From sequence record KY705409: DNA of 41,289 bases; one strand, written 5' to 3'. How positions within the stretch are numbered: position 1 is the stretch's first letter; the number at the start of each line of letters is the position of its first letter. Positions 1-41,289 of the stretch are shown here, piece by piece. Source of the DNA: Escherichia phage vB_EcoM_ECOO78. Below the pieces are notes generated by a model. The model did not search any database. It had not been told where the DNA came from and saw nothing but the letters and a program-made list of their open reading frames with translations. The position numbers were made by a program, and so were the translations under genes.

Positions 1-13
1 GGACCAATGCCCC
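1..13. repeat. Terminal direct repeat GGACCAATGCCCC (left copy); cos / terminal-redundancy candidate
   Basis: First 13 nt identical to last 13 nt of window (41277-41289). Confidence 0.6.
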
Positions 14-101
14 CGCAGGCTGTACCCCCTCCGGAAGTACCTTCGATTTTTGAAAAATCGAGATTGTCAAGCATTTTTTTTCGCAATTTGTGAAAATATT
101 T

Positions 102-332
102 TCATTGTTGTGATGTCGCTCTCACTGCGTCGTAAGCCCTTTCACACGTCAGCCCTGCGGCTCTTGCCCTGTCAGCCTCTGCTGCATAGATGCCCGCTGC
201 TGTGTCAATTTCTCTGAACAACTCGGCAAGCAGGCTGCTGGTGCTGGCCCTTGTCTTGCTGCTGATGGCTGGTGATGGCGTCTGCGATACCGTCTTGCAG
301 GCGCTTAGACTCAGCAGCAGCAATGGCAGCAT
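102..332 (-). CDS. Rz1-like o-spanin (outer-membrane lipoprotein), overlapping Rz in another frame
   Basis: Internal start within Rz frame-shifted ORF; N-terminus MLPLLLLSLSAC = signal peptide with lipobox; extends past Rz stop (overlapped architecture). Confidence 0.55.
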   Translation of the reverse strand: MLPLLLLSLSACKTVSQTPSPAISSKTRASTSSLLAELFREIDTAAGIYAAEADRARAAGLTCERAYDAVRATSQQ

Positions 333-591
333 TACGCTGCGCTGTAGCAATGTCTTGCTGTGCTTGTTCCTGAATTGCATCAATAGCCCCCTGCCGCTCT
401 TGTTCAATGCGGCGCTGTTTGTCTGCGAATTGGATTGCGGCCTGTGCGTCTGCCAGGTCACGTGCCTGCCACTTGGCTGACCATTCCTTATGCTCAGTGG
501 TGCGGCCCTTCTGGTAGCTCCAGAAACACGCCAGGAAGATTGCAGCCGATATGGCCACAACCTTCACTATCATCATTTGGGTACTGTTCAT
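205..591 (-). CDS. Rz-like i-spanin
   Basis: Start MNSTQMMIVKVVAISAAIFLACFW (N-terminal TM) followed by Q/A/E-rich coiled-coil; located after endolysin. Confidence 0.6.
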   Translation of the reverse strand: MNSTQMMIVKVVAISAAIFLACFWSYQKGRTTEHKEWSAKWQARDLADAQAAIQFADKQRRIEQERQGAIDAIQEQAQQDIATAQRNAAIAAAESKRLQDGIADAITSHQQQDKGQHQQPACRVVQRN

Positions 592-749
592 GGTTGCACC
601 TTGTCGCGCTCTGCCAGCAACCGATCTGCCCGGATAAGCGCCCAGCACTTCCGCGCCAGCAATGACCGGCGCAGGAAACGCATTTGTGGGAACGCATACC
701 AGTCAGCAAGTGCCCTGACGGCGTGCCAGTTATCCAGTGGCTTAATCAT
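588..749 (-). CDS. Small hypothetical protein (53 aa) between endolysin and Rz
   Basis: ORF MIKPLDNWHAVRAL... overlapping endolysin stop; no recognisable domain. Confidence 0.2.
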   Translation of the reverse strand: MIKPLDNWHAVRALADWYAFPQMRFLRRSLLARKCWALIRADRLLAERDKVQP

Positions 750-1234
750 GCTGCCACCGTTCCACCGGCGTTTCGATACGCTGCCAGCAGGTTGGCAATC
801 TTCTGTTCGTGCTGCCCATAACCAGCACCAGGCAGGGAAGCCCAAATGTTTCGAACCTGGCGCACGGCCTGTTCAAACTGACCGGCCTGAATAAGCGGCA
901 AGGCGCGTCGTTCACGGATTTGCTGAATTGCAATCAAATCCTGTGACAGCGGGCTGAAATCTTTCAGGCCTAATTGCTTTTTGTAGGCGTCATAATAGCG
1001 GCTCAAAAGCTGATAACGGCCAGCAGCCGTGGATTTGATGCCCAACTTAGGCAGTGCAACCAGCTTGCGCGGATGGTCTGCAAAACCGGTGAACAGGCCG
1101 CCACCAACCAGCACGTCATAACCATTGTGATTGGTTCGCTGTCTGCCGTTGTCGGTGCCTTCGCTGTAGGCGATCATATCCAGGAAAGCGCAAACGTTTT
1201 TGCCACCTGCCTGTTGTGGAGTAATAACAGCCAT
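746..1234 (-). CDS. Endolysin, phage lambda R-like lytic transglycosylase
   Basis: Translation contains FLDMIAYSEGTDNGRQ...GYDVLVGGGLF...KSTAAGRYQLL...NIWASLPGAGYGQ, closely matching lambda R from memory. Confidence 0.9.
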   Translation of the reverse strand: MAVITPQQAGGKNVCAFLDMIAYSEGTDNGRQRTNHNGYDVLVGGGLFTGFADHPRKLVALPKLGIKSTAAGRYQLLSRYYDAYKKQLGLKDFSPLSQDLIAIQQIRERRALPLIQAGQFEQAVRQVRNIWASLPGAGYGQHEQKIANLLAAYRNAGGTVAA

Positions 1235-1236
1235 TG

Positions 1237-1512
1237 TTAATACCTCTCATGTGCGGCTTTGAAATGCTTAAGCCATGATAAAAAAACGTGACGAGCGCCA
1301 ACCAGTGCAATGCTGACGTTCATGGTGACAAATGGCCGTTGTGAGTAATGGCCAGTGATGGTGTGAATGATGATTGCCAGTGCTGATATTGCCACCAGCG
1401 AAAAGAACAGTTTTCCAACAACGCCGTCTTTTACTCCGCTGTACACCACGCACCATGATGCCCAGATGAAGATGAAACAGACGGCGATAAAGTTAATGGC
1501 AAAAGTTGTCAT
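1237..1512 (-). CDS. Small membrane protein of lysis cassette (holin/antiholin-like)
   Basis: 91 aa, highly hydrophobic with 2-3 predicted TM segments; stop overlaps endolysin start. Confidence 0.5.
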   Translation of the reverse strand: MTTFAINFIAVCFIFIWASWCVVYSGVKDGVVGKLFFSLVAISALAIIIHTITGHYSQRPFVTMNVSIALVGARHVFLSWLKHFKAAHERY

Positions 1513-1832
1513 GCGTTACCACCGAATTTGCTTTTGATAGCCTCAATTAAGGTCGCAATGTCGGCGTTCTGAATCTTCCTGATAACAGCCACCACCATCG
1601 AACCGCCAAATGATCCCAGCAGGAAACCAATAGCCGAAGTGTATTGCTGCGGGATGCTGTAAAACCATGACGTCCAGCCAGTAAGAAAGTAAGAACATGC
1701 AAGCCCGCTACAAACAAACCACAGACGGCCTTTGATGCTCTTATCATCGTGAAAAGGAACAGCAATCAACGCACCCATTAAACCAGCGATTGCCCATCCA
1801 ATGTTATCCAGAAACTTCTCAAAAATATTCAT
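1509..1832 (-). CDS. Holin-like membrane protein
   Basis: 107 aa, multiple TM segments (GWAIAGLMGALIAV, FLLGSFGGSMVVAVI), charged C-terminus; first gene of lysis cassette. Confidence 0.6.
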   Translation of the reverse strand: MNIFEKFLDNIGWAIAGLMGALIAVPFHDDKSIKGRLWFVCSGLACSYFLTGWTSWFYSIPQQYTSAIGFLLGSFGGSMVVAVIRKIQNADIATLIEAIKSKFGGNA

Positions 1833-1837
1833 GCCAG

Positions 1838-2272
1838 TTATTGCCCCGTAGTCATTAGTAGTCGGTGCTGATGGTTGTCATTTGCAGGTGATGTGTCTTT
1901 GTGGGGTTTGTCAGTGCAGTGCCGCTTCACTGTGCGTTCTGAAACTTCCAGCAGTTCCGCAATGGCTTTTGCGTCCATTCCTTCGCCGTGCATCCGCTTG
2001 ATGCTGCGGTGAATGAAATGGCGGTAAATGTATTCACAATTAGCCGGGTGAAGCATTTCACCACCGAAGTGCTGCACCATCTTGCTGGCGTCACTCCATC
2101 CAAGAATTTTCACCAGGTGGTCATTAGGACGGATCCGCTTTGGCACATACAAAATGACTTTGTGGTACTGCTGCGATGGCACCCACAGCTTTGGTAGTTG
2201 TCCGATAAGATATAGCGCACGTTCACGGCCAATAACGTCAGCTATTTCCTGCACAGTGCGCGGTAATTCCAT
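1838..2272 (-). CDS. Mor-family (Mu Mor/C-like) transcriptional activator, candidate late-gene activator
   Basis: 144 aa; C-terminal HTH (AKAIAELLEVSERTVKRH) and overall Mor-like pattern; sits directly upstream of lysis/late genes. Confidence 0.45.
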   Translation of the reverse strand: MELPRTVQEIADVIGRERALYLIGQLPKLWVPSQQYHKVILYVPKRIRPNDHLVKILGWSDASKMVQHFGGEMLHPANCEYIYRHFIHRSIKRMHGEGMDAKAIAELLEVSERTVKRHCTDKPHKDTSPANDNHQHRLLMTTGQ

Positions 2273-2329
2273 GTAACCCCCAATAATTATAAATAAAAGT
2301 CAATATGGGGATTGTAGCCGAAAAGATGA

Positions 2330-2660
2330 ACGGTGACCAGAAAAGGGTGACAAGGTGGCAAAGAGTTGGTCACCCGCTTGTCACCCGTCAATCATCTTGA
2401 TTTATAAAGAGAAAGTGCGCGTTTTTGGCGTTCGGGTGACTAAGGTGACAACAATTTCCTATATTAATGTATTTCTACCCTCTGTGCGCACTATTGATAG
2501 GCTATTCCTATCGTCTGTATTTACCCCTATCTAAACTTTATAAATCCTTGTCACCCTTAGTCACCTTTAGTCATTTATATAGTCATATCAGTGGTTTAAG
2601 TGGTGACTAACTAGGTGACCAACTAGGTGACAAGGTGACCAACTTTTGTCACCCAATAAA
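2330..2660. repeat. Iteron-like array: about 12 copies of GGTGAC(A/C)A in both orientations flanking an AT-rich core (candidate origin or regulator-binding array)
   Basis: Read directly: acggtgaccag, agggtgacaagg, ttggtcaccc, ttgtcacccg, gggtgactaaggtgacaa, ttgtcaccctt, tagtcaccttt, ggtgactaactaggtgaccaactaggtgacaaggtgaccaa, ttgtcaccc. Confidence 0.6.
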
Positions 2661-2678
2661 AAACCGCCCGAAGGCGGT
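2656..2678 (-). terminator. Intrinsic terminator (UUCG-loop hairpin plus U-tract on minus strand)
   Basis: Plus-strand taaaaaaccgcccgaaggcggt; minus strand gives accgcc-UUCG-ggcggu followed by UUUUUUA, downstream of the 2685-3017 gene. Confidence 0.6.
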
Positions 2679-2684
2679 TAGTGT

Positions 2685-3017
2685 TCAAGCGCGGTTTGGT
2701 CCGGTTGGGATGTCGGTAAATCCTCTGCGCTTCCACAGGTGCCAAAGTCGCCATGCTATGCGTGCGCGTGGCATTGTTTTGAAGGTTCCCAGTTTGTGTT
2801 TCTGCTTGCCATCAATGCACGTCACCTGCCAACCACAAGCCAGCCGCTGACAGCCAGGGATGCGTGCCAGGTGCAGGTTGCGGTTGCTGATTGCCGTGAC
2901 CTCCGGTTTTGGTTTAGCCTCCACTGGTGCTGGTTTTGGCTTCTGCTTCTGTTTCGCCTGCTTAACAAAAGCGCGCCACAGAATATCTGTTGCCAGGCTC
3001 ATGGCTTGCCGCTTCAC
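2685..3017 (-). CDS. Hypothetical protein with Lys/Pro-rich linker
   Basis: 110 aa ORF; ATGA overlap with upstream DUF551 gene; no domain recognised. Confidence 0.45.
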   Translation of the reverse strand: MKRQAMSLATDILWRAFVKQAKQKQKPKPAPVEAKPKPEVTAISNRNLHLARIPGCQRLACGWQVTCIDGKQKHKLGTFKTMPRARIAWRLWHLWKRRGFTDIPTGPNRA

Positions 3018-3841
3018 TCGCTGGTGGGATTAGGCGTGTCGAACCACATAACAACGTCGCCTGTATATTGGTGCTTTGTATGGTGGTAACTGGCAATCAG
3101 CCAGGTATCTTTATGATTGATGCGCCCAACTCGCTGGGAACCATCAGAAAGCATCACAGGAACGTCACGGAAGCGATCTGGAAGCCTTTCGCTGCAATTC
3201 ACCCACTGGTCATGATGTTTGTTCGCATTGATGCCAGCCAACGATTCGAACTGCTGCGCGGTGTTGTCTGTTTCATCACTGATGGCAGACGAACGCAGAC
3301 ACTGGACAGCCAGGCGATACGCCTTAAGGCTGATTTCCTGATGCGTGCTCAATGCGCCTTTGCGTTCACCGATTTCCAGGCTTTTGATGCGCGTTTCAAG
3401 GTTTTCCAGCAGCCTATCATCAGTTACCACCGGCGCTGGCTTTTCACGCACATCCGCCAGCAGGATTCTGAAAGCTGCCAGCATGGCACGTTCCGGCACA
3501 TAGTCATCAGCATAGAACGCATCAAGCGCACGCATCATGGCGTTTAGTGATGGGTCAGCATCGCTTACCACCGGCACTGGCTGCACGTCCCCAACCAGGC
3601 GGGTTATTTCGCTTTCCAGGCGCTGGCCAAGCTCTGTTTTAGTGCAGTGCTCGGCCCATTCGTTGTTTTCCAGCAGGGCCACCACGTTGCGCACGTCATC
3701 ATCAACGCCGCCCATTGAATCGGCCAGCATCCGCAAACACGCCAGTTCAAATTCGCCGCGCAGTGACAGTTCACCGTGGCTGTTGACCATTTCCAGTTCC
3801 GCTATGCGCTCGCGCACGTTGTCAATCGTTACTTGTTTCAT
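3014..3841 (-). CDS. Ea22-like protein with C-terminal DUF551 domain
   Basis: C-terminal WVNCSERLPDRFRDVPVMLSDGS...WLIASYHH resembles DUF551; acidic coiled-coil N-terminal region. Confidence 0.55.
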   Translation of the reverse strand: MKQVTIDNVRERIAELEMVNSHGELSLRGEFELACLRMLADSMGGVDDDVRNVVALLENNEWAEHCTKTELGQRLESEITRLVGDVQPVPVVSDADPSLNAMMRALDAFYADDYVPERAMLAAFRILLADVREKPAPVVTDDRLLENLETRIKSLEIGERKGALSTHQEISLKAYRLAVQCLRSSAISDETDNTAQQFESLAGINANKHHDQWVNCSERLPDRFRDVPVMLSDGSQRVGRINHKDTWLIASYHHTKHQYTGDVVMWFDTPNPTSE

Positions 3842-3875
3842 CGGGTGTTACCTCGTTTTTATTGGCCCACACTGG
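3842..3875 (-). promoter_or_regulatory. Conserved translation-initiation cassette: hairpin, CCAATAA, AACGAGGTAACACCC, ATG (copy 1)
   Basis: Minus strand ccccaccagtgtgggCCAATAAaaACGAGGTAACACCCgATG; 17-mer GGGTGTTACCTCGTTTT also at 9945-9961. Confidence 0.5.
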
Positions 3876-3888
3876 TGGGGAATGGTGG

Positions 3889-4866
3889 TTATGCTACAAC
3901 AGAATTGCTACTTGCCTGGTTATCGTTTGCGGCTGCTGCTTCCATTATGCGCCCCTGCGCTGTCTGGAAATAGGTTTCATCAAGTTCAATTCCTATGAAG
4001 TTACGGCCTTCATTGATGCAGGCGACTCCTGTTGACCCGCTCCCCATAGTGAAATCTAGAACCGTTTCGCCAGGGTTTGAATATGTCCTGATGATGTCAG
4101 CCAGCAGTGCTACCGGCTTCTGTGTTTGGTGAAGGCCGGTATAATCCTTTTTGTACTGAAGAACGTTAGATTTGTATTTTGCACCATCCGCCAGGTTAAA
4201 CCTGCGGGCAAACCTGCGGTCAATTTCTAACATTTCAGCATAAGTCATAAGCCAGTCACACACACTAAGCCCATAGTGCGCAATAATCTGGTTGTATGTC
4301 TTTTCAGTACACAGCCCGAACTGCGTTGATTCAACATAAAAAAAGTGTTCCGCGCGCCTGTGACCTAAATCAGTGTTTATCTGCTTTATATTTCTGCCAA
4401 TGTATTCCATGATTTTTTTGGCATAATCCCTTAGCGGATGCTGTGCCAGCGTGTCATATTTCTTGAAGAACACCACTAAATCTTCAAAGTATGAAACAGG
4501 CGCTTTATTTACCAACAGCGAGTTAGAGAAATGGTCTTTCAGCCACATTAGTCGATAACTGAAAGGCAGATTTCCATGCGCCGCTGTGATTAACTTGCTG
4601 GTGTAAGGTTCCTGGCTGAACAGAATAAGAGCGCCGTTAGTTCGCAAAACGCGGTTGCATTCTTCAAAAATGGCCTGCGGAGAAATAGCGTTATCCCATT
4701 CAGCGTTCGCAATTCGTGAATAGCGTTCTTCACCCTTTCCCATTCCGCCAGCGGTGCCATACGGCGGATCACACAGAACCAAATCAACGCTACCGGCTGG
4801 AATAGACTTCATAACTTCCAGGCAATCACCTAAATGCAATTCGTATTTATTCACAATGCTACCCAT
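3889..4866 (-). CDS. DNA methyltransferase (N6-adenine/N4-cytosine type, beta-class motif order)
   Basis: DPPY catalytic motif near N-terminus (LVLCDPPYG) and SAM-binding FTMGSGSTGVAC near C-terminus; AT-richer than surroundings. Confidence 0.85.
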   Translation of the reverse strand: MGSIVNKYELHLGDCLEVMKSIPAGSVDLVLCDPPYGTAGGMGKGEERYSRIANAEWDNAISPQAIFEECNRVLRTNGALILFSQEPYTSKLITAAHGNLPFSYRLMWLKDHFSNSLLVNKAPVSYFEDLVVFFKKYDTLAQHPLRDYAKKIMEYIGRNIKQINTDLGHRRAEHFFYVESTQFGLCTEKTYNQIIAHYGLSVCDWLMTYAEMLEIDRRFARRFNLADGAKYKSNVLQYKKDYTGLHQTQKPVALLADIIRTYSNPGETVLDFTMGSGSTGVACINEGRNFIGIELDETYFQTAQGRIMEAAAANDNQASSNSVVA

Positions 4867-4918
4867 TACTTTGTTTGGTTTGTTTGGTTTGTCTCGTTTT
4901 CGATAGATGAATTCTATA

Positions 4919-4959
4919 TTTACTTATGTAAATGATATAATCGTTTATACCTATCAATA
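4919..4959 (-). promoter_or_regulatory. Conserved bipartite upstream element TATTGATAGGT-N15-ATTTACATAAGTAAA (copy 1, upstream of methyltransferase)
   Basis: Minus-strand sequence read directly; near-identical element at 10001-10042. Confidence 0.5.
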
Positions 4960-4990
4960 AAAACAAAACCCGCCGAAGCGGGTTATTATT
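4958..4990. terminator. Bidirectional intrinsic terminator (UUCG/CGAA-loop hairpin)
   Basis: aaaaacaaaacccgccgaagcgggttattatt: 5-bp GC stem, 4-nt loop, A/T-rich tracts on both sides; immediately after primase-helicase stop. Confidence 0.6.
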
Positions 4991-7299
4991 CAAAACGGTG
5001 AATTGTCATCTGGTCGCCGGTAATCCGGCTGCAACACCTTCGGCGGCAGGTTGAAGAACCGCCCGTTTTTCGTCTTGCGCGGTTCCTGCCCGGTCAGCTT
5101 GCGCAGCACGTTACTGCAATGCGTGGCCTGTGACTTGTTCGGCTTATCAAATCCGATTTCCTGCAACACCTGGCTGGCGGTATGTTCGCGGTAGGCGCTG
5201 ATGCGTTCGCTGCCCCACTCAAAGCGCGCCAGTATCATTTCCTCTACCGGGTCAATGGATTCGTGTTCCTTGTTGACGCCTTCCAGCATGGCTTCTTCAT
5301 CACGATCCAGCCACCAGCGTTCGCCGTCACGGTACAGTTGCGCCACTTCTGCCCATAACTGTTGCGTGTCGATGTCGTGGGCGTAGTTCACGCCGGTCAC
5401 CGGAATGGTCCACCAGCGAACGTTCCCGGTGTCATCGGCCAGGAAGTGTTTGGGGTTCACTGACGCAAAAAACACCGTTCGGCGCTGGTACTTCGATTCA
5501 AGCCGGTCATAAGGGCGGCGCAGCATGTCCACGTCAGAACTGATGAAGGATTTCAGCCTGGCAATGTCAGCCTTGCGGAACGTTGCATCTAGTTCGCCCA
5601 GCTCAACCATCCAGTGGCCAATCGCGGTGGTCACGCTGTCTTTGTTGCTAGGGTCGATGGTCGCGCCATCTTTCACCAGGTCGCGCATGGTAGGCGGCAG
5701 CAGTGCTTTGAACCAGGACGTTTTCCCCAATGACTGGTCACCCTGTAACACCAGCACGCCTTTGGACCAGAACCCTGTTGGCTTCATGACGGCAGCCACG
5801 GCAGAAATCAGCCAGCGGCGCACCATCATCAGCACCAGGCCACGGTCAAAGCCTTGCGGCGTGGTCAGGGTGTCAACCAGGTCATAAATGCGGCTGACGC
5901 CATCCCAGGGCCGTGACGTGATGAATTCAGCAGCCGGGTTGTAACGATTGGCCACGCCAATCAGCTTGATGTAATCGCCCACGTCACCTTTTGGCATACC
6001 GTTGCGGGCACACAGGCTGGAAACTTCCGCCAGTGAACAGTTGGCCGCAGCGTCAACGCCGTAGTCACGCCCTGGAATGGTCACCACCACATCTTTGCTG
6101 ATTTCGTTATAACGCGCCGTGATGCCGTACTGGTCCAGCAGCCATTCCAGGTTTTCCCAGGTGCTTAATGGCTTTTGCTGGTGGCTCATGTGCGGGTACA
6201 TGAACGGGTTGACCGTGGCATCCAGCGGCAGAAAGTTGTCATTTGCCGGTTCAGGTATCGCGTCGTTAATCTGGCGCTTAACTTCTGCCAGCCCTTGCAT
6301 ATTGTGCAGGTCGTTAAAGTCGGTCGGCTTGTCGCTCAGTGCTGCGAACTTCGGAACCACCAGCAGGCCACCGCATGTGGTTGCGGCCTGGCGCGCGTAG
6401 TGAACGCCATCGTTCTGCTTGCCATCTTCGTGCCACTGGTCGTTATCGGCTGCCACAACAATTGTTGCGCGTCCGAACTGCTGGCGCATCAGCTTGGCCA
6501 CGGTCGGCACGTTACCGGCATCGAACGCCACTACAACGCAGTAGCCTGTTGCCTGGTGGATTGACGCGCCGGTTGAATAGCCTTCACAGATGACAATGAC
6601 CGGGTTTGCGCCAATCGGCTTGCCGCCGATGACGTGGAAGCATCCACGCTTCTGGCCGCCAGGCAAATAATCACGGTCACGCCCTAGCTGTGGGTTTTCG
6701 TTCGGGAAGATGGCCTGCAAACTGGTGATCTGCCCGTCAATGTTACGCACAGGAACCAGCAGCGCGCCATCAATGCTGCGCTTTTCTGTCCAGAACCGCC
6801 CAACACGCAGGCCAAACGCCTGCACCTTCTTGCGCTGCAAATAGGGGTGTTCATCGCCGTCCAGTTCGGTGGCTGATTCCCATATGTTGCGCGCCTGTTC
6901 GGCTGCCTGCGCCATACGTTCGGCACGGCGCTGCTGCTCTGCCTTTTCTTCGGCTTCGCGCTTGCGCTTGCGTGCTTCGATTTCTTCCGCTGACAGCGGG
7001 GTGCGTTCTGCGTCGTTCAGGGAAAAGCCGAACTGCTGCGCCTCACCAATCAGGGTGCCAATGCCAATGCCGCCGTGACGCTTCACTGATTTCCAGGTGT
7101 CGCGTGCGTCTTTGCTGTTGTACTTGTCAGACTGGCGTGACCAGTCATTCCAGACGGTGAAACCGCCGTCGCCTAATTCCGATTTGACCGCCATCGCCAT
7201 GCGCACCCATGTTTCACGGTCGCAACCGGCGTCGATGTAGGAAAGTGCTTCTGCAATTTCCTGTTCGGTCAAATCCTTATAGTTTTGTTGTGCACTCAT
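4990..7299 (-). CDS. Primase-helicase (P4 alpha-like: primase C-terminal-like region, TOPRIM, D5/SF3-type P-loop NTPase)
   Basis: TOPRIM-like VIVICEGYSTGASI...VAADND; Walker A LVLQGDQSLGKTSW; 769 aa. Confidence 0.8.
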   Translation of the reverse strand: MSAQQNYKDLTEQEIAEALSYIDAGCDRETWVRMAMAVKSELGDGGFTVWNDWSRQSDKYNSKDARDTWKSVKRHGGIGIGTLIGEAQQFGFSLNDAERTPLSAEEIEARKRKREAEEKAEQQRRAERMAQAAEQARNIWESATELDGDEHPYLQRKKVQAFGLRVGRFWTEKRSIDGALLVPVRNIDGQITSLQAIFPNENPQLGRDRDYLPGGQKRGCFHVIGGKPIGANPVIVICEGYSTGASIHQATGYCVVVAFDAGNVPTVAKLMRQQFGRATIVVAADNDQWHEDGKQNDGVHYARQAATTCGGLLVVPKFAALSDKPTDFNDLHNMQGLAEVKRQINDAIPEPANDNFLPLDATVNPFMYPHMSHQQKPLSTWENLEWLLDQYGITARYNEISKDVVVTIPGRDYGVDAAANCSLAEVSSLCARNGMPKGDVGDYIKLIGVANRYNPAAEFITSRPWDGVSRIYDLVDTLTTPQGFDRGLVLMMVRRWLISAVAAVMKPTGFWSKGVLVLQGDQSLGKTSWFKALLPPTMRDLVKDGATIDPSNKDSVTTAIGHWMVELGELDATFRKADIARLKSFISSDVDMLRRPYDRLESKYQRRTVFFASVNPKHFLADDTGNVRWWTIPVTGVNYAHDIDTQQLWAEVAQLYRDGERWWLDRDEEAMLEGVNKEHESIDPVEEMILARFEWGSERISAYREHTASQVLQEIGFDKPNKSQATHCSNVLRKLTGQEPRKTKNGRFFNLPPKVLQPDYRRPDDNSPF

Positions 7300-7311
7300 A
7301 GAACCCCGATT

Positions 7312-7542
7312 TTATGGCCTGTTAGCGCGCCATATGGCCAGTGCGCGTTGTTCTAGTTCTTCGCGGGCTGTTGCGCCGCGCCGTTTTTCTATCGCTGCCA
7401 GCAGGGTGCGCCGTGCTTCAATGGTTGGCTGTTTCAGGACGTATTTGGCTTCGCATTCCAGCAACCATTCCCGGCTATCGCTCAACACATCGCGCCCATC
7501 GTGCAGCGTCACTGTGGTGGGCTGCCAGGTACAGGCGTTCAT
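7312..7542 (-). CDS. Hypothetical protein
   Basis: 76 aa ORF in operon context, overlapping neighbour. Confidence 0.4.
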   Translation of the reverse strand: MNACTWQPTTVTLHDGRDVLSDSREWLLECEAKYVLKQPTIEARRTLLAAIEKRRGATAREELEQRALAIWRANRP

Positions 7543-7727
7543 TTTGCTGCCTGCGCGTTCAGTTTCAGTTCAAGCAATTCAAGCTGGTGGGTCGGAATGA
7601 CTTTCCCGCCCTTACACCGCCAGATAAGCACCGTTTGTTCAGTGCGCCCAAGTAAACGGCCAACGTCGCGGCAGGTTAAGCCATGTTCAGCCATAATGTT
7701 GTGAAGTCGTTCGGTCCTTTCGTCCAT
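7539..7727 (-). CDS. Small HTH DNA-binding protein (Cro/XRE-like regulator candidate)
   Basis: Start MDERTERL with GAGG RBS 6-9 nt upstream; HTH-like LTCRDVGRLLGRTEQTVLIWR. Confidence 0.45.
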   Translation of the reverse strand: MDERTERLHNIMAEHGLTCRDVGRLLGRTEQTVLIWRCKGGKVIPTHQLELLELKLNAQAAK

Positions 7728-7807
7728 AGTAATAGCCTCGTAATAACAATGCGCCCATAGTACAGGGCGCATTTCCGAAAGTAAATATCTTTTGAAATAA
7801 TCTTACT

Positions 7808-8032
7808 TCACCGCGAAGCGCGCGGCATCACGAAACGGAAACCGGCCTGGTGCTTCATGGCCATTGCGCCTGCCAGGCGTATCAGTTCAGCGAACGGGTC
7901 TTTGCCGATGGCTGACGTGGTGCGGTACTGTTGCGCCGCGTAGTCAGCCGCGTGCTGTGCTGTGCCAGGTGATGCGCCTTGCTTCACCAGTTCGGCCATG
8001 ACTTGTTTTTTGATGAAGTCTACCGGGTTCAT
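7808..8032 (-). CDS. Hypothetical protein
   Basis: 74 aa ORF, same-strand operon context. Confidence 0.4.
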   Translation of the reverse strand: MNPVDFIKKQVMAELVKQGASPGTAQHAADYAAQQYRTTSAIGKDPFAELIRLAGAMAMKHQAGFRFVMPRASR

Positions 8033-8035
8033 GGT

Positions 8036-8335
8036 TCACGCCCCGCGCTGTTTGAGAAAAACCCAACTCAGCCAGTGTTCATATTGGCCCATCCAGTGCC
8101 GCAGACGAAAGCGCCTGTTGTTTATGGCGGCCATGCCTTCACCGTCATTTTTGTGCTTATGAACACGGTGCAAAACGCGGTCATACTTTTCATCGGATGA
8201 ATCACTATGGCCACGCAGCATTACTGCGGTTTCTTCTTCATTGATGAAGATAGTGAATTTACTGAATCCAAGCTGCTGGCCAGCCTCGACAACAATTTTT
8301 AGCCACTCATGCTTTGGCAGTGGTTTACCTGTCAT
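8036..8335 (-). CDS. Hypothetical protein
   Basis: 99 aa ORF, same-strand operon context. Confidence 0.4.
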   Translation of the reverse strand: MTGKPLPKHEWLKIVVEAGQQLGFSKFTIFINEEETAVMLRGHSDSSDEKYDRVLHRVHKHKNDGEGMAAINNRRFRLRHWMGQYEHWLSWVFLKQRGA

Positions 8336-8568
8336 TTTGCGGCCCTCCGGTTGCGCTGGTGACGTGCTTCACGGCGCATGGCTGCAATGCCGGTGAATCG
8401 TGATTTTCGCGGCCCTGGCTTCGGATAGTCCAGCACCACTTGCATTGACCGCACCTTTGGACGCCAGCCAGCGCGCACCAGCGCCATTTGAAAACCCAGG
8501 CTGATTTCCCTGGCTGATAACTTCCAGGCGTCAACCAACCGCTGCATTGCTACTTTGAGAATATTCAT
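8332..8568 (-). CDS. Hypothetical protein
   Basis: 78 aa ORF; ATGA overlap with upstream small ORF. Confidence 0.4.
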   Translation of the reverse strand: MNILKVAMQRLVDAWKLSAREISLGFQMALVRAGWRPKVRSMQVVLDYPKPGPRKSRFTGIAAMRREARHQRNRRAAK

Positions 8569-8729
8569 TCAACACCCCACGTTCTTTTCAGGTTTTCCAC
8601 TTCAAGCGCCGTCAACATGCCGTAACGGTTCAGATTCCACATTGCCGTTTTGGCCGCCAGGAACGTGATGTGGTTCCTGGTCGCCAGTGCTTCTGAAAAC
8701 AGTCTGCGAATGCTTTCTATTGTCATCAT
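8565..8729 (-). CDS. Small hypothetical protein (54 aa, MMTIESIRRLFSEALATRNH...), below ORF-track size cutoff
   Basis: Read manually; stop overlaps downstream start (ATGA); GGAG upstream; conflicts in part with alternative-frame ORF 8602-8808, which is ATGA-coupled to the VRR-NUC stop. Confidence 0.3.
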   Translation of the reverse strand: MMTIESIRRLFSEALATRNHITFLAAKTAMWNLNRYGMLTALEVENLKRTWGVE

Positions 8730-8804
8730 GGTTTATCCACTCCATCATTGATTGCCCGGTTTGTTCGCTGTAGCGCAGCGCTTCTGCTGCTACGTGTTTT
8801 ATGC

Positions 8805-9215
8805 TCATTTTCCGAACACCAGTTTTTCAGCGTCATCCACTGACCGCACAACACCGGCGCGGCCCCCGTTGTCGTTCACCGCGTTGATGAAGTTTCGCTG
8901 CAACGGTGACACGCGGGCACCGTCTTTGACTTCCAGGCCGGTGAAGATGGCCACTTTCTGCCCCACCATGTCAGGCGTGATTTCCACGCTTACCAGGCCG
9001 AACAGATCGGAAAACCCTGGCGGCAGCCCGGTGTCAAACGGCCTGGCGTTTTTCAGCAGCACGTCACGCGGCCCCATCACAACCGGCATCTGGCGCGGCA
9101 CCTTCACAATGTCATTACTGGTGTACGCCTTGCCCACGTTGGCGCGAAACAGCAGGCAGCGGCCTGCCAGTGCGTTGCGGATTGCATTCTGCAACGCGTG
9201 TTCTTTGTTAGCCAT
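8805..9215 (-). CDS. VRR-NUC domain nuclease (PD-(D/E)xK fold)
   Basis: Pattern LLFRANVGKAY...GLPPGFSDLFGLV...LEVKDGARVSPLQRNFINAVNDNGGRAGVVRSVDDA typical of phage VRR-NUC proteins. Confidence 0.7.
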   Translation of the reverse strand: MANKEHALQNAIRNALAGRCLLFRANVGKAYTSNDIVKVPRQMPVVMGPRDVLLKNARPFDTGLPPGFSDLFGLVSVEITPDMVGQKVAIFTGLEVKDGARVSPLQRNFINAVNDNGGRAGVVRSVDDAEKLVFGK

Positions 9216-9607
9216 TAGAAATTCGCCCCCGGATATTCACCAGAATTGCAGCGCATCCACACACGCAGGCCGATTTGTTCAGGGCGAAGGCTTGCCGATT
9301 GCGGCCAGAACACCTGGCGCGCCACCCAAATAATGCGGTTCTGGTTGTTGTTGGCCAGCAGGGTGACCACGCCCTGTTCGCCTGCGCCTTTGTCGCGCAG
9401 TTCAGCGATTTTGACGGCGATTTTTTGCAGTTCCAGGCAGTAGTAAGTCTGGTCAATGTCCTGCAATTCCGGCTGTGGTGCCGGTTCCTGTTCTTCCGTC
9501 ACCTGGCAGTTGTCCTTTGCAGGGTCCATGCCTGGCAGGCATTCGCGTGCCTGTGCAGTGACGCTGGTGGCCGCCAGGATGAAAGCGGCGATGATAAGTT
9601 TTTTCAT
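9215..9607 (-). CDS. Secreted/periplasmic protein with signal peptide and four Cys
   Basis: N-terminus MKKLIIAAFILAATSVTAQA (SPI-type signal, AQA cleavage); no lipobox. Confidence 0.55.
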   Translation of the reverse strand: MKKLIIAAFILAATSVTAQARECLPGMDPAKDNCQVTEEQEPAPQPELQDIDQTYYCLELQKIAVKIAELRDKGAGEQGVVTLLANNNQNRIIWVARQVFWPQSASLRPEQIGLRVWMRCNSGEYPGANF

Positions 9608-9651
9608 GGTTCCACCTGTGAGAAATGCCCGGCGAACCGGGCAGGGAATGT

Positions 9652-9942
9652 TTACTGCTGTTCGAACCAGTCAGCCAGTTCTCGCAACTGCGCAGCAATG
9701 GTTTTCTTGTCATCGTTAGACGAAAACACCAGGCCGTCACTGCAATGTTCACCGTCATTTTTCATGCTGTCAGGTCCAAATGCGATGATCACGCCGTGTT
9801 CTTGTTCGCTGTCAACGGTCAGCTTGAAATCACTGGTTGTTGCAATGAAAAACTTGCAGCCATCTGCGTCATGAATCGTGCCTTCAAAAGCGACTGGCAG
9901 TTCGTTAAAACCAAAACCATTGCGGATATTTACAGTAGTCAT
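9652..9942 (-). CDS. Hypothetical protein
   Basis: 96 aa ORF preceded by conserved AACGAGGTAACACCC cassette. Confidence 0.5.
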   Translation of the reverse strand: MTTVNIRNGFGFNELPVAFEGTIHDADGCKFFIATTSDFKLTVDSEQEHGVIIAFGPDSMKNDGEHCSDGLVFSSNDDKKTIAAQLRELADWFEQQ

Positions 9943-9980
9943 TTGGGTGTTACCTCGTTTTGTTATTGGGCACCATCTGT
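9943..9980 (-). promoter_or_regulatory. Conserved translation-initiation cassette: hairpin, CCAATAA, AACGAGGTAACACCC, ATG (copy 2)
   Basis: Minus strand ccggcacagatggtgccCCAATAAcaaaACGAGGTAACACCCaaATG; hairpin arms differ from copy 1 but stay complementary. Confidence 0.5.
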
Positions 9981-10000
9981 GCCGGTGAAATAATAATACC

Positions 10001-10042
10001 TTTACTTATGGAAATATCGCCAATGGTTTAAACCTATCAATA
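10001..10042 (-). promoter_or_regulatory. Conserved bipartite upstream element TATTGATAGGT-N16-ATTTCCATAAGTAAA (copy 2)
   Basis: Minus-strand sequence read directly; matches element upstream of methyltransferase. Confidence 0.5.
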
Positions 10043-10051
10043 CTTCACTAT

Positions 10052-11467
10052 TCATCGCTTAAACCTTCTTCCGCCCATCTTCGCTATGGCCCAACCTGAT
10101 GGGTTCGGCAGCCCGCGTTTCATCGCCAGGGCGGTCAGTGCGCCAATATCCTTGCAAGCGTCCTCCTCGCGTTTCATTTTGGCGCGCAGGCTTTCTTTGG
10201 CGCGTTCGTCCATCTCTTTCAGTTCGCCTTCCGCCACTTCAATTTCTTTGGCTTCGGCCTGTAGTTCCTTCTGGCAGTGCGGGCACTTCGGCGGCAGTGG
10301 TCGGCGGATGGCGTTGAAACAGCCTTTGCAGATGACTGGCGGCGGTGGACCACCAGCACTGCTGGACTTGCTGCCGCTATCATCGCCAGACAGTGACCAT
10401 TCCCGTTCATCGTCAGGGAAGCCATGACGCAGCGCATTGCCTGCATGGTCCAGGATGATGGCGGTTTTGCCTTTGGACGGTCGCAACACGCGGCCATCTT
10501 TCTGCAAAACCAGCGACAATGATTGTGTGGGCTGCGCGTCAATCAGGCAGTCAATCGTCACGTCAGTCTGTGCGATAGCTGACAGGTCGAAACCTTCACC
10601 GAACAGCGACACGTTGAAAATCACATCCAGGTTGTCGTTGGCATAGTCCTGAATGATGCGCTTGCGTTCCGCCTTATCGGTGCCGCCATCCAGGTGCGCG
10701 GCGCGGATGCCTGAATCAATGAATGCCTGCGTTAAGTGGCGGCTGTGCGCGATGTTGACCGCAAAGCCAACCGTTTTCATGCCCCTGGCGTATTTCAGCC
10801 AGTGGCTGATGATGTTGCCGGTTAGTTTCGGCTTATCCATCTTCTCGGCGGTTTCTCCTTTTGAGAAATCGCCCATCTGTTTGCGTACACCCTTCATGTC
10901 AGGGATGTCCGGGCAGAACATGCGATAATCAGACAGGTGGCCGTTATCCATCAGCCAGCGCACCGATGGCCCCAACACGATGTCATCAAAGTGGTCATCC
11001 AGGCCGGTGCCGTCCAGGCGCTTTGGCGTGGCTGACAGGCCGATTACATACGCGCCATTCTCGAACAGCCAGGCGTTGACGCGCGCCCATCCAGCCGCGC
11101 CACAGTGGTGCGCTTCGTCCATGATGGCCAGCTTAGGAGCTGGCAGGGTGTGCAGGCGGTTTTTCAGGGTGTCGATGCTGCACACCTGCACCCCGGCGCG
11201 CAGGTTCATGGGATAGCCTGCGGCAATAAAGCCGTGGTCAATGCCGAACTTCCTGAATGTCAAACTGGTCTGTAATACCAGTTCAGCGCGGTGGCAAATA
11301 AACCACACCTGCTGGCCTTTGGCCGATGTTTCCCCAGCCATGTATGACGCCAGCGCAGTTTTGCCCGCGCCTGTTGGTGCCTGCAATAACACGCGGCGGT
11401 TGCGCCGCATAGAAAGGCGCGCCTTATTGATAATGTCGGATTGATAGTCCCTAAGTATTACGCCCAT
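10052..11467 (-). CDS. Superfamily-2 DEAD/DEAH-box DNA helicase
   Basis: Walker A LLQAPTGAGKT, DEAH box MDEAHHC, motif III GLSATP; C-terminal CxxC...CxxC zinc-finger-like segment. Confidence 0.85.
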   Translation of the reverse strand: MGVILRDYQSDIINKARLSMRRNRRVLLQAPTGAGKTALASYMAGETSAKGQQVWFICHRAELVLQTSLTFRKFGIDHGFIAAGYPMNLRAGVQVCSIDTLKNRLHTLPAPKLAIMDEAHHCGAAGWARVNAWLFENGAYVIGLSATPKRLDGTGLDDHFDDIVLGPSVRWLMDNGHLSDYRMFCPDIPDMKGVRKQMGDFSKGETAEKMDKPKLTGNIISHWLKYARGMKTVGFAVNIAHSRHLTQAFIDSGIRAAHLDGGTDKAERKRIIQDYANDNLDVIFNVSLFGEGFDLSAIAQTDVTIDCLIDAQPTQSLSLVLQKDGRVLRPSKGKTAIILDHAGNALRHGFPDDEREWSLSGDDSGSKSSSAGGPPPPVICKGCFNAIRRPLPPKCPHCQKELQAEAKEIEVAEGELKEMDERAKESLRAKMKREEDACKDIGALTALAMKRGLPNPSGWAIAKMGGRRFKR

Positions 11468-11504
11468 AATTATCGTTCATTCGCCATCATTTAAAGTATT
11501 CGCA

Positions 11505-11534
11505 ATTGTATGTTACTACATGGCGACGTTGCAA
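11505..11534 (-). promoter_or_regulatory. Candidate sigma70-type leftward early promoter (-35 TTGCAA, 18-nt spacer, -10 TACAAT)
   Basis: Hexamers read on minus strand; inverted repeat TTACTAC/GTAGTAA overlaps spacer and -35. Confidence 0.4.
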
Positions 11535-11548
11535 CCAGTAGTAATGTT

Positions 11549-11560
11549 CATTGACGTCAA
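11549..11560. promoter_or_regulatory. Perfect 12-bp palindrome ATTGACGTCAAT (candidate operator)
   Basis: Self-complementary 12-mer in the divergent intergenic region. Confidence 0.4.
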
Positions 11561-11659
11561 TCAAGCCGCGATGTGCAAAAAACGCATAGCTGATGTACAG
11601 CTAAGGTTTGTTGATTAGCGAGCGTGACGCTGATCTAAACAATGTTAGTTACAAATAAG

Positions 11660-11689
11660 TTGACAGTATAACAACACGTCAGCCATAAT
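11660..11689 (+). promoter_or_regulatory. Candidate sigma70-type rightward early promoter (-35 TTGACA, 18-nt spacer, -10 CATAAT)
   Basis: ttgacagtataacaacacgtcagccataat, about 50 nt upstream of the exonuclease start. Confidence 0.45.
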
Positions 11690-11740
11690 TCACCGCAGTT
11701 AATCCGAATTCATGTTAAATAATAATTGCGAGGTAACATA

Positions 11741-12883
11741 ATGAAACCAGGAGTTTACGAAGGTATTCCCAACGCTGAATACCACGGCGGACCAGGCATC
11801 AGTAAATCTGGCCTGGATTTGGTGCACCGCAGCCCGATGCACTACAACGCTGTTGTGACTGCTGCTAATGACCGCACGCCAACACCAGCGCAGGAAATCG
11901 GCACGGCTGTGCATATGGCAATTCTTGAACCGGAAGAATTCGCAAAAACCTATTGCCTGGCGCTGCGCCGTCCTGATGTGCCTGATGCTATTGATGACCG
12001 TGAAGTGCTGGTGGAAATGGTCAACAAGCTGAACGAAGGCCGCCTGCCTAAGCTGCTGACTGGTGGCAACAAAGACGAACTGGTTGAACGCATCCTGGAA
12101 AACCAGCCTGTTGAAACCTGGACTACTGAACAGCTTAACGCGATGAAAGCGCCAGACCTGAAAGAAATCATCAACCAGTTGAATATTGACCGTCCTGGCA
12201 AACTATCCACCAGCGGCAGTCGTCATGAGCTGGCCAACCTGCTGCGCGCCAACGGCGTTGAAGTCACACTGTGGTCAGATGTGCTGGAAGAATGGCAGCG
12301 CAATAACAGCGAACGCAAAGTGCTATCACCGGAAGCGTTTGAACAAATTTTTGCCATGCGTGACGCGGTAATGAATCATCCGGCAGCGTTCGCTATCCTG
12401 CACCACGTCAAAGACATCATTGGTGACTTGAAAACCACCGAAGATGCCAGCCCGGAAGGGTTCGCAAAATCAATCGCCAACTGGCGCTATGACGTGCAAC
12501 ACGCATACTACATGGACGGCACGCGTCTGGCTCTGGAACAGGGCAAGTGCACGCCTCCGCACGAAGGCAAAGCAGAATTATCAGTTTACTGGACTGATCC
12601 GGTGACCGGTGTTCTGTGCCGCTGCCGCCCTGATTTCTGGCGTGGTTATCCTAAACACTTTGCGTTTATCGCCGTTGAGAAAAAACCGCCTTACGCAGTT
12701 GGTGTTTATGTACTGGATAGCGAAGGCGTAGAAATTGGCCGCGCACAATACCAGCATGATTTGCGTGTCTACGCTGAATGCGTGCGCACAGGTGTTTGGC
12801 CTGGATACGGCGATAAAATCCAGACCATCAGCCTGCCAGCGTGGCACGCCAACAAAAACGCCCACCTGGTTGGTGCGGCTTAA
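11741..12883 (+). CDS. PD-(D/E)xK recombination exonuclease (RecE/exonuclease VIII-like) with inserted SAP/HeH-like motifs
   Basis: Start MKPGVYEG with GAGG RBS 8 nt upstream; N-terminal YHGGPGISKSGL...RSPMHY motif; precedes Sak4-like gene. Confidence 0.6.
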   Translation: MKPGVYEGIPNAEYHGGPGISKSGLDLVHRSPMHYNAVVTAANDRTPTPAQEIGTAVHMAILEPEEFAKTYCLALRRPDVPDAIDDREVLVEMVNKLNEGRLPKLLTGGNKDELVERILENQPVETWTTEQLNAMKAPDLKEIINQLNIDRPGKLSTSGSRHELANLLRANGVEVTLWSDVLEEWQRNNSERKVLSPEAFEQIFAMRDAVMNHPAAFAILHHVKDIIGDLKTTEDASPEGFAKSIANWRYDVQHAYYMDGTRLALEQGKCTPPHEGKAELSVYWTDPVTGVLCRCRPDFWRGYPKHFAFIAVEKKPPYAVGVYVLDSEGVEIGRAQYQHDLRVYAECVRTGVWPGYGDKIQTISLPAWHANKNAHLVGAA

Positions 12884-12910
12884 TTTTCATCACCTAAGAG
12901 ACTAAAAACA

Positions 12911-13900
12911 ATGGCAGTAATTAATATTCGTAAGGCAGAACGTGAAGGCGCGCGCCTGGTCATCGGCCTGGCAGGTATCAGCGGCAGCGGCAAAACCCTG
13001 TCAGCACTTATGCTGGCATATGGCCTGGCCAACGGTGACGGCACAAAGGTTGGCTTTCTCGATACTGAAAACCGCCGCGGCTCACTGTATGCCAGTGATG
13101 ACACTTATGAAAAAATCCAGGAATCACTTGGACTGAAAGAACGCCCTGACGCGTTTTGGATTGGCGATTTAGAACCGCCTTTCAGCCCGCAGCGGTACAT
13201 TGACGCCATCCGCGAATTTGAACAGGCAGGCGTTGAAGTGCTGGTGATTGATAGCATTTCGCACGAATGGGAAGGAACAGGCGGATGCGAAGAAATCGCC
13301 ACCCTGGCCAACCCGATGAAGCCGCAGTGGAACCGTGCGAAGGCTGAACACAAGCGATTCATGAACGCGTTGCTGCAATCCAACATGCACATCATCTGCT
13401 GCATCCGCGCACGTGAAAAAGTGAAACTGGTGAAGGTCAACGGTAAAACGGAATATGAACCGCAAGGCATCATGCCGGTGACGGAAAAGAACGTGATGTT
13501 TGAAATGACCGCCAGCCTGATGATGTGGGATTCTGGCAGCGCGCAGCAGGTCATGAAGTGCCCGGAAGAATTGCGCGGCATCTTAGGCCGTGAAACTGGC
13601 TACATCAGCGCACAGGACGGTTTATCGCTGCGTCAGTGGGTTCAGGGTGGCAACAAGTTAGATCCGAAGGTGGAAGCCTACCGCAACAAGCTGCGCGGCG
13701 TTACCGAACAGGGTGAGCAGTACACGCAGGAATGCTGGGACAAAACCCCACCAGCAATTCGCAAAAAGCTGGGCGATGAATTCAAACAATCATTGTTGCA
13801 AGCCGCCCGCGCATATGACGAACAGCGCGCCAACGCAAACGGCGATGCGCAGGACGTTGATGATTTAAACAGCCAGGTGATGGGCACCGGCGCACAGTAA
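12911..13900 (+). CDS. Sak4-like RecA-fold ATPase (AAA_24 family single-strand annealing/recombination protein)
   Basis: Walker A GLAGISGSGKT; Walker B-like VLVIDSISHEWEG; adjacent to exonuclease and SSB. Confidence 0.65.
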   Translation: MAVINIRKAEREGARLVIGLAGISGSGKTLSALMLAYGLANGDGTKVGFLDTENRRGSLYASDDTYEKIQESLGLKERPDAFWIGDLEPPFSPQRYIDAIREFEQAGVEVLVIDSISHEWEGTGGCEEIATLANPMKPQWNRAKAEHKRFMNALLQSNMHIICCIRAREKVKLVKVNGKTEYEPQGIMPVTEKNVMFEMTASLMMWDSGSAQQVMKCPEELRGILGRETGYISAQDGLSLRQWVQGGNKLDPKVEAYRNKLRGVTEQGEQYTQECWDKTPPAIRKKLGDEFKQSLLQAARAYDEQRANANGDAQDVDDLNSQVMGTGAQ

Positions 13901-13913
13901 GAAAGGGTAAAAA

Positions 13914-14141
13914 ATGGCACAACCGGCACAGAAACAAAGCACGTATCTGACGCCACAGGAACTGGTGCTGCGCTGGAATGGCGCAGTTACCACCGGAACC
14001 CTGGCGAACTGGCGCAACAAAGGCAAAGGGCCAGCCTATACGAAATTTGGCTCACGCGTTCGCTACTCCATCACCAGCGTGGAAGCGTATGAAGCAAAAC
14101 ACATGATTGGAGCAAACGACAATGACACGACCACCGGCTAA
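13914..14141 (+). CDS. Small HTH DNA-binding protein (AlpA/excisionase-like family)
   Basis: YLTPQELVLRW...TLANWRNKGKGPAYTKFGSRVRY pattern. Confidence 0.45.
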   Translation: MAQPAQKQSTYLTPQELVLRWNGAVTTGTLANWRNKGKGPAYTKFGSRVRYSITSVEAYEAKHMIGANDNDTTTG

Positions 14142-14517
14142 CGGATATGAATCACTGCGCGATGTACTTGACCGGGCATTTGCGCAGGCTGCCAGTGGCA
14201 AAGGCCACGAACGTCACGCGGTAAACAAGCCGTTTGACCAGCAGCCCATGCAAAAACTGATTGACCTTTACGGGCCAGGGTTCGCACTCGGCCAGGCAGC
14301 GAAGAAAGCGCAGGAATCACAGCGCCTTCCAGCGGGCCGCGATGTGGCGGAACTGTTAGGCGCAATAAACTACCTGGCTGGAGCGGTCATCGCGCTGGAA
14401 CGTGGCCGCCAGCCGGTAGCTGGTAACGACAACGAACAGCCGCGCGATTGCTGCCCTGTGTGCCAGCACCAGGACGGCTTCCACCATCCAAAATGCACGG
14501 TGGCAGAACATGGCTGA
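14122..14517 (+). CDS. Hypothetical protein
   Basis: Start MTRPPANG with GGAG 9 nt upstream; 131 aa; C-terminal CCPVCQH...H motif. Confidence 0.45.
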   Translation: MTRPPANGYESLRDVLDRAFAQAASGKGHERHAVNKPFDQQPMQKLIDLYGPGFALGQAAKKAQESQRLPAGRDVAELLGAINYLAGAVIALERGRQPVAGNDNEQPRDCCPVCQHQDGFHHPKCTVAEHG

Positions 14518-14719
14518 TGATATTGACCGCGCTTGCGAGCGTGAAGAACGGGAACGCGCGGCGATGATTGCCGCGCACTTGCAGAAGGCACCAGCGGTTA
14601 AAGCTGTTGCGCTGTGTTACTGCCTGAACTGTGGTGAAGATTTCCCGGAAGGCAGCAAGAAAATTTATTGCGATGCGGATTGTGCCAACGACCACGCCGC
14701 ACACTTAAAACGTAAATAG
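14510..14719 (+). CDS. Small zinc-finger protein (C4-type, DksA/TraR-like candidate)
   Basis: [10 protein letters not shown]...YCDADC cysteine pairs. Confidence 0.4.
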
Positions 14720-14727
14720 GGGCAATT

Positions 14728-15225
14728 ATGGCTTCCCGTAACAAAGTAGAACTGATTGGCCGCTTAGGCCAAGATCCAGAAGTACGCACCACCACCAACG
14801 GCACCAAAGTGGCAAGCCTTAGCGTGGCCACATCAGAACGCTGGCGCGATAAGACAACCGGCGAACAGAAGGAAGCCACAGAATGGCATCGCGTTGTTCT
14901 GTGGGATAAGCTGGCAGAACTGGCAGAACAGTATTTGTTCAAAGGTAGCGAAGTGCTGCTAGTAGGCAAACTGCAAACGCGTAAATGGCAGGACCAATCT
15001 GGCCAGGACCGCTACACAACTGAAGTTGTTTTGCAGGGTCCGCGTGCTGAAATGCAGTTCTTAGGCAAGCCAGTAAACGACAACAGCCAGGGTGGTGGCC
15101 AGCAGCAACAGCGCCAGCAGTACAGTGGCGGCGGTCAGCAGCAGCGACAGGCTACAGGGCAGCAGCAGAAACCATCTGGCAACGAACACCCGACGGATTT
15201 TGACGACGATATACCTTTTAATTAA
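14728..15225 (+). CDS. ssb: Single-stranded DNA-binding protein
   Basis: OB-fold region closely matching bacterial SSB (LGQDPEVR...TEWHRVVLW...[16 protein letters not shown]), Gly/Gln-rich tail, C-terminal DFDDDIPF. Confidence 0.9.
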
Positions 15226-15293
15226 GTCCGTTGTAAGTAACTTGAAATAGAGTTACACTATCCCCCGGACATAAAACATAGGGGGTAGTAAAA

Positions 15294-15719
15294 GTGGAAA
15301 GTAAAAAGTGCTTTAAGTGCGGGGAGGTTAAAAGCCTCTCCGATTTTTATAAGCATAAAGGGATGGCTGATGGCCATCTTAACAAGTGCAAAGATTGCAC
15401 CAGAAGTGATGCCAAGTCACACCGACTTGAAAATATTGACCAGATACGCGCTTACGACCGTAAACGCGGAAACCGTCAAGATCAATCATACGTCAAAAAT
15501 TACCGCCAGCAGTATCCAAACAAATACCGCGCACATACGATGGTAAACAACCATTTGCGATATGGGAATATCACAAAGAAACCATGCGAAATCTGCGGCA
15601 GTGAGCAATCAGTTGCCCATCACGACGATTACTTAAAGCCGCTTGATGTTCGTTGGTTGTGTCAGGCGCATCACAAGCAATGGCACGCTGCAAACGGTGA
15701 AGGAAAGAACGCAGTTTGA
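15294..15719 (+). CDS. HNH endonuclease family protein
   Basis: Cys pairs CFKCG...CKDC and C-terminal CEICG...AHHDDY...HH motif; GTG start with GGGGG RBS; AT-richer than flanks. Confidence 0.6.
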   Translation: MESKKCFKCGEVKSLSDFYKHKGMADGHLNKCKDCTRSDAKSHRLENIDQIRAYDRKRGNRQDQSYVKNYRQQYPNKYRAHTMVNNHLRYGNITKKPCEICGSEQSVAHHDDYLKPLDVRWLCQAHHKQWHAANGEGKNAV

Positions 15720-15725
15720 CCAAAG

Positions 15726-15751
15726 AAAAACCCCGCCGAAGCGGGGTTTTG
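15726..15751. terminator. Intrinsic terminator after rightward early operon
   Basis: aaaaaccccgccgaagcggggttttgtg: 6-bp GC stem, 4-nt loop, T-tract. Confidence 0.65.
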
Positions 15752-16228
15752 TGTCACGTGACGCTGTGATGCGAGATACAGATCACCTGCCTTATTGGAA
15801 TCACTTGTCGGGTAAGTTCCAGTCTGTGCGAATGTCGCACTGGGATGCGCTTTCACGTTGCGAGGTAACACCCTGGGGGTTGGAAGTGTTCGCAAAAGCG
15901 CATCACGGTGCGTTGTGGTGCTGTGCATCAGCGCTTCCTTCGTCGCCTTGGTGAGCTGCAACCACACCAACTAGCATTTGGATTTACCACAACGTAAAGA
16001 GCACTTTCATCGCTGCAACATGACGGTAAATAGGATTCACTGCATCACGTACAAAATGCTCTTAACTGTTGCGTGCCGTCCTTTCACGGCGGTCATCGTG
16101 TATCGCTCGACAGCGTGACTCTCTATAACTGACAATATAATCCTATATCACTCCAGTGCATTCTGCAACCATATTTACCATTTATTCATCTCCTCGATCA
16201 TCTTCTGTAGGTAGTCCACTCTGTAGGT

Positions 16229-16257
16229 TACAGGTTCGATTCCTGTAGGGGTCGCCA
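16229..16257 (+). other. tRNA 3'-end-like fragment (T-arm, acceptor 3' strand, CCA); attP-core or tRNA-like RNA candidate
   Basis: acagg-TTCGATT-cctgt T-arm, then aggggtc, g, CCA; no complementary 5' acceptor strand or D/anticodon arms upstream. Confidence 0.4.
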
Positions 16258-16261
16258 CCCA

Positions 16262-16288
16262 ATAGAAAGCCCGCCAGGTGGCGGGCTG
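16262..16288. terminator. Hairpin agcccgcc-aggt-ggcgggct; terminator for end of late operon and/or for the tRNA-like unit
   Basis: 8-bp GC-rich stem; U-rich stretch on minus strand (uuucuauu) after the hairpin. Confidence 0.45.
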
Positions 16289-16291
16289 TGG

Positions 16292-16636
16292 TTAGTTTCT
16301 GAATTGCAGGTAACGCATGTGGATTAGGTGATCCACAAAGGTGGAATCATAGCCAGGCACGCAATTTAGTTCATGGTGGAACCTCTCCGCATCGGTGGCT
16401 GGACGAACTGCATTGATTCCGCGCATATTCACTTCCGGGCAACCTTCGCCCTTACCTTCCGCAATCCTCACGTGTAACCGGCAACCGTTATCACCAGGCT
16501 CGTCATCCAAAGATTGCCACACCTGATAGCCACAGCAGTAGCCAACAACGTCACCACGGCTGGCAGTTTTGTACACGATACAATCACCAATTTCCGGCAC
16601 ATATGGCATGTTATTTTCTTGCTTGAATGCTTTCAC
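16292..16636 (-). CDS. Hypothetical Cys-rich protein
   Basis: 114 aa ORF, GTG start with GGGGAG RBS; last gene before terminator. Confidence 0.45.
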   Translation of the reverse strand: MKAFKQENNMPYVPEIGDCIVYKTASRGDVVGYCCGYQVWQSLDDEPGDNGCRLHVRIAEGKGEGCPEVNMRGINAVRPATDAERFHHELNCVPGYDSTFVDHLIHMRYLQFRN

Positions 16637-16645
16637 AATCTCCCC

Positions 16646-16936
16646 TTACGCCGTCAGTTCGGCGGGTTTGTCTTTGGTTAGTTGTTCCTGTTCATGGTCC
16701 GGGTCGCCGTCGATTGGCAGCAGGTTTTGCGCCCGTACCTGCGCAACTTCATTACCAGGCAGCAGGCCATAAACCCGCCACCAGCGTTCGACTGGTTCAC
16801 CTAGCGCCATAGCCAGCAATTCTGACTCCCGATAGCTGGCAAGCCCAATCAGGCGCACGCACTTGCCGTTCCCTTCCGGTCTGGCGCGCAAACCGTAAAC
16901 CAGCGCCAGGCCACCGGCTTTCAGTTCGCCTTTCAT
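16646..16936 (-). CDS. Hypothetical protein
   Basis: Start MKGELKAGG with GGTGA RBS; ATGA overlap with upstream gene stop. Confidence 0.45.
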   Translation of the reverse strand: MKGELKAGGLALVYGLRARPEGNGKCVRLIGLASYRESELLAMALGEPVERWWRVYGLLPGNEVAQVRAQNLLPIDGDPDHEQEQLTKDKPAELTA

Positions 16937-17175
16937 ACGATCACCTTTGCGCTCAGGTATCCGCAACGTAGTTTCAGCTTTACTGTTTTGCTTTGGTTCT
17001 TGTACGGGTAATCACCGCCAGCTTTTATTGAAGCATAACCACCGCTGGAAAATTCAGGCGAGCGGGTTAAAGCCTTCACATCCTTGTAAAAAAGTTCTCG
17101 CAGCTTGGCTTTTTCCATCACCTTTTCGGTGTGCATCCTGGTACGTAGTGTGTTGAATTCGTTATTTGTCATCAT
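16933..17175 (-). CDS. Hypothetical protein
   Basis: 80 aa ORF overlapping ParB-like gene end. Confidence 0.4.
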   Translation of the reverse strand: MMTNNEFNTLRTRMHTEKVMEKAKLRELFYKDVKALTRSPEFSSGGYASIKAGGDYPYKNQSKTVKLKLRCGYLSAKVIV

Positions 17176-18043
17176 TCACCCCACCAACGTAGTCAGCCAC
17201 CAGCGCCATGAATTCACGCACCACGCCAGCAGGTGCGCGCAGGGTCATGGATTCGTCAGGCTCGGCATCTTCCAGCCGGTCATCGCTGTGGACCAGTTCG
17301 ATTTGCACAGCCAGGTCAGCCAGGCGCGTCAGCTTGTCTTTGCCGAACGGTGGCTGGATGGCTTCCGTCTTGGACTTAGGCGCTTTCGGTGCCTTCGGTT
17401 CGGTGAATTTCTTTGTTACTTTATCCTTGCCAGCGGCTTTGGCTTCTTCCAGCGCCTGTGCGGCCACGGCTTCGGCTTCGGTGCCGTGCTGGCGGGTTAG
17501 TTCAGTGGCGGTCACGTAGGACATCTGGCCACCGCGTACCATGTCTTTGATTGGTTCCGGGCACTCAGCCAGGGCCAGCATGTTGGCCACGTCTGACGGG
17601 CTGCGCTTCACCTTCTTGGCTATCTCGTCATTGGTCCAGCCCTGCGCTTTCAGGCGCGCATAGGCTTTGGCGCGTTCCAGCGGTTCCAGCGGCTTGCCCT
17701 GGCTGCTGGTGACCATCAGCGCGATTTTGTCAGCCTCACTGGTGCCGGTGATGTCGTTCACTTCCAGGCGCAGTTCCAGGCCGGTTTCTGCGGCCATCTT
17801 GGCACCAGCAAAGCGGTGGTGGCCGTCAATCACCTTGATGCCCTGCTGCGTCACTTCCACGGTCAGCGGCGGCACATATTCACCGGCCAGGTACGCATCG
17901 CGGAATTCTTCAACGTGCGCCTGGTCCACGTCGCGAATGTTGTAGCCATCTTCCACATACAGTTCAGCCAGCGGCACCCAAAACACCTTGCGCGGCGTTG
18001 CTGCGGTTTGTTTTGATTTATAAAGTTGCCCGATAGTAGCCAT
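17162..18043 (-). CDS. ParB-like nuclease-domain protein (ParB/Srx fold N-terminal domain)
   Basis: Motif KVIDGHHRFAGAKMAA; Lys/Ala/Pro-rich central linker; no ParA partner in window. Confidence 0.65.
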   Translation of the reverse strand: MATIGQLYKSKQTAATPRKVFWVPLAELYVEDGYNIRDVDQAHVEEFRDAYLAGEYVPPLTVEVTQQGIKVIDGHHRFAGAKMAAETGLELRLEVNDITGTSEADKIALMVTSSQGKPLEPLERAKAYARLKAQGWTNDEIAKKVKRSPSDVANMLALAECPEPIKDMVRGGQMSYVTATELTRQHGTEAEAVAAQALEEAKAAGKDKVTKKFTEPKAPKAPKSKTEAIQPPFGKDKLTRLADLAVQIELVHSDDRLEDAEPDESMTLRAPAGVVREFMALVADYVGGVNDDK

Positions 18044-18123
18044 TTACATAACCCCCAATACAAATGAAGTGATTAGAAATTAAGCCCATACAATAATGAT
18101 GGGCAGATCGCGTTTTTTAACAA

Positions 18124-18825
18124 TCATTGTTTACGGTAACCTTTGCCAGAAAGCCAAATTGAAATTTCTGTGGCAACACCAATGTCAAGACTGGTTTTTG
18201 TAGTGGCCGCAAAGTTAGCCAGTTCGTAAAGTATTTCATCACGCGCTTCACATTCATTCAGGTCGGCTTCTAACTGCGCATCGCTGGGTTTGACAGCATC
18301 GCGCTTCACATCAATGCAAGCGGTTTCTAATTCATTCTTATCCACCAGGCGGTAAGCAATGATGTCACCGCTACTTCCATGATGCGACCATACAAAATCG
18401 CCTGCTCTGTCATTACTGAAATGAAGCGGGCTAGGTTTCCGGAATTTGACTTCAACAATTGTGTCACTATCCACCGGACATTCACCACCATGCCAATCAA
18501 TCCAGCCGTTATTGCCAAGCACGGCTTGACTGGCTGCCATCGCGGATTCGTATTTTTCGCGAGTTACAATTGATATGTTCCAGTCATTAGCAGTAATGTA
18601 ATGGCGGAAGTTTCCTTCAAATGGTCTGTCGCCATAAATCCAGTCATCACCATCTTTATTACTGCACCATTCGCCTGCTTTAATATGCAAAAAATTGATT
18701 GATTTTGAAAATTTTACAGTTCCGTCAGAATCCTGCACTGCATAGTTAGCCGCTTTAGGCCACCCGCCAACTTTAGGAAGTGTTTCGACCAGTATTTGCA
18801 GCAGGGTTTTATTTGATGTGTTCAT
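18124..18825 (-). CDS. Hypothetical protein (AT-rich moron candidate)
   Basis: 233 aa ORF; lower GC than flanks; own upstream AT-rich promoter-like region plus hairpin and GAGGTAA RBS. Confidence 0.5.
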   Translation of the reverse strand: MNTSNKTLLQILVETLPKVGGWPKAANYAVQDSDGTVKFSKSINFLHIKAGEWCSNKDGDDWIYGDRPFEGNFRHYITANDWNISIVTREKYESAMAASQAVLGNNGWIDWHGGECPVDSDTIVEVKFRKPSPLHFSNDRAGDFVWSHHGSSGDIIAYRLVDKNELETACIDVKRDAVKPSDAQLEADLNECEARDEILYELANFAATTKTSLDIGVATEISIWLSGKGYRKQ

Positions 18826-18919
18826 GTGGGCATTACCTCGTTATTTATCCGGGCAGGTCATCCGCCCGGTTAAGGTAATGATATACGATGATGTAGAATG
18901 ATTGCAACAATGTTTGTTG

Positions 18920-20074
18920 TTATTTTTCTTCGATGACGTGACCAGGGCCGTCATCGCCTTCGTTAATGTCCTTTTCTTCTATCACGTGACCAGGGCCATC
19001 ATCGTCTGGCGGGTCGCTTTCTTGCGGCTTCTTGCGCTCGATGATTTGCACATGCGGTTCTTCTTCGCTGTTTGGCTTCGTTGCTTCCACGTCGCAAGAA
19101 TAACCGTTGTCATCCATCCGGTGATCTGCGCGGGTAATCAGCCATTCGCCATCAATGCCATCGCGGAACCCCACCAGCACCAGCTTGCATTCAGCGGCAA
19201 TGGTCGGGTCACCCGGCAGCGTCACGGCAACAGTCACCTGGTTGCGCTGACGCTTCGACAGTTCGGCTTTGGCTGCGTCCAGTGCCATTGCCTGCGTTGG
19301 GTAGTATTTTCCAATGCGTTTTACCGGCTCACCTTCTCCCACCTTCACTTCGTTGCGCGCGGCCTTCTTCGTCACCTGGTAGTAAGCCACCACCGTGCCT
19401 GCGTTTTCGCGCTTCTGGCTGGTTAGCCGGAATGCGGTGCAATCCTGCGCCGTCAGCGTTATGGTTGGCAGTTCTTCGCCGCTGGCCGTCTTACCTTCGC
19501 CGCGCTTCGTGACCGTGATTTTGCCGCCTGATGGTTTCACTACGCCGTCATATTTCTTGGCCAGTCGCAGCAACAGGTTCAGGTCAGATTCATCGGCCTG
19601 GTCGGTGTGGGGTAGGGTGATTTTGGCCATGCTCTCTGACACGGCTGATTCCATGCCGTGTTCTTCGGCAATCTTCTTCACCATGTCGCCAAACTTCGTG
19701 CCTTTGGTCCAGCTACGTGATTTCTGTGTTTGCAGGTCGGTTTTGCCGCCATTCGATTTGTCATAGGTGGCAGCACGCGCCCTGATGGTCATGGTGCCTG
19801 GCCAGCCAGCTAATTCCACTTCGTCACAGATGAACAGGCCCATGCGTTGGGTCCAGTTGTCATAACCCAGGAACAGTTCCAGTTCTGCGCCTGTTTCCGG
19901 CATCTGGATTGGGTTGGCCGGTTCATCATCAGCCAGGCTGATTTCCAGCGTGTCAGATTCCAGCCCCACGCCATCAGACAGGCTAAGGCTTATCAGACGT
20001 TCATTGATTTTGGCTGTGATGTCATCGCCGTTGGCCAGTACGCGAAACGCTGGCGCAATTCCAGTCAATCCCAT
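18920..20074 (-). CDS. Tail protein D (P2 gpD-like late control/tail protein) with C-terminal tandem repeat
   Basis: 384 aa; position after U and X in P2-type order; C-terminus DDGPGHVIEEK repeated twice. Confidence 0.75.
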   Translation of the reverse strand: MGLTGIAPAFRVLANGDDITAKINERLISLSLSDGVGLESDTLEISLADDEPANPIQMPETGAELELFLGYDNWTQRMGLFICDEVELAGWPGTMTIRARAATYDKSNGGKTDLQTQKSRSWTKGTKFGDMVKKIAEEHGMESAVSESMAKITLPHTDQADESDLNLLLRLAKKYDGVVKPSGGKITVTKRGEGKTASGEELPTITLTAQDCTAFRLTSQKRENAGTVVAYYQVTKKAARNEVKVGEGEPVKRIGKYYPTQAMALDAAKAELSKRQRNQVTVAVTLPGDPTIAAECKLVLVGFRDGIDGEWLITRADHRMDDNGYSCDVEATKPNSEEEPHVQIIERKKPQESDPPDDDGPGHVIEEKDINEGDDGPGHVIEEK

Positions 20075-20274
20075 AATTTGATGCCTTGCGTTGTCACTGG
20101 TGTCGTGATTTCCGGCAGGTTGATAACCAGGCCAGCAGGCAGCACAGGCCCACGGTCAGCCAGCCCCTTGTTGGCTTCCACCAGTGCTTCCACGGTGCCC
20201 GCGTCCTGGTTGCCGTAGTATTTCCAGGCGATGTAATCCGCCGTGTCACCGTCTTTGGTAATATAAGTTTGCAT
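20065..20274 (-). CDS. Tail protein X (P2 gpX-like)
   Basis: 69 aa MQTYITKDGDTADYIAWKYYG... pattern and position. Confidence 0.7.
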   Translation of the reverse strand: MQTYITKDGDTADYIAWKYYGNQDAGTVEALVEANKGLADRGPVLPAGLVINLPEITTPVTTQGIKLWD

Positions 20275-20684
20275 CAGTTGAACCGCCGAAGTTGCAAATT
20301 GAATTCCTGTTTTCGTGGCGCACCGAACGCCGCAAACAATGATTGTTTTTCGTCAATAGCTTCAATCACCCAACGGCCCCACAGTTTACCCAGGCCATCA
20401 ACCAGCAGCAGCGGATGACCACGGCCAGCCATGCTGCGCATTTGCTCAACCTGCTGAAACCCGCCACGGTATTCAGGGTAAATGATGCCTGCCAGGGTTA
20501 TGGTTTCCTCTCCGATGCCCACGAATTGAGAAGATGGGCGCTGGCCAAAGCGGTGCTGCGATGGCCACTTATATTCGCTGTGGCGGTTCAGTTCCTGATA
20601 TGCCGCAGTAAGGATGCAGAACTGGAAGCTGCCCAACATCATCATGATGTTGGTCTGCCCGGTTAAAATCGTGAAACTGGTCAT
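20274..20684 (-). CDS. Tail protein U (P2 gpU-like)
   Basis: 136 aa; position immediately after tape measure gene. Confidence 0.7.
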   Translation of the reverse strand: MTSFTILTGQTNIMMMLGSFQFCILTAAYQELNRHSEYKWPSQHRFGQRPSSQFVGIGEETITLAGIIYPEYRGGFQQVEQMRSMAGRGHPLLLVDGLGKLWGRWVIEAIDEKQSLFAAFGAPRKQEFNLQLRRFN

Positions 20685-23026
20685 GGTGCCGTCACTCCGT
20701 CATTCATCATGCTGCGCTGGCGCACCTGTCGGCGGCGCTCCTGTTCGTCGGCAATCCGCTTGGCCAGGTCTGCGTTGTTCTCACCAGGGCGCTGGGTCAC
20801 CTGAATGGTGGTTGTGCTGCTGTCGGTGTACGTACTGCCGCCACGGTTCGCCAGGGAAGGTGCTGGCAATGCGTTGTTCGGTGTCAACGGTGTGGCCAGC
20901 GTGTTGCCTTCTGGCACGTCATCACTGCCAAACGGGTTGCTGAAAAAGTCTTTCGTTTTCTGCCAGGCACCACCAGCCATGTCAGAAACGCTGTTTTTGA
21001 ACTCAACGGCTTTTTGCGTCAGCGCGCCAATGTTGTCAGAAACCCAAATGATCTTATCAATCAGGAACTGAATCGGCCCCAACACAAAATCAATGCCTGC
21101 CGCCAGCGCCTTGCCGAACTGTTGGCCAGCGTCACCGGCTTTTTTCAGTTCTTCGCCGCTGTAGTTTACCGGCTCGGCCAGTTTGGTGAACCAATCCCAC
21201 ACCTTGCCAGCAACGTCAGCCACCCACTGGAACGCGGTTTTGACTGGTCCTAACTTATCCCACAACGCCTGGAATTTCTCCGTTACTGGCTGCAACCCTT
21301 GCTGGATGCCCTGCAATGTGCCGGTCATGAACGCTTTGACGCCAGCCCAATTTCGGTAAATCCACAGGCCGCCAAGCGCCAGGCCGGTAATCAGGGCACC
21401 AATGCCGGTGGAAATGAACGCTGCACCTATGGCGCGCACACCAGTGACAACAGCAGGGATTCCACGCGATGCCATGCCAAACAGGCCGCCATTGGCAACG
21501 GCAGCTGCGGCACCAACTGCACGCGCGGAAACCGCTGTCAGTGCCATCTGAGCGCGGGCACCAGCAAGAGCACCTACAACACGCAGCGCACCACCGCGCA
21601 GGTACGTGAACGCGAAGCCAGCCGCAAACGTGGCAATGCGCATGGTGATCAGCGCGCCAGCCGTGGCCACAATGGCTTTGGTGACAACCGGGTGCGCTTG
21701 CGCTAGTTCTGTAACCTTGCCAATCCACGGACTAATGGTTTTCAGAACGCTGTTGACTGCTGGAAGCAGCACGCTGCCAATAGTGATACCAAGTGCGGTG
21801 ATCTGGTTTCGGAATATTACCAGCGCGTTTGCCGTTGTTGCGGCGCGTGCCTGGTATTCTTTTTCCATCGAACCGGCATATTTCATTTTGTCCGCTACAG
21901 CGTCAAAATTCTTTTCCAGTTCCTTGATGTTCGTCAGCAATGGCGCGATTGAACCAACAACCTCTTTGCCAAAAAGCTGCGTCAGAACCGCTGATTGTTC
22001 GTGTTTCCGCAGTTTCGCAACCTGCTTGAGAATGACAAGCATGGTTTTTTTGGAGTCAAGTTGCATGGATTTTGCAACTGCTGTTGAGGAATAGCCAAGC
22101 CGTGCGAATGCTTCGCGCTGCGATTTGGTCGCAGCTTTACCAGCTGTCAGTGACAGCATCAGGTTTTTGATACCAGTGGCGGCAATCTCGTTTTGCACGC
22201 CCATGCCGCGCAGGGTTGCGCCAAGTGCGGCAATCTCTCCGGAAGCAGTACCGGCAACCTCACCAAGTGGCCCGATGCGCTGCACAATCTCCATGATGTC
22301 TTTGGCTGATGCGGCAGTGTTGTTGCCAAGGTAGTTGATCTTGTCAGCCAGGACGACAACCTGTTGCTGGTTCATCTTGAACGCAGAGCGCATCTCTGCC
22401 ATCGCCTGGCCTGCCTGGTCAGCGGTGATGTCGAACGCCACGCCCATTTTGATGGCTGATTCCGCAAACGTCATCAGTTCTTTGGCTGCAATGCCAGACT
22501 GACCACCAGCGGCAACGATCTTGCCAATGTCGTTGGCTGTCATCGGCAGAACTTTTGACATGTTGATAATGTCCTGCCCCATCTTTTTGAATCCGTCAGG
22601 CGTGTCGAAATCAACAACCTTTTTTACGTCAGCCATCGTGGATTCAAAATCAATCGCTGCCTTGACCGGTGCGGCGATAGTGGCACCCAGGGCAACGGTG
22701 CCCATGATGCCGCTTTTGTATTCTTCGCGCTTATCAAGATTTCGCTGGCGGGCATCCTCTACGCGTTTCAGGCGTTCTGTAGCCGTGCGCAGTTTGTCCA
22801 CCGCAGCAACGTTGGCGGCGTATTTGGCGCGCAGTGAATCAACGTTTTTGCCCTGGCGGCCAAACGTCTGGATGGCGTTGGTTAGTGTGCGTTGCTCGCG
22901 TTCCAGTTTGGCCATTGCTGCGCCAACCTGTTCCACGGATGATTTGACGGTGCCAAATGCGCCTTTAAGGCTACTTGATACGGCACCGCCGATGGTAATT
23001 GTTGCGTTTAGTTTCTTATTTGCCAT
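20681..23026 (-). CDS. Tail tape measure protein
   Basis: 781 aa, Ala/Gly-rich with coiled-coil N-terminus and hydrophobic central segments; follows chaperone gene. Confidence 0.9.
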   Translation of the reverse strand: MANKKLNATITIGGAVSSSLKGAFGTVKSSVEQVGAAMAKLEREQRTLTNAIQTFGRQGKNVDSLRAKYAANVAAVDKLRTATERLKRVEDARQRNLDKREEYKSGIMGTVALGATIAAPVKAAIDFESTMADVKKVVDFDTPDGFKKMGQDIINMSKVLPMTANDIGKIVAAGGQSGIAAKELMTFAESAIKMGVAFDITADQAGQAMAEMRSAFKMNQQQVVVLADKINYLGNNTAASAKDIMEIVQRIGPLGEVAGTASGEIAALGATLRGMGVQNEIAATGIKNLMLSLTAGKAATKSQREAFARLGYSSTAVAKSMQLDSKKTMLVILKQVAKLRKHEQSAVLTQLFGKEVVGSIAPLLTNIKELEKNFDAVADKMKYAGSMEKEYQARAATTANALVIFRNQITALGITIGSVLLPAVNSVLKTISPWIGKVTELAQAHPVVTKAIVATAGALITMRIATFAAGFAFTYLRGGALRVVGALAGARAQMALTAVSARAVGAAAAVANGGLFGMASRGIPAVVTGVRAIGAAFISTGIGALITGLALGGLWIYRNWAGVKAFMTGTLQGIQQGLQPVTEKFQALWDKLGPVKTAFQWVADVAGKVWDWFTKLAEPVNYSGEELKKAGDAGQQFGKALAAGIDFVLGPIQFLIDKIIWVSDNIGALTQKAVEFKNSVSDMAGGAWQKTKDFFSNPFGSDDVPEGNTLATPLTPNNALPAPSLANRGGSTYTDSSTTTIQVTQRPGENNADLAKRIADEQERRRQVRQRSMMNDGVTAP

Positions 23027-23173
23027 TTAGTTTTGCTTCTTGGGTAGACCATCAAGCCACCAGACAAAGCGGGAAACCCGCAACCGTTGAATCTCTGACA
23101 GTTGCCAGCCGGTGTGGCTGGCAAGTGCCAAAGCGCCCGCGCGGATGTATTCCGGGCTTAGTCGATAAAATTT
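23027..23173 (-). other. Predicted -1 frameshift extension of tail assembly chaperone (E'-like), slippery site A_AAU_UUU at 23167-23173
   Basis: -1 frame open for 48 codons from the heptamer to a TAA immediately before the tape measure ATG; -1 frame closed by TAA just upstream of the site. Confidence 0.5.
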
Positions 23174-23442
23174 ACGTAGGCAGCCTGTAGGCGCTTATAG
23201 TCTTTCAGCGGCAGGCGGCGGATGTCATCAGGTGCCTGTTCACACAGGTTGGCAAACGTCTGGATTTCGCGCGCAGCATCGCTGCCGCCCATGTCGCTTG
23301 CAATTTCCTGGTCAGCCACGGTGGGTTCACGCATACGCAGCACGGAAACGTCAACGCCTGCGATTTTCAGCGGTCGTGACAGGGTGATGTCACAGTGGCC
23401 GGTTTCGTGGTTGAATTTCAGGTAATCAGGTAATTTAGCCAT
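23158..23442 (-). CDS. Tail assembly chaperone (P2 gpE-like)
   Basis: 94 aa ORF between tube and tape measure genes, the conserved chaperone position. Confidence 0.7.
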   Translation of the reverse strand: MAKLPDYLKFNHETGHCDITLSRPLKIAGVDVSVLRMREPTVADQEIASDMGGSDAAREIQTFANLCEQAPDDIRRLPLKDYKRLQAAYVNFID

Positions 23443-23502
23443 TTCTTATCGCCTCAAACAATGATTGTTGAAAATGGCCAGCCAAATGACTGGCCGTAAA
23501 AA

Positions 23503-24009
23503 TTACATCGCCAGCGCAGAACGGATGGCTGCCAGGGTGTCTACACCGTTGATGATTCGCACCATGTTTTCCACGTCGATTTCGTGGATGGTCTTTCCGT
23601 TATGCTGCTGCTTGAAATAGTTCAGGCTGACAGTGACGTTAAGGGAACTTAGTTCCCCAGGCGTCCAGGTGCCTGGCTCCATGCTGGTGATTTTGCCGCG
23701 CATGTTCATGACAACAGCTTTCACGCTGCCGTCATAGGATTCCAGAGCACCGCGAAACGTCAGAGGAACGCTTGCACCTTCTGACAGGCCAAACAGCGCC
23801 AGCACGTCAGAATCATAGGCACGCAGCGCAAAGCTGGCTTCCAACTTTTCCATGCCCAACGTCACATCAATGGGCGCGTCCATGCCACCAGCGCGGAATT
23901 CTTCGGTTTGCAGGGTTAAGGTGGGAGGCGTGACGCTCTCCACCTGGCCCGCGTAACCACGGCCATCAACAAACAAGTTGATGTTTTTCAAAACGTCACG
24001 TGCGGCCAT
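23503..24009 (-). CDS. Tail tube protein (P2 FII-like)
   Basis: 168 aa; immediately downstream of sheath gene. Confidence 0.8.
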   Translation of the reverse strand: MAARDVLKNINLFVDGRGYAGQVESVTPPTLTLQTEEFRAGGMDAPIDVTLGMEKLEASFALRAYDSDVLALFGLSEGASVPLTFRGALESYDGSVKAVVMNMRGKITSMEPGTWTPGELSSLNVTVSLNYFKQQHNGKTIHEIDVENMVRIINGVDTLAAIRSALAM

Positions 24010-25436
24010 TATTCGAATACCTCACTAATATAATCGTTGGTCAACTGGCTGCGGAAGATAATGTGTTCAGCCGGATAAACAGGCGTGAAATCAAAATCAA
24101 AGTATACCTTACCGTCAGCAATTTGGTCAGCAGTATTTAAGTCAGGGTCAGCCCAACACGTGCCGCCAAGAATTGCGCCCAGGCTCACCAGGTTGCGCAG
24201 GTACGCGTTCACGCCTTCAATCACGTCATTGACGTATTGTTTAGTGATGCCACGGTCTACGGCCCACAAGTGTGCACGCAACAGGCTGTCATTGATGATG
24301 TCAGCCGTGCGAACAACGCACAGAAACGCCCATTTCGGATCGCTGGAAGTGGTGCGGTTGCCCCACAGGCGGAAACCGTCCTGGCGAATGATGGTGGTGA
24401 CTTCGTTTTCGTTCAGCAGGTTTGCACGGCTGGACGTGTCACCCAGGGTGAAATCAATGGTTCGGGCCGTGCCCTGGATGCCATAGATTTCCTGGTTTGA
24501 CGGTGACCACCAGAAACCGCGCTCGTTGTCGATGCGGGCAATCAGGCCAGCCACGCGCGGCGATGCCCAGTCAGTAATCGTGGTGCCATCATCGTCAAGC
24601 ACCAGCACTTTTGGGTCAACCACATACACGCGTTTGCTTCCAAAGTCTTTGCGGTAAGCGATGGCGTCAGCGTCGTTGGTGTTCGGTCCGTCAGCGATGA
24701 TGACCGCGCGCAGGCGGTTTGCAATGCCAAGCAGTTCAGAAACCACCGCGTTTGCCGCTACGCCAACGGATGCGGTTGCAGTTGCGCCGGTTCCGTTACC
24801 GCCAGCGATGGCTACGGTTGGCGCGCTGGTGTAACCCATGCCTGAATTGGTGACGGTGATTTTGGTGATGACGCCGCCAACCACAGTTGCTTCCGCAGTT
24901 GCGCCAGAACCGCCGCCACCGCCAGACAGCGTGACTGTTGGCGCTTCGGTGTATCCGCTTCCGCCGTTTCCGATAGTGATAGCTGTGACGCCATCCTGAA
25001 CGCGGGTGTGCGTGAAGCCAGGCACGCACAGAATGCGCGGCGAGTAGCCCACAGCGGATTCAGCGCCAAGCAGTGCGTGGACGCCTTCATATTTGCCGGT
25101 TGAAGCGTTTACGCCGCCCATGATGTTGGCCAGCGTTGCGGCTTCGTTCTCGCCTTCTTCAACACGCACAACGATGACCACAGCGCCGATCTGGTCCAGG
25201 ATGGCATCCAGTGCTTTAGGTAGGGTGCCTTCACCGGTGCCAAGCATGTCCAGTTTAGCCGCCTCTCGCTGGCTGCCAGCAATCAGGGTTGGGGTATTAA
25301 TCGGGAATGCGTCAGGGTCAGCATTTGGCGCAGTTCCGACAATGCCAATGACGCTGGATTTAACGGTTTGAATGACGCGTGAACCGGAATCAATTTCCAG
25401 CACCTCCACGCCATGCAGAAAGTCAGTTGCTGCCAT
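24009..25436 (-). CDS. Contractile tail sheath protein (P2 FI-like) with internal duplicated Gly-rich module
   Basis: 475 aa with conserved sheath C-terminal region; aa ~150-232 contain two copies of G-GYT-APTV---GG-G-GATA. Confidence 0.85.
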
Positions 25437-25508
25437 TCTTTAGGTTCCTATTATCTGTGCACACAGTGAAAATTCGCAGTGTGATGGTCGCAGGAACCGT
25501 GCGTGGCT

Positions 25509-25525
25509 TCTTCTTGGGGTTTGTC
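25509..25525 (-). repeat. Copy 1 of exact 17-bp motif (minus strand GACAAACCCCAAGAAGA), intergenic upstream of sheath gene
   Basis: Plus strand TCTTCTTGGGGTTTGTC, immediately after terminator hairpin. Confidence 0.9.
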
Positions 25526-25528
25526 CGT

Positions 25529-25550
25529 AAAAAAGCCCGCCGAAGCGGGT
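25529..25550 (-). terminator. Intrinsic terminator/attenuator (UUCG-loop hairpin plus U6)
   Basis: Minus strand acccgc-UUCG-gcgggc followed by UUUUUUA. Confidence 0.6.
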
Positions 25551-25562
25551 AAAGGCGACAAA

Positions 25563-25889
25563 TCAATAACCGATAGCGAACCAGTCAACGGTTAGTGTTG
25601 TGGTTCCTGGCACCGTTCCTTCGTTCTGGACGCCGCCAAGAATGCTTGAAAATGTGGTTAGCGTCCGACCACTGATATTGGCATATTCAAGAATAATGTT
25701 TGCGTTGTCTCTTGGCGTAGCCTGAATGCTTACCACAGCCGTAGGGAACGGTTTTGGAAACGTGACACTATGCGTGCCCTGGTACATACGTGTATCGGTT
25801 GTGCCTGCACCAGATGTAACGGTGCTGGTGAAACTACCCCACTGAATAATCAGTGCCGCCAGGTAATTCCTGGTATCCTTGCGCTGCAA
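25563..25889 (-). CDS. Hypothetical protein downstream of tail-fibre assembly gene
   Basis: 108 aa ORF, Thr/Gly-rich. Confidence 0.45.
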   Translation of the reverse strand: MQRKDTRNYLAALIIQWGSFTSTVTSGAGTTDTRMYQGTHSVTFPKPFPTAVVSIQATPRDNANIILEYANISGRTLTTFSSILGGVQNEGTVPGTTTLTVDWFAIGY

Positions 25890-25922
25890 GGTTTTTGTTA
25901 GTGATGCCCCTTAAGACTTCGC

Positions 25923-26252
25923 TCATACATTGGTTGCCTCATTCGTTGCGCCAATCAGCGCGGCCACGTCAGGGTTTGCGTTCAGGAATTCTCGCAGTTT
26001 ATCAACCGGGCTTGCCGGTTGGTTATCGTTAGCTGGCGATACGCTAATCAGTTCCCACTTTGCGCCGTTCCAGCGTGGCCATTGGTCACCTGAAAATTCA
26101 GGCGGTGCCACCTCTACGCAGCGTGCAGGAATTAGAAAAACACCAGGTTCAAGCGGTGATTCATCAGCATCTGTCTGGCCAACAAAAAGGCCAGCGACGT
26201 CATATTGATAAACTGGTTTTGTCTTCATGATTCGCCTCAAAATTTGATGCAC
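25923..26252 (-). CDS. Tail fibre assembly protein (Tfa/gpG-like chaperone)
   Basis: 109 aa; position after fibre gene; start may be the internal MKTKPVY. Confidence 0.6.
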   Translation of the reverse strand: MHQILRRIMKTKPVYQYDVAGLFVGQTDADESPLEPGVFLIPARCVEVAPPEFSGDQWPRWNGAKWELISVSPANDNQPASPVDKLREFLNANPDVAALIGATNEATNV

Positions 26253-27574
26253 GCCAGTAGAGCGATGTTTCGCGGTCTGGTTTCTGTACCGCCTGTGGAT
26301 CCAGTGCCAATTCCTTCTGGATAATTGCCGCTAGTGCCCTGGTTCCAGGCGTCAGCAATAAGGTTTGCAGCTCCGTTTGCTACAAATTCACTCCCCAATC
26401 TGTGATAGTGGCTTTTTATTTCATCGGCCTGATAGCTACCTAGTGACCGTGAAGCGTCTACACCTCTACCGTCATCATATCCTCTGATGAATTCTCCGCG
26501 CAGATCTGGCAAATTGAACGTGTTAACACCGTCACCATTGCCAAATATTGTTCCTATTACAGAAAAAAGATTTGCATAAGCCGTTCTACTGATCGCAGCC
26601 CCATTGGCTTTCAACCATCCTGTCGGTGCCGTAGAGCGTGGAAAATAAACAATTCCACCTGTCGGCATCTTTTGGTCAGTTTCCGTTTTGCTGTAAACTT
26701 CAAGGTTGCTCCGTGACTCGGATTTACTTGCAACATCTGAAAGGTTTTTACTTCTTTCCAGTGGAGCATGTGCGCTTCCTGCTGGTTCATTGTTCACAGC
26801 CTGCAAAATCGACCCATCTGGGTAAGGCTTCCCAAGTGTAAATTTCGACGAGTCAGTTGCATCAGGCTGCCACTCATCAACACCAGAACCTTGCGGCAGC
26901 CTGATGCCTTCGATATACACCGCCAGGCCGCGTGTTATGGTTGTTGTCAGCATCACTACAGTCTGGTTGGCTGCCAATGTTTGTTTTTCGGTGATGGTAT
27001 CAACCACAACGTTTGCTTGTGTAGGGTCAACCCAATGGACGTCACCGTCAGCGTTTGACTGCTTTGCAAGAACCTGCCCGGTTGTGCCACCAGGGATGAT
27101 GGTTCCTGCTGTCACGTTGTTAGAAATCCACTGCTGTGTGACAACCACAACATTTGGGTCAACTTGTAGGGTGATAGTGCTGGCGTTGCTTACCATGAAG
27201 TCAAGCCGCACAACCGTGTCAGAGTAGGCACCTTCTGTATCAACCGGCTTGTAAGTAGATGGAAGATCGCCAACAGCAAACAGAGAACCATCAGCGTCAA
27301 AAACACCAACCTCACGCATAGTAAAACCACCAACGCTGGCCGGGATAACCAATTCAGCAGTGAAGCGCAGCGGGTTATTTGCATCCTGATAAACGCGGTT
27401 GATGGTTGCGCGGAAACGTTCACGCACCAACTGCGTCTGATTTGGATTAGGCGGCGCAGCATTTCCGTTGCCGTCGCCAACTGCCATATGCGTCAACCGG
27501 ATTTGCGTTCCTGTTGATTCAGCCTGCGCAAGCTTTTGCAGACCATAGTTAGTATGAATTGTAAGAAATGGCAT
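26237..27574 (-). CDS. Tail fibre protein with C-terminal tail-collar domain
   Basis: Start MPFLTIHTNYGLQ with GAGG RBS; C-terminal FNLPDLRGEFIRGYDDGRGVD collar-like segment. Confidence 0.8.
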   Translation of the reverse strand: MPFLTIHTNYGLQKLAQAESTGTQIRLTHMAVGDGNGNAAPPNPNQTQLVRERFRATINRVYQDANNPLRFTAELVIPASVGGFTMREVGVFDADGSLFAVGDLPSTYKPVDTEGAYSDTVVRLDFMVSNASTITLQVDPNVVVVTQQWISNNVTAGTIIPGGTTGQVLAKQSNADGDVHWVDPTQANVVVDTITEKQTLAANQTVVMLTTTITRGLAVYIEGIRLPQGSGVDEWQPDATDSSKFTLGKPYPDGSILQAVNNEPAGSAHAPLERSKNLSDVASKSESRSNLEVYSKTETDQKMPTGGIVYFPRSTAPTGWLKANGAAISRTAYANLFSVIGTIFGNGDGVNTFNLPDLRGEFIRGYDDGRGVDASRSLGSYQADEIKSHYHRLGSEFVANGAANLIADAWNQGTSGNYPEGIGTGSTGGTETRPRNIALLACIKF

Positions 27575-27627
27575 TGTGTTTGGCCTCAATTTTAAAATTT
27601 GCTACCCCACCGAAGTGGGGTTGTTTG

Positions 27628-29871
27628 TTAAATCAAGCCATAAATAGCGTTATGAATATGCAGTGTACCTACTTCACCAGAAACTGCAAAGTTAACCCTT
27701 GCTTTACTTGCACCAGGCGGAACAATGTCTACGAGCGCATAGAATCCCCAAGCATTCACAGAAGGTATATTAAAAGGTATTTTCCCTTGAACGCTGTTGC
27801 CCTCTTTATCAAAGAATTCAATTGATGCCAGTGATGTCACAGCGTTCTTTGCCCAAAACCCAAGTTGAAAATAGCGGCCAGGTGAACAGTCAAGGCAGTC
27901 TTGGTAGAAATCTGCTGTCGCACCAACGGAAGGGACAGTTACGTATAGCGATCTTGAAAACATGATTGTATTTGGTACGTCAGTATCAGTACCTGCCGTA
28001 ACAACACCGCTTCCGGTTTGCATTAAACTCCAGTTTGAATAGTTTGAAAATTGTCCACTGCCATTCGACAATGAGTTTATGTAAGCACTAACAATGTTAC
28101 CTTTATCCCAATTTGCTGTTATAAAACCAGCCCTGGGATAACAACCATAAGACATTACTTTCTTACTGTTCCCACCAATAATTTGACGCGCAGCAGCACC
28201 AGCGGCAATCTCTGTTTGCTCATATAGAGGAAGCGAACAGTTTGTTAGCGAGACGACCGCATCATCATTTGCAACGATTGGTATAGCTGAATATCCAGAT
28301 GGAGTTAGCAGCGTTGAATCTTTAATACTCAATCTGGAACTGCCGCCAACCACAAATGCAACAAAACTTTGACCTGGTTGAAATTCAATGTTGCCATTTG
28401 CGTAAACAACTGTTGCGTTGTCCTCCAATATTATGTTTGGGTCAAAATATCCTGCCTTCTTCCCGGCAGGCATTGAGCAACCATTAAATATAAACTGCCC
28501 ATTTTTGAATTTTAATGGCCCGCCATTGTCTACCATCCAGCAATGATTGAAGTTAATCACTTCTCCTGAGTTCGCAGGTGAATTAAATATGAGTGTGTCA
28601 TTAAAGCTGCGTGAAATAGCGCCTTTATCGAAAATAATCCGGTAAGAGTTGTCAAGAAACTCTAATCCAGCAGAAGATATGAAACCAAAGTTACTTATCC
28701 GCAATTCAGATAGTTCACCCGTTCCCGCTCCGCCAAGCGCAATTTTTTTTGTTCCAGAAAACTGAAATGCGACCCCATCCAATATGGCGTTTGCGTTAAT
28801 TGAATCTCGGTCAGCATAATCGGTGTTTGAGTTGAAAAGCTTCAACGCATAATCACCTGGAATTCCTTCAATTTCTGTAAGTGTGCATTTGTTTGCGCCT
28901 CTTACACTTCCTTTGCTGAAATCAATTTCTATTGCGGAAGAAAACGCGCCGGAACATGGAATAAAACAATCGTATCCTGCGGAATTCACTTTATTGATGT
29001 AAACAGCAATGTCGCCGCTTCCCGTATATCCGGCGTCAAATACATTTACCTCACCAGCAAAGAAAAGTCTCCGCCATTTAACACCTACGCCGTCAAATAC
29101 TACCACGCCATCAGGCGTTTCAGTGTTTTCAACTGCAACAAATGTGCCACCACCTTTATTAGAACCGGCGATGTATGATCTGACAAGTATCTTATCGCCA
29201 ACAGATGCGCCAGAAACAGATGCTAACTGAGCTACAGAATCAACGTCACCGATTAGATTCATTCCCTTGTTTGATGCCAGGATTTGGCTAAAGGATTTAT
29301 TACCAACGCTAGTCCAGGCTCCAGGGGAAACGCCACCTGTTTCGGAAGGTGTTGAACCTTCTGTTACTACTTTCGGCATCACTCCGCCCCAGGTGTAGCA
29401 CTGACCACCAGCAATATGCCAGACAGCTTCAGAAGCGTTACTGACTGTCGCCCCCGCCTCAAAGCTACCGTTAACAAGCGTTATTCCTGCATCTGCCAGC
29501 GATCTGCGCCATTGTTCACGGCTGTTTGATTCGATGTTAGCGGACTGCGATTCTATGGATTCAGCCGCAGCCTCTGCGCGATCTGCGGCGCTGCTTGCTT
29601 CGCTAAGTTGCTGTTGAACATCGATACATTGAAACGTAACTTTAACTCCGTCAACGCTGCCTAGTGATACCTGCATGTCATAAATTCCGTCTGGCGCGTA
29701 AAACTGTATTTTACCGTCAGAACCTGCGGTGAAAGGATTGGTAAGATTAGCGCCGCTAACGGTCTTTAATCCTGTGGCTAAGGTTGATGTGCCAGACAAA
29801 AAAATTGACACTGTAGCAGATGGAATAAGGTTTCCGTTTCTGTCTTGGGCGAAGTATGTTTTCAGTTCCAC
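27628..29871 (-). CDS. Tail spike/fibre with beta-helix (pectate-lyase-like) receptor-binding or depolymerase domain
   Basis: 747 aa; conserved N-terminal anchor then long Gly/Asn/Ser-rich repetitive central region; AT-richer than flanks. Confidence 0.7.
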   Translation of the reverse strand: MELKTYFAQDRNGNLIPSATVSIFLSGTSTLATGLKTVSGANLTNPFTAGSDGKIQFYAPDGIYDMQVSLGSVDGVKVTFQCIDVQQQLSEASSAADRAEAAAESIESQSANIESNSREQWRRSLADAGITLVNGSFEAGATVSNASEAVWHIAGGQCYTWGGVMPKVVTEGSTPSETGGVSPGAWTSVGNKSFSQILASNKGMNLIGDVDSVAQLASVSGASVGDKILVRSYIAGSNKGGGTFVAVENTETPDGVVVFDGVGVKWRRLFFAGEVNVFDAGYTGSGDIAVYINKVNSAGYDCFIPCSGAFSSAIEIDFSKGSVRGANKCTLTEIEGIPGDYALKLFNSNTDYADRDSINANAILDGVAFQFSGTKKIALGGAGTGELSELRISNFGFISSAGLEFLDNSYRIIFDKGAISRSFNDTLIFNSPANSGEVINFNHCWMVDNGGPLKFKNGQFIFNGCSMPAGKKAGYFDPNIILEDNATVVYANGNIEFQPGQSFVAFVVGGSSRLSIKDSTLLTPSGYSAIPIVANDDAVVSLTNCSLPLYEQTEIAAGAAARQIIGGNSKKVMSYGCYPRAGFITANWDKGNIVSAYINSLSNGSGQFSNYSNWSLMQTGSGVVTAGTDTDVPNTIMFSRSLYVTVPSVGATADFYQDCLDCSPGRYFQLGFWAKNAVTSLASIEFFDKEGNSVQGKIPFNIPSVNAWGFYALVDIVPPGASKARVNFAVSGEVGTLHIHNAIYGLI

Positions 29872-30474
29872 TTAAGCACCTATAGATATATTTGGTTGCA
29901 CCATAACATAGTCATTCAAAGCACCAACAAATCTGGTGTAGTTCGTCAGACTAATTTCATTTCCTGTGCCACAGACAATGGCAGCAGTCGTTTTACTTTC
30001 TGACTTAACAATCAACTGCGTTTCATCCAGGTGCGAACGCAGGTTTTTGTTAGTGTCAATCACTTGTAGTATTTTTTTAAAATCTTCTTGAGTTAACGGA
30101 TATTGATTAGCAGTAATGTAAACATCAAATGTGTACGGCTGGCCAATCGGGCTTTGTTTAAACCACTCAAGGATCTGAATCTGGTAGCCCAAAGCAACAA
30201 GCTGACGCGTAACAGCCCCGATAGTGCCTTTTATGCGCTGCGAATAAACCGACTCTTTAATTACCTTGCGTTTCTGCTCGTCTGACCAGGTAGTATCCCA
30301 ATCGTCAACGCTGAACGCCCAAGCCAGCCAGGGCAGAACGCTTGATGGGCAGGTGTCAGGGTTCCAGACTTCACGCACGACAACCGGAACGTCACTAATC
30401 CTGGCTATTGTTTCAGCCAGTGCGCGTTCCTGTTCTGTTGAATTATATGGCAATAAGTCAGACATCAGTATCAC
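29872..30474 (-). CDS. Baseplate protein (P2 gpI-like)
   Basis: 200 aa; position after J. Confidence 0.7.
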   Translation of the reverse strand: MILMSDLLPYNSTEQERALAETIARISDVPVVVREVWNPDTCPSSVLPWLAWAFSVDDWDTTWSDEQKRKVIKESVYSQRIKGTIGAVTRQLVALGYQIQILEWFKQSPIGQPYTFDVYITANQYPLTQEDFKKILQVIDTNKNLRSHLDETQLIVKSESKTTAAIVCGTGNEISLTNYTRFVGALNDYVMVQPNISIGA

Positions 30475-31360
30475 CCGCCACGGTTACATTGATTGCTGTG
30501 CAATAGCTGGCCTGACCATCGCCAAGCACCAGTGATGCTGTTGGGCTGGTCAGGTTGACGTTCTGCACGCCAGGCTGATGCAATGCGTGATACAGACCAG
30601 ACAGCGTGACATCATAGCCAATGCGGCGCTGAGATTCTGCAAACGCTGTTACGGCATCAATGGCAGACTGGAGAACCACAGTGGAGTCAGGGCCAGGGAA
30701 CAGCGTTAGTTCAGCATTAATGGTGTAACTCACGATGTTTGCTGACAGCACTGTGACTTCATCGGTCATTGGCCTGATGGTTTCGCCGTTTAGGGTGTTG
30801 GCAACCGCAGTAATGGTTTCAGCAGGTGCGGTGCCGTCGCCGGTGCGTGACAGCACGTAAACGGTGACTTTTCCTGGCTCCGGGCTTATGGCCTGGATGT
30901 CTTTCACGTCAGCGTCAGCACCCAATCCGTGGAACACATAACTGCCTTCTGAACCCGCTGTTGTGTAGCCTTCCGGTGACAACTGAATACGCGCGCGGAA
31001 ATCTTCATCTGATTCCATTTCGGCAGGTGTTGGCGGCACAGTTGTGTCATCAGCAGGCGTAATCACCTGGCGCTTAACACCAACGTTCGCGCCTAACTGG
31101 TCAAGATCTGCACCAGACGCGTAAGCCAGCATAACTGCTTTGGCCGCTTCATTAACTCGCTGACGCAGCAGTAACTCCCGGTAAGCGCAGACCTCCAGGA
31201 TTTTATAAGCGGGGTCAGATTCCACCAATGCGGTGAATGTGGGGTCACGATCCTGCAAATCGGCGATCATGGCCGCCAGAATCGTTTCAAAGTCCAGCGG
31301 CACAACAACGTTTGGCGCTGGTAATTGAGATAAGTTTACAACTGTGAAGGCACCCGCCAT
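30458..31360 (-). CDS. Baseplate assembly protein J (P2 gpJ-like)
   Basis: 300 aa; position between W and I. Confidence 0.75.
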   Translation of the reverse strand: MAGAFTVVNLSQLPAPNVVVPLDFETILAAMIADLQDRDPTFTALVESDPAYKILEVCAYRELLLRQRVNEAAKAVMLAYASGADLDQLGANVGVKRQVITPADDTTVPPTPAEMESDEDFRARIQLSPEGYTTAGSEGSYVFHGLGADADVKDIQAISPEPGKVTVYVLSRTGDGTAPAETITAVANTLNGETIRPMTDEVTVLSANIVSYTINAELTLFPGPDSTVVLQSAIDAVTAFAESQRRIGYDVTLSGLYHALHQPGVQNVNLTSPTASLVLGDGQASYCTAINVTVAGDTDV

Positions 31361-31699
31361 TTATGTCACCACTATGCCGTCAATTGTTATTTGTTTGCCG
31401 TCTGGCAGGTATTCGCCGGTAATGGACAATTCCACGCGTCCTGGTTCTGCTGATGTTGCTGTCACCTGCTGCACGCTGATGCGTGGTTCCCAGGCTTCCA
31501 GTGCTTCCGCAGTTGCTGCGTACAGGTCCAGCAGCGTGCTGCGGTTCATCGGTGCATCAACCAGGTAGGGCAACCGGCTGCCGTAGTCGCGGCGCATCAC
31601 TCGCGTGCCAATTGGCGTCGTGAGTATGTCTCTTATGGATTGGCGCAGATGGTCTAAACCATCCAGCGGCGCGCCTGTGGCCGCGTTTGTTCCTTTCAT
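31361..31699 (-). CDS. Baseplate assembly protein W (gp25-like)
   Basis: 112 aa with IRDILTTPIGTRVMRRDYGSRL motif typical of gpW/gp25. Confidence 0.8.
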   Translation of the reverse strand: MKGTNAATGAPLDGLDHLRQSIRDILTTPIGTRVMRRDYGSRLPYLVDAPMNRSTLLDLYAATAEALEAWEPRISVQQVTATSAEPGRVELSITGEYLPDGKQITIDGIVVT

Positions 31700-31732
31700 G
31701 CGGGCAATGATGCCCGCATGGGTGATGGTTTA

Positions 31733-31749
31733 TCTTCTTGGGGTTTGTC
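31733..31749 (-). repeat. Copy 2 of exact 17-bp motif, intergenic between V stop and W start
   Basis: Plus strand TCTTCTTGGGGTTTGTC. Confidence 0.9.
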
Positions 31750-31752
31750 AGG

Positions 31753-32406
31753 TCACACCGGTGCGCCGGTGTTGCTGCCACCAGACTGCACGCCGCTGTG
31801 AGCATGGTTGCTGCCAATGTTTTTGCCGTTGTGTGTCAGGCTTCCGCCTTCAATCGCCACGTTACCCGTCATCGTAGCCGTTCCGCCTTCGCTTCCCATC
31901 TGGAAACTTTTGGCCACGGTCAGGTTGCCGGTGCAAAACGTGTCAGGCGTGTCCAGAGTGACGCTTGTTGATGCCGTCACGGTGGCCGTTTCAGTGTTCA
32001 CGTTGGCCTGTTTGCAGTTAATGATGACATTACCTGCACCAGCCACGGTGATGGTCAGCGTGTTGCTTGCGCTGTTGTAGTCCACCGTTGTGCCGTCAGG
32101 GTAAACGGTTGTTTCCTGGTCCGCGCTTGCCGCTGGTGCCGCGTGGTCATCCTGGAAGATTGACGGCCCAATGACTGCCTGGCCTAAGTCGCCGTAAGGC
32201 GCAAACAAAACTACCTGTTCGCCGATGACAGGCGGTGACCAGTCGCGGCGCTTCCCGGCACGGTTGGTTCCCCAGGGAAGCCAGTCAGTGGTGCAGCCAG
32301 CAACGGAAACTTTAGCACGCGCGTTGGCCAGGTCCAGTTGTTTGATGGTGCCGATGCGCACAACGTTGTTTAGCTGGCGGTTCAGTTCGCTAACTTCTGC
32401 GCTCAT
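31753..32406 (-). CDS. Baseplate spike protein V (P2 gpV-like)
   Basis: 217 aa with Gly/Thr-rich C-terminal region; precedes W. Confidence 0.75.
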   Translation of the reverse strand: MSAEVSELNRQLNNVVRIGTIKQLDLANARAKVSVAGCTTDWLPWGTNRAGKRRDWSPPVIGEQVVLFAPYGDLGQAVIGPSIFQDDHAAPAASADQETTVYPDGTTVDYNSASNTLTITVAGAGNVIINCKQANVNTETATVTASTSVTLDTPDTFCTGNLTVAKSFQMGSEGGTATMTGNVAIEGGSLTHNGKNIGSNHAHSGVQSGGSNTGAPV

Positions 32407-32975
32407 GGGTTCACCTTCTCGTAATCTTCTTCGTTGCCGGTGCCAATTTCAGGCAACCAACTGAAATAAACCTCTGATGGGGTTATGCCTTCATCGTTCC
32501 ACACGCTTTCGCCCAGGTGGATGACTTGCTGCCACTCCACGCGCCACACCTCGAATTTGTCCAGTTCCGGGGTGAAGTCGTCAGGGAAGCCGCCAACCAC
32601 GTTGGCTGGCCCTGTTGGCAGCTTCCTGGCGGGGTATGCCGGGTTGGTCCAGCGGCGCTTGCGCAGCCAGGCCATGAAGGCAGCGGCCAGCGTCCTGATG
32701 GCCAGGGCGGCGCGGGGTGTCCTGATGCTGTTAATGATGAAATGCGCCTCAAACGTCGCCACAACGGCCAACTGTTCCGTGCCGGGGTCAATCTCGTTGT
32801 CTGCCTCCAGTTCGCTGATGGTCAGCAGGCAGGCGGGAATTGGCAGCGTTTTGCGCGCTTCCGGGTCATCCTGGTAAAACTCCACGGTGACCAGTTGCGG
32901 GAATGCTGCTTTGATGTCGGCCACAATGGCATCGTGAAGTGTTGACAGGTCTACTTCTGTGTTTGCATTCGCCAT
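32403..32975 (-). CDS. Putative tail completion / virion protein
   Basis: 190 aa ORF in structural operon between connector genes and baseplate. Confidence 0.45.
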   Translation of the reverse strand: MANANTEVDLSTLHDAIVADIKAAFPQLVTVEFYQDDPEARKTLPIPACLLTISELEADNEIDPGTEQLAVVATFEAHFIINSIRTPRAALAIRTLAAAFMAWLRKRRWTNPAYPARKLPTGPANVVGGFPDDFTPELDKFEVWRVEWQQVIHLGESVWNDEGITPSEVYFSWLPEIGTGNEEDYEKVNP

Positions 32976-33514
32976 TTTAGATCCGCCTCAAAGGTTTTAT
33001 AAAACTGTTCTTCAAATCCTTTAAATACATCATCGTTGAGAACCTTTTCTACTTCTTTGGCTATGTCATAGCCAACGCGCTCAATAGGGTTTCTCTTTTT
33101 TCCTTTTCGAATAAATGCGCCGCCACGTAATTTGCTGGATTTTATGCCTGGTTTCGGCCCCATAAACGCTTTATCAAAGTATTTCACAGCGCCTTCACCC
33201 TGCCCAGCCACTACGCCAATTTCATCCTGCGCGGCATAAGGTAATCGGCTAATGTCAATGGGGTTATAACCAATCCATACGCCGCCAGTGGCTTCATCTT
33301 TTTTGGTCTTAAACTTCATGTTCTTTAGGCGTCTGCGGAGAACATCTGCTTTCAGTTTTGTTTCTTTCCTGATTGCTCGTCCTGCTCGCACTCGCAGCCA
33401 ACCAGCCATTCTTCTGATTGTTCGCCTCATGGCCAGGCGCACTGCCTTTTCAGTAGCGTCTAACTCATGTGTGATTACGTCCAGTTGTGTCTGGTCGATG
33501 TCGAATTTAATCAT
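32951..33514 (-). CDS. Putative virion morphogenesis / tail completion protein
   Basis: 187 aa basic protein in structural operon. Confidence 0.45.
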   Translation of the reverse strand: MIKFDIDQTQLDVITHELDATEKAVRLAMRRTIRRMAGWLRVRAGRAIRKETKLKADVLRRRLKNMKFKTKKDEATGGVWIGYNPIDISRLPYAAQDEIGVVAGQGEGAVKYFDKAFMGPKPGIKSSKLRGGAFIRKGKKRNPIERVGYDIAKEVEKVLNDDVFKGFEEQFYKTFEADLKWRMQTQK

Positions 33515-33843
33515 AAGATACCATCTTGGCGCGTCATCCTCACCACGGCAGTGCCTGTGCCATCCTGTTCCGGGGATGCCAGCACGTCGAAGGTTTCACC
33601 GGCCACAATGATTGTGTCACCACGCAGGATGCCAGCCAGGTCAGATTCCTTTGCCGTGATGCGCGGGCTGCTGGTGTCCGCTTCATACTCGCCAATTTGC
33701 GCGTTGAAGTACGGATCATCAAAGATGGCGTTAATTGTTCTGGTCCAACCTTTTTGCGAATGAATAACGGCGGGAAATGCAAACCCGCCGTTGGTGTCAA
33801 GGTCAAAAAAGTCGTCCAGGTTTTCCCAGGACGGCGCGGGCAT
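33511..33843 (-). CDS. Putative head-tail connector/adaptor protein
   Basis: 110 aa ORF downstream of capsid genes. Confidence 0.45.
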   Translation of the reverse strand: MPAPSWENLDDFFDLDTNGGFAFPAVIHSQKGWTRTINAIFDDPYFNAQIGEYEADTSSPRITAKESDLAGILRGDTIIVAGETFDVLASPEQDGTGTAVVRMTRQDGIL

Positions 33844-34199
33844 TACTGTGATTCCCGCTTATTGCCAACCAGCACAACGCTGCGGATTGCCGAACCGGAA
33901 CTGGCGGAAACATCCTTCACACGAACAAATTTTTTGAATCGGTCAGCATTAAACAGGATCGTGTCAGCCTTAGCTGCGGTGCCGATCTGCGCAAAAGTGG
34001 TATTGGGTACGTCAGCCCAATTGGTTGAACCGTCATCACTGTGTTGCAGGCTTACAGTGGTGGTGCCAGCAGTGCCGATGCCGTTAAGGTGAAGCAGGCA
34101 CAGGCCATGATAATCACCAACGTTGACGGCTGAACCGTTGCCGCTGGCTGTGATTGTTGCTGGTGCGGCCAGAACCGTTACAGATGTGCCGTGTTGCAT
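33843..34199 (-). CDS. Putative head-associated protein
   Basis: 118 aa Thr/Gly/Ser-rich beta-type sequence directly after capsid region. Confidence 0.4.
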   Translation of the reverse strand: MQHGTSVTVLAAPATITASGNGSAVNVGDYHGLCLLHLNGIGTAGTTTVSLQHSDDGSTNWADVPNTTFAQIGTAAKADTILFNADRFKKFVRVKDVSASSGSAIRSVVLVGNKRESQ

Positions 34200-34501
34200 T
34201 ATTCGTCACCCTCTTTGATTTCGCCTGCGGCTTCGATGGCTTCAATCAACTGCGCTTTGGTCATCTTGTCAGCGCCTTCAATTTCCATCTGCTCTGCAAT
34301 GGCGATAAGCTGATCTTTGTTCATTTTCGTGATTTCAACATCGTCATCACGCGCTGGTTGTTCGTCGTGCATCTCGGCCTTGCCGCGTGACAACAGATTT
34401 TTGGCCTCAAGCTCTGAAACCTCAACCAGTGAACCTGCTTTCATGACTTCGCCGCTGATAGCAATGGCGGAAGTCAATTTCAGTACGTAAGTACCAGGCA
34501 T
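34199..34501 (-). CDS. Hypothetical protein with tandem HeH/Rho-N-like motifs
   Basis: Start MPGTYVLKL with GGAG RBS 7 nt upstream; motifs MNKDQLIAIAEQMEI and MTKAQLIEAIEAAGE. Confidence 0.45.
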   Translation of the reverse strand: MPGTYVLKLTSAIAISGEVMKAGSLVEVSELEAKNLLSRGKAEMHDEQPARDDDVEITKMNKDQLIAIAEQMEIEGADKMTKAQLIEAIEAAGEIKEGDE

Positions 34502-34526
34502 AAACTGTCTCCTGTTTGATAAGACT

Positions 34527-34546
34527 ATGGCCGCCGAAGCGGCCAT
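34527..34546 (-). other. Perfect 8-bp stem hairpin with UUCG loop, no U-tract (attenuator or RNA-stability element after capsid gene)
   Basis: Minus strand AUGGCCGC-UUCG-GCGGCCAU between capsid stop and next RBS. Confidence 0.5.
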
Positions 34547-34554
34547 TGTTCTGG

Positions 34555-36600
34555 TTACGCGTTGCGGCCTAGGCAGAAGGATTCAACGCGGCGCACCGCA
34601 AAATCCACGTCCTGGAATACCACGATGCGCAGGCCACCGGATTTGCTCAGGCTGTACGGGTCAACAGTCATATCCAGGCCACCCCACATACCAACCACCA
34701 GGTCAGCGAAGTTGCCAAAGAACACGTCACCATCCTGCACCTGGTTGGTAACTTCGGCGCGGTAACCGTTCAGGGTGTTGCCCGGCTCCCAAATCACGCC
34801 AGCGTCAGCAACGGAAGAACCACTGGCAAACTTCGGCGTGGTTTTCGCAGCGCCACGGCCACGCGCGTTAAGCACATATGCCATGTTGTTCACGTCAGCG
34901 TTGTCAGCCGCGATTTCGGTTTCCATCTGCACCAGTTCCGCATAAGTCGGATTGGCTGCTGCGAAGTCTACCGCGTTAATGCCGGTGTAGTTCGCCAGGC
35001 CAAGCGGCTGGTTGCTGGTGCCTGTGCCGTAGTAACCAGCGTAATCAATCGCCTGCGCGATAGCTGCCACCAGGTCACCACGCACGATGGCTTCCGCATC
35101 CGGGGTGGATTGCATCAGCAGGCGGCGTGTAATGTCGGTGTATGCCGCAACAGTTTTCGGTGACAAGCCAAGCTGGCCGATGGTCGGCGTGGTTTCGGTT
35201 GCGTCATCACCTTCACCAATCCAGTAGGCAGTAGCACCGCCAGTCTGTTTTGGGATTTCGACGTTGCCAACCAGGCCGCCCATAGTACGCGCCAGGCGCA
35301 TGATGGTGGTGCGCGGGCGCAGCAGGTCGATGAACGAACCGGCCATAAAGTCAGTGCCAACCAGGTTAGAACCGGTTTGAGCGCCTGCCGGGGTGTTCGG
35401 TGCGCCACCAGCGTTGAATGCACGCAGAACATCGTCAGGGATCAGGATGCCTTTTGCACTGCGGCCATACTGCTGTTGCGCTGCGTGGCTGCATTCGATT
35501 TCAAACGCTGCGGCACGCTGTGCGGCTGCATCGTTCGGGTTAGCCAGAGCGCGAACCACGTTGAAAATGCTGTAGCGGCGGATGTCTTTGTCAGACATAC
35601 CAATCACGCTGGACGGCATTTCTGACAGCGGCTTGCTGCCTGAACGGGTGCCATCAGCCGGTTGTGCCGGGTCTTTCGGCTTGTTCAGGTGGTCCAGCAA
35701 GGAACGCTGGAAATCTTCGGCGGTGGTGCCTTCGCCAATCGCTTTCAAAGCCAGGTCACGTGCGTTGTACTTCTCGCCCATCTCAGTGATGGAACGCACG
35801 CGCGCTTTTTCAGCTTCACGGCCACGCTGTTCAGCGTTGCGCGTATCATCGCCAGCACGTTCCAGCATTTCCAGAACCTGCGTGATGTTGCCTTTTTCGT
35901 CTACCATTGCGCGCACCAGGTTACCGGCTGCGTCGCGCAGAATTTTTTCCATTCTAATGCCCTCAGATGCAATATTTGTTGGTGCTGGAACCTCTACGGT
36001 GCCCGCAGTATCGGATTTGCCGACGCGTTGTTCTTCTTGGGGTTTGTCAAACGCACGCCCAATGCCAACGCTGGTGTCAGCGGGAACGCTCACAATTGAA
36101 ATTTCGAACGGTTCCCATTCAGTGATGCGGTAGACATCCTGCCACTCGTCACGCGTTTCCTGTAGCTTGGCCGCTAACACGCGGTAGCCAACGGAAACAT
36201 GCTTGCGAATGCCGTCAACGATGTCCTGGAAAATCTCGTCAGCGCGTGCACTTCGGCCAAAGCGCACCACAGCCCGCCCCCGGCGGTCAGCGTCAATGCT
36301 GACTGATTCAACAACGCCCACCTGGTCAGTCCAATCGTGGTCAACCAGCAGCGCCCCACCGTCACGCAGACGGTCCAGGCGCACGCTTTCCGGCGAATGG
36401 TCCAGAATTTCGATACCGTACCAGCGTTCAACCTCGATTTCGGATGAAAACGCCAGTTCTACGGTGCGTTTTTCGGTGTCAAACTTGCGCACTTCCATAG
36501 TGCGCACCAGCCCGCCTTTGTTGAAATCAGGCAGCGTTTTGCTGTCTGATTTGCGGGTAAATTCGGCCCCAATGATGCTATTCAGCAGGTTTTTCTGCAT
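34555..36600 (-). CDS. Fused prohead protease, scaffold-like linker and HK97-fold major capsid protein
   Basis: 681 aa: N-terminal HK97-type prohead protease-like region, charged coiled-coil linker, C-terminal capsid-like domain; possible internal in-frame start at 35952 (GAGGG RBS). Confidence 0.75.
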   Translation of the reverse strand: MQKNLLNSIIGAEFTRKSDSKTLPDFNKGGLVRTMEVRKFDTEKRTVELAFSSEIEVERWYGIEILDHSPESVRLDRLRDGGALLVDHDWTDQVGVVESVSIDADRRGRAVVRFGRSARADEIFQDIVDGIRKHVSVGYRVLAAKLQETRDEWQDVYRITEWEPFEISIVSVPADTSVGIGRAFDKPQEEQRVGKSDTAGTVEVPAPTNIASEGIRMEKILRDAAGNLVRAMVDEKGNITQVLEMLERAGDDTRNAEQRGREAEKARVRSITEMGEKYNARDLALKAIGEGTTAEDFQRSLLDHLNKPKDPAQPADGTRSGSKPLSEMPSSVIGMSDKDIRRYSIFNVVRALANPNDAAAQRAAAFEIECSHAAQQQYGRSAKGILIPDDVLRAFNAGGAPNTPAGAQTGSNLVGTDFMAGSFIDLLRPRTTIMRLARTMGGLVGNVEIPKQTGGATAYWIGEGDDATETTPTIGQLGLSPKTVAAYTDITRRLLMQSTPDAEAIVRGDLVAAIAQAIDYAGYYGTGTSNQPLGLANYTGINAVDFAAANPTYAELVQMETEIAADNADVNNMAYVLNARGRGAAKTTPKFASGSSVADAGVIWEPGNTLNGYRAEVTNQVQDGDVFFGNFADLVVGMWGGLDMTVDPYSLSKSGGLRIVVFQDVDFAVRRVESFCLGRNA
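36032..36048 (-). repeat. Copy 3 of exact 17-bp motif, inside protease-capsid gene (encodes DKPQEE)
   Basis: Plus strand TCTTCTTGGGGTTTGTC. Confidence 0.9.
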
Positions 36601-38134
36601 TTTGCTGCCCCATTAACAGTGTTTTGTCCATGCCCATGCTTTGCATGACCAGTTTTTCCGCCATTTCTCGGCTGATACCGTGCTGCGTGTACGCCTCAAT
36701 CATGCGTGCCACGTCGCTAGCGGTTTCCTTCCAAACGGTGTCAGGGTCGCTGCCACCTTCACGGATGATGCGGCCAGGCGATTGCAGCATGTTGTTTTTT
36801 GATTTTTCAGCCGCTGCCACGTCAGATGACGGGTCAATCCAGGCCCAACGGCGTGGCTGCCATTCAATATTGCTGTAACGGTCTATGCGTTCCGGTTTCA
36901 GGCTGCGGCCCTTCACCGTGATGCGTCCAGACAGCAGGGCGCGCGGCAGCCAGGCGTCAAAAACAGGCTGGTGCAGGTTTTCGATTAGCCATTCCTGTAA
37001 TTCCTTCCAGCTTTCGCGCTCGTCAAGCGTGCCCTGGCGGATAGAACTGAAATTGACGCCTTCCAGGTCGTTGGCCAGGTTGTTGTAAGCAACACCCATG
37101 CCCGAAGCCATGCCGCGCAGCATTTGTTTGGTGAACACGGCAAATTCGCCGTTGGGGTATTGCGGTGACCAGTCTTTGACGCGTGCGCCCTGTGGCAGCA
37201 CCTGGAATTCACCCGGTTCACTGTCAATAATCAGTTCGTCATCATCTTCAAATTCAGGGCCAGCGGAATTTTCATCCCATTCAATGAACCCCATTTTGTT
37301 GGCACCGGCGCGCGCGTTGACCAGTGCGGCTTCTTCCATGCCGCCCAGGTGGCGCATACGAAACAGGCTGGTGGCCATCCAGGGCAGGCCGCGTTTCTGG
37401 CCCACCATGTCATCAAAAAAGCCGTGCAGGATTTCTTCCGCAGGCACGCGCACGAAGTCACGCCCGGACCAGCGGTAGTTTTCATCCGATTCATCAACGG
37501 TGCTGAAATAGTACGCGATAGGCCGCCCGTAGCGGTTAAATTCGATGCCCTGGCGGATGAAATTTCCGTTTGGCATCCGATCTTCAACCATGTCCACCGG
37601 GCAGCGTTGCGGGTCCAGCAGTTGCAGCGAGAAGCCCCACGGCCCTGCGTCAGCCCCGAACACCAGGCGCACGAAGAATTCACCGTCTTTGGCCACGCTG
37701 TTGACGCAGGCGGCCTGGATGGCGCGCCATGACAACTTCCCGGTCACGTCACAGTTAGTCTTTTTGCCCCATGCGTCAAACGCCAGTTCAATGGCTTCAT
37801 TCGCCAGGGTGTCCAGTTTTCCGGTGTTATCCTGGCTTTTTGCCTGCAACAGAACGCCTTTTGGCCCCACAATGTTTGTGCGGCACAGACGCAGGAACTT
37901 TTTGGCATAATCATTGTTGGCGGCCTGTTCGCGGGAACGGGCCACCAGGATGCGTTGATTTTTGGTAATGACTTCATCAGCCGTCAGCGGCTGCGTGCCC
38001 CACGCGGTGCCAAAACGGTCAACGCTGGCCCCGGTAAACATACGGGACGCCAGGCGGTTAAGCGGTAAACGCCGCGTGCGCGGCTGTTGTGCCTGTTCGG
38101 CAGGCTTATTTCTGGTAAATGGCCACAGTTTCAT
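36578..38134 (-). CDS. Portal protein (lambda gpB family)
   Basis: 518 aa; lies between terminase and protease-capsid genes; family call from memory of lambda-type portals. Confidence 0.8.
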   Translation of the reverse strand: MKLWPFTRNKPAEQAQQPRTRRLPLNRLASRMFTGASVDRFGTAWGTQPLTADEVITKNQRILVARSREQAANNDYAKKFLRLCRTNIVGPKGVLLQAKSQDNTGKLDTLANEAIELAFDAWGKKTNCDVTGKLSWRAIQAACVNSVAKDGEFFVRLVFGADAGPWGFSLQLLDPQRCPVDMVEDRMPNGNFIRQGIEFNRYGRPIAYYFSTVDESDENYRWSGRDFVRVPAEEILHGFFDDMVGQKRGLPWMATSLFRMRHLGGMEEAALVNARAGANKMGFIEWDENSAGPEFEDDDELIIDSEPGEFQVLPQGARVKDWSPQYPNGEFAVFTKQMLRGMASGMGVAYNNLANDLEGVNFSSIRQGTLDERESWKELQEWLIENLHQPVFDAWLPRALLSGRITVKGRSLKPERIDRYSNIEWQPRRWAWIDPSSDVAAAEKSKNNMLQSPGRIIREGGSDPDTVWKETASDVARMIEAYTQHGISREMAEKLVMQSMGMDKTLLMGQQNAEKPAE

Positions 38135-38673
38135 CAGCGAAGGCTCACCCGAACTTTACGCCCGAACGGGTTTTTGCCGCACTGCGCCTGCTTTTCGCGT
38201 GCTACTTCCAGGCGGTACAAGTCGCGCAGTTTCAGCAAATCCGCAATCGGGGTGCGATATAACTCGCGGTTATTGATGCGGTAGCGTTCCTGGTCCATCG
38301 TCGCGCGCTTCTCTATGACCGCTTCAATGGCTTCCAGGGTGCGTTGCGCGTGAGTTTTCCCGTTAAATCCATCACTGGCGCTGGCCAGGTCTGGCAGGAT
38401 GGTAATCTGGCCGTTTCCGGCCTCCATAACGTCATCGCCTTTGGTCGCGCGCAGCGAATACCAGTAATCGCCTGCTGGCCACGTTGCAGTGACGCCAGCG
38501 GCTGCGCGGATGACGTGATCGTTACCATCAGCGACGGCGTTGATGTTAATTGACTGCGGGCCGCGCAGCAGTAGCTGAACGGCCCATTCAGTTGCAGGAT
38601 AGCCGGGAAGCGTCAGGCGCGTCTCAAATGTCAATCCAGCAGTAATTTTCTGCGGTACTTGGCAGTTTTTCAC
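38134..38673 (-). CDS. Hypothetical protein between terminase and portal (head-tail joining / packaging accessory candidate)
   Basis: 179 aa ORF in the lambda W-equivalent position. Confidence 0.4.
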   Translation of the reverse strand: MKNCQVPQKITAGLTFETRLTLPGYPATEWAVQLLLRGPQSININAVADGNDHVIRAAAGVTATWPAGDYWYSLRATKGDDVMEAGNGQITILPDLASASDGFNGKTHAQRTLEAIEAVIEKRATMDQERYRINNRELYRTPIADLLKLRDLYRLEVAREKQAQCGKNPFGRKVRVSLR

Positions 38674-38679
38674 TATTTA

Positions 38680-40728
38680 TCACCAGCGGCTAACCCATCC
38701 ACCGCCACGGCGTTTGGATGCCCTGGCGGAACGTTTAATGGGCTTAGTCTCTGTGACTTGCTGTTTTTCTTCTTCTTGGGGTTTGTCATTGGCCGGTTGC
38801 GGCACTTCCACCGGTTTCACGATGGGTTTGACGTTCGGCAGCCGCTTGCGCCGTTCCGGTGGCGCGTTGTCGTTCGCTACGCCAAACTTTTCAGCCAGGC
38901 GGCGGAATGACGGCTGCATGATTTTAAGCGCGGCCAGCGCATAGTTGCGGCAGTCCAGTGCTTCGTTGCGCGCCCGGTCGGGTTTCTTCCACTCGCGGAT
39001 TGGCTGGCCCTTCACGTAACGCATGGTCAGCTTTTCAGCGGTGATTTGCTTAAACCATTCTTCATCGCGGTCAGCAGGGAAGTGGCAGAAACCTGGCCCC
39101 GGTGCCGTCTTGTTTAAACGCCGTGCGGTAATCAGCTTGGCTTCATCGGTGCCCACCAGGAATAAATCCACTTTGCGGGCATCCTTCCCGGATTGCTTGC
39201 GCTGCGGCTTCTCCACGATAGGACGGCCCCAACCGCCCACGCCTTTGATGGCAAACAGGCGGCGGCCTGTGCGCCCTCTGGCGTAGTCATAGGCGGCCTG
39301 CGTGTAACCGCTGGTGCCCCCGGTATCGAGACAGGCGGCCATAATCGGCATGATGGCCCCGGTTTCGTGCTGGTAGGTTTCCGCCAGCAGGTCATCCAGG
39401 GCATCCCAGGGGTCAGGCGTCAGCGGGTCACCCCACAGAACGTGGTAACCCAATGACCAGGATTCTTCACCCACGCCCCAGGCCACCACTTCGCATTCCA
39501 GGCGGTCAACCTGCATGTCTATGCCTGCGGTGATATACAGCCCACCAGCAGGCACCTGCGCTGCGTATTCCTCGCGGCGCGCCATCAGTGAATCCGGGTC
39601 AACCTTGTCGCCTTCTTCTTCCCAGGTGCGCGCCAGGCTGACGTTGGTGAAGGTTTGCAGGTCGTCAGTTTTCAGCTTGTCCAGGTAGTCACGCACGATG
39701 GCCGGAACTTTGCGGAATGTGCTGTATAGTTCGTTCAGGTGGTAGCTGGCGTGCCCTTCAAACGGCCTGGACGCCTTCCAGCCTGCGCCCTTTTCTTCGG
39801 CCTGGCGGATAGCCGCTATCCGTTCGCCGTCATTCCACTGCGCGCCGCACGATGGGCAGTACAGGTGCGCGGTTTCCGGCCTCTGTTCGTCGATGGCCGC
39901 CAGCGTTTCCGCGTCAGTTTCGCGCTGGCCATCCCATTTGACGTATTCCCATTCAAGCGTAACGTGATCGTCACAGTGCGGGCAGCAAACGAAGAAATGC
40001 CGCTGGTCGCCCATTTCATATGCTTTTTCGATGTAGGATTCCCCTTTAAGGGTAGGGGTGCTGATTTCCAGCAAAAACCGCTGGTCACCGAAGGTGGCAG
40101 AACGCTGCCACAGCAGGCCAACCGGGTGCCCTTCGCTGGTTCGTTCATATCCGTCTACCTCGTCACATACAATCAGCGGCGCTGAACGCCCGCGCATGGT
40201 CTTTGGCGAACCGGACCAGGCGAACATCAGGAACCCGCCAGGGTATGATTTCATTTTCTGGTTGTTCACCCCGTCGCGGCCACGCGGTTTGGCAATAGCG
40301 TTGTTTACCGGCGCGCATTCTTCCGCCAGCGGGTTGAATTTCGTTTCCAGCCAGGTGCGCAAGTCATCCTGGCTTGGCTGCATCATCATCTGGCTGCGCG
40401 GTTCAGCGGCTACGCTGTACGCCTGCACGCACAGTGCCAGCATGGTTTTGCCCACCTGCGCGCCCCACATCAGCGTTACGCGGTAGCAATCAGGGTCAAC
40501 CAGCATGTCCATTGGTTCGCGTTGGTATGGCGCGTTATCCAGGCGCAGCGGTCCTGGCACGGCGTTGCCAGACGGAATGCGGATGTTTGCCTGCGCCCAC
40601 TCTGACGGCTTCATGTCTGGCGGCGGCAACAATTGTTGTTGTGCGCGCCGGATGGCCTGGTCAATGCCTTCGATATTGGCAAACGGGTTATTCTTCGCTG
40701 TCACCGTCGCCCCCTTCGTCATAGCCAT
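38680..40728 (-). CDS. Terminase large subunit (lambda gpA family)
   Basis: 682 aa; Walker A-like GAQVGKT, Walker B LIVCDEVD; C-terminal basic tail. Confidence 0.85.
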   Translation of the reverse strand: MAMTKGATVTAKNNPFANIEGIDQAIRRAQQQLLPPPDMKPSEWAQANIRIPSGNAVPGPLRLDNAPYQREPMDMLVDPDCYRVTLMWGAQVGKTMLALCVQAYSVAAEPRSQMMMQPSQDDLRTWLETKFNPLAEECAPVNNAIAKPRGRDGVNNQKMKSYPGGFLMFAWSGSPKTMRGRSAPLIVCDEVDGYERTSEGHPVGLLWQRSATFGDQRFLLEISTPTLKGESYIEKAYEMGDQRHFFVCCPHCDDHVTLEWEYVKWDGQRETDAETLAAIDEQRPETAHLYCPSCGAQWNDGERIAAIRQAEEKGAGWKASRPFEGHASYHLNELYSTFRKVPAIVRDYLDKLKTDDLQTFTNVSLARTWEEEGDKVDPDSLMARREEYAAQVPAGGLYITAGIDMQVDRLECEVVAWGVGEESWSLGYHVLWGDPLTPDPWDALDDLLAETYQHETGAIMPIMAACLDTGGTSGYTQAAYDYARGRTGRRLFAIKGVGGWGRPIVEKPQRKQSGKDARKVDLFLVGTDEAKLITARRLNKTAPGPGFCHFPADRDEEWFKQITAEKLTMRYVKGQPIREWKKPDRARNEALDCRNYALAALKIMQPSFRRLAEKFGVANDNAPPERRKRLPNVKPIVKPVEVPQPANDKPQEEEKQQVTETKPIKRSARASKRRGGGWVSRW
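38771..38787 (-). repeat. Copy 4 of exact 17-bp motif, inside 3' end of terminase large-subunit gene (encodes DKPQEEE)
   Basis: Plus strand TCTTCTTGGGGTTTGTC. Confidence 0.9.
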
Positions 40729-41212
40729 CCAGCAGGGAAGCGGTCACCAGTGATTTCAGCACTTCGTCAATTTCGGCCATCATCACCGATTTGAACCGGC
40801 GTTCATCGGTTTCACCGATAAGCATTGAAACGGTGCGCTGTGGCAGGTTGCGCATACCGGCGCGCACTTCCGCGAAGGCGCGGGCAACGGCGCGTTCAAC
40901 CTGGTCCAATGGTGCCACTTCGCCTTTGGCTTTGGCCAGTTCCAGTTCTGCTTTTTCGGTTTCGGCTGCCAGCTTGCGGCGCTTCAATTCCGTTTCATCG
41001 GCCATCACGTCGCCGGTAGCCGCCTTCACGTCACGTTCACGCAACCAGGCCGCCACCTGCGCGGTGTCGTACTCCCATTCTTTACCGCGCCCGCCAAGTG
41101 TTACATAGGGCGCTCCGTCTTTTCGCCACTGGTCAACTGTTGGCGGTGCTACCCCGAAAACTTCCGCCAGGCCGCTGCGGTTTACTGTTCGGCCTTTTAT
41201 TGCTTTTGCCAA
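40688..41212 (-). CDS. Terminase small subunit (Nu1-like N-terminal HTH)
   Basis: N-terminal GLAEVFGVAPPTVDQWRKDGAP HTH; coiled-coil middle; acidic C-terminus; adjacent to genome end. Confidence 0.65.
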   Translation of the reverse strand: MAKAIKGRTVNRSGLAEVFGVAPPTVDQWRKDGAPYVTLGGRGKEWEYDTAQVAAWLRERDVKAATGDVMADETELKRRKLAAETEKAELELAKAKGEVAPLDQVERAVARAFAEVRAGMRNLPQRTVSMLIGETDERRFKSVMMAEIDEVLKSLVTASLLDGYDEGGDGDSEE

Positions 41213-41276
41213 TTAATGCCGCCTTATCTAATGCTAAAAACGATTTTGATTATCCACGCACAACGCGAATTATGCG

Positions 41277-41289
41277 GGACCAATGCCCC
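41277..41289. repeat. Terminal direct repeat GGACCAATGCCCC (right copy)
   Basis: Identical to nt 1-13. Confidence 0.6.

Follow-up and report, generated by a model that had tools for sequence, protein, structure and literature searches.

The ParB-family protein KorB, the global repressor of the IncP plasmid RK2, is carried by a mobile element and acts at several copies of a 13-bp palindromic operator of the 6-1-6 format, of which one immediately precedes a -35 element and others are remote from promoters (PMC11790492). KorB is the best structural match of an orphan ParB-like protein encoded by the lytic Jilinvirus phage vB_EcoM_ECOO78, the genome of which was analysed here as one window (the whole stretch of 41,289 nucleotides). 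The candidate phage operators share the format and disposition of the KorB sites, and korB as well as the phage gene is accompanied by a small gene, of about 100 aa. Nevertheless, the sequence identity of the two proteins is about 20%, KorB has intact CTP motifs and is the ParB partner of IncC (ParA) whereas the phage protein reads GHHR and TSSQG at these motifs and has no ParA, and KorA is a HTH repressor whereas the small phage protein, OrfD, has no detectable HTH or similarity to KorA.

Noc and ParB/Spo0J have the same N-domain and HTH core as the phage protein, which resembles their recognition-helix consensus and, like Noc, is an orphan lacking the ParA-binding motif. In contrast to them it is phage-encoded, has no evident membrane-targeting helix and is degenerate in boxes II and III, and its candidate site has no relation to parS or to the site bound by Noc. 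The genome of phage-plasmid N15 likewise encodes a ParB-family protein, SopB, which binds four single, dispersed inverted repeats instead of one array (IR1-IR4; PMC7205306), but N15 is a plasmid prophage with SopA, and vB_EcoM_ECOO78 has no ParA, integrase or cI. HerB/YfjB of the F-plasmid leading region and BisD of ICEclc are orphan ParB-like proteins of mobile elements that regulate transcription and do not segregate DNA (PMC13370423, PMC12409273). HerB (650 aa) has an extra dimerisation module, and its targets on the host chromosome share no clear motif; BisD is a CTP clamp that switches on ICE genes. The CTP motifs are canonical in both, and neither is closely related in sequence to the phage protein. 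The orphan prophage ParB-like class of Kaljevic et al. 2025 fits the phage protein, given its ParB fold, its location outside parAB and the missing ParA-binding motif; that survey catalogued such proteins but assigned no functions, and phrog_1033, the family in question, received neither function nor binding site (PMC12704722). The palindromes and the small partner are specific to the present analysis.

Results and discussion

Organization of the block downstream of gene D

Five minus-strand ORFs lie 3' of tail gene D, at the coordinates of the ORF list, and end at a terminator that adjoins a tRNA 3' fragment (Table 1). ARAGORN detected no whole tRNA, whereas a whole tRNA-Arg is annotated at the position of the fragment in HeidiAbel and Arya. 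The layout and signals of the original prediction were thereby confirmed, including an AT-rich 233-aa ORF (orfA; GC 0.44 vs 0.53 for the genome) behind a promoter-like region. None of the five proteins matched a structural family in Pfam, PHROGs or NCBIfam, in line with the expectation that the block encodes no recognisable virion protein. The orfA promoter region is near-invariant among relatives with about 80% DNA identity. In phage KA2-1 the hairpin with which the predicted transcript begins carries a compensatory change (CCCGGC...GCCGGG), and a hairpin of other sequence occupies the gap between orfA and the ParB-like gene in KA2-1, L096, L097 and Arya. The block is non-structural and has a predicted promoter of its own, within a conserved region, and the late-promoter motif is absent from it. 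The earlier view that late transcription continues through the block is an assumption only.

Table 1. Features of the block, its flanks and the palindrome set of vB_EcoM_ECOO78 (positions in the window)
Feature	Position	Strand	Remarks
Early-region palindrome	13785..13797	.	AACAATCATTGTT; about 120 bp upstream of 75-aa Xis/MerR-like gene
Integrase remnant	16154..16222	-	last 23 codons only; tblastn with HeidiAbel integrase, 65% identity, E = 8e-5
tRNA-Arg 3' part, attP core remnant	16221..16257	+	T-arm, acceptor strand, CCA
Intrinsic terminator ending block	16268..16287	-	strong, 8-bp, GC-rich, -16.7 kcal/mol
orfE, 114 aa	16292..16636	-	Cys-rich near-ORFan; GTG start, GGGGAG ribosome-binding site; attP-side variable slot
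orfD, 96 aa	16646..16936	-	ATG 16936; phrog_2529; acidic tail ending KDKPAELTA
orfC, 80 aa	16933..17175	-	240-bp insertion, GC 0.44, between ParB-like gene and orfD
Orphan ParB-like protein, 293 aa	17162..18043	-	ParB/Srx-type N-domain (DGHHR), ParB HTH, linker, small C-terminal domain
Hairpin, then T-rich tract	18084..18104	-	gap between orfA and ParB-like gene; possible attenuator
Palindrome O2	18119..18131	.	AACAATCATTGTT; overlaps orfA stop codon
orfA, 233 aa	18124..18825	-	AT-rich hypervariable mosaic; conserved core GWIDWHGGECPVDSD...DIIAYR
Hairpin, 5' end of predicted orfA transcript	18849..18869	-	CCGGGCGGATGACCTGCCCGG, -15 kcal/mol
Candidate sigma-70 promoter of block, before orfA	18878..18907	-	TTGCAA-18-TATCAT, 9/12 matches
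Palindrome O1	18906..18918	.	AACAATGTTTGTT; 15-mer form CAACAAACATTGTTG
Tail gene D	18920..20074	-	upstream boundary of block; Pfam Phage_GPD, E = 7e-13
Palindrome in 3' end of gpU	20335..20347	.	AACAATGATTGTT; 60 bp upstream of gpX
Palindrome between tail tube gene and gpE	23457..23469	.	AACAATGATTGTT; just after hairpin 23476-23495
Weaker site, 5' part of large terminase gene	40628..40640	.	AACAATTGTTGTT; 15-mer form CAACAATTGTTGTTG

The ParB-like gene and, 3' of it, orfD are present in all eight Jilinvirus-type genomes examined, and the ParB-like protein is 98% identical in most relatives. The orfA, orfC and orfE slots are exchangeable, AT-richer cassettes around this conserved core. Thus the designation of the locus as an accessory cluster is appropriate for these three genes but not for the ParB-like gene and orfD. 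OrfA belongs to phrog_26870, though its two halves match different PHROGs; its homologues, on contigs of ~41-43 kb, are 40-91% identical, only a 9-codon remnant is left in L097, and its AF2 model is poor (pLDDT 53). The start and stop codons of orfC overlap the neighbours on both sides. Among the compared phages this insertion occurs only in vB_EcoM_ECOO78, being absent from HeidiAbel and ep3, with an unrelated 67-aa ORF in the same slot of L098; no family match was found in Pfam, PHROGs or NCBIfam and tblastn gave one weak match among phage records. OrfE forms a single cluster among 5.8 billion proteins, has no match in 50,697 phage records and is replaced by unrelated genes in HeidiAbel, Arya and L097.

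The true start of orfD is most likely ATG 16936, and not TTG 16966 (106 aa, 16646-16966), because the homology of the relatives begins there and the codon shares the sequence ATGA with the stop of orfC. In the relatives, orfD overlaps the ParB-like gene and the two are thus translationally coupled; in vB_EcoM_ECOO78 orfC intervenes. The OrfD family comprises only about 10 cluster representatives and has no similarity in Pfam or PDB. We reject the label "ATPase" given to orfD in public records, as the Walker A motif is absent.

A KorB-like fold with degenerate CTP motifs

The ParB-like protein matched HTH_ParB in Pfam (PF17762, E = 4e-13, 49.8 bits vs a cut-off of 22.6), and Pfam ParBc was not reported at E <= 0.01. 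Over N-domain residues 38-174 it was aligned with Spo0J/ParB by phmmer and hmmsearch, with a phmmer match in PDB at E = 2e-10. The AF2 model has a pLDDT of 87, exceeding 90 throughout the N-domain, and matches DNA-binding-domain structures of KorB and ParB: in the Foldseek search of PDB, KorB ranked best (8qa9, E = 1.4e-9, TM 0.65 normalised by target length), ahead of ParB and Noc, with ~190-207 columns aligned, and Srx and SerK appeared as weak fold matches only. The Lys/Ala/Pro linker (approximately residues 200-228) is predicted to be disordered. The ParB/Srx fold and the linker of the original prediction were thus confirmed. The "nuclease domain" also proposed there found no support: the fold matches that of the DNA-clamp members KorB, ParB and Noc, and nothing indicates nuclease activity.

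In the alignment, box II is DGHHRFA vs GERRYRA, with one of three Arg kept (the second), and this change is family-wide (DG[HQ]HR). Box III is TSSQG vs ENLQR, with Glu, Asn and Arg gone; the lost Glu and Asn are residues used in hydrolysis and clamp closure, and canonical box III also coordinates Mg2+. Neither canonical ParB-CTPase switch, the GERRxR arginine patch of box II or the ENLQR of box III, is thus present. Because the CTP motifs are degenerate, a KorB-style CTP clamp appears doubtful, judging from the sequence; the nucleotide specificity of such proteins is unpredictable from sequence or AlphaFold 3 (PMC12704722). The recognition helix is near the ParB consensus (S-x-VAN-x-L-x-L).

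The N-terminus of the protein, MATIGQLYKSKQTAATPRKVFWV, lacks the N-terminal ParA-interaction motif [LFI]G[KR]G[LFI] (as defined in PMC12704722). The deviant Walker A of ParA, KGGxGK[ST], was found in no frame of the genome, Walker A occurs only in three replication proteins (primase-helicase, DEAD-box helicase and an AAA_24 protein), and ParA is annotated in none of the fully annotated relatives.

A conserved set of 13-bp palindromes

The genome contains four perfect copies of the 13-bp palindrome AACAAT-N-ATTGTT and six with at most one mismatch vs 0.19 expected; none of 100 shuffles yielded six. The five best copies lie within a 9.7-kb arc around the ParB-like gene (p about 0.015). This palindrome set is described here for the first time. 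O1 begins directly after the stop codon of D and adjoins the -35 element of the candidate orfA promoter, the O1 centre being near -41 relative to the predicted start, and O2 lies 75 bp upstream of the ATG of the ParB-like gene. Such placement, at a promoter and upstream of the own gene, is classic operator geometry.

A site at the position of O1 is kept in HeidiAbel, ep3, KA2-1, Arya, L096, L097 and L098. O2 is conserved in all relatives, and every orfA allele ends in ...GYRKQ*, the codons of which make up O2. All five clustered palindromes are conserved in position in KA2-1, Arya, L096 and L097, and L098, HeidiAbel and ep3 have every palindrome that falls inside their shorter compared stretches. 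Moreover, the palindromes are the most conserved blocks in alignments of the surrounding DNA, and L097, with orfA cut to a remnant, has yet retained the promoter and both flanking palindromes. As Jilinvirus genomes are syntenic, conservation among them does not constitute independent evidence. At the position matching the weaker terminase site, KA2-1 (649) and Arya (653) have CAACAA-N3-TTGTTG.

The palindromes are not cI operators, because they persist in phages without cI and, in the cI-bearing L096, none lies between cI and the helicase gene. The existence of the set points to regulation exerted on phage DNA. Instead of the ParB-like protein, the phrog_14341 repressor (7539-7772), the Xis/MerR-like protein (13914-14141) or the late activator (1838-2272) could own the palindromes, and a host factor is another possible binder.

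The pairing of palindrome and protein was followed across alleles and phages. Jilinvirus ParB-like N-domains fall into two alleles, DGHHR and DGQHR, that are only 42-57% identical; both go with a common recognition helix (RSPSDVANxLAL) and the same palindromes. Lambdoid alleles have another recognition helix and no such palindromes. In the unrelated Skatevirus phages a one-mismatch copy, AACAATAAATGTT, is located in the 5' UTR of the operon containing the ParB-like gene, with an estimated chance probability of about 1e-3 to 5e-3. No recurring palindrome was found beside ParB-like genes in 80 lambdoid-type loci, a contig with a Mu-like tail, Persinger or FoX1.

Proposed mode of regulation

We tentatively favour the reading that the ParB-like protein is an orphan regulator of the ParB family, similar to KorB or Noc and acting at a set of operators of its own, an assignment that we consider plausible, although short of probable. 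We infer that the palindromes are bound by the protein itself. As a dimeric HTH protein it would recognise AACAAT-N-ATTGTT, and occupancy of O1, abutting the orfA -35, and of O2, upstream of its own start, would result in autoregulation of the block. Through the palindromes of the distal tail operon and the early arm, these transcription units would also come under its control, either by local occlusion or possibly by nucleotide-gated sliding. The direction of regulation, any use of a nucleotide and any role of OrfD would likewise be conjectural. A role outside lysogeny is in keeping with the retention of the gene in a phage that lacks integrase and cI, and with its place directly behind the early DEAD-box helicase gene in Persinger and FoX1. 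It is possible, but clearly more speculative, that the ParB-like protein and its 96-aa partner form a long-range regulator of a lytic phage, controlling the cassette locus and parts of the tail and early operons through dispersed palindromes as a phage counterpart of KorB-KorA that uses another nucleotide or none.

Alternative roles of the ParB-like protein

It is unlikely that the block is host-directed or anti-defence cargo, in which the ParB-like protein acts on host DNA or host systems and the palindromes belong to another regulator. Prophages and plasmids commonly carry orphan ParB-like proteins, for which anti-defence roles have been proposed (PMC12704722), and HerB, a ParB-like CTP binder, attaches to the chromosome and reprograms host transcription (PMC13370423). 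In addition, lambdoid homologues occupy early accessory positions (directly behind N, in the interval from cII to O, or within the early-left arm), and the neighbours orfA, orfC and orfE have the hypervariable or ORFan character expected of arms-race genes. Nevertheless, PADLOC returned no match for four block proteins and one marginal match of 14.6 bits for the fifth, and with no methylase gene in the block either, the anti-defence, DNA modification or host-takeover function of the original prediction found no direct backing. The BASEL phage HeidiAbel, which bears the same module, is reported to be very sensitive to restriction-modification systems (PMC11990801). The ParB-like gene is genus-wide and not variable, and a cargo role leaves the clustering of palindromes on this gene and the promoter unexplained.

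Slightly less likely still is an organiser of phage DNA, with complexes at dispersed sites aiding replication, recombination, packaging or late expression. In two related genera (Persinger and FoX1) the ParB-like gene directly follows the early DEAD-box helicase gene within the replication operon, and KpV2811 carries it in an island together with genes for a methylase, endonuclease VII and RusA; the weak palindrome near the start of the large terminase gene and the dispersed SopB sites of N15 point the same way. The N15 Sop system reportedly facilitates late gene expression, a finding ascribed to Ravin, Rech and Lane in 2008 (J Bacteriol). However, a ParA/SopA partner is absent from the genome, a replication or packaging role has no direct support, and the two best-placed palindromes sit at a promoter and upstream of the own gene, as would be the case for the regulator favoured above.

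One-protein partition or nucleoid hitchhiking of a plasmid-like carrier state, with the palindromes as centromeres, is highly improbable. A ParB-family gene amid clustered palindromes formally resembles a parB-parS pair, and the Jilinvirus lifestyle has been called enigmatic, but the plaques of the relatives are clear, without any indication of lysogens (PMC11990801). vB_EcoM_ECOO78 has no cI and its integrase is reduced to 23 codons, yet the ParB-like gene is kept. Close homologues are found both in Skatevirus phages, which are strictly virulent, and in lambdoid prophages, which integrate, and a search of 5,426 complete E. coli genomes with their plasmids gave no match to the block. The phage therefore does not look like a replicon in need of active segregation, the kind on which type I ParABS systems reside. 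With no ParA, no ParA-interaction motif, integrase and cI lost, and homologues in virulent phages, a classical partition role is very unlikely, as originally predicted, and the label "partition protein" on this gene in public records is misleading.

The least credible alternative is a ParB/Srx-type nuclease or DndB-like enzyme acting chemically on DNA: the N-domain has DG[HQ]HR and not GERR, a motif type common to DndB-type "DGQHR" proteins and Srx/SerK-type ATP-binders, and Srx and SerK do appear among the weak fold matches, but the best fold and sequence matches are HTH-bearing DNA-clamp members, no DndB or nuclease family was matched in Pfam or NCBIfam, and methylase genes are missing from the block and dnd genes from the window.

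Conclusions

Few unexplained genes of phages and plasmids are as common as those for orphan ParB-like proteins, and the phrog_1033 family has tblastn matches in 302 of 50,697 phage records. For one genus, this family is now paired with a concrete candidate binding site. If the ParB-like protein does bind the palindromes, this would represent ParB-fold regulation in a lytic phage without ParA and would provide a natural variant for asking what pockets of the GHHR/TSSQG type bind. If it does not, the palindromes would still stand as a conserved, unassigned regulatory element of Jilinvirus phages.

Organisation of the block downstream of tail gene D

All five minus-strand ORFs that follow tail gene D were found where the original prediction had placed them, and the promoter-like site upstream of orfA, the terminator, the tRNA 3' fragment, the AT-rich composition of orfA (GC 0.44) and the Lys/Ala/Pro linker of the ParB-like protein proved equally real. 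Two details are corrected: orfD most likely starts at the ATG at 16936 and encodes 96 aa, and HeidiAbel and ep3 lack orfC, a 240-bp insertion that overlaps its neighbours at both ends through start and stop codons. The 293-aa product of the ParB-like gene matches, at 100% identity, the "ParB-like partition protein" annotated in the already published vB_EcoM_ECOO78, whose gene appears as "transcriptional regulator" in PMC5539073. The Jilinvirus phages ep3, HeidiAbel (Bas97), PT1 and ECO1230-10 are 92-97% identical to the window over the shared parts.

Positions of the features in the window
Feature	Position	Strand	Remark
orfA	18124-18825	minus	variable slot
orfA core	18410-18580	minus	about 60 aa
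ParB-like gene	17162-18043	minus	293 aa
orfC	16933-17175	minus	variable slot
orfD	16646-16936	minus	core
orfE	16292-16636	minus	variable slot, attP side
Terminator	16287-16268	minus	
tRNA 3' fragment	16221-16257		attP
Integrase remnant	16154-16222		last 23 codons
Palindrome	13785		early arm
Palindrome O2	18119-18131		overlaps orfA stop, 75 bp upstream of ParB ATG
Palindrome O1	18906-18918		directly past D stop, abuts -35 of orfA promoter
Palindrome	20335		within end of gpU
Palindrome	23457		between tail tube gene and gpE, past a hairpin
TGACAAACCCCAAGAAGA (five copies)	1891-1913, 25504-25526, 31728-31750, 36027-36049, 38766-38788	minus	
Late activator	1838-2272		phrog_836
GGTGAC array	2332-2653	both	13 hexamers, non-coding
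HNH or endonuclease VII-like gene	15294-15719	plus	phrog_2340, E = 1e-40
Gene D tandem duplication	18924-19007		48 bp, 89% identical
AAAACCCGCCGAAGCGGGTT hairpins (four, related)	2654-2682, 4959-4987, 15722-15750, 25526-25554		GC-rich, operon ends

The block was compared across eight Jilinvirus-type genomes: the window, HeidiAbel, ep3, KA2-1, Arya and three metagenomic contigs (L096, L097, L098). Gene order is the same in all eight, running from D through a variable gene, the ParB-like gene, an orfD homologue and variable small genes to a tRNA-Arg attP, beyond which an integrase is found in some genomes and is missing in others. The ParB-like gene and orfD occur in 8/8 genomes and share a genome-typical GC content of 0.59; the variable slots are AT-richer (0.44 to 0.49). 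The block is a conserved two-gene core with three cassette slots, a division first drawn in this analysis, so that the earlier description as an accessory cluster holds for the slots of orfA, orfC and orfE and fails for the ParB-like gene and orfD. Between the two core genes lies orfC in the window and an unrelated 67-aa ORF in L098, and the attP-side slot holds orfE in the window and unrelated genes in other genomes. In Pseudomonas phage Persinger a tRNA and then the integrase directly follow gene D; in Xanthomonas phage FoX1 two unrelated genes do. Arya (L009, 23588-24555) carries an annotated 44-aa gp29 that is the ParB-like C-terminal domain read as a separate ORF, so that either a frameshift or a sequencing error has split its gene; an integrase pseudogene is also present there.

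The orfA family is mosaic, with 40-91% identity between otherwise similar contigs. Its ends are conserved, the N-terminal segment is hypervariable, the core (GWIDWHGGECPVDSD...DIIAYR) is invariant, and the C-terminal modules are swappable, with DUF3310 in some of them. In L097 a deletion has left nine codons of orfA. Widely distributed among phages as a small domain, the core (GWIxWxGGxCPV...DIIAYR) was found in 131 phage records, which include Skatevirus, Wifcevirus and Bcep781-like phages as well as other virulent ones, and is sometimes duplicated or fused to DUF3310. The AF2 model of orfA reached a pLDDT of 53, and about 30 across the conserved core, and a profile search of the PDB returned zero matches. 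For orfD the PDB search gave chance matches only and Pfam nothing at E <= 10. No families and essentially no homologues were found for orfC and orfE, the latter forming a single cluster among 5.8 billion proteins. No complete E. coli genome matched the block by megablast, and Rfam gave no family in the window.

The BASEL paper (PMC11990801) terms the lifestyle of Jilinvirus enigmatic, since some members have an intact integrase and cI and in others these are decayed. Since the integrase is reduced to its last 23 codons in the window and a cI-like repressor gene is not detectable there (regions 16154-16222 and 11467-11726), ECOO78 derives from a temperate-type genome and is obligately lytic. 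The attP tRNA fragment is still retained despite these losses.

Other features of the genome

Late genes for holin, tail sheath, baseplate and head proteins each start some 40-100 nt downstream of a copy of TGACAAACCCCAAGAAGA; one copy comes after a terminator. The late activator probably acts on this motif as a late promoter element. The ParB-like protein itself was rejected as late-gene activator, given this separate activator and the non-palindromic late motif, which occurs at five late starts and nowhere in the block. The GGTGAC array upstream of the late-activator gene, part of a genome-wide excess of the hexamer (61 copies vs 18 expected), could be an iteron/origin-like or regulatory region. 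The HNH or endonuclease VII-like gene adjoins the SSB gene and probably represents the insertion of a homing endonuclease; HeidiAbel has an unrelated 227-aa gene at this position. The duplication at the 3' end of gene D repeats the peptide DDGPGHVIEEK right before the stop codon, and the AAAACCCGCCGAAGCGGGTT hairpins make up one family, whose members are terminator-like in both directions.

The ParB-like protein

Sequence searches placed the protein in the ParB family (Pfam HTH_ParB, phrog_1033 and, below its cut-off, TIGR00180), and phage orphan ParB-like proteins are a recognised class (PMC12704722). The AF2 model was confident (pLDDT 87), and the closest solved structures in the PDB were KorB, followed by ParB and Noc, which makes a nuclease reading unlikely. 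Residues E31, G33, N35, R37, D73, G74, H76 and R77 are invariant in the family. Aligned to solved ParB proteins, box II reads GHHR in place of GERR and box III TSSQG in place of ENLQR; these replacements make a canonical CTPase cycle doubtful, and nucleotide binding of some form is possible (PMC12704722).

Homologues with 45-60% identity are located in early operons of lambdoid prophages, on a phage contig with a Mu-like tail, and in virulent Skatevirus phages, where they form an opposite-strand island within structural genes. In the Skatevirus-related Klebsiella phage KpV2811 this island also carries a methylase, endonuclease VII and RusA. In a match-based search, where records without the gene would not show, the Skatevirus homologue was matched in every genome-reduced seszw record among the matches listed, two by a shorter match. 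These contexts argue against a virion role and against partition, already doubted in the original prediction; ParA is encoded nowhere within the window, and partition is unlikely. The window protein is a mosaic as well: its C-terminal part is shared by the DGQHR alleles of Jilinvirus (56-80% identity) and its N-domain is not (42-57%), and the lambdoid alleles show the opposite pattern.

A candidate operator set

A 13-bp palindrome, AACAAT-N-ATTGTT, was first seen in a repeat scan and then confirmed by targeted searches. The window holds four perfect copies and six at <=1 mismatch (0.19 expected), and five sites fall inside 9.7 kb around the ParB-like gene (p about 0.015). The sequence AACAATCATTGTT is the predicted candidate target of the 293-aa protein, and the candidate operator set is new in this analysis. 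KA2-1, Arya, L096 and L097 have sites at 5/5 positions, and L098, HeidiAbel and ep3 have every site that falls inside their shorter fetched stretches; the sites are the most conserved local blocks in the alignments. The orfA promoter region is almost invariant among relatives and persists in L097 despite the deletion of orfA; it consists of the palindrome, the hexamers TTGCAA and TATCAT spaced by 18 nt, a 5' hairpin in which one change is compensatory, and the ribosome-binding site.

Outside Jilinvirus, the 838 kb of 80 IMG/VR lambdoid-type loci contained two matches at <=1 mismatch, against about 1.8 expected, and the 300 bp upstream of the ParB-like homologue genes were not enriched (1 observed vs 1.5 expected). 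The palindrome was absent from Serratia, Atlantibacter and Chimaeribacter prophages, the Mu-like-tail contig and Shewanella phage 1/44. The ParB-island promoter of the Skatevirus-type phages Seszw_1 (L007, 4640-4740) and KpV2811 (L093, 3480-3580) is near-consensus sigma-70 (TTGACG-17-TATAGT), its -10 being flanked by two direct TGACGTAGA repeats and followed by the near-palindrome AACAATAAATGTT immediately ahead of the ribosome-binding site.

[quoted passage not shown]

Weighing the points on both sides, we tentatively regard the ParB-like protein as a KorB/Noc-like regulator predicted to bind the candidate sites, at somewhat short of even chances. The sites cluster on its gene and promoter, and both Jilinvirus N-domain allele types keep the helix RSPSDVANxLAL together with the same sites, which the lambdoid alleles, with other helices, lack. 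Rejection of the sites as cI operators counts in the same direction, as does a one-mismatch copy in Skatevirus, phages unrelated to Jilinvirus, where it lies in the 5' UTR of the operon that forms the ParB island, directly past a strong sigma-70 promoter. The geometry resembles that of the KorB sites on RK2, where a 13-bp, 6-1-6 operator is repeated several times and in one case immediately precedes a -35 element (PMC11790492). Against this stand the encoding of other regulators in the genome, the conservation of the sites among genomes that are not mutually independent, and the failure to find a co-varying palindrome for other ParB-like alleles; de novo searches for recurring palindromes gave nothing convincing in the lambdoid-type, prophage, Mu-like-tail and Shewanella phage loci or in Skatevirus, Persinger and FoX1 genomes.

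A role as in phage N15, which has dispersed SopB sites (PMC7205306), would have the protein organise DNA or help late expression, and overlaps with the regulator model. Host-directed or anti-defence cargo, as originally proposed, is possible by analogy with HerB (PMC13370423), but it finds no direct support: PADLOC detected nothing of note among the block proteins, and HeidiAbel is reported to be sensitive to restriction-modification systems (PMC11990801). The ParB-like gene belongs to the core of the lineage and is not cargo, for which the evidence is new here. In both Persinger and FoX1 the early operon contains a distant ParB-like gene (31-32% identity), directly past a DEAD-box helicase; thus the ParB-like function is common to all three genera examined and its location differs.

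What the first reader, a model, noticed from the sequence alone, without database searches (positions are those of the whole stretch)
25509..38787. Exact 17-bp motif repeated four times, same orientation, across the late operon
Plus-strand TCTTCTTGGGGTTTGTC (late-mRNA sense GACAAACCCCAAGAAGA) occurs exactly at 25509-25525, 31733-31749, 36032-36048 and 38771-38787; three copies extend to 18-19 identical nt. Four same-strand copies of a 17-mer in 41 kb are not expected by chance. Two copies are intergenic (just upstream of sheath and of baseplate W genes); two are inside coding sequence where they force the peptide DKPQEE (terminase C-terminus; protease/capsid junction), so selection appears to act on the nucleotide sequence. 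The RNA form ends in (AAG)n, an A-R-N repeat, preceded by a C-rich block. Candidate roles: binding site for a phage or host protein on late DNA or RNA, sRNA/Hfq target, RNA processing or anti-termination site, or recombination hotspot.
Basis: seen in the sequence. Interest (0 to 1): 0.85.

Follow-up and report, generated by a model that had tools for sequence, protein, structure and literature searches.

The report
Activator box of phage late promoters
The repeated 17-mer is the upstream recognition box of five late-gene promoters of a small E. coli myophage. This is an ordinary kind of element, but the same box also sits in front of defence-like genes in unrelated prophages.

Summary
In detail: four exact same-strand copies, plus a fifth copy with two mismatches at 1896-1912. 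No shuffle reached that count.

The window is a whole Jilinvirus genome, about 98% identical to Escherichia phage ep3. In 11 related phage genomes from at least six genera, a genome-specific 18-bp box occurs 3-5 times at the same five places:
- the 3' end of the late-activator gene, upstream of holin
- the terminase-large C-terminus
- the protease/scaffold-capsid linker
- the V-W intergenic gap
- after a terminator, upstream of sheath

Every box is followed after exactly 18 nt by a -10-like hexamer nAnnnT. Boxes are near-identical within a genome and differ between genomes.

The motif is therefore the activator box (about -48 to -31) of sigma-70-dependent late promoters that lack a -35. The likely binder is the phage's 144-aa HTH protein, which is only remotely Mor-like.

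Readings as an RNA, Hfq or recombination element are not supported. This is a new member of a known kind.

Unexpectedly, the same box-N18-(-10) module, sometimes with two specificity types in tandem, precedes Rha/Ant/KilA-N and AbiC-like genes in lambdoid and F116-like prophages. No activator homologue was found there. These may be decoy promoters fired by the invading phage.

The parts
1895..1912 (-). Box of the lysis promoter (GACAAACCCCACAAAGAC, 3 mismatches over 18 nt). It lies inside the last 24 codons of the activator gene. The -10 AACCAT is at 1871-1876, the predicted start is near 1864, and the holin ATG is at 1832.
   Evidence: syntenic copy in 9 of the 10 relatives, with only a degenerate one in Arya
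38770..38787 (-). Box of the promoter inside the terminase-large C-terminus. The -10 GAGACT is at 38746-38751 and the predicted start is near 38739. It feeds the head-tail joining gene (GTG at 38673), portal and capsid.
36031..36048 (-). Box of the promoter inside the protease-scaffold-capsid fusion gene. The -10 GATACT is at 36007-36012 and the predicted start is near 36000.
35950..35952 (-). In-frame internal ATG (Met217) with a GAGGG Shine-Dalgarno sequence, 96 nt downstream of the capsid-internal box. This is a conserved nested start of a scaffold-capsid product.
   Evidence: SD + Met + M-x-K-I-L-R-D-A-x-G-N-L-V-R-A conserved in 9 genomes
31732..31749 (-). Box of the baseplate-W promoter. 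The -10 CATCAT is at 31707-31712, shifted by 1 nt. The predicted start falls at 31699-31700, which is the A of the W start codon, so the mRNA would be leaderless.
31697..31720 (-). Palindrome CATGCGGGCA-tcat-TGCCCGCATG. The -10 hexamer sits in the loop and the W start codon in the 3' arm.
   Evidence: equivalent hairpins with different stem sequences in MQ-4, PPpW-3, Mano and phiRSP
25508..25525 (-). Box of the sheath promoter. The -10 GACCAT is at 25484-25489, the predicted start is near 25477, and the sheath ATG is at 25436.
25536..25549 (-). Intrinsic terminator (CCCGCTTCGGCGGG + T6) ending the tail-fibre unit, 10 nt upstream of the sheath box. The terminator-box pair is conserved in relatives.
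1838..2272 (-). Gene for the 144-aa HTH 'late transcriptional activator', the proposed box-binding protein. Its tail (residues 121-144) is predicted disordered and is encoded by the lysis promoter.

Best explanation
The 17-mer is the core of an 18-bp upstream box occupying about -48 to -31 of five late promoters. Each promoter has a weak sigma-70-type -10 hexamer (nAnnnT) exactly 18 bp downstream of the box and no -35 hexamer.

Inferred mechanism: host RNA polymerase cannot use these promoters alone. The phage's 144-aa HTH protein is made from the gene that ends in the first of these promoters. It binds the box and recruits or repositions the polymerase. This switches on five units: lysis, head-tail joining protein/portal/capsid, a nested scaffold-capsid message, baseplate W and tail fibres (probably from a leaderless mRNA), and sheath/tube/tail.

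Three boxes lie inside coding sequence. There they impose D-K-P-(Q/H)-(E/K)-(E/D) on unstructured protein segments.

Shown: the architecture, the synteny and the concerted evolution of the box. Inferred: the transcription start sites and the identity of the binding protein.
For: 1. Five same-strand copies, all in gene sense; none expected by chance.

2. In 11 genomes (window, ep3, ECO1230-10, MQ-4, Arya, PPpW-3, Persinger, Mano, phiRSP, FoX5, Alexa) a box occurs 3-5 times at the same five syntenic places. It is near-identical within a genome and different between genomes. Examples are Arya GACACCCCGCACGAAGAA x4 and phiRSP GAAATCCCACCAATGGAA x5. That is concerted change, as expected for sites read by one co-evolving factor.

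3. Across 39 sites from 8 lineages the information content has two blocks. The first is the box, with G1, A4, C7, C8 and G16 invariant. The second is positions 38-42, with A38 in 37/39 and T42 in 37/39. The 18-nt spacer between them is uninformative, and A is enriched at position 49.

4. Predicted starts make biological sense:
- 32-66-nt leaders for holin, sheath and the head-tail joining gene
- the W ATG at +1, with no Shine-Dalgarno sequence
- a conserved SD plus in-frame Met downstream of the capsid-internal site

5. The sheath site directly follows a conserved terminator.

6. The 17-kb late region has no excess of consensus sigma-70 promoters: 9 found against 12.1 expected.

7. An activator gene is present in all 11 genomes, immediately upstream of the lysis genes, with the first box in its 3' end. 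Among IMG/VR stretches, multi-copy boxes co-occur with this gene.

8. Nine of 42 family members hit Pfam Mor (best E 8e-6). Phage Mu has the same layout: a C-activated late promoter immediately downstream of gene C, and late promoters with a -10 but no -35 (PMC2582627).
Against: - There are no transcript-end data; the start sites are inferred from the -10 position only.
- The box has no T on the sense strand, so it cannot be the dyad that Mor/C dimers bind.
- The same box-N18-(-10) module occurs in prophages with no activator homologue found. A different binder is therefore not excluded.
- Window and Arya share the recognition-helix sequence SERTVKRHC, yet their boxes differ at 4 positions.
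- The genes between the capsid terminator (about 34531) and V have no box of their own.
Confidence: 0.78

Rival explanations
1. The elements are late promoters, but the box is read by something other than the 144-aa protein. Candidates are a host factor, another phage protein such as the 77-aa HTH protein at 7539-7772, or the 144-aa protein acting as a sigma-region-4 surrogate rather than a Mor/C-type dimeric activator.
For: - Orphan boxes with the same spacing and -10 occur in lambdoid and F116-like prophages with no activator homologue found.
- The protein's best Pfam hits are Sigma70_r4_2 and GerE HTH.
- The 3' end of the box (GGAAC in Pseudomonas, Achromobacter, Ralstonia and Xanthomonas phages) occupies the -35 slot, with a 17-nt spacer to the -10.
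- The box is asymmetric.
Against: - Boxes differ between phages of closely related hosts (E. coli type against the Enterobacter and Klebsiella aerogenes types).
- Two different box types occur in tandem in a single genome (Kosakonia L154, Pseudomonas L104). A single host factor does not explain this easily.
- Multi-copy boxes always come with the activator gene.
Confidence: 0.15
2. The motif acts in RNA on read-through late transcripts, for example as a processing site, an antitermination (nut/put-like) site, or an Hfq/sRNA or Rho-loading site.
For: - The sequence is C/A-rich and G-poor, like rut sites.
- It lies in the transcribed sense strand of long operons.
Against: - The fixed 18-nt link to a -10 hexamer in 37/39 sites has no RNA rationale.
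- The sheath copy lies downstream of a terminator.
- No Rfam family matches in the window.
- Relatives lose the AAG repeat.
- No conserved RNA structure surrounds the box.
Confidence: 0.03
3. The motif is a recombination or module-boundary sequence (Chi-like, or a mosaic joint) shared among phages.
For: The same 17-mer lies at the edges of moron-like cassettes in many prophages.
Against: - Three copies are inside essential genes at conserved codons.
- The box changes in concert within each genome while the flanks stay syntenic.
- The strict spacing to the -10 would be unexplained.
Confidence: 0.02
4. The repeat reflects a repeated peptide (DKPQEE) or is a chance or compositional repeat.
For: Three copies are in frame and encode similar acidic, proline-containing linkers.
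Against: - Two copies are intergenic.
- The peptide changes in parallel in three unrelated proteins and in the intergenic copies.
- The activator tail is predicted disordered and is absent from three homologues.
- Shuffles give none.
Confidence: 0.01

Closest known systems
Phage Mu late promoters (Plys, PI, PP, Pmom) activated by protein C, and Pm activated by Mor (Mor/C family)
   Same: - A small phage HTH activator gene sits just upstream of the lysis genes, with the first late promoter immediately downstream of it (in the window, overlapping its 3' end).
- There are several late promoters with a -10 and no -35.
- An activator site of 16-19 bp overlaps the -35 region (PMC2582627).
- Promoters are embedded in upstream coding sequence.
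- The cores resemble each other weakly: Pmom GCCCCAATAAC against ACCCCAAGAAG here.
   Different: - Mu sites are imperfect dyads centred at -43.5 and bound by dimers. This box is asymmetric (no T on one strand) and centred near -39.5.
- The protein is only remotely Mor-like, if at all.
- There are five promoters, one of which gives a probable leaderless mRNA.
P2/186 late promoters activated by Ogr/B, and their cross-activation in satellite P4 (Psid, PLL, delta)
   Same: - The tail module is P2-like, with a promoter before the sheath gene as with P2 PF.
- Late promoters are activator-dependent and lack a -35.
- P4 shows that an unrelated element can carry promoters answering to another phage's late activator, which parallels the orphan boxes.
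   Different: - No Ogr/Delta zinc-finger protein was found in the 10 window ORFs scanned.
- There is no TGT-N12-ACA dyad at -55 (from my own knowledge of P2).
- The box lies about 15 bp closer to the -10.
T4 middle promoters (MotA box with AsiA, 'sigma appropriation')
   Same: A phage-specific box replaces the -35 element in front of a sigma-70 -10. The protein's HTH resembles sigma region 4.
   Different: The MotA box is 9 bp and centred at -30, and needs the co-factor AsiA. No MotA or AsiA homologue is annotated in the 98%-identical ep3 genome; this was not tested further.
Phage-triggered suicide or abortive systems
   Same: Examples are the engineered phi31 promoter-LlaIR cassette in Lactococcus and AbiD1 activation by a phage protein (PMC2661086, listed). 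Both use an invading phage's own regulator to switch on a harmful host or prophage gene. This matches the reading of the orphan boxes upstream of AbiC-like, Rha, Ant and KilA-N genes.
   Different: The lactococcal promoter cassette is engineered, and AbiD1 is controlled at translation. Natural decoy late promoters of this kind are not described in the papers I searched.

Membership tests
Mor/C-dependent phage late promoters | The phage encodes a Mor/C-family activator (Pfam PF08765; Mor fold 1RR7, C 9L0X) | tested here: inconclusive
   - The window protein has no Mor hit even at E<=10.
- The PPpW-3 homologue scores E 5.6e-4, below the cut-off.
- 9 of 42 homologues hit at E<=0.01, best 8e-6.
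- hhalign to Mor gives E 0.003, probability 10%.
- Foldseek finds nothing.
Mor/C-dependent phage late promoters | The promoter has a recognisable -10 and lacks a -35 hexamer | tested here: met
   nAnnnT lies 18 nt after the box in 37/39 sites. No TTGACA-like hexamer is present, and no consensus promoter is called at these sites.
Mor/C-dependent phage late promoters | The activator site overlaps the -35 region, about -52 to -34 | tested here: met
   The box spans -48 to -31 when numbered from the -10 hexamer. This rests on an inferred, not a mapped, start site.
Mor/C-dependent phage late promoters | The site is an imperfect dyad bound by a dimer | tested here: not met
   The sense strand of the box contains no T (GACAAACCCCAAGAAGAA), so a dyad is impossible. 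The same holds in Mano, PPpW-3 and MQ-4. Dimerisation of the protein is not testable here.
Mor/C-dependent phage late promoters | Several late promoters head the lysis, head and tail units, and the activator gene precedes the lysis genes | tested here: met
   Five syntenic sites across 11 genomes. The Mu layout was checked.
P2-type Ogr/Delta-dependent late promoters | An Ogr/Delta zinc-finger activator and a TGT-N12-ACA dyad near -55 | tested here: not met
   No Ogr_Delta domain in the 10 window ORFs scanned; only MQ-4 has one annotated. The sequences upstream of the boxes are not conserved.
Promoters of a phage-encoded single-subunit RNA polymerase (T7-like) | A phage RNAP gene, and a continuous ~20-bp promoter running through +1 | tested here: not met
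   No RNAP gene among the ORFs or in the ep3 annotation. The element is bipartite, with an uninformative 18-nt spacer and a sigma-70-like -10.

The most novel reading that the evidence does not exclude
Unrelated temperate phages carry decoy copies of these late promoters, sometimes two specificity types in tandem. The carriers are lambdoid prophages of Enterobacterales and F116/H66-like prophages of Pseudomonas aeruginosa. The decoys sit in front of Rha/antirepressor/KilA-N and AbiC-like genes.

On this reading, the late activator of an invading Iiscvirinae-type phage itself switches on a prophage defence or escape gene. That would be a natural transcriptional tripwire.

In the window phage, the box may also be read by an asymmetric, sigma-region-4-like mode rather than the Mor/C dimer mode.
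Probability: 0.3. Interest if true: 0.8.

Novelty: new member of a known kind. Interest (0 to 1): 0.5.

Why it matters
- It gives a complete, testable map of late transcription for a poorly studied group of small myophages (Jilinvirus/Iiscvirinae and relatives). Some of these are used in phage therapy and biocontrol work.
- The map comprises five promoters, their probable activator, a leaderless baseplate gene and a nested scaffold-capsid gene.
- It explains why short acidic peptides are conserved in three unrelated proteins: the DNA is a promoter.
- The specificity series of boxes and activators is a ready-made set of orthogonal phage-inducible promoters.
- If the orphan boxes in other prophages respond to the invader's activator, they would show a simple way for prophages to sense a specific superinfecting phage.

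Tried and rejected
- **Sequence and profile searches of the activator against solved structures** gave only generic HTH hits.
- **Fold searches** gave no specific match. Foldseek against PDB and BFVD returned only the Mano family member. afdb50 was unavailable.
- **An apparent similarity to ACCCCAAAATAAC upstream of Mu Plys** was rejected. With the correct Plys -10 (TAGACT) that sequence is not the C site.
- **The Ogr/Delta hypothesis** was rejected.
- **The RNA-family hypothesis:** Rfam at gathering thresholds found nothing in the window, nor in the leaders of the orphan cassettes. It found only isrJ and tRNAs elsewhere.
- **A weak extra box-like site at 33067** (4 mismatches) is not conserved in ep3 and was treated as chance.
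- **Literature searches** for the motif strings and for promoter descriptions in this phage group found nothing.
- **Some hits of the degenerate genome scan** were set aside as unrelated mobile DNA. These were identical sequences in Haemophilus, Citrobacter, Raoultella, Kluyvera and Serratia.
- **Covariation between activator and box** was not pursued, because it is confounded by phylogeny.


Full report
**Observation.** The plus-strand 17-mer TCTTCTTGGGGTTTGTC occurs exactly at the four stated positions. A fifth same-strand copy with two mismatches lies at 1896-1912. Dinucleotide-preserving shuffles give a mean of 0.10 matches at up to three mismatches, and none reaches five. All neighbouring genes are on the minus strand, so the sense form is (T)GACAAACCCCAAGAAGA(A). 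Pfam identifies the large terminase, a protease-capsid fusion, baseplate V and W, and the sheath. The coding copies give DKPQEE in the terminase (codons 648-653) and in the capsid fusion (codons 185-190). The fifth copy gives DKPHKD in codons 121-126 of a 144-aa HTH protein. All three are in the same frame.

**What the window is.** It is a complete genome of about 41 kb, 98% identical to Escherichia phage vB_EcoM-ep3 (Jilinvirus, Iiscvirinae). More distant relatives infect Enterobacter, Serratia, Klebsiella, Pseudomonas, Achromobacter, Ralstonia, Xanthomonas and Acinetobacter. RefSeq annotators call the 144-aa protein a 'late transcriptional activator', and the Mano record cites an HHpred match to Mu Mor. 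Its gene lies directly upstream of the holin. The fifth motif copy is in its last 24 codons, 80 nt before the holin ATG.

**Comparative test.** I read ten related genomes.
- ep3 and ECO1230-10 keep the same box at the same five places.
- Arya, at 80% DNA identity, has a different sequence, GACACCCCGCACGAAGAA. It is identical at four of the five syntenic places; the copy in the activator gene is only a degenerate match.
- Mano, PPpW-3, Persinger, MQ-4, phiRSP, FoX5 and Alexa each have their own version, repeated 3-5 times at those places.
- KA2-1 has yet another variant.

Change between genomes combined with identity within a genome is the signature of sites read by one co-evolving factor. It excludes a peptide-level explanation, because intergenic and coding copies change together.

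**Architecture.** In every genome the box is followed, after exactly 18 nt, by a hexamer of the form nAnnnT:
- window: GAGACT, GATACT, GACCAT, AACCAT, and CATCAT shifted by one
- phiRSP: GACAAT five times
- Mano: CAGAAT, GAAAAT twice, GACAAT, AACAAT

Over 39 sites from eight lineages, G1, A4, C7, C8 and G16 of the box are invariant. A38 and T42 are present in 37 of 39 sites. The spacer carries almost no information, and A is enriched at position 49. Numbered from the hexamer as -12 to -7, the box spans -48 to -31. There is no -35 hexamer. A consensus scan finds no excess of sigma-70 promoters in the 17-kb late region, 9 against 12.1 expected.

**The predicted start sites are sensible.**
- The sheath box follows a strong intrinsic terminator by 10 nt, and this pairing is conserved.
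- Leaders of 32, 41 and 66 nt precede the holin, sheath and head-tail joining genes.
- The W promoter places +1 on the A of the W start codon, and W has no Shine-Dalgarno sequence. In Mano the spacing is the ideal 6 nt, and the annotators found no ribosome-binding site.
- A palindrome puts the -10 in a loop and the start codon in the 3' arm. It recurs with different stem sequences in five lineages. It would occlude the start codon only in read-through transcripts.
- The capsid-internal promoter is followed in nine genomes by an SD, an in-frame Met and a conserved M-x-K-I-L-R-D-A-x-G-N-L-V-R-A segment. The linker before it is variable. This indicates a nested scaffold-capsid product that lacks the protease domain.

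**The proposed binder.**
- The 144-aa protein has 167 detectable homologues.
- Its AlphaFold model is confident (mean pLDDT 83.7) up to residue 120. The tail encoded by the box and the -10 is disordered.
- That tail carries the family-wide 'P-Q-E-E ... A-N-D-N' pattern and is missing from three homologues. This fits a DNA-level constraint.
- The stronger Pfam hits are to sigma-70 region 4 and LuxR/GerE HTH domains.

**Comparison with Mu.** In Mu, C binds a 16-bp imperfect dyad centred at -43.5 in four late promoters that have a -10 but no -35 (PMC2582627). I recovered TTATGCCCCAATAA at -50 to -37 of Pmom, and the Plys -10 TAGACT. The layout matches: activator gene, then a late promoter ahead of the lysis genes, with several promoters embedded in upstream genes. 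The site itself differs, being asymmetric and about 4 bp closer to the -10. I therefore file this as working like a Mor/C regulon, without asserting family membership. No paper in the library describes these promoters. The BASEL paper says the group is not well characterised.

**Unexpected extension: orphan boxes in enterobacterial prophages.** The exact window-type 17-mer occurs once each in 74 IMG/VR contigs, none of them multi-copy. Most are lambdoid-like prophages of 45-51 kb.
- In 66 of the 74, nAnnnT follows at the same 18-nt distance.
- The module is often preceded by a terminator. Its -10 is often followed at once by another terminator hairpin, whose 5' arm would contain the predicted start.
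- A conserved leader of about 200 nt then precedes Rha, Rha+ANT or KilA-N genes.
- Examples are Klebsiella phage 2b LV-2017 (box at 33545) and an E. coli PCP06021 prophage, where the box lies between the lysis genes and a Rha gene.
- A profile of the activator family finds no homologue in the complete 2b LV-2017 genome, nor in any orphan stretch.
- The same cassettes occur with other box types: Arya-type in L088, GACAACCCGCACGAAGA in 30 contigs, and GACAACCCCCAAGAAGA in Erwinia, Enterobacter and Mixta.
- Kosakonia cowanii, L050, L053 and L084 carry two types in tandem.

**Orphan boxes in Pseudomonas.** In P. aeruginosa F116/H66-like prophages, a Persinger-type box and a second type, GAAAAAGCCCAAGAGGAA, stand in tandem. 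Each has its own N18 and -10. In one contig they precede a gene matching putAbiC (Pfam E 5.9e-16) and AbiP (PADLOC E 7.5e-13). The second type is the multi-copy box of a real 43-kb relative that encodes the activator.

**Reading of the orphan boxes.** Two readings fit.
- These prophages carry decoy late promoters that the invader's activator fires.
- An unidentified shared factor reads the box.

Tandem sites of different type in one genome argue against a single host factor. Only experiments can decide, and this lowers somewhat my confidence that the 144-aa protein is the binder.

**Verdict.** The finding is real. It is best explained as the activator box of five late promoters, a new member of a well-known kind of element. 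The RNA, Hfq, antitermination and recombination ideas are not supported. Interest is moderate for the promoters themselves and is raised by the orphan boxes in front of defence-like prophage genes.

Noticed in passing
L013-L086, L087:33545-33586, L117:2503-2544, L088:4826-4867 (IMG/VR contigs, Klebsiella phage 2b LV-2017, E. coli PCP06021 prophage): Single 'orphan' copies of the window-type or Arya-type box occur with the same N18 and -10. They lie upstream of Rha, ANT and KilA-N genes in lambdoid-like prophages in which no homologue of the 144-aa activator was found.
   Followed up: partly
L154:5074-5195 (Kosakonia cowanii); L104:211-295 and L099:4573-4660 (P. aeruginosa F116/H66-like prophages): Two box-N18-(-10) modules of different specificity type stand in tandem. 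In L104 they precede a putAbiC/AbiP-like abortive-infection gene.
   Followed up: partly
window 31697-31720 (- strand): Palindrome CATGCGGGCA-tcat-TGCCCGCATG has the W promoter's -10 in its loop and the W start codon in its 3' arm. The W ATG coincides with the predicted +1, so the mRNA would be leaderless. Equivalent hairpins with other stem sequences occur in MQ-4, PPpW-3, Mano and phiRSP.
   Followed up: partly
window 35950-35952 (- strand) and the syntenic sites in 8 relatives: A conserved SD plus in-frame Met217 lies inside the 681-aa protease-scaffold-capsid fusion, just downstream of the internal promoter. This is probably a nested gene for a protease-less scaffold-capsid protein.
   Followed up: partly
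window 2300-2660: The intergenic region upstream of the activator gene, after a terminator, holds 13 copies of GTCACC/GGTGAC in both orientations. That is 21% of all copies in 0.9% of the genome, and it looks like an operator or iteron cluster for the middle promoter or an origin. ECO1230-10 has different repeats (AAAAGATAGTCCCA x3-4, L002 28526-28759) at the same place.
   Followed up: no
orphan modules, e.g. L087:33581-33615, L026, L013, L031: The -10 of many orphan modules is followed within 2-3 nt by a terminator hairpin (GCCTCGC-N4-GCGGGGC-T6). The predicted start lies inside the 5' arm. The terminator would therefore stop read-through from upstream but not the module's own transcripts.
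   Followed up: no
orphan cassettes, about 200 nt between the box and the Rha/KilA-N start (e.g. L026, L013, L031, L034, L117:2560-2718): A conserved, apparently structured leader (…CGCACGCGCA…CTGTGCGACAGGCT…) is shared by cassettes with different genes. It matches no Rfam family at gathering thresholds.
   Followed up: partly
window 34527-34546: A terminator-like hairpin lies just after the capsid gene. The head-completion and tail-completion genes between it and V (about 34546-31753) have no box of their own, so they presumably depend on read-through.
   Followed up: no
L123, L131, L137, L177, L189, L196 and L136, L164, L195 (genome contigs): Two box-like sequences are identical across distant genera (Haemophilus, Citrobacter, Raoultella, Enterobacter; and Kluyvera, Serratia). 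They probably belong to unrelated mobile DNA picked up by the degenerate pattern.
   Followed up: no

What the first reader, a model, noticed from the sequence alone, without database searches (positions are those of the whole stretch)
27628..29871. AT-rich tail spike with probable beta-helix depolymerase domain, plus a second fibre with collar domain
The 747-aa protein has a conserved N-terminal anchor followed by a long repetitive Gly/Asn/Ser-rich region typical of right-handed beta-helix polysaccharide-degrading spikes. The gene is markedly AT-richer than the baseplate genes, suggesting horizontal acquisition. With the downstream collar-domain fibre, assembly protein and a 108-aa unknown, this forms a dual receptor-binding cassette that probably sets host range.
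Basis: inference. Interest (0 to 1): 0.45.

Follow-up and report, generated by a model that had tools for sequence, protein, structure and literature searches.

The report
Known O78-specific phage tailspike Dpo42
This gene is the already published tail-spike depolymerase Dpo42 of E. coli phage vB_EcoM_ECOO78: a beta-helix enzyme whose sugar-cutting part is a swapped-in module shared with many phages of E. coli O78, so the finding is correct but ordinary.

Summary
ORF 27628..29871 (-) encodes 747 aa and is AT-rich (GC 0.44, GC3 0.36, against 0.54-0.58 for baseplate genes).

The window is the complete genome of Escherichia phage vB_EcoM_ECOO78: 41,289 bp and GC 53.07%, both as published. The ORF is its ORF42, "Dpo42". 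Both published cloning primers match the ORF ends exactly. Guo et al. 2017 purified Dpo42 and showed spreading semi-clear spots on the O78 host.

What the tools add:
- Residues 131-747 match the crystal structure of CBA120 tailspike protein 4 (PDB 5W6H, E=3e-243), which degrades the E. coli O78 O-antigen.
- An AlphaFold model has the same fold: beta-helix plus a carbohydrate-binding-like C-terminal sandwich.
- The same module occurs in podo-, sipho- and myoviruses recorded on O78 hosts, and in P22-like prophages.
- Residues 1-~195 are a Jilinvirus-specific anchor, joined elsewhere to many other enzyme domains.

Dpo42 is therefore most likely an O78 O-antigen (and O-antigen capsule) endoglycosidase, not a classical K-capsule depolymerase. 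The downstream collar fibre is conserved across the genus. The "108-aa unknown" is a frameshifted 120-aa fibre-tip-domain gene. Verdict: already known, low interest.

The parts
27628..29871 (-). Tailspike gene = ORF42 / Dpo42 of phage vB_EcoM_ECOO78, 747 aa, GTG start
   Evidence: ORF listed. Both cloning primers of Guo et al. 2017 match 29871..29856 and 27628..27648 exactly. phrog_4217 'tail protein' E=3e-276.
29626..29871 (-). Residues 1-82: N-terminal beta-sandwich, the Jilinvirus-type baseplate anchor (attachment role is inferred)
   Evidence: Invariant N-terminus in 67 homologues. AF2 pLDDT is 82-93 and the domain is all-beta. Only weak Ig/transthyretin-like fold matches, including small phage tail and neck proteins. 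No significant Pfam hit.
29491..29619 (-). Residues 85-127: single long alpha-helix, presumed trimeric coiled-coil neck
   Evidence: AF2 helix H85-127. Trimerisation is inferred, not modelled.
29302..29481 (-). Residues 131-190: TD2/D2-type 'Tail_spike_N' head domain
   Evidence: PF18668 E=2.7e-15, 56.6 bits against a cut-off of 25. Matches the D2 region of CBA120 TSP1, TSP3 and TSP4 and G7C gp63.1 by sequence and by fold.
29062..29301 (-). Residues 191-270: short neck helix plus D3'-type insertion domain. The main recombination breakpoint lies at residues ~194-198.
   Evidence: Breakpoints. Aligns with TSP4 residues ~503-557, which PMC7506556 describes as D3'. AF2 secondary structure.
28072..29061 (-). 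Residues 271-600: right-handed parallel beta-helix (D3), the presumed glycosidase body
   Evidence: Alignment to 5W6H. AF2 pLDDT is mostly 75-93. Foldseek hits are 5w6h_A, 8iq5/8iq9, 7xyc, 6w4q and 7vz3. Acidic residues invariant in all 26 aligned sequences: D287 D301 D317 E333 E386 E389 E404 D415 E437 D448 E496 D537.
27631..28071 (-). Residues 601-747: C-terminal beta-sandwich (D4), similar to carbohydrate-binding modules
   Evidence: Foldseek hits to CBM4, CBM16, CBM22 and CBM61-type sandwiches over ~141-167 columns. TSP4 D4 is described as a twisted beta-sandwich resembling carbohydrate-binding proteins (PMC7506556).
29872..30465 (-). P2 gpI-type baseplate protein, 197 aa from the ATG (200 aa from the GTG). 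Its C-terminal half is also AT-rich.
   Evidence: PF09684 E=6e-50. TIGR01634 E=1e-44. GC is 0.507 in the N-terminal half and 0.380 in the C-terminal half.
26237..27574 (-). Second receptor-binding protein: tail fibre with a P2 gpH-type N-terminus and a T4 gp12-like collar domain. 445 aa from the ATG (450 aa from the TTG at 27589).
   Evidence: PF12571 E=1e-50 and PF07484 E=3e-23. PDB sequence hits to long and short tail fibres, including T4 gp12. 69-76% identical to the Arya and ECO1230-10 fibres except residues ~390-420.
25923..26228 (-). 101-aa conserved small gene (109 aa from the GTG at 26252), a possible fibre chaperone
   Evidence: phrog_1766 E=3e-17. Only weak hits to the tail-fibre-assembly families phrog_105 and phrog_35518, E~3e-4 to 8e-4. 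No Pfam or NCBIfam hit. 79-88% identical in Arya and ECO1230-10.
25563..25926 (-). Gp53-like_C fibre-tip-domain gene, split by a 1-nt insertion at ~25853 into a 30-codon stub and the 108-aa ORF
   Evidence: PF21882 E=3e-13. The ep3 orthologue is an intact 120-aa ORF with a full-length domain match, E=1.5e-15. Pairwise DNA alignment shows one extra C in the window. Stub translation.

Best explanation
The gene encodes Dpo42, the tailspike of the Jilinvirus phage vB_EcoM_ECOO78.

Architecture. It is a modular protein, presumably a homotrimer:
- residues 1-82: a genus-specific beta-sandwich;
- residues 85-127: a long helix, which with the beta-sandwich fixes the spike to the P2-type baseplate next to gpI/gpJ (inferred);
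- residues 131-190: a TD2-type head domain that works as a portable joint;
- residues ~195-747: a D3' domain, a parallel beta-helix and a CBM-like D4. This is a horizontally exchanged receptor-binding and catalytic module of the 'O78 subtype' also carried by CBA120 TSP4.

Mechanism.
1. The spike binds the O78 O-polysaccharide. That polysaccharide is present both on LPS and in the chemically similar group 4 'O-antigen capsule' of O78 strains.
2. It cleaves the polysaccharide endolytically, most likely with carboxylate residues at subunit interfaces.
3. The virion thereby moves down to the outer membrane.
4. There the conserved gp12-like collar fibre engages a secondary receptor and triggers contraction.

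What is shown: the identity of the gene; homology and fold; halo-forming, non-lytic activity of the purified protein (literature); O78 O-antigen cleavage by the homologue TSP4 (literature).

What is inferred: that the O78 O-antigen is the substrate of Dpo42 itself; the catalytic residues; the mode of baseplate attachment; the role of the fibre.
For: Identity:
- Window length 41,289 bp and GC 0.5307 equal the published genome, and both primers match the ORF ends.
- 99.4% nt identity to vB_EcoM-ep3, genus Jilinvirus.

Fold and homology:
- 5W6H at E=3e-243 over residues 131-747.
- The AF2 model has 5w6h_A as top hit at E=1e-66, then K2-2 TSP with TM 0.75-0.77 normalised to the target.

O78 link:
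- TSP4 degrades the O78 antigen (PMC8825819; PMC8217332; PMC10408124).
- The phage was isolated on E. coli O78-3.
- Phages carrying the module are recorded on O78 hosts: EC1-UPM (O78:K80), AVIO78A, ASO78B, phiWAO78-1 and XT18/32/73. phiHAO78-1 is recorded on APEC strain E19057, and its O78 link rests on its name.
- Prophage copies occur in ETEC H10407 and in poultry isolates.

Modularity: breakpoints, and varied Pfam content in proteins that share the N-terminus.

Activity: semi-clear, spreading spots down to sub-nanogram amounts, with no lysis.

Capsule reconciliation: O78 strains lack a classical capsule and have a group 4 capsule of O-antigen-like composition (PMC4313913).

Roles of spike and fibre: Dpo42 acts on 15 of 34 isolates but the phage lyses only 5 of 34. 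This fits a serotype-specific spike plus further host requirements.
Against: - No chemical analysis of Dpo42 products exists. Guo et al. assign the target to 'capsular polysaccharide' from capsule staining.
- Identity to TSP4 is only ~57-60% by BLAST/Foldseek. Homologues 64-70% identical sit in Salmonella prophages, so specificity could have drifted.
- The serogroups of the 15 sensitive clinical isolates are not reported.
- Catalytic residues of TSP4 itself are not experimentally validated in the papers I could read.
- The trimer and the baseplate docking were not modelled.
Confidence: 0.85

Rival explanations
1. Dpo42 is a genuine K-antigen (group 1-3) capsule or biofilm-exopolysaccharide depolymerase, as the original paper states. 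The O-antigen is not its substrate.
For: Guo et al. report loss of the capsule by negative staining and prevention of biofilm on 15 of 34 isolates. The structurally next-nearest solved spikes are Klebsiella capsule depolymerases (K2-2 TSP, Depo32, DpK2).
Against: - The sequence relatives at 50-75% identity are all in phages or prophages of O78 E. coli or are O78-verified.
- O78 strains are reported to lack a classical capsule and to carry an O-antigen-type group 4 capsule.
- The Klebsiella matches are only 17-19% identical.
- A 2020 review lists the Dpo42 substrate as unknown.
Confidence: 0.08
2. The module has the TSP4 fold but its specificity has drifted. It would cut a different, related O-antigen, or modify rather than cleave the polysaccharide.
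For: Only ~57-60% identity to TSP4. Close homologues exist in Salmonella enterica prophages, which do not carry the E. coli O78 label. EP75 TSP4 shows that the same fold can have a different, unknown target.
Against: - The isolation host is named O78-3.
- Every cultured phage with the module that records a serotype records O78.
- About 120 positions are invariant across the 26 aligned proteins, among them 12 acidic residues in the beta-helix.
- Published clustering places O78 receptor-binding domains from several genera in one subtype despite divergence.
Confidence: 0.06
3. The AT-rich segment is not a horizontal acquisition. It would merely reflect local composition or selection on spike genes.
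For: The conserved N-terminal part of the spike, the C-terminal half of gpI and the collar fibre are also below genome GC. Arya and ECO1230-10 show the same dip with unrelated catalytic modules.
Against: Residues ~195-747 have no homology to the spikes of the sister phages Arya and ECO1230-10. They are 51-75% identical to spikes of podo-, sipho- and myoviruses and of P22-like prophages, with sharp breakpoints. That pattern is direct evidence of module exchange.
Confidence: 0.03

Closest known systems
Dpo42 (ORF42) of Escherichia phage vB_EcoM_ECOO78, Guo et al. 2017 (PMC5539073)
   Same: It is the same gene: 747 aa, GTG start, primers match, and genome length and GC are identical.
   Different: Nothing differs in sequence. 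The paper calls it a novel capsule depolymerase only distantly related to others. The 5W6H structure and the O78 phage genomes now place it in a well-populated O78-specific tailspike family.
CBA120 tailspike protein 4 (ORF213), enzymatically active domain, PDB 5W6H
   Same: The TD2 head domain, D3' domain, beta-helix D3 and beta-sandwich D4 align end to end, residues 131-747 against chain residues 84-697. The fold is the same. The expected target, the O78 antigen, is the same.
   Different: TSP4 has a 335-residue N-terminus (anchor domain plus three T4 gp10-like XD domains) and a D1 domain, which build a branched four-spike complex. Dpo42 instead has an 82-residue beta-sandwich plus a long helix and sits on a P2-type baseplate. 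BLAST identity is only ~59%.
P22-like (Lederbergvirus) prophage tailspikes of E. coli and Salmonella with the PF09008 head-binding domain (e.g. WP_272592177 in E. coli ZY22049)
   Same: Residues ~194-747 are 64-70% identical to these, and ~76-80% identical in nucleotides to the ZY22049 copy.
   Different: They carry a different N-terminal adaptor, the P22 head-binding domain, and belong to a podovirus virion. Dpo42 has no PF09008.
Tailspikes of sister Jilinviruses (Enterobacter phage Arya gp15, ECO1230-10 gp17)
   Same: Same gene position after gpI. Residues 1-~190/223 are 60-75% identical and include PF18668.
   Different: The catalytic bodies are unrelated. Arya's is a pectate-lyase-like PF12708 domain, and ECO1230-10's has no Pfam match.
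P2 gpH / T4 gp12-type fibres (for the neighbouring 445-aa fibre)
   Same: It has the PF12571 N-terminal domain typical of P2-type fibres and a Collar PF07484 domain matching T4 gp12 and other short-fibre structures.
   Different: It is much shorter than P2 gpH, and it coexists with a tailspike on the same baseplate. Its receptor is unknown.

Membership tests
Dpo42 of vB_EcoM_ECOO78 (identity with a published protein) | Genome of 41,289 bp with GC 53.07% | tested here: met
   Window length is 41,289 and GC is 0.5307, against the paper's abstract.
Dpo42 of vB_EcoM_ECOO78 (identity with a published protein) | 747-aa ORF amplified with primers GTGGAACTGAAAACAT and TTAAATCAAGCCATAAATAGC | tested here: met
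   Exact single matches at 29871..29856 (-) and 27628..27648 (+).
O78-subtype tailspike receptor-binding module (CBA120 TSP4 type) | Sequence homology across D3', D3 and D4 of TSP4 | tested here: met
   phmmer E=2.8e-243, residues 131-747 against chain residues 84-697 of 5W6H. 26-sequence alignment with ~120 invariant positions.
O78-subtype tailspike receptor-binding module (CBA120 TSP4 type) | Parallel beta-helix followed by a beta-sandwich D4 | tested here: met
   AF2 model with pLDDT 70-93 over residues 130-747. Foldseek top hit is 5w6h_A, and the tail matches carbohydrate-binding modules.
O78-subtype tailspike receptor-binding module (CBA120 TSP4 type) | Association with E. coli O78 hosts | tested here: met
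   Host is O78-3. Recorded hosts of phages with the module are O78. Prophage copies occur in ETEC H10407 (O78:H11 from my own knowledge; my literature search for this found nothing) and in poultry isolates.
O78-subtype tailspike receptor-binding module (CBA120 TSP4 type) | Endolytic cleavage of the O78 O-polysaccharide | not testable with these tools
   Published for TSP4. For Dpo42 only halo and capsule-staining data exist.
O78-subtype tailspike receptor-binding module (CBA120 TSP4 type) | Homotrimer with active sites at subunit interfaces | not tested
   Only a monomer was modelled. Conserved acidic residues are listed.
Kuttervirus TSP4 orthologue (branched TSP complex organiser) | N-terminal anchor domain plus XD1-XD3 gp10-like domains and a D1 domain | tested here: not met
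   Homology to TSP4 and PhaxI begins at query residue ~117-133, equal to TSP4 residue ~418. Residues 1-127 are a beta-sandwich plus helix with no such match.
P22-type tailspike | N-terminal head-binding domain PF09008 | tested here: not met
   The Pfam scan returns only PF18668. Homology to these proteins starts at residue 128-198.
Pfam PF18668 Tail_spike_N (TSP1/Gp66 N-terminal domain) | Score above the gathering threshold | tested here: met
   56.6 bits against a cut-off of 25, residues 132-190.
Jilinvirus tailspike (genus-specific anchor) | Conserved residues 1-~190 and a gene position between gpI and the collar fibre | tested here: met
Classical K-antigen capsule depolymerase | Substrate is a group 1-3 capsular polysaccharide distinct from the O-antigen | tested here: inconclusive
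   Claimed from staining. Comparative data point instead to the O78 antigen or group 4 capsule. No chemistry is available.
Tail fibre assembly chaperone (P2 gpG / Mu gpU type), for the 101-aa neighbour | Match to the Caudo_TAP / tail-fibre-assembly profiles | tested here: inconclusive
   No Pfam or NCBIfam hit. Only weak PHROG hits, E~3e-4.

The most novel reading that the evidence does not exclude
The published assignment of Dpo42 as a 'novel capsule depolymerase only distantly related to others' would be wrong in substance. Dpo42 would be an O78 O-antigen endoglycosidase of the CBA120 TSP4 subtype, mounted on a P2-type myovirus baseplate through a distinct 82-residue beta-sandwich/coiled-coil anchor. 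In uncultured relatives that same anchor carries a dozen unrelated enzyme classes (glycosidases, lyases, SGNH esterases, sialidase-like domains, phosphodiesterases). The Jilinvirus anchor plus TD2 joint would then be a general plug-in socket for engineering host range on a small contractile-tailed phage.
Probability: 0.6. Interest if true: 0.3.

Novelty: already known. Interest (0 to 1): 0.15.

Why it matters
Practically, it corrects how a widely cited antibiofilm enzyme should be understood. Dpo42 appears in 64 papers, and a review lists its substrate as unknown. If its target is the O78 O-polysaccharide, its spectrum is predictable by serotyping. That makes it useful against avian-pathogenic and ETEC O78 strains, and not a general E. 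coli antibiofilm agent.

It is also a clean example of one receptor-binding module crossing at least five virion architectures. No new biology or open question hinges on it.

Tried and rejected
- Sequence-level repeats in the spike: none. TRF found nothing and self-BLAST found nothing. 'Repetitive' holds only structurally.
- Identifying the N-terminal 1-134 residues by sequence against PDB and Pfam: no significant hit. By fold there are only generic Ig/transthyretin-like matches, so the docking partner stays inferred.
- NCBIfam: no model for the spike, the 101-aa protein or the 120-aa protein.
- Plattner et al. 2019, the primary TSP4 paper: not held. TSP4 facts are cited through later open-access papers.
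- Literature confirmation that H10407 is O78:H11: the search returned nothing. That serotype is from my own knowledge.
- Catalytic-residue assignment: not possible without a trimer model or validated TSP4 residues. Only conserved acidic residues are listed.
- AT-richness as proof of horizontal transfer: rejected as sufficient evidence, because unrelated spike modules in sister phages are equally AT-rich.
- tRNA scan of the window: none found.
- The large protein-representative search and the metagenome and genome locus scans were not used. The first homologue search already answered the question.
Full report
**Observation**

The window holds a 747-codon ORF at 27628..29871 on the minus strand. 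Its GTG start directly abuts the stop codon of the upstream gene.
- The gene is clearly AT-rich: GC 0.440 and GC3 0.358.
- The neighbouring baseplate genes V, W and J are 0.54-0.58, and the sheath gene is 0.563.
- Residues 250-650 are rich in Gly (11.5%), Ser (10.5%) and Asn (8.0%).
- There is no sequence-level repetition. Tandem Repeats Finder finds nothing and a self-BLAST gives only the identity hit. Any repetition is structural only.

**Identity**

The window is a known genome.
- A 5.2-kb stretch around the gene is 99.4% identical to Escherichia phage vB_EcoM-ep3, genus Jilinvirus.
- A paper that cites ep3 describes phage vB_EcoM_ECOO78, with a genome of 41,289 bp and GC 53.07% (PMC5539073). 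The window is 41,289 bp with GC 0.5307.
- That paper's ORF42, 'Dpo42', is 747 aa. Both of its cloning primers, GTGGAACTGAAAACAT and TTAAATCAAGCCATAAATAGC, match the two ends of this ORF exactly and nowhere else.
- The finding is therefore Dpo42 itself.

- Plaques have growing haloes.
- Purified Dpo42 makes semi-clear, spreading spots down to sub-nanogram amounts.
- It does not lyse cells.
- It removes stainable capsule.
- It acts on 15 of 34 clinical isolates, while the phage lyses 5 of 34.
- Phyre2 modelling failed at that time, and they called the protein a novel capsule depolymerase.

A 2020 review still lists its substrate as unknown and its relatives as distant.

**Start codon**

RefSeq annotates the ep3 orthologue as 682 aa, starting at Met66. 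That annotation is truncated. About 90 homologues align from their residue 1 to residue 1 of the 747-aa form, and MELKTYFAQD is invariant in 67 aligned sequences.

**Anatomy**

Family scans, PDB sequence search and two AlphaFold models give the following map.

| Residues | Element | Evidence |
|---|---|---|
| 1-82 | Beta-sandwich, pLDDT 82-93 |. Only weak, generic Ig/transthyretin-like fold matches, including small phage tail and neck proteins. No significant Pfam or PDB sequence hit. |
| 85-127 | One long helix, presumably a trimeric coiled coil | |
| 131-190 | PF18668 'Tail_spike_N', 56.6 bits |. This is the D2/TD2 head domain of CBA120 TSP1, TSP3 and TSP4 and of G7C gp63.1. |
| ~191-270 | Short neck helix plus the D3' insertion domain | Domain described for TSP4 in PMC7506556 |
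| ~271-600 | Parallel beta-helix | |
| ~601-747 | Beta-sandwich matching carbohydrate-binding modules | |

- The whole stretch 131-747 aligns with the crystal structure of the CBA120 TSP4 active domain, 5W6H, at E=2.8e-243.
- The model's best Foldseek hit is 5w6h_A at E=1e-66. Klebsiella K2-2 TSP follows, then Kp7 gp52, CBA120 TSP2, Depo32, DpK2 and Acinetobacter depolymerases.
- The beta-helix depolymerase reading is therefore confirmed by sequence, by fold and by published activity.

**Mosaicism**

BLAST ranges against 120 database homologues fall into two sharp classes.
- Proteins sharing residues 1 to ~186-223. These are the spikes of Jilinvirus-type phages, including Arya and ECO1230-10. 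Their C-termini carry unrelated Pfam domains: PF12708, PF13229, PF13088, PF13472/PF00657, PF03629, PF03009, PF09992, PF01095, PF03372 and PF13884.
- Proteins sharing the C-terminal part up to residue 747, starting at one of three points:
  - residue ~194-198: P22-like prophage spikes with a PF09008 head-binding domain in E. coli and Salmonella, and the XT18 group;
  - residue ~117-136: CBA120/PhaxI TSP4, the PhAPEC5/7, Bp4 and EC1-UPM podoviruses, the PD06 group and O78 siphoviruses;
  - residue ~70-86: a few metagenomic proteins.

This pattern is direct evidence that the catalytic body was exchanged horizontally, with the TD2 domain and neck acting as joints.

AT-richness agrees with that but is not specific evidence. 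The unrelated spike bodies of Arya and ECO1230-10 are both 0.438, and the P22-like prophage copy is 0.368 against flanks of 0.509. The C-terminal half of gpI also dips, to 0.38-0.44.

**Substrate**

- CBA120 TSP4 degrades the E. coli O78 O-antigen (PMC8825819; PMC8217332; PMC10408124). An O78 receptor-binding-domain subtype spanning several genera has already been described.
- ECOO78 was isolated on E. coli O78-3.
- In the phage collection, the records that carry this module and state a serotype all state O78: EC1-UPM (O78:K80), AVIO78A, ASO78B, phiWAO78-1 and XT18/32/73. phiHAO78-1 carries O78 in its name but its host is recorded only as APEC E19057.
- Among complete E. coli genomes the module occurs in 18. 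These include ETEC H10407, where an IS66-family element interrupts it, APEC17, ACN001 and several poultry isolates. That H10407 is O78:H11 is from my own knowledge.
- O78 strains are reported to lack a classical capsule. They carry a group 4 capsule with O-antigen-like composition (PMC4313913).

The last point explains how an O78-specific glycosidase could strip 'capsule' in Guo et al.'s staining. I therefore conclude, with confidence ~0.85, that Dpo42 is an O78 O-polysaccharide endoglycosidase and not a K-antigen depolymerase. No product chemistry exists. Identity to TSP4 is only ~57-60%, and close homologues occur in Salmonella prophages, so drift of specificity is not excluded.

**Neighbours**

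The gene order is conserved in ep3, Arya and ECO1230-10: gpV, gpW, gpJ, gpI, spike, collar fibre, 101-aa gene, variable ORF, sheath.
- **Collar fibre.** It has PF12571 plus Collar PF07484, with sequence matches to T4 gp12 and other solved fibres. It is 69-76% identical along its whole length to the fibres of phages from different hosts. The exception is a hypervariable patch at residues ~390-420, at 17-20% identity. So the spike, not the fibre, is the wholesale-swapped determinant. The fibre probably binds a more conserved secondary receptor (inference).
- **101-aa gene.** It is conserved at 79-88% identity. It has only weak hits to tail-fibre-assembly PHROGs, so 'assembly protein' remains a guess.
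- **108-aa ORF.** It carries a Gp53-like_C fibre-tip domain, PF21882, E=3e-13. Relative to ep3, the window has one extra C at ~25853. This splits an intact 120-aa ORF that is ATGA-coupled to the upstream gene into a 30-codon stub and the 108-aa ORF. This slot is variable in the genus: a 257-aa glycine-rich protein in Arya and a 56-aa remnant in ECO1230-10.

**Mechanism**

1. Six trimeric spikes are anchored through the N-terminal sandwich and coiled coil to the periphery of a P2-type baseplate (inferred).
2. The beta-helix and D4 bind O78 repeats and cleave them (inferred from TSP4; the halo activity is shown).
3. This moves the virion through the LPS and O-antigen-capsule layer.
4. The gp12-like fibre then binds near the membrane and triggers sheath contraction (inferred).

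The gap between 15 of 34 isolates sensitive to the enzyme and 5 of 34 lysed by the phage fits this two-step scheme plus intracellular barriers.

**Verdict**

The object is already published, and its receptor-binding module belongs to a known, structurally solved subtype. The only additions are:
- reassignment of the likely substrate;
- the domain map;
- the corrected start codon for ep3;
- the frameshifted neighbour gene.

Novelty: already known. Interest: low.

Noticed in passing
window 25834-25926 and 25563-25889 (-), indel at ~25853: Relative to phage ep3, one extra C splits a 120-aa Gp53-like_C (PF21882) gene into a 30-codon stub and the 108-aa ORF. In ep3 the gene is intact and ATGA-coupled to the upstream 101-aa gene. 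This could be a sequencing error or a real frameshift.
   Followed up: partly
L001 8228-10471 (vB_EcoM-ep3, ep3_0041): The RefSeq CDS of the ep3 spike (682 aa) starts at Met66 and omits 65 N-terminal residues that are invariant in about 90 homologues. It leaves an unexplained 195-nt gap after gpI. Otherwise the ep3 protein differs from Dpo42 by a single residue, S609L.
   Followed up: yes
proteins P0032-P0120: The Jilinvirus-type anchor (residues 1-~195) is fused in uncultured relatives to very different C-terminal enzyme domains. By my reading of the Pfam accessions these are pectate-lyase-like, generic beta-helix, BNR/sialidase-like, SGNH/GDSL esterase, SASA, GDPD phosphodiesterase, NAGPA, pectinesterase, Exo_endo_phos and S74 chaperone domains. 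Together they form a broad plug-in repertoire.
   Followed up: partly
L005 7001-12005 (E. coli ETEC H10407 chromosome): The prophage copy of the same spike module, next to a holin/GH19 lysis cassette, is interrupted by an IS66-family element (ISCro1). This leaves a 484-aa C-terminal ORF and an N-terminal pseudogene.
   Followed up: partly
window 26237-27574 (-), fibre residues ~390-420: The collar fibre is 69-76% identical to those of Arya and ECO1230-10 throughout, except for one ~30-residue patch that drops to 17-20% identity. That patch is a likely receptor-contact loop.
   Followed up: partly
window 29872-30170 (-), C-terminal half of gpI: The C-terminal ~100 residues of the P2 gpI-type protein are as AT-rich (GC 0.38) as the spike body, and they are the least conserved part against ECO1230-10 (50-60% identity). 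This region may be the docking surface that co-evolves with the spike anchor.
   Followed up: partly
window 3889-4866 (-) and 18124-18825 (-): There are two other low-GC islands (~0.43). One is a DNA methylase (PF01555). The other is a 233-aa protein with no Pfam hit, lying beside a ParB-HTH protein (17162-18043).
   Followed up: partly
window 34555-36600 (-): A 681-aa ORF lies at the position that the ep3 record annotates as 'major head protein'. Its unusual length suggests a fused prohead protease/scaffold plus capsid protein. No family scan was run on it.
   Followed up: no

What the first reader, a model, noticed from the sequence alone, without database searches (positions are those of the whole stretch)
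34555..36600. Protease, scaffold and major capsid protein fused in one 681-codon ORF, with a likely internal in-frame start
One ORF carries an N-terminal HK97-type prohead protease-like region, a charged coiled-coil linker and a C-terminal HK97-fold capsid-like domain. An in-frame ATG at 35952 (MEKILRD) is preceded by GAGGG with a 7-nt spacer, which could yield a nested scaffold-capsid product of about 465 aa, analogous to lambda C/Nu3. A copy of the 17-bp motif lies 27 codons upstream of this internal start, at the protease/linker junction.
Basis: partly seen in the sequence, partly recalled or inferred. Interest (0 to 1): 0.55.

Follow-up and report, generated by a model that had tools for sequence, protein, structure and literature searches.

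The report
Capsid gene with a nested gene
One phage gene fuses the head protease, the scaffold and the shell protein, and comparison with relatives indicates that a second promoter and start site inside it make the scaffold-shell part alone, probably so that shell protein outnumbers protease.

Summary
ORF 34555-36600 (-) encodes 681 aa: an S78 (HK97-type) prohead protease, a disordered linker, a helical scaffold region and an HK97-fold capsid domain. The fusion is already known: it is annotated in relatives (PPpW-3, ep3, Arya) and described for the related phage Murka.

The comparative evidence for a nested gene is new as far as I could search. In about 20 lineages, down to roughly 50% identity, a start codon sits at this junction. 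It is ATG in most, and GTG or TTG where the residue is Val or Leu. GAGG, AGGAA or AGGAGG lies 5-10 nt upstream, although the surrounding linker has diverged.

The "17-bp motif" is the upstream half of a bipartite element: a lineage-specific box, exactly 20 nt, then [C/G]AnA[A/C]T. It recurs at the same five late-gene positions in each genome, including inside this gene. This predicts a transcript starting near 36000.

Best reading: an intragenic late promoter plus SD-ATG makes a 465-aa scaffold-capsid protein, and the rarer full-length protein carries the protease into the prohead. This resembles herpesvirus UL26/UL26.5 more than lambda C/Nu3. No transcript or protein data exist. It is a new variant of a known kind, of moderate interest.

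The parts
34555..36600 (-). Full-length fused ORF, 681 aa, 73.8 kDa: protease, linker, scaffold, HK97-fold capsid protein
36598..36600 (-). ATG of the full-length product. It has a weak SD (GGGG, 8-nt spacer, anti-SD pairing -4.7 kcal/mol) and overlaps the end of the portal gene (36578-38134) by 23 nt
36082..36498 (-). Prohead protease domain (aa 35-173; Pfam S78 match aa 84-176). H88 (LLVDHDW) and S136 (HVSVGY) are invariant in 54 homologs
35953..36081 (-). Disordered, fast-evolving linker (aa 174-216) that carries the intragenic expression signals
36033..36049 (-). It encodes DKPQEE
36007..36012 (-). -10-like hexamer GATACT, exactly 20 nt after the box. The predicted transcription start is near 36000
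   Evidence: A 48/51 at +22, A 38/51 at +24, T 45/51 at +26, over 51 instances in 13 genomes
35960..35964 (-). Shine-Dalgarno GAGGG, 7 nt before the internal ATG (anti-SD pairing -6.1 kcal/mol)
35950..35952 (-). Internal in-frame ATG (M217), the first in-frame ATG after the predicted transcription start
34555..35952 (-). Nested ORF: scaffold plus capsid protein, 465 aa, 49.5 kDa (predicted product)
35401..35952 (-). Scaffold (delta-domain-like) region, aa 217-400: three strands, long charged helices at 251-306 and helices at 337-396. Presumably removed at maturation
   Evidence: boundary inferred
34567..35370 (-). HK97-fold major capsid domain, aa 411-678. It aligns with the 268-aa capsid chain of roseophage R4C (PDB 8gta)
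38746..38788 (-). Upstream copy of the same promoter-like element (box 38788-38772, hexamer GAGACT 38751-38746) inside the 3' end of terL. It is the predicted source of transcripts that cover the head-tail joining gene, the portal gene and the full-length fused gene

Best explanation
This is the head-assembly gene of a Jilinvirus-like myophage; the window is 95-97% identical to Salmonella phage PT1 and E. coli phages ep3, HeidiAbel and ECO1230-10. One reading frame joins an HK97-type (S78) prohead protease, a disordered linker, a scaffold (delta-like) region and an HK97-fold capsid domain.

Shown by sequence and comparison: the linker contains a complete second expression unit. It consists of a lineage-specific box (36049-36033), a -10-like hexamer exactly 20 nt further on (36012-36007), a Shine-Dalgarno sequence (35964-35960) and an in-frame ATG (35952).

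Inferred: late in infection the phage's small HTH 'late transcriptional activator' (ORF 1838-2272) recruits host RNA polymerase to these boxes. Transcripts that start near 36000 are translated from M217 into a 465-aa scaffold-capsid protein, which is the bulk building block and equivalent to HK97 gp5. The 681-aa full-length protein is made in smaller amounts from longer transcripts that begin at the box in terL. Its own start has a weaker ribosome-binding site and overlaps the portal gene. The full-length protein co-assembles through its identical scaffold-capsid part, and so carries the protease into the prohead covalently. The protease then removes itself and the scaffold, leaving a mature shell protein of about 270-285 aa.
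For: Architecture.

Start site conserved at the nucleotide level:
- All 9 isolated relatives have GAGG[GA], then 7 or 10 nt, then ATG. The peptide in front of it differs (SEGIRM, FEDSRM, TEDKRFM, SEDKRNM, PEGIRNM) and the Met shifts by 0-2 codons.
- Metagenomic relatives at 47-62% identity keep GAGGA, AGGAA, GAGGAG or GAAGGAAGG followed by ATG.
- Of 54 protein homologs, the five without Met have Val or Leu at this position. In the four whose DNA was checked, the codon is GTG, TTG, GTG and GTG, each 5-8 nt after GAGG.
- L013 lacks a junction Met but has AGGAGG, 5 nt, GTG, with anti-SD pairing of -10.3 kcal/mol.
- The residue after the SD glutamate is G, D, E or V. All are GNN codons, so the conservation is of GAG-G, not of an amino acid.
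- M217 is the first residue after the disordered segment 174-216.
- The predicted leader is unstructured (z = +0.75).

Promoter:
- Each lineage has its own box, repeated at the same syntenic places: the terL 3' end, the capsid linker, upstream of the baseplate-wedge gene, upstream of the sheath gene directly after a terminator, and upstream of holin.
- In 51 instances from 13 genomes, a -10-like [C/G]AnA[A/C]T follows after exactly 20 nt.
- At the baseplate-wedge copies the ATG lies 7 nt after the hexamer in the activator-type lineages checked (5 nt in L025). That is the usual distance from a -10 element to a transcription start, and it implies a leaderless mRNA. This independently supports the -10 assignment.
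- No sigma-70 consensus promoter is found on this strand in the region, which fits dependence on an activator.
- Relatives that use a lambda-Q-type antiterminator have no boxes but keep the SD and start codon.
- The internal SD pairs better with the anti-SD than the SD of the full-length start (-6.1 against -4.7 kcal/mol).
Against: - There is no transcript, ribosome-profiling or protein evidence for any member of the group. The literature I could search describes only a single propeptide.
- In the window alone the SD-ATG is unremarkable, ranking 6th of 43 in-frame start-type codons.
- M, L and V are chemically similar, so a structural constraint could explain part of the residue conservation.
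- Some lineages have a weak SD or none (L025, L027, L034).
- The box-hexamer element is inferred to be a promoter. Binding by the activator and the transcription start are untested.
- The intragenic promoter could exist mainly to boost transcription of the downstream head and tail genes.
- The lineages are related, so the instances are not independent events.
Confidence: 0.7

Rival explanations
1. There is only a single polyprotein. Every capsid subunit is made as the 681-aa protease-scaffold-capsid precursor and processes itself. The junction Met/Val/Leu is a structural residue at the start of the scaffold fold, and the GAGG arises from a preferred acidic dipeptide.
For: The published description of the homolog in phage Murka is a single 684-aa propeptide. 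M, L and V are similar residues. The window's SD-ATG is not exceptional on its own. L025, L027 and L034 have weak SDs.
Against: The Met moves by 0-2 codons relative to EKILRD. All four non-Met cases checked use GTG or TTG, not other Val or Leu codons. The residue after Glu varies (G, D, E, V) but always keeps a G in first codon position. L013 has a perfect AGGAGG-GTG. The surrounding linker is otherwise poorly conserved (0.46). A complete promoter-like element sits just upstream in every activator-type lineage.
Confidence: 0.12
2. The internal translation start is real, but the intragenic box-hexamer element is not a promoter for it. Both proteins are translated from the same long late mRNA, as in lambda C/Nu3. 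The box would serve another purpose, for example as a regulator-binding site, an RNA-level site, or only a booster for downstream genes.
For: Relatives with a Q-type antiterminator keep the SD and start codon without any box, so the nested start does not need the element. Promoter function is inferred only.
Against: The element has a fixed 20-nt spacing to a -10-like hexamer. It follows a terminator at the sheath gene. It places the baseplate-wedge ATG 7 nt after the hexamer in the lineages checked (5 nt in L025). It always points the same way as the late genes. It is kept at the capsid position in every activator-type lineage, and the junction ATG is the first in-frame ATG downstream, except in the L026 lineage.
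Confidence: 0.1
3. The full-length fusion is not a real product. The true genes would be a protease and a separate scaffold-capsid gene, with the missing stop codon due to a sequencing artefact or to an unrecognised recoding event.
For: The nested ORF has the organisation of a stand-alone HK97-type capsid gene. Stand-alone scaffold-capsid ORFs exist among distant relatives (L038).
Against: The open frame is conserved without a stop in all 54 homologs and about 30 loci, from independent isolates and assemblies.
Confidence: 0.02

Closest known systems
Homologous genes already annotated or described: Pseudomonas phage PPpW-3 gp05 ('putative major capsid protein and peptidase U35'), E. coli phages ep3 and ECO1230-10, Enterobacter phage Arya, Xanthomonas phage Murka (PMC10892653), phrog_617
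   Same: Same gene and same three-part order; 69-97% identity for the sequenced relatives compared here. The Murka paper states that protease, scaffold and HK97-fold capsid protein are encoded as a single 684-aa propeptide.
   Different: None of these records or papers mentions an internal start or an intragenic promoter. They annotate one product only.
Herpesvirus UL26 / UL26.5 (HSV-1 protease-scaffold gene with a nested, in-frame scaffold gene that has its own promoter inside the ORF; from my own knowledge, Liu and Roizman 1991)
   Same: A protease at the N-terminus of a long product. A shorter, more abundant product, identical to the C-terminal part, is expressed from a promoter and start codon inside the ORF. 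The protease fold is related: the best structural matches of the domain model are T4 gp21 and herpesvirus proteases.
   Different: Here the nested product also contains the capsid protein itself. The promoter is bacterial and activator-dependent. Nothing has been shown experimentally.
Lambda C/Nu3 and Mu I/Z (in-frame nested scaffold genes within a protease gene; own knowledge)
   Same: An internal SD and start codon give a scaffold-containing product that shares its C-terminus with a protease-carrying product, which sets their ratio.
   Different: In lambda and Mu the capsid protein is a separate gene, and no dedicated intragenic promoter is known to me. The lambda C protease belongs to a different family (S49/ClpP-like).
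Gifsy-2 'tripartite capsid gene' (Effantin et al. 2010, Virology 402:355; cited, content from my own knowledge)
   Same: Protease, a central region of about 200 aa and an HK97-fold capsid protein in one ORF.
   Different: The Gifsy-2 protease is ClpP-like, not S78. A ClpP/S49-type fusion to a homologous scaffold-capsid module was seen here in L037, and it also has an SD-ATG at the junction.
HK97 gp4 (protease) and gp5 (capsid protein with an N-terminal delta domain)
   Same: The nested 465-aa product has the gp5 organisation, with the scaffold fused to the capsid domain. The protease family is S78 and the capsid has the HK97 fold.
   Different: In HK97 the protease is a separate protein that is targeted non-covalently. 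Here it is read through into the capsid gene. The scaffold region is about 184 aa, against 102 aa in HK97.

Membership tests
HK97-fold major capsid protein (Pfam PF05065, TIGR01554) | Sequence match above the curated cut-off | tested here: met
   PF05065 159 bits against 24.2. TIGR01554 122.5 bits against 27.5. PDB 8gta capsid chain, E 6e-55.
HK97-fold major capsid protein (Pfam PF05065, TIGR01554) | HK97 fold of the C-terminal domain | tested here: met
   Foldseek on the model: 8gta, RcGTA, HK97, encapsulins, SaPI1 and T5, with E from 6.6e-15 to 1e-4. The model's overall confidence is moderate (pLDDT 61.6).
Peptidase S78 (HK97-type prohead protease) | Sequence match above the curated cut-off | tested here: met
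   PF04586 38.6 bits against 21. The narrower equivalog TIGR01543 scores 36.3 against a cut-off of 59 and is not met.
Peptidase S78 (HK97-type prohead protease) | Conserved catalytic His and Ser | tested here: inconclusive
   H88 (LLVDHDW) and S136 (HVSVGY) are invariant in 54 homologs. Equating them with HK97 gp4 His65 and Ser114 rests on my recollection of the motifs, not on an alignment made here.
Peptidase S78 (HK97-type prohead protease) | Assemblin-like fold | tested here: inconclusive
   Domain model has pLDDT 82.8. The top nine PDB matches are T4 gp21 and herpesvirus proteases, but they are weak (best E 0.026, probability 0.96, TM 0.44).
NCBIfam NF045541 'prohead protease/major capsid protein fusion protein' | Score above the curated cut-off (525 bits) | tested here: not met
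   166.6 bits, covering aa 40-319 only. This is a related but different fusion family.
Nested in-frame assembly genes (lambda C/Nu3, Mu I/Z, HSV UL26/UL26.5) | In-frame internal start codon with a ribosome-binding site, at a domain boundary downstream of the protease | tested here: met
   GAGGG, 7 nt, ATG at M217, conserved as SD plus ATG/GTG/TTG across the family. Boundary.
Nested in-frame assembly genes (lambda C/Nu3, Mu I/Z, HSV UL26/UL26.5) | The shorter product is actually made, and in excess | not testable with these tools
   No proteomic or ribosome-profiling data were found for this phage group.
Nested in-frame assembly genes (lambda C/Nu3, Mu I/Z, HSV UL26/UL26.5) | Own promoter inside the ORF (the UL26.5 type) | tested here: inconclusive
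   A promoter-like bipartite element is conserved at this position. Transcription from it was not measured.
Gifsy-2-type tripartite capsid gene | Protease, central domain and capsid protein in one ORF | tested here: met
Gifsy-2-type tripartite capsid gene | ClpP-like protease domain | tested here: not met
   The protease here is S78, and there is no ClpP or S49 hit.
Sigma-70 consensus promoter | -35 TTGACA and -10 TATAAT with a 16-18 nt spacer | tested here: not met
   The scan finds no such site at these places. Only a -10-like nAnAnT is present, with the box occupying about -33 to -50. This is the layout expected of an activator-dependent promoter.

The most novel reading that the evidence does not exclude
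Across a whole subfamily of small myophages (Iiscvirinae and their relatives), the 'single propeptide' capsid gene would in fact be two nested genes, and the inner one would have its own activator-dependent late promoter written into the coding sequence of a disordered linker. That would make it a bacterial counterpart of herpesvirus UL26/UL26.5. These phages would also use a previously undescribed class of late promoter: a lineage-specific box that co-evolves with a small HTH activator, 20 nt, then a -10-like hexamer. Three of the five copies would lie inside coding sequences and one would drive a leaderless mRNA. The nested start may be general to protease-capsid fusions, including the ClpP-type Gifsy-2 class.
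Probability: 0.6. Interest if true: 0.6.

Novelty: new variant of a known kind. Interest (0 to 1): 0.5.

Why it matters
Protease-capsid fusion genes are common in phage genomes and are annotated as a single product. That raises a stoichiometry problem: a T=7 shell needs about 415 capsid subunits but far fewer proteases. A conserved nested gene would resolve it. It would also explain how the protease enters the prohead, as a covalent extension of a few subunits, and it would correct the annotation of thousands of genes.

The box-N20-hexamer element gives a testable late-promoter model and a probable leaderless gene for a poorly studied phage group that is being used for therapy and biocontrol. 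It also shows how promoters can be placed in coding sequence by using disordered linkers and C-terminal tails. The parallel with herpesvirus UL26/UL26.5 adds to the known kinship between tailed-phage and herpesvirus capsid assembly.

Tried and rejected
- No close match in complete E. coli genomes, so this is not a resident prophage of that collection.
- The exact 17-nt motif is absent from Arya and PPpW-3, even with 3 mismatches. This first looked like evidence against function. Inspecting the syntenic positions showed that each lineage has its own version.
- Reading the motif's TGACA as a -35 element was rejected. No -10 lies 17 nt downstream, and the conserved hexamer is 20 nt after the motif's 3' end.
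- A test of SD strength within the window alone was not discriminating.
- Literature searches on PPpW-3, ep3, ECO1230-10, Jilinvirus, Iiscvirinae, Foxunavirus, protease-capsid fusions, Gifsy-2 and UL26.5/Nu3 found no transcript maps, no N-terminal sequencing and no mention of an internal start.
- The FoX3 virion mass-spectrometry table is not held, and the Gifsy-2 paper is not held.
- The R4C capsid paper says nothing about precursor processing.
- Foldseek on the whole-protein model returned only capsid matches, so the protease domain was modelled separately.
- Co-variation between the activator's recognition helix and the box was examined but cannot be separated from shared ancestry.
- A synonymous-rate analysis was considered and not run. 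The close relatives are too similar, and the box changes between lineages.
Full report
**1. What is there**

The window carries, on the - strand, an ATG-initiated ORF of 681 aa at 34555-36600. Pfam places a Peptidase_S78 (caudovirus prohead serine protease) match at aa 84-176 and a Phage_capsid (HK97 family) match at aa 411-678, both above the curated thresholds. PHROG family 617, 'major head protein', matches the protein end to end (aa 30-680, E 3.6e-211). The fusion is therefore the normal state of a known family.

Reading the - strand gives GAGGG at 35964-35960, a 7-nt spacer, and ATG at 35952-35950, which is M217 (MEKILRD). The nested ORF is 465 aa. The motif TGACAAACCCCAAGAAG lies at 36049-36033, and its 3' end is 27 codons upstream of that ATG. 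All the coordinates in the finding are correct.

**2. Identity and context**

The gene is 95-97% identical in DNA to Salmonella phage PT1 and to E. coli phages ep3, HeidiAbel (Bas97), ECO1230-10 and Alux-21. It is 84-87% identical to Enterobacter phage Arya and Klebsiella phage KA2-1. Its capsid half is 77% identical to Pseudomonas phage PPpW-3. There is no match in complete E. coli genomes.

These are small myoviruses of the subfamily Iiscvirinae (genus Jilinvirus and relatives), which the BASEL paper describes as poorly characterised. The gene order on the - strand is terS, terL, a head-tail joining gene, a lambda-type portal gene (Pfam PF05136), the fused gene, and then head-completion, baseplate and tail genes.

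The fusion is already on record:
- PPpW-3 gp05 is named 'putative major capsid protein and peptidase U35'.
- NCBI curates a family called 'prohead protease/major capsid protein fusion protein'. This protein matches it only partly, 166.6 bits against a cut-off of 525.

**3. Domain anatomy**

An AlphaFold model built on 54 homologs has only moderate confidence (mean pLDDT 61.6). It shows:
- a beta-rich domain at aa 35-173;
- a disordered segment at 174-216;
- a new folded segment that begins exactly at residue 217, with strands at 217-247 and long charged helices at 251-306 and 337-396;
- a disordered stretch at 393-423;
- the capsid domain.

Foldseek matches the C-terminal part to the capsid proteins of roseophage R4C (8gta), RcGTA, HK97, T5 and SaPI1, and to encapsulins. 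By sequence, the 268-aa R4C capsid chain aligns to aa 411-678. This suggests that the mature shell protein starts near aa 395-411 and has a mass of about 29 kDa.

The protease domain modelled alone has pLDDT 82.8. Its best PDB matches are the T4 gp21 prohead protease and then herpesvirus proteases. The scores are weak (best E 0.026, probability 0.96), but the ranking is coherent. H88 (LLVDHDW) and S136 (HVSVGY) are invariant in the family. From memory these correspond to the catalytic His and Ser of HK97 gp4; I did not align them here.

**4. Is the internal start more than chance?**

In the window alone it is not. Of the 43 in-frame ATG, GTG or TTG codons, five have an equal or better predicted pairing with the anti-SD. 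The comparative evidence is what decides the matter.

(a) The nine isolated relatives all have GAGG[GA], then 7 or 10 nt, then an in-frame ATG just before the conserved block (E/N)K(I/V)LRD. The peptide in front of the ATG differs among them (SEGIRM, FEDSRM, TEDKRFM, SEDSRM, SEDKRNM, PEGIRNM), and the Met moves by up to two codons.

(b) Among 31 IMG/VR loci with 31-89% identity, most fused genes keep the arrangement: GAGGA with 7 or 10 nt, GAAGGAAGG, AGGAA with 9-10 nt, or GAGGAG with 9 nt, followed by ATG.

(c) Among 54 protein homologs, only five lack a Met at this position. They have Val or Leu instead. I fetched the DNA for four of them, which are E. coli and Salmonella prophage types. The codons are TTG, GTG, GTG and GTG, each 5-8 nt after GAGG.

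(d) L013 has no junction Met, but it has AGGAGG, 5 nt, GTG, with anti-SD pairing of -10.3 kcal/mol.

(e) The residue after the SD glutamate is G, D, E or V. All are GNN codons, so what is conserved is the nucleotide string GAG-G and not an amino acid.

(f) The linker is the least conserved part of the protein. Its majority-residue identity is 0.46, against 0.86 for the protease and 0.83 for aa 217-247.

The exceptions, with a weak SD or none, are L025, L027 and L034.

A ClpP/S49-type protease fused to a homologous scaffold-capsid module (L037) resembles the Gifsy-2 arrangement. It also has AAAGGAA, 8 nt, ATG at the junction.

**5. The 17-bp motif**

The exact motif is missing from Arya and PPpW-3. 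However, each of those genomes has its own motif at the same five places:
- inside the 3' end of the 'late transcriptional activator' gene, upstream of holin;
- inside the 3' end of terL, upstream of the head-tail joining gene;
- inside the fused capsid gene, directly after the protease domain;
- upstream of the baseplate-wedge gene;
- upstream of the sheath gene, directly after a terminator hairpin.

The same pattern holds in metagenomic lineages, each with its own box. Examples are GGAAATCCCACAAGAGG, GGAACCACCGCCAGCGG, AAAACCCCGCCGTGG, GAAAATCCCGGACGTGG and GGAAAAAGCCCAAGAGG.

I aligned 51 instances from 13 genomes on the 3' end of the box. This reveals a second element exactly 20 nt downstream, [C/G]AnA[A/C]T. 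A is present in 48/51 at +22 and 38/51 at +24, and T in 45/51 at +26. At most other positions T occurs in no more than 10 of 51 sequences. This has the signature of a -10 element (A at the second and T at the sixth position), and it puts the box at about -33 to -50.

There is an independent check. At the baseplate-wedge copies the ATG lies 7 nt after the hexamer in the activator-type lineages checked (5 nt in L025), which is the usual -10 to +1 distance. That implies a leaderless mRNA and explains why this gene has no SD.

No sigma-70 consensus promoter is found on this strand in the region. The 144-aa activator (phrog_836) has an HTH resembling sigma-70 region 4, below the Pfam thresholds. 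Its putative recognition helix differs between lineages that have different boxes, but this is confounded with ancestry.

Relatives that instead carry a lambda-Q-type antiterminator have no boxes and a shorter linker, yet they keep the SD and start codon. So the nested translation start is the more general feature. The intragenic promoter is an addition found in the activator-regulated lineages.

**6. The intragenic unit in this window**

On the - strand the unit consists of:
- box at 36049-36033;
- hexamer GATACT at 36012-36007;
- predicted transcription start near 36000;
- SD at 35964-35960;
- ATG at 35952.

This ATG is the first in-frame ATG after the predicted start, 54 nt after the hexamer. 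The leader is predicted to be unstructured. The signals are written into the coding sequence of the disordered linker. The box encodes DKPQEE and the hexamer encodes D-T. This explains the small islands of apparent peptide conservation in an otherwise variable linker.

**7. Mechanism**

Shown: the architecture, the conserved start signals, and the conserved promoter-like element.

Inferred: late transcripts from the intragenic promoter yield the 465-aa (49.5 kDa) scaffold-capsid protein as the main subunit. The 681-aa (73.8 kDa) protein is translated from longer transcripts that start at the terL box. Its start has a weaker SD (GGGG, -4.7 against -6.1 kcal/mol) and overlaps the portal gene by 23 nt. 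It co-assembles through its identical C-terminal part and brings the protease inside the prohead. The protease then removes itself and the scaffold.

A rough estimate of my own, not a tool result, bears on this. If all of the roughly 415 subunits of a T=7 shell carried about 400 internal residues, the internal protein would fill around half of the prohead cavity. With the nested product it would fill about a quarter.

**8. Comparison with known systems**

The nested product has the organisation of HK97 gp5, a delta domain followed by the capsid domain. The whole gene therefore looks like HK97 gp4 read through into gp5, with gp5 keeping its own expression signals.

Nested in-frame genes that set the ratio of protease to scaffold are classical in lambda (C/Nu3), Mu (I/Z) and herpesviruses (UL26/UL26.5); this is from my own knowledge. 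Only the herpesvirus case has its own promoter inside the ORF, which makes it the closest analogue. The Gifsy-2 tripartite gene shares the three-part layout but has a ClpP-like protease.

**9. Verdict**

The fusion is already known. The nested gene is well supported by comparison but unproven, and I found no report of it or of the promoter element in the literature I could search.

I classify it as a new variant of a known kind and give it an interest of 0.5. A specialist would find it plausible rather than startling. It is directly testable, it would change how a very common class of capsid gene is annotated, and it comes with a clear late-promoter model for a neglected phage group.

Noticed in passing
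window boxes 1897-1913, 25510-25526, 31734-31750, 36033-36049, 38772-38788 (- strand); same syntenic sites in L001, L002, L009, L011, L012, L014, L018, L022, L025, L026, L027, L033: A bipartite late-promoter-like element occurs at five late-gene positions in each genome: a lineage-specific box of 16-17 nt, exactly 20 nt, then [C/G]AnA[A/C]T. The box differs between lineages but is uniform within a genome, which suggests co-evolution with the phage's small HTH activator.
   Followed up: yes
window 31697-31750 (- strand); Arya L002 9535-9590; PPpW-3 L001 9703-9760: The ATG of the baseplate-wedge (GPW/gp25-like) gene lies 7 nt after the -10-like hexamer in most lineages checked (5 nt in L025), and the gene has no Shine-Dalgarno sequence. 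It is probably translated from a leaderless mRNA. In PPpW-3 the annotated start (9744) appears to be one ATG too early.
   Followed up: partly
window 38772-38788 (terL 3' end), 1897-1913 (activator gene 3' end), 36033-36049 (capsid linker): Three of the five boxes lie inside coding sequence, always in a C-terminal tail or a disordered linker. The encoded peptide changes with the box (DKPQEE, DTPHEE, ANPQEE), so the protein sequence there appears to be dictated by the DNA signal.
   Followed up: partly
L041 (E. coli GCA_040932755.1), L040, L042-L044: Prophage-type relatives in E. coli and Salmonella (about 69-72% identical fused protein) carry a lambda-Q-like antiterminator (PF03589) in the two loci fetched with wide flanks (L040/L041, L042). 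These two have no boxes and a shorter linker. All four loci checked (L041-L044) keep GAGG followed by GTG or TTG at the protease/scaffold junction.
   Followed up: yes
L037 4279-6453: A ClpP/S49-type protease is fused to a homologous scaffold-capsid module, resembling the Gifsy-2 tripartite gene. It also has AAAGGAA, 8 nt, ATG at the junction. The nested start may therefore be general to protease-capsid fusions of both protease types.
   Followed up: partly
window 34199-34546 (- strand): The gene just downstream of the capsid gene is named 'endonuclease VII' in RefSeq relatives. Pfam finds instead a Rho_N (SAP-like) domain and DUF7210, so the annotation looks doubtful. The next ORF (33843-34199) has a weak F5/8-type-C (jelly-roll) hit and may be the cementing or minor capsid protein mentioned for phage Murka.
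   Followed up: no
L014 9669-9760, L022 5803-5900, L026 10491-10580: In this metagenomic lineage (about 52% identity) an in-frame ATG or GTG lies 6 nt after the intragenic hexamer. This could be a leaderless alternative start, in addition to the SD-ATG 54-60 nt downstream.
   Followed up: no
window 25527-25554, 2654-2682, 4959-4987, 15722-15750: There is a family of GC-rich hairpins with T-runs, resembling intrinsic terminators. The hairpin at 25527-25554 ends immediately before the sheath-gene box, so a terminator and a promoter abut.
   Followed up: partly
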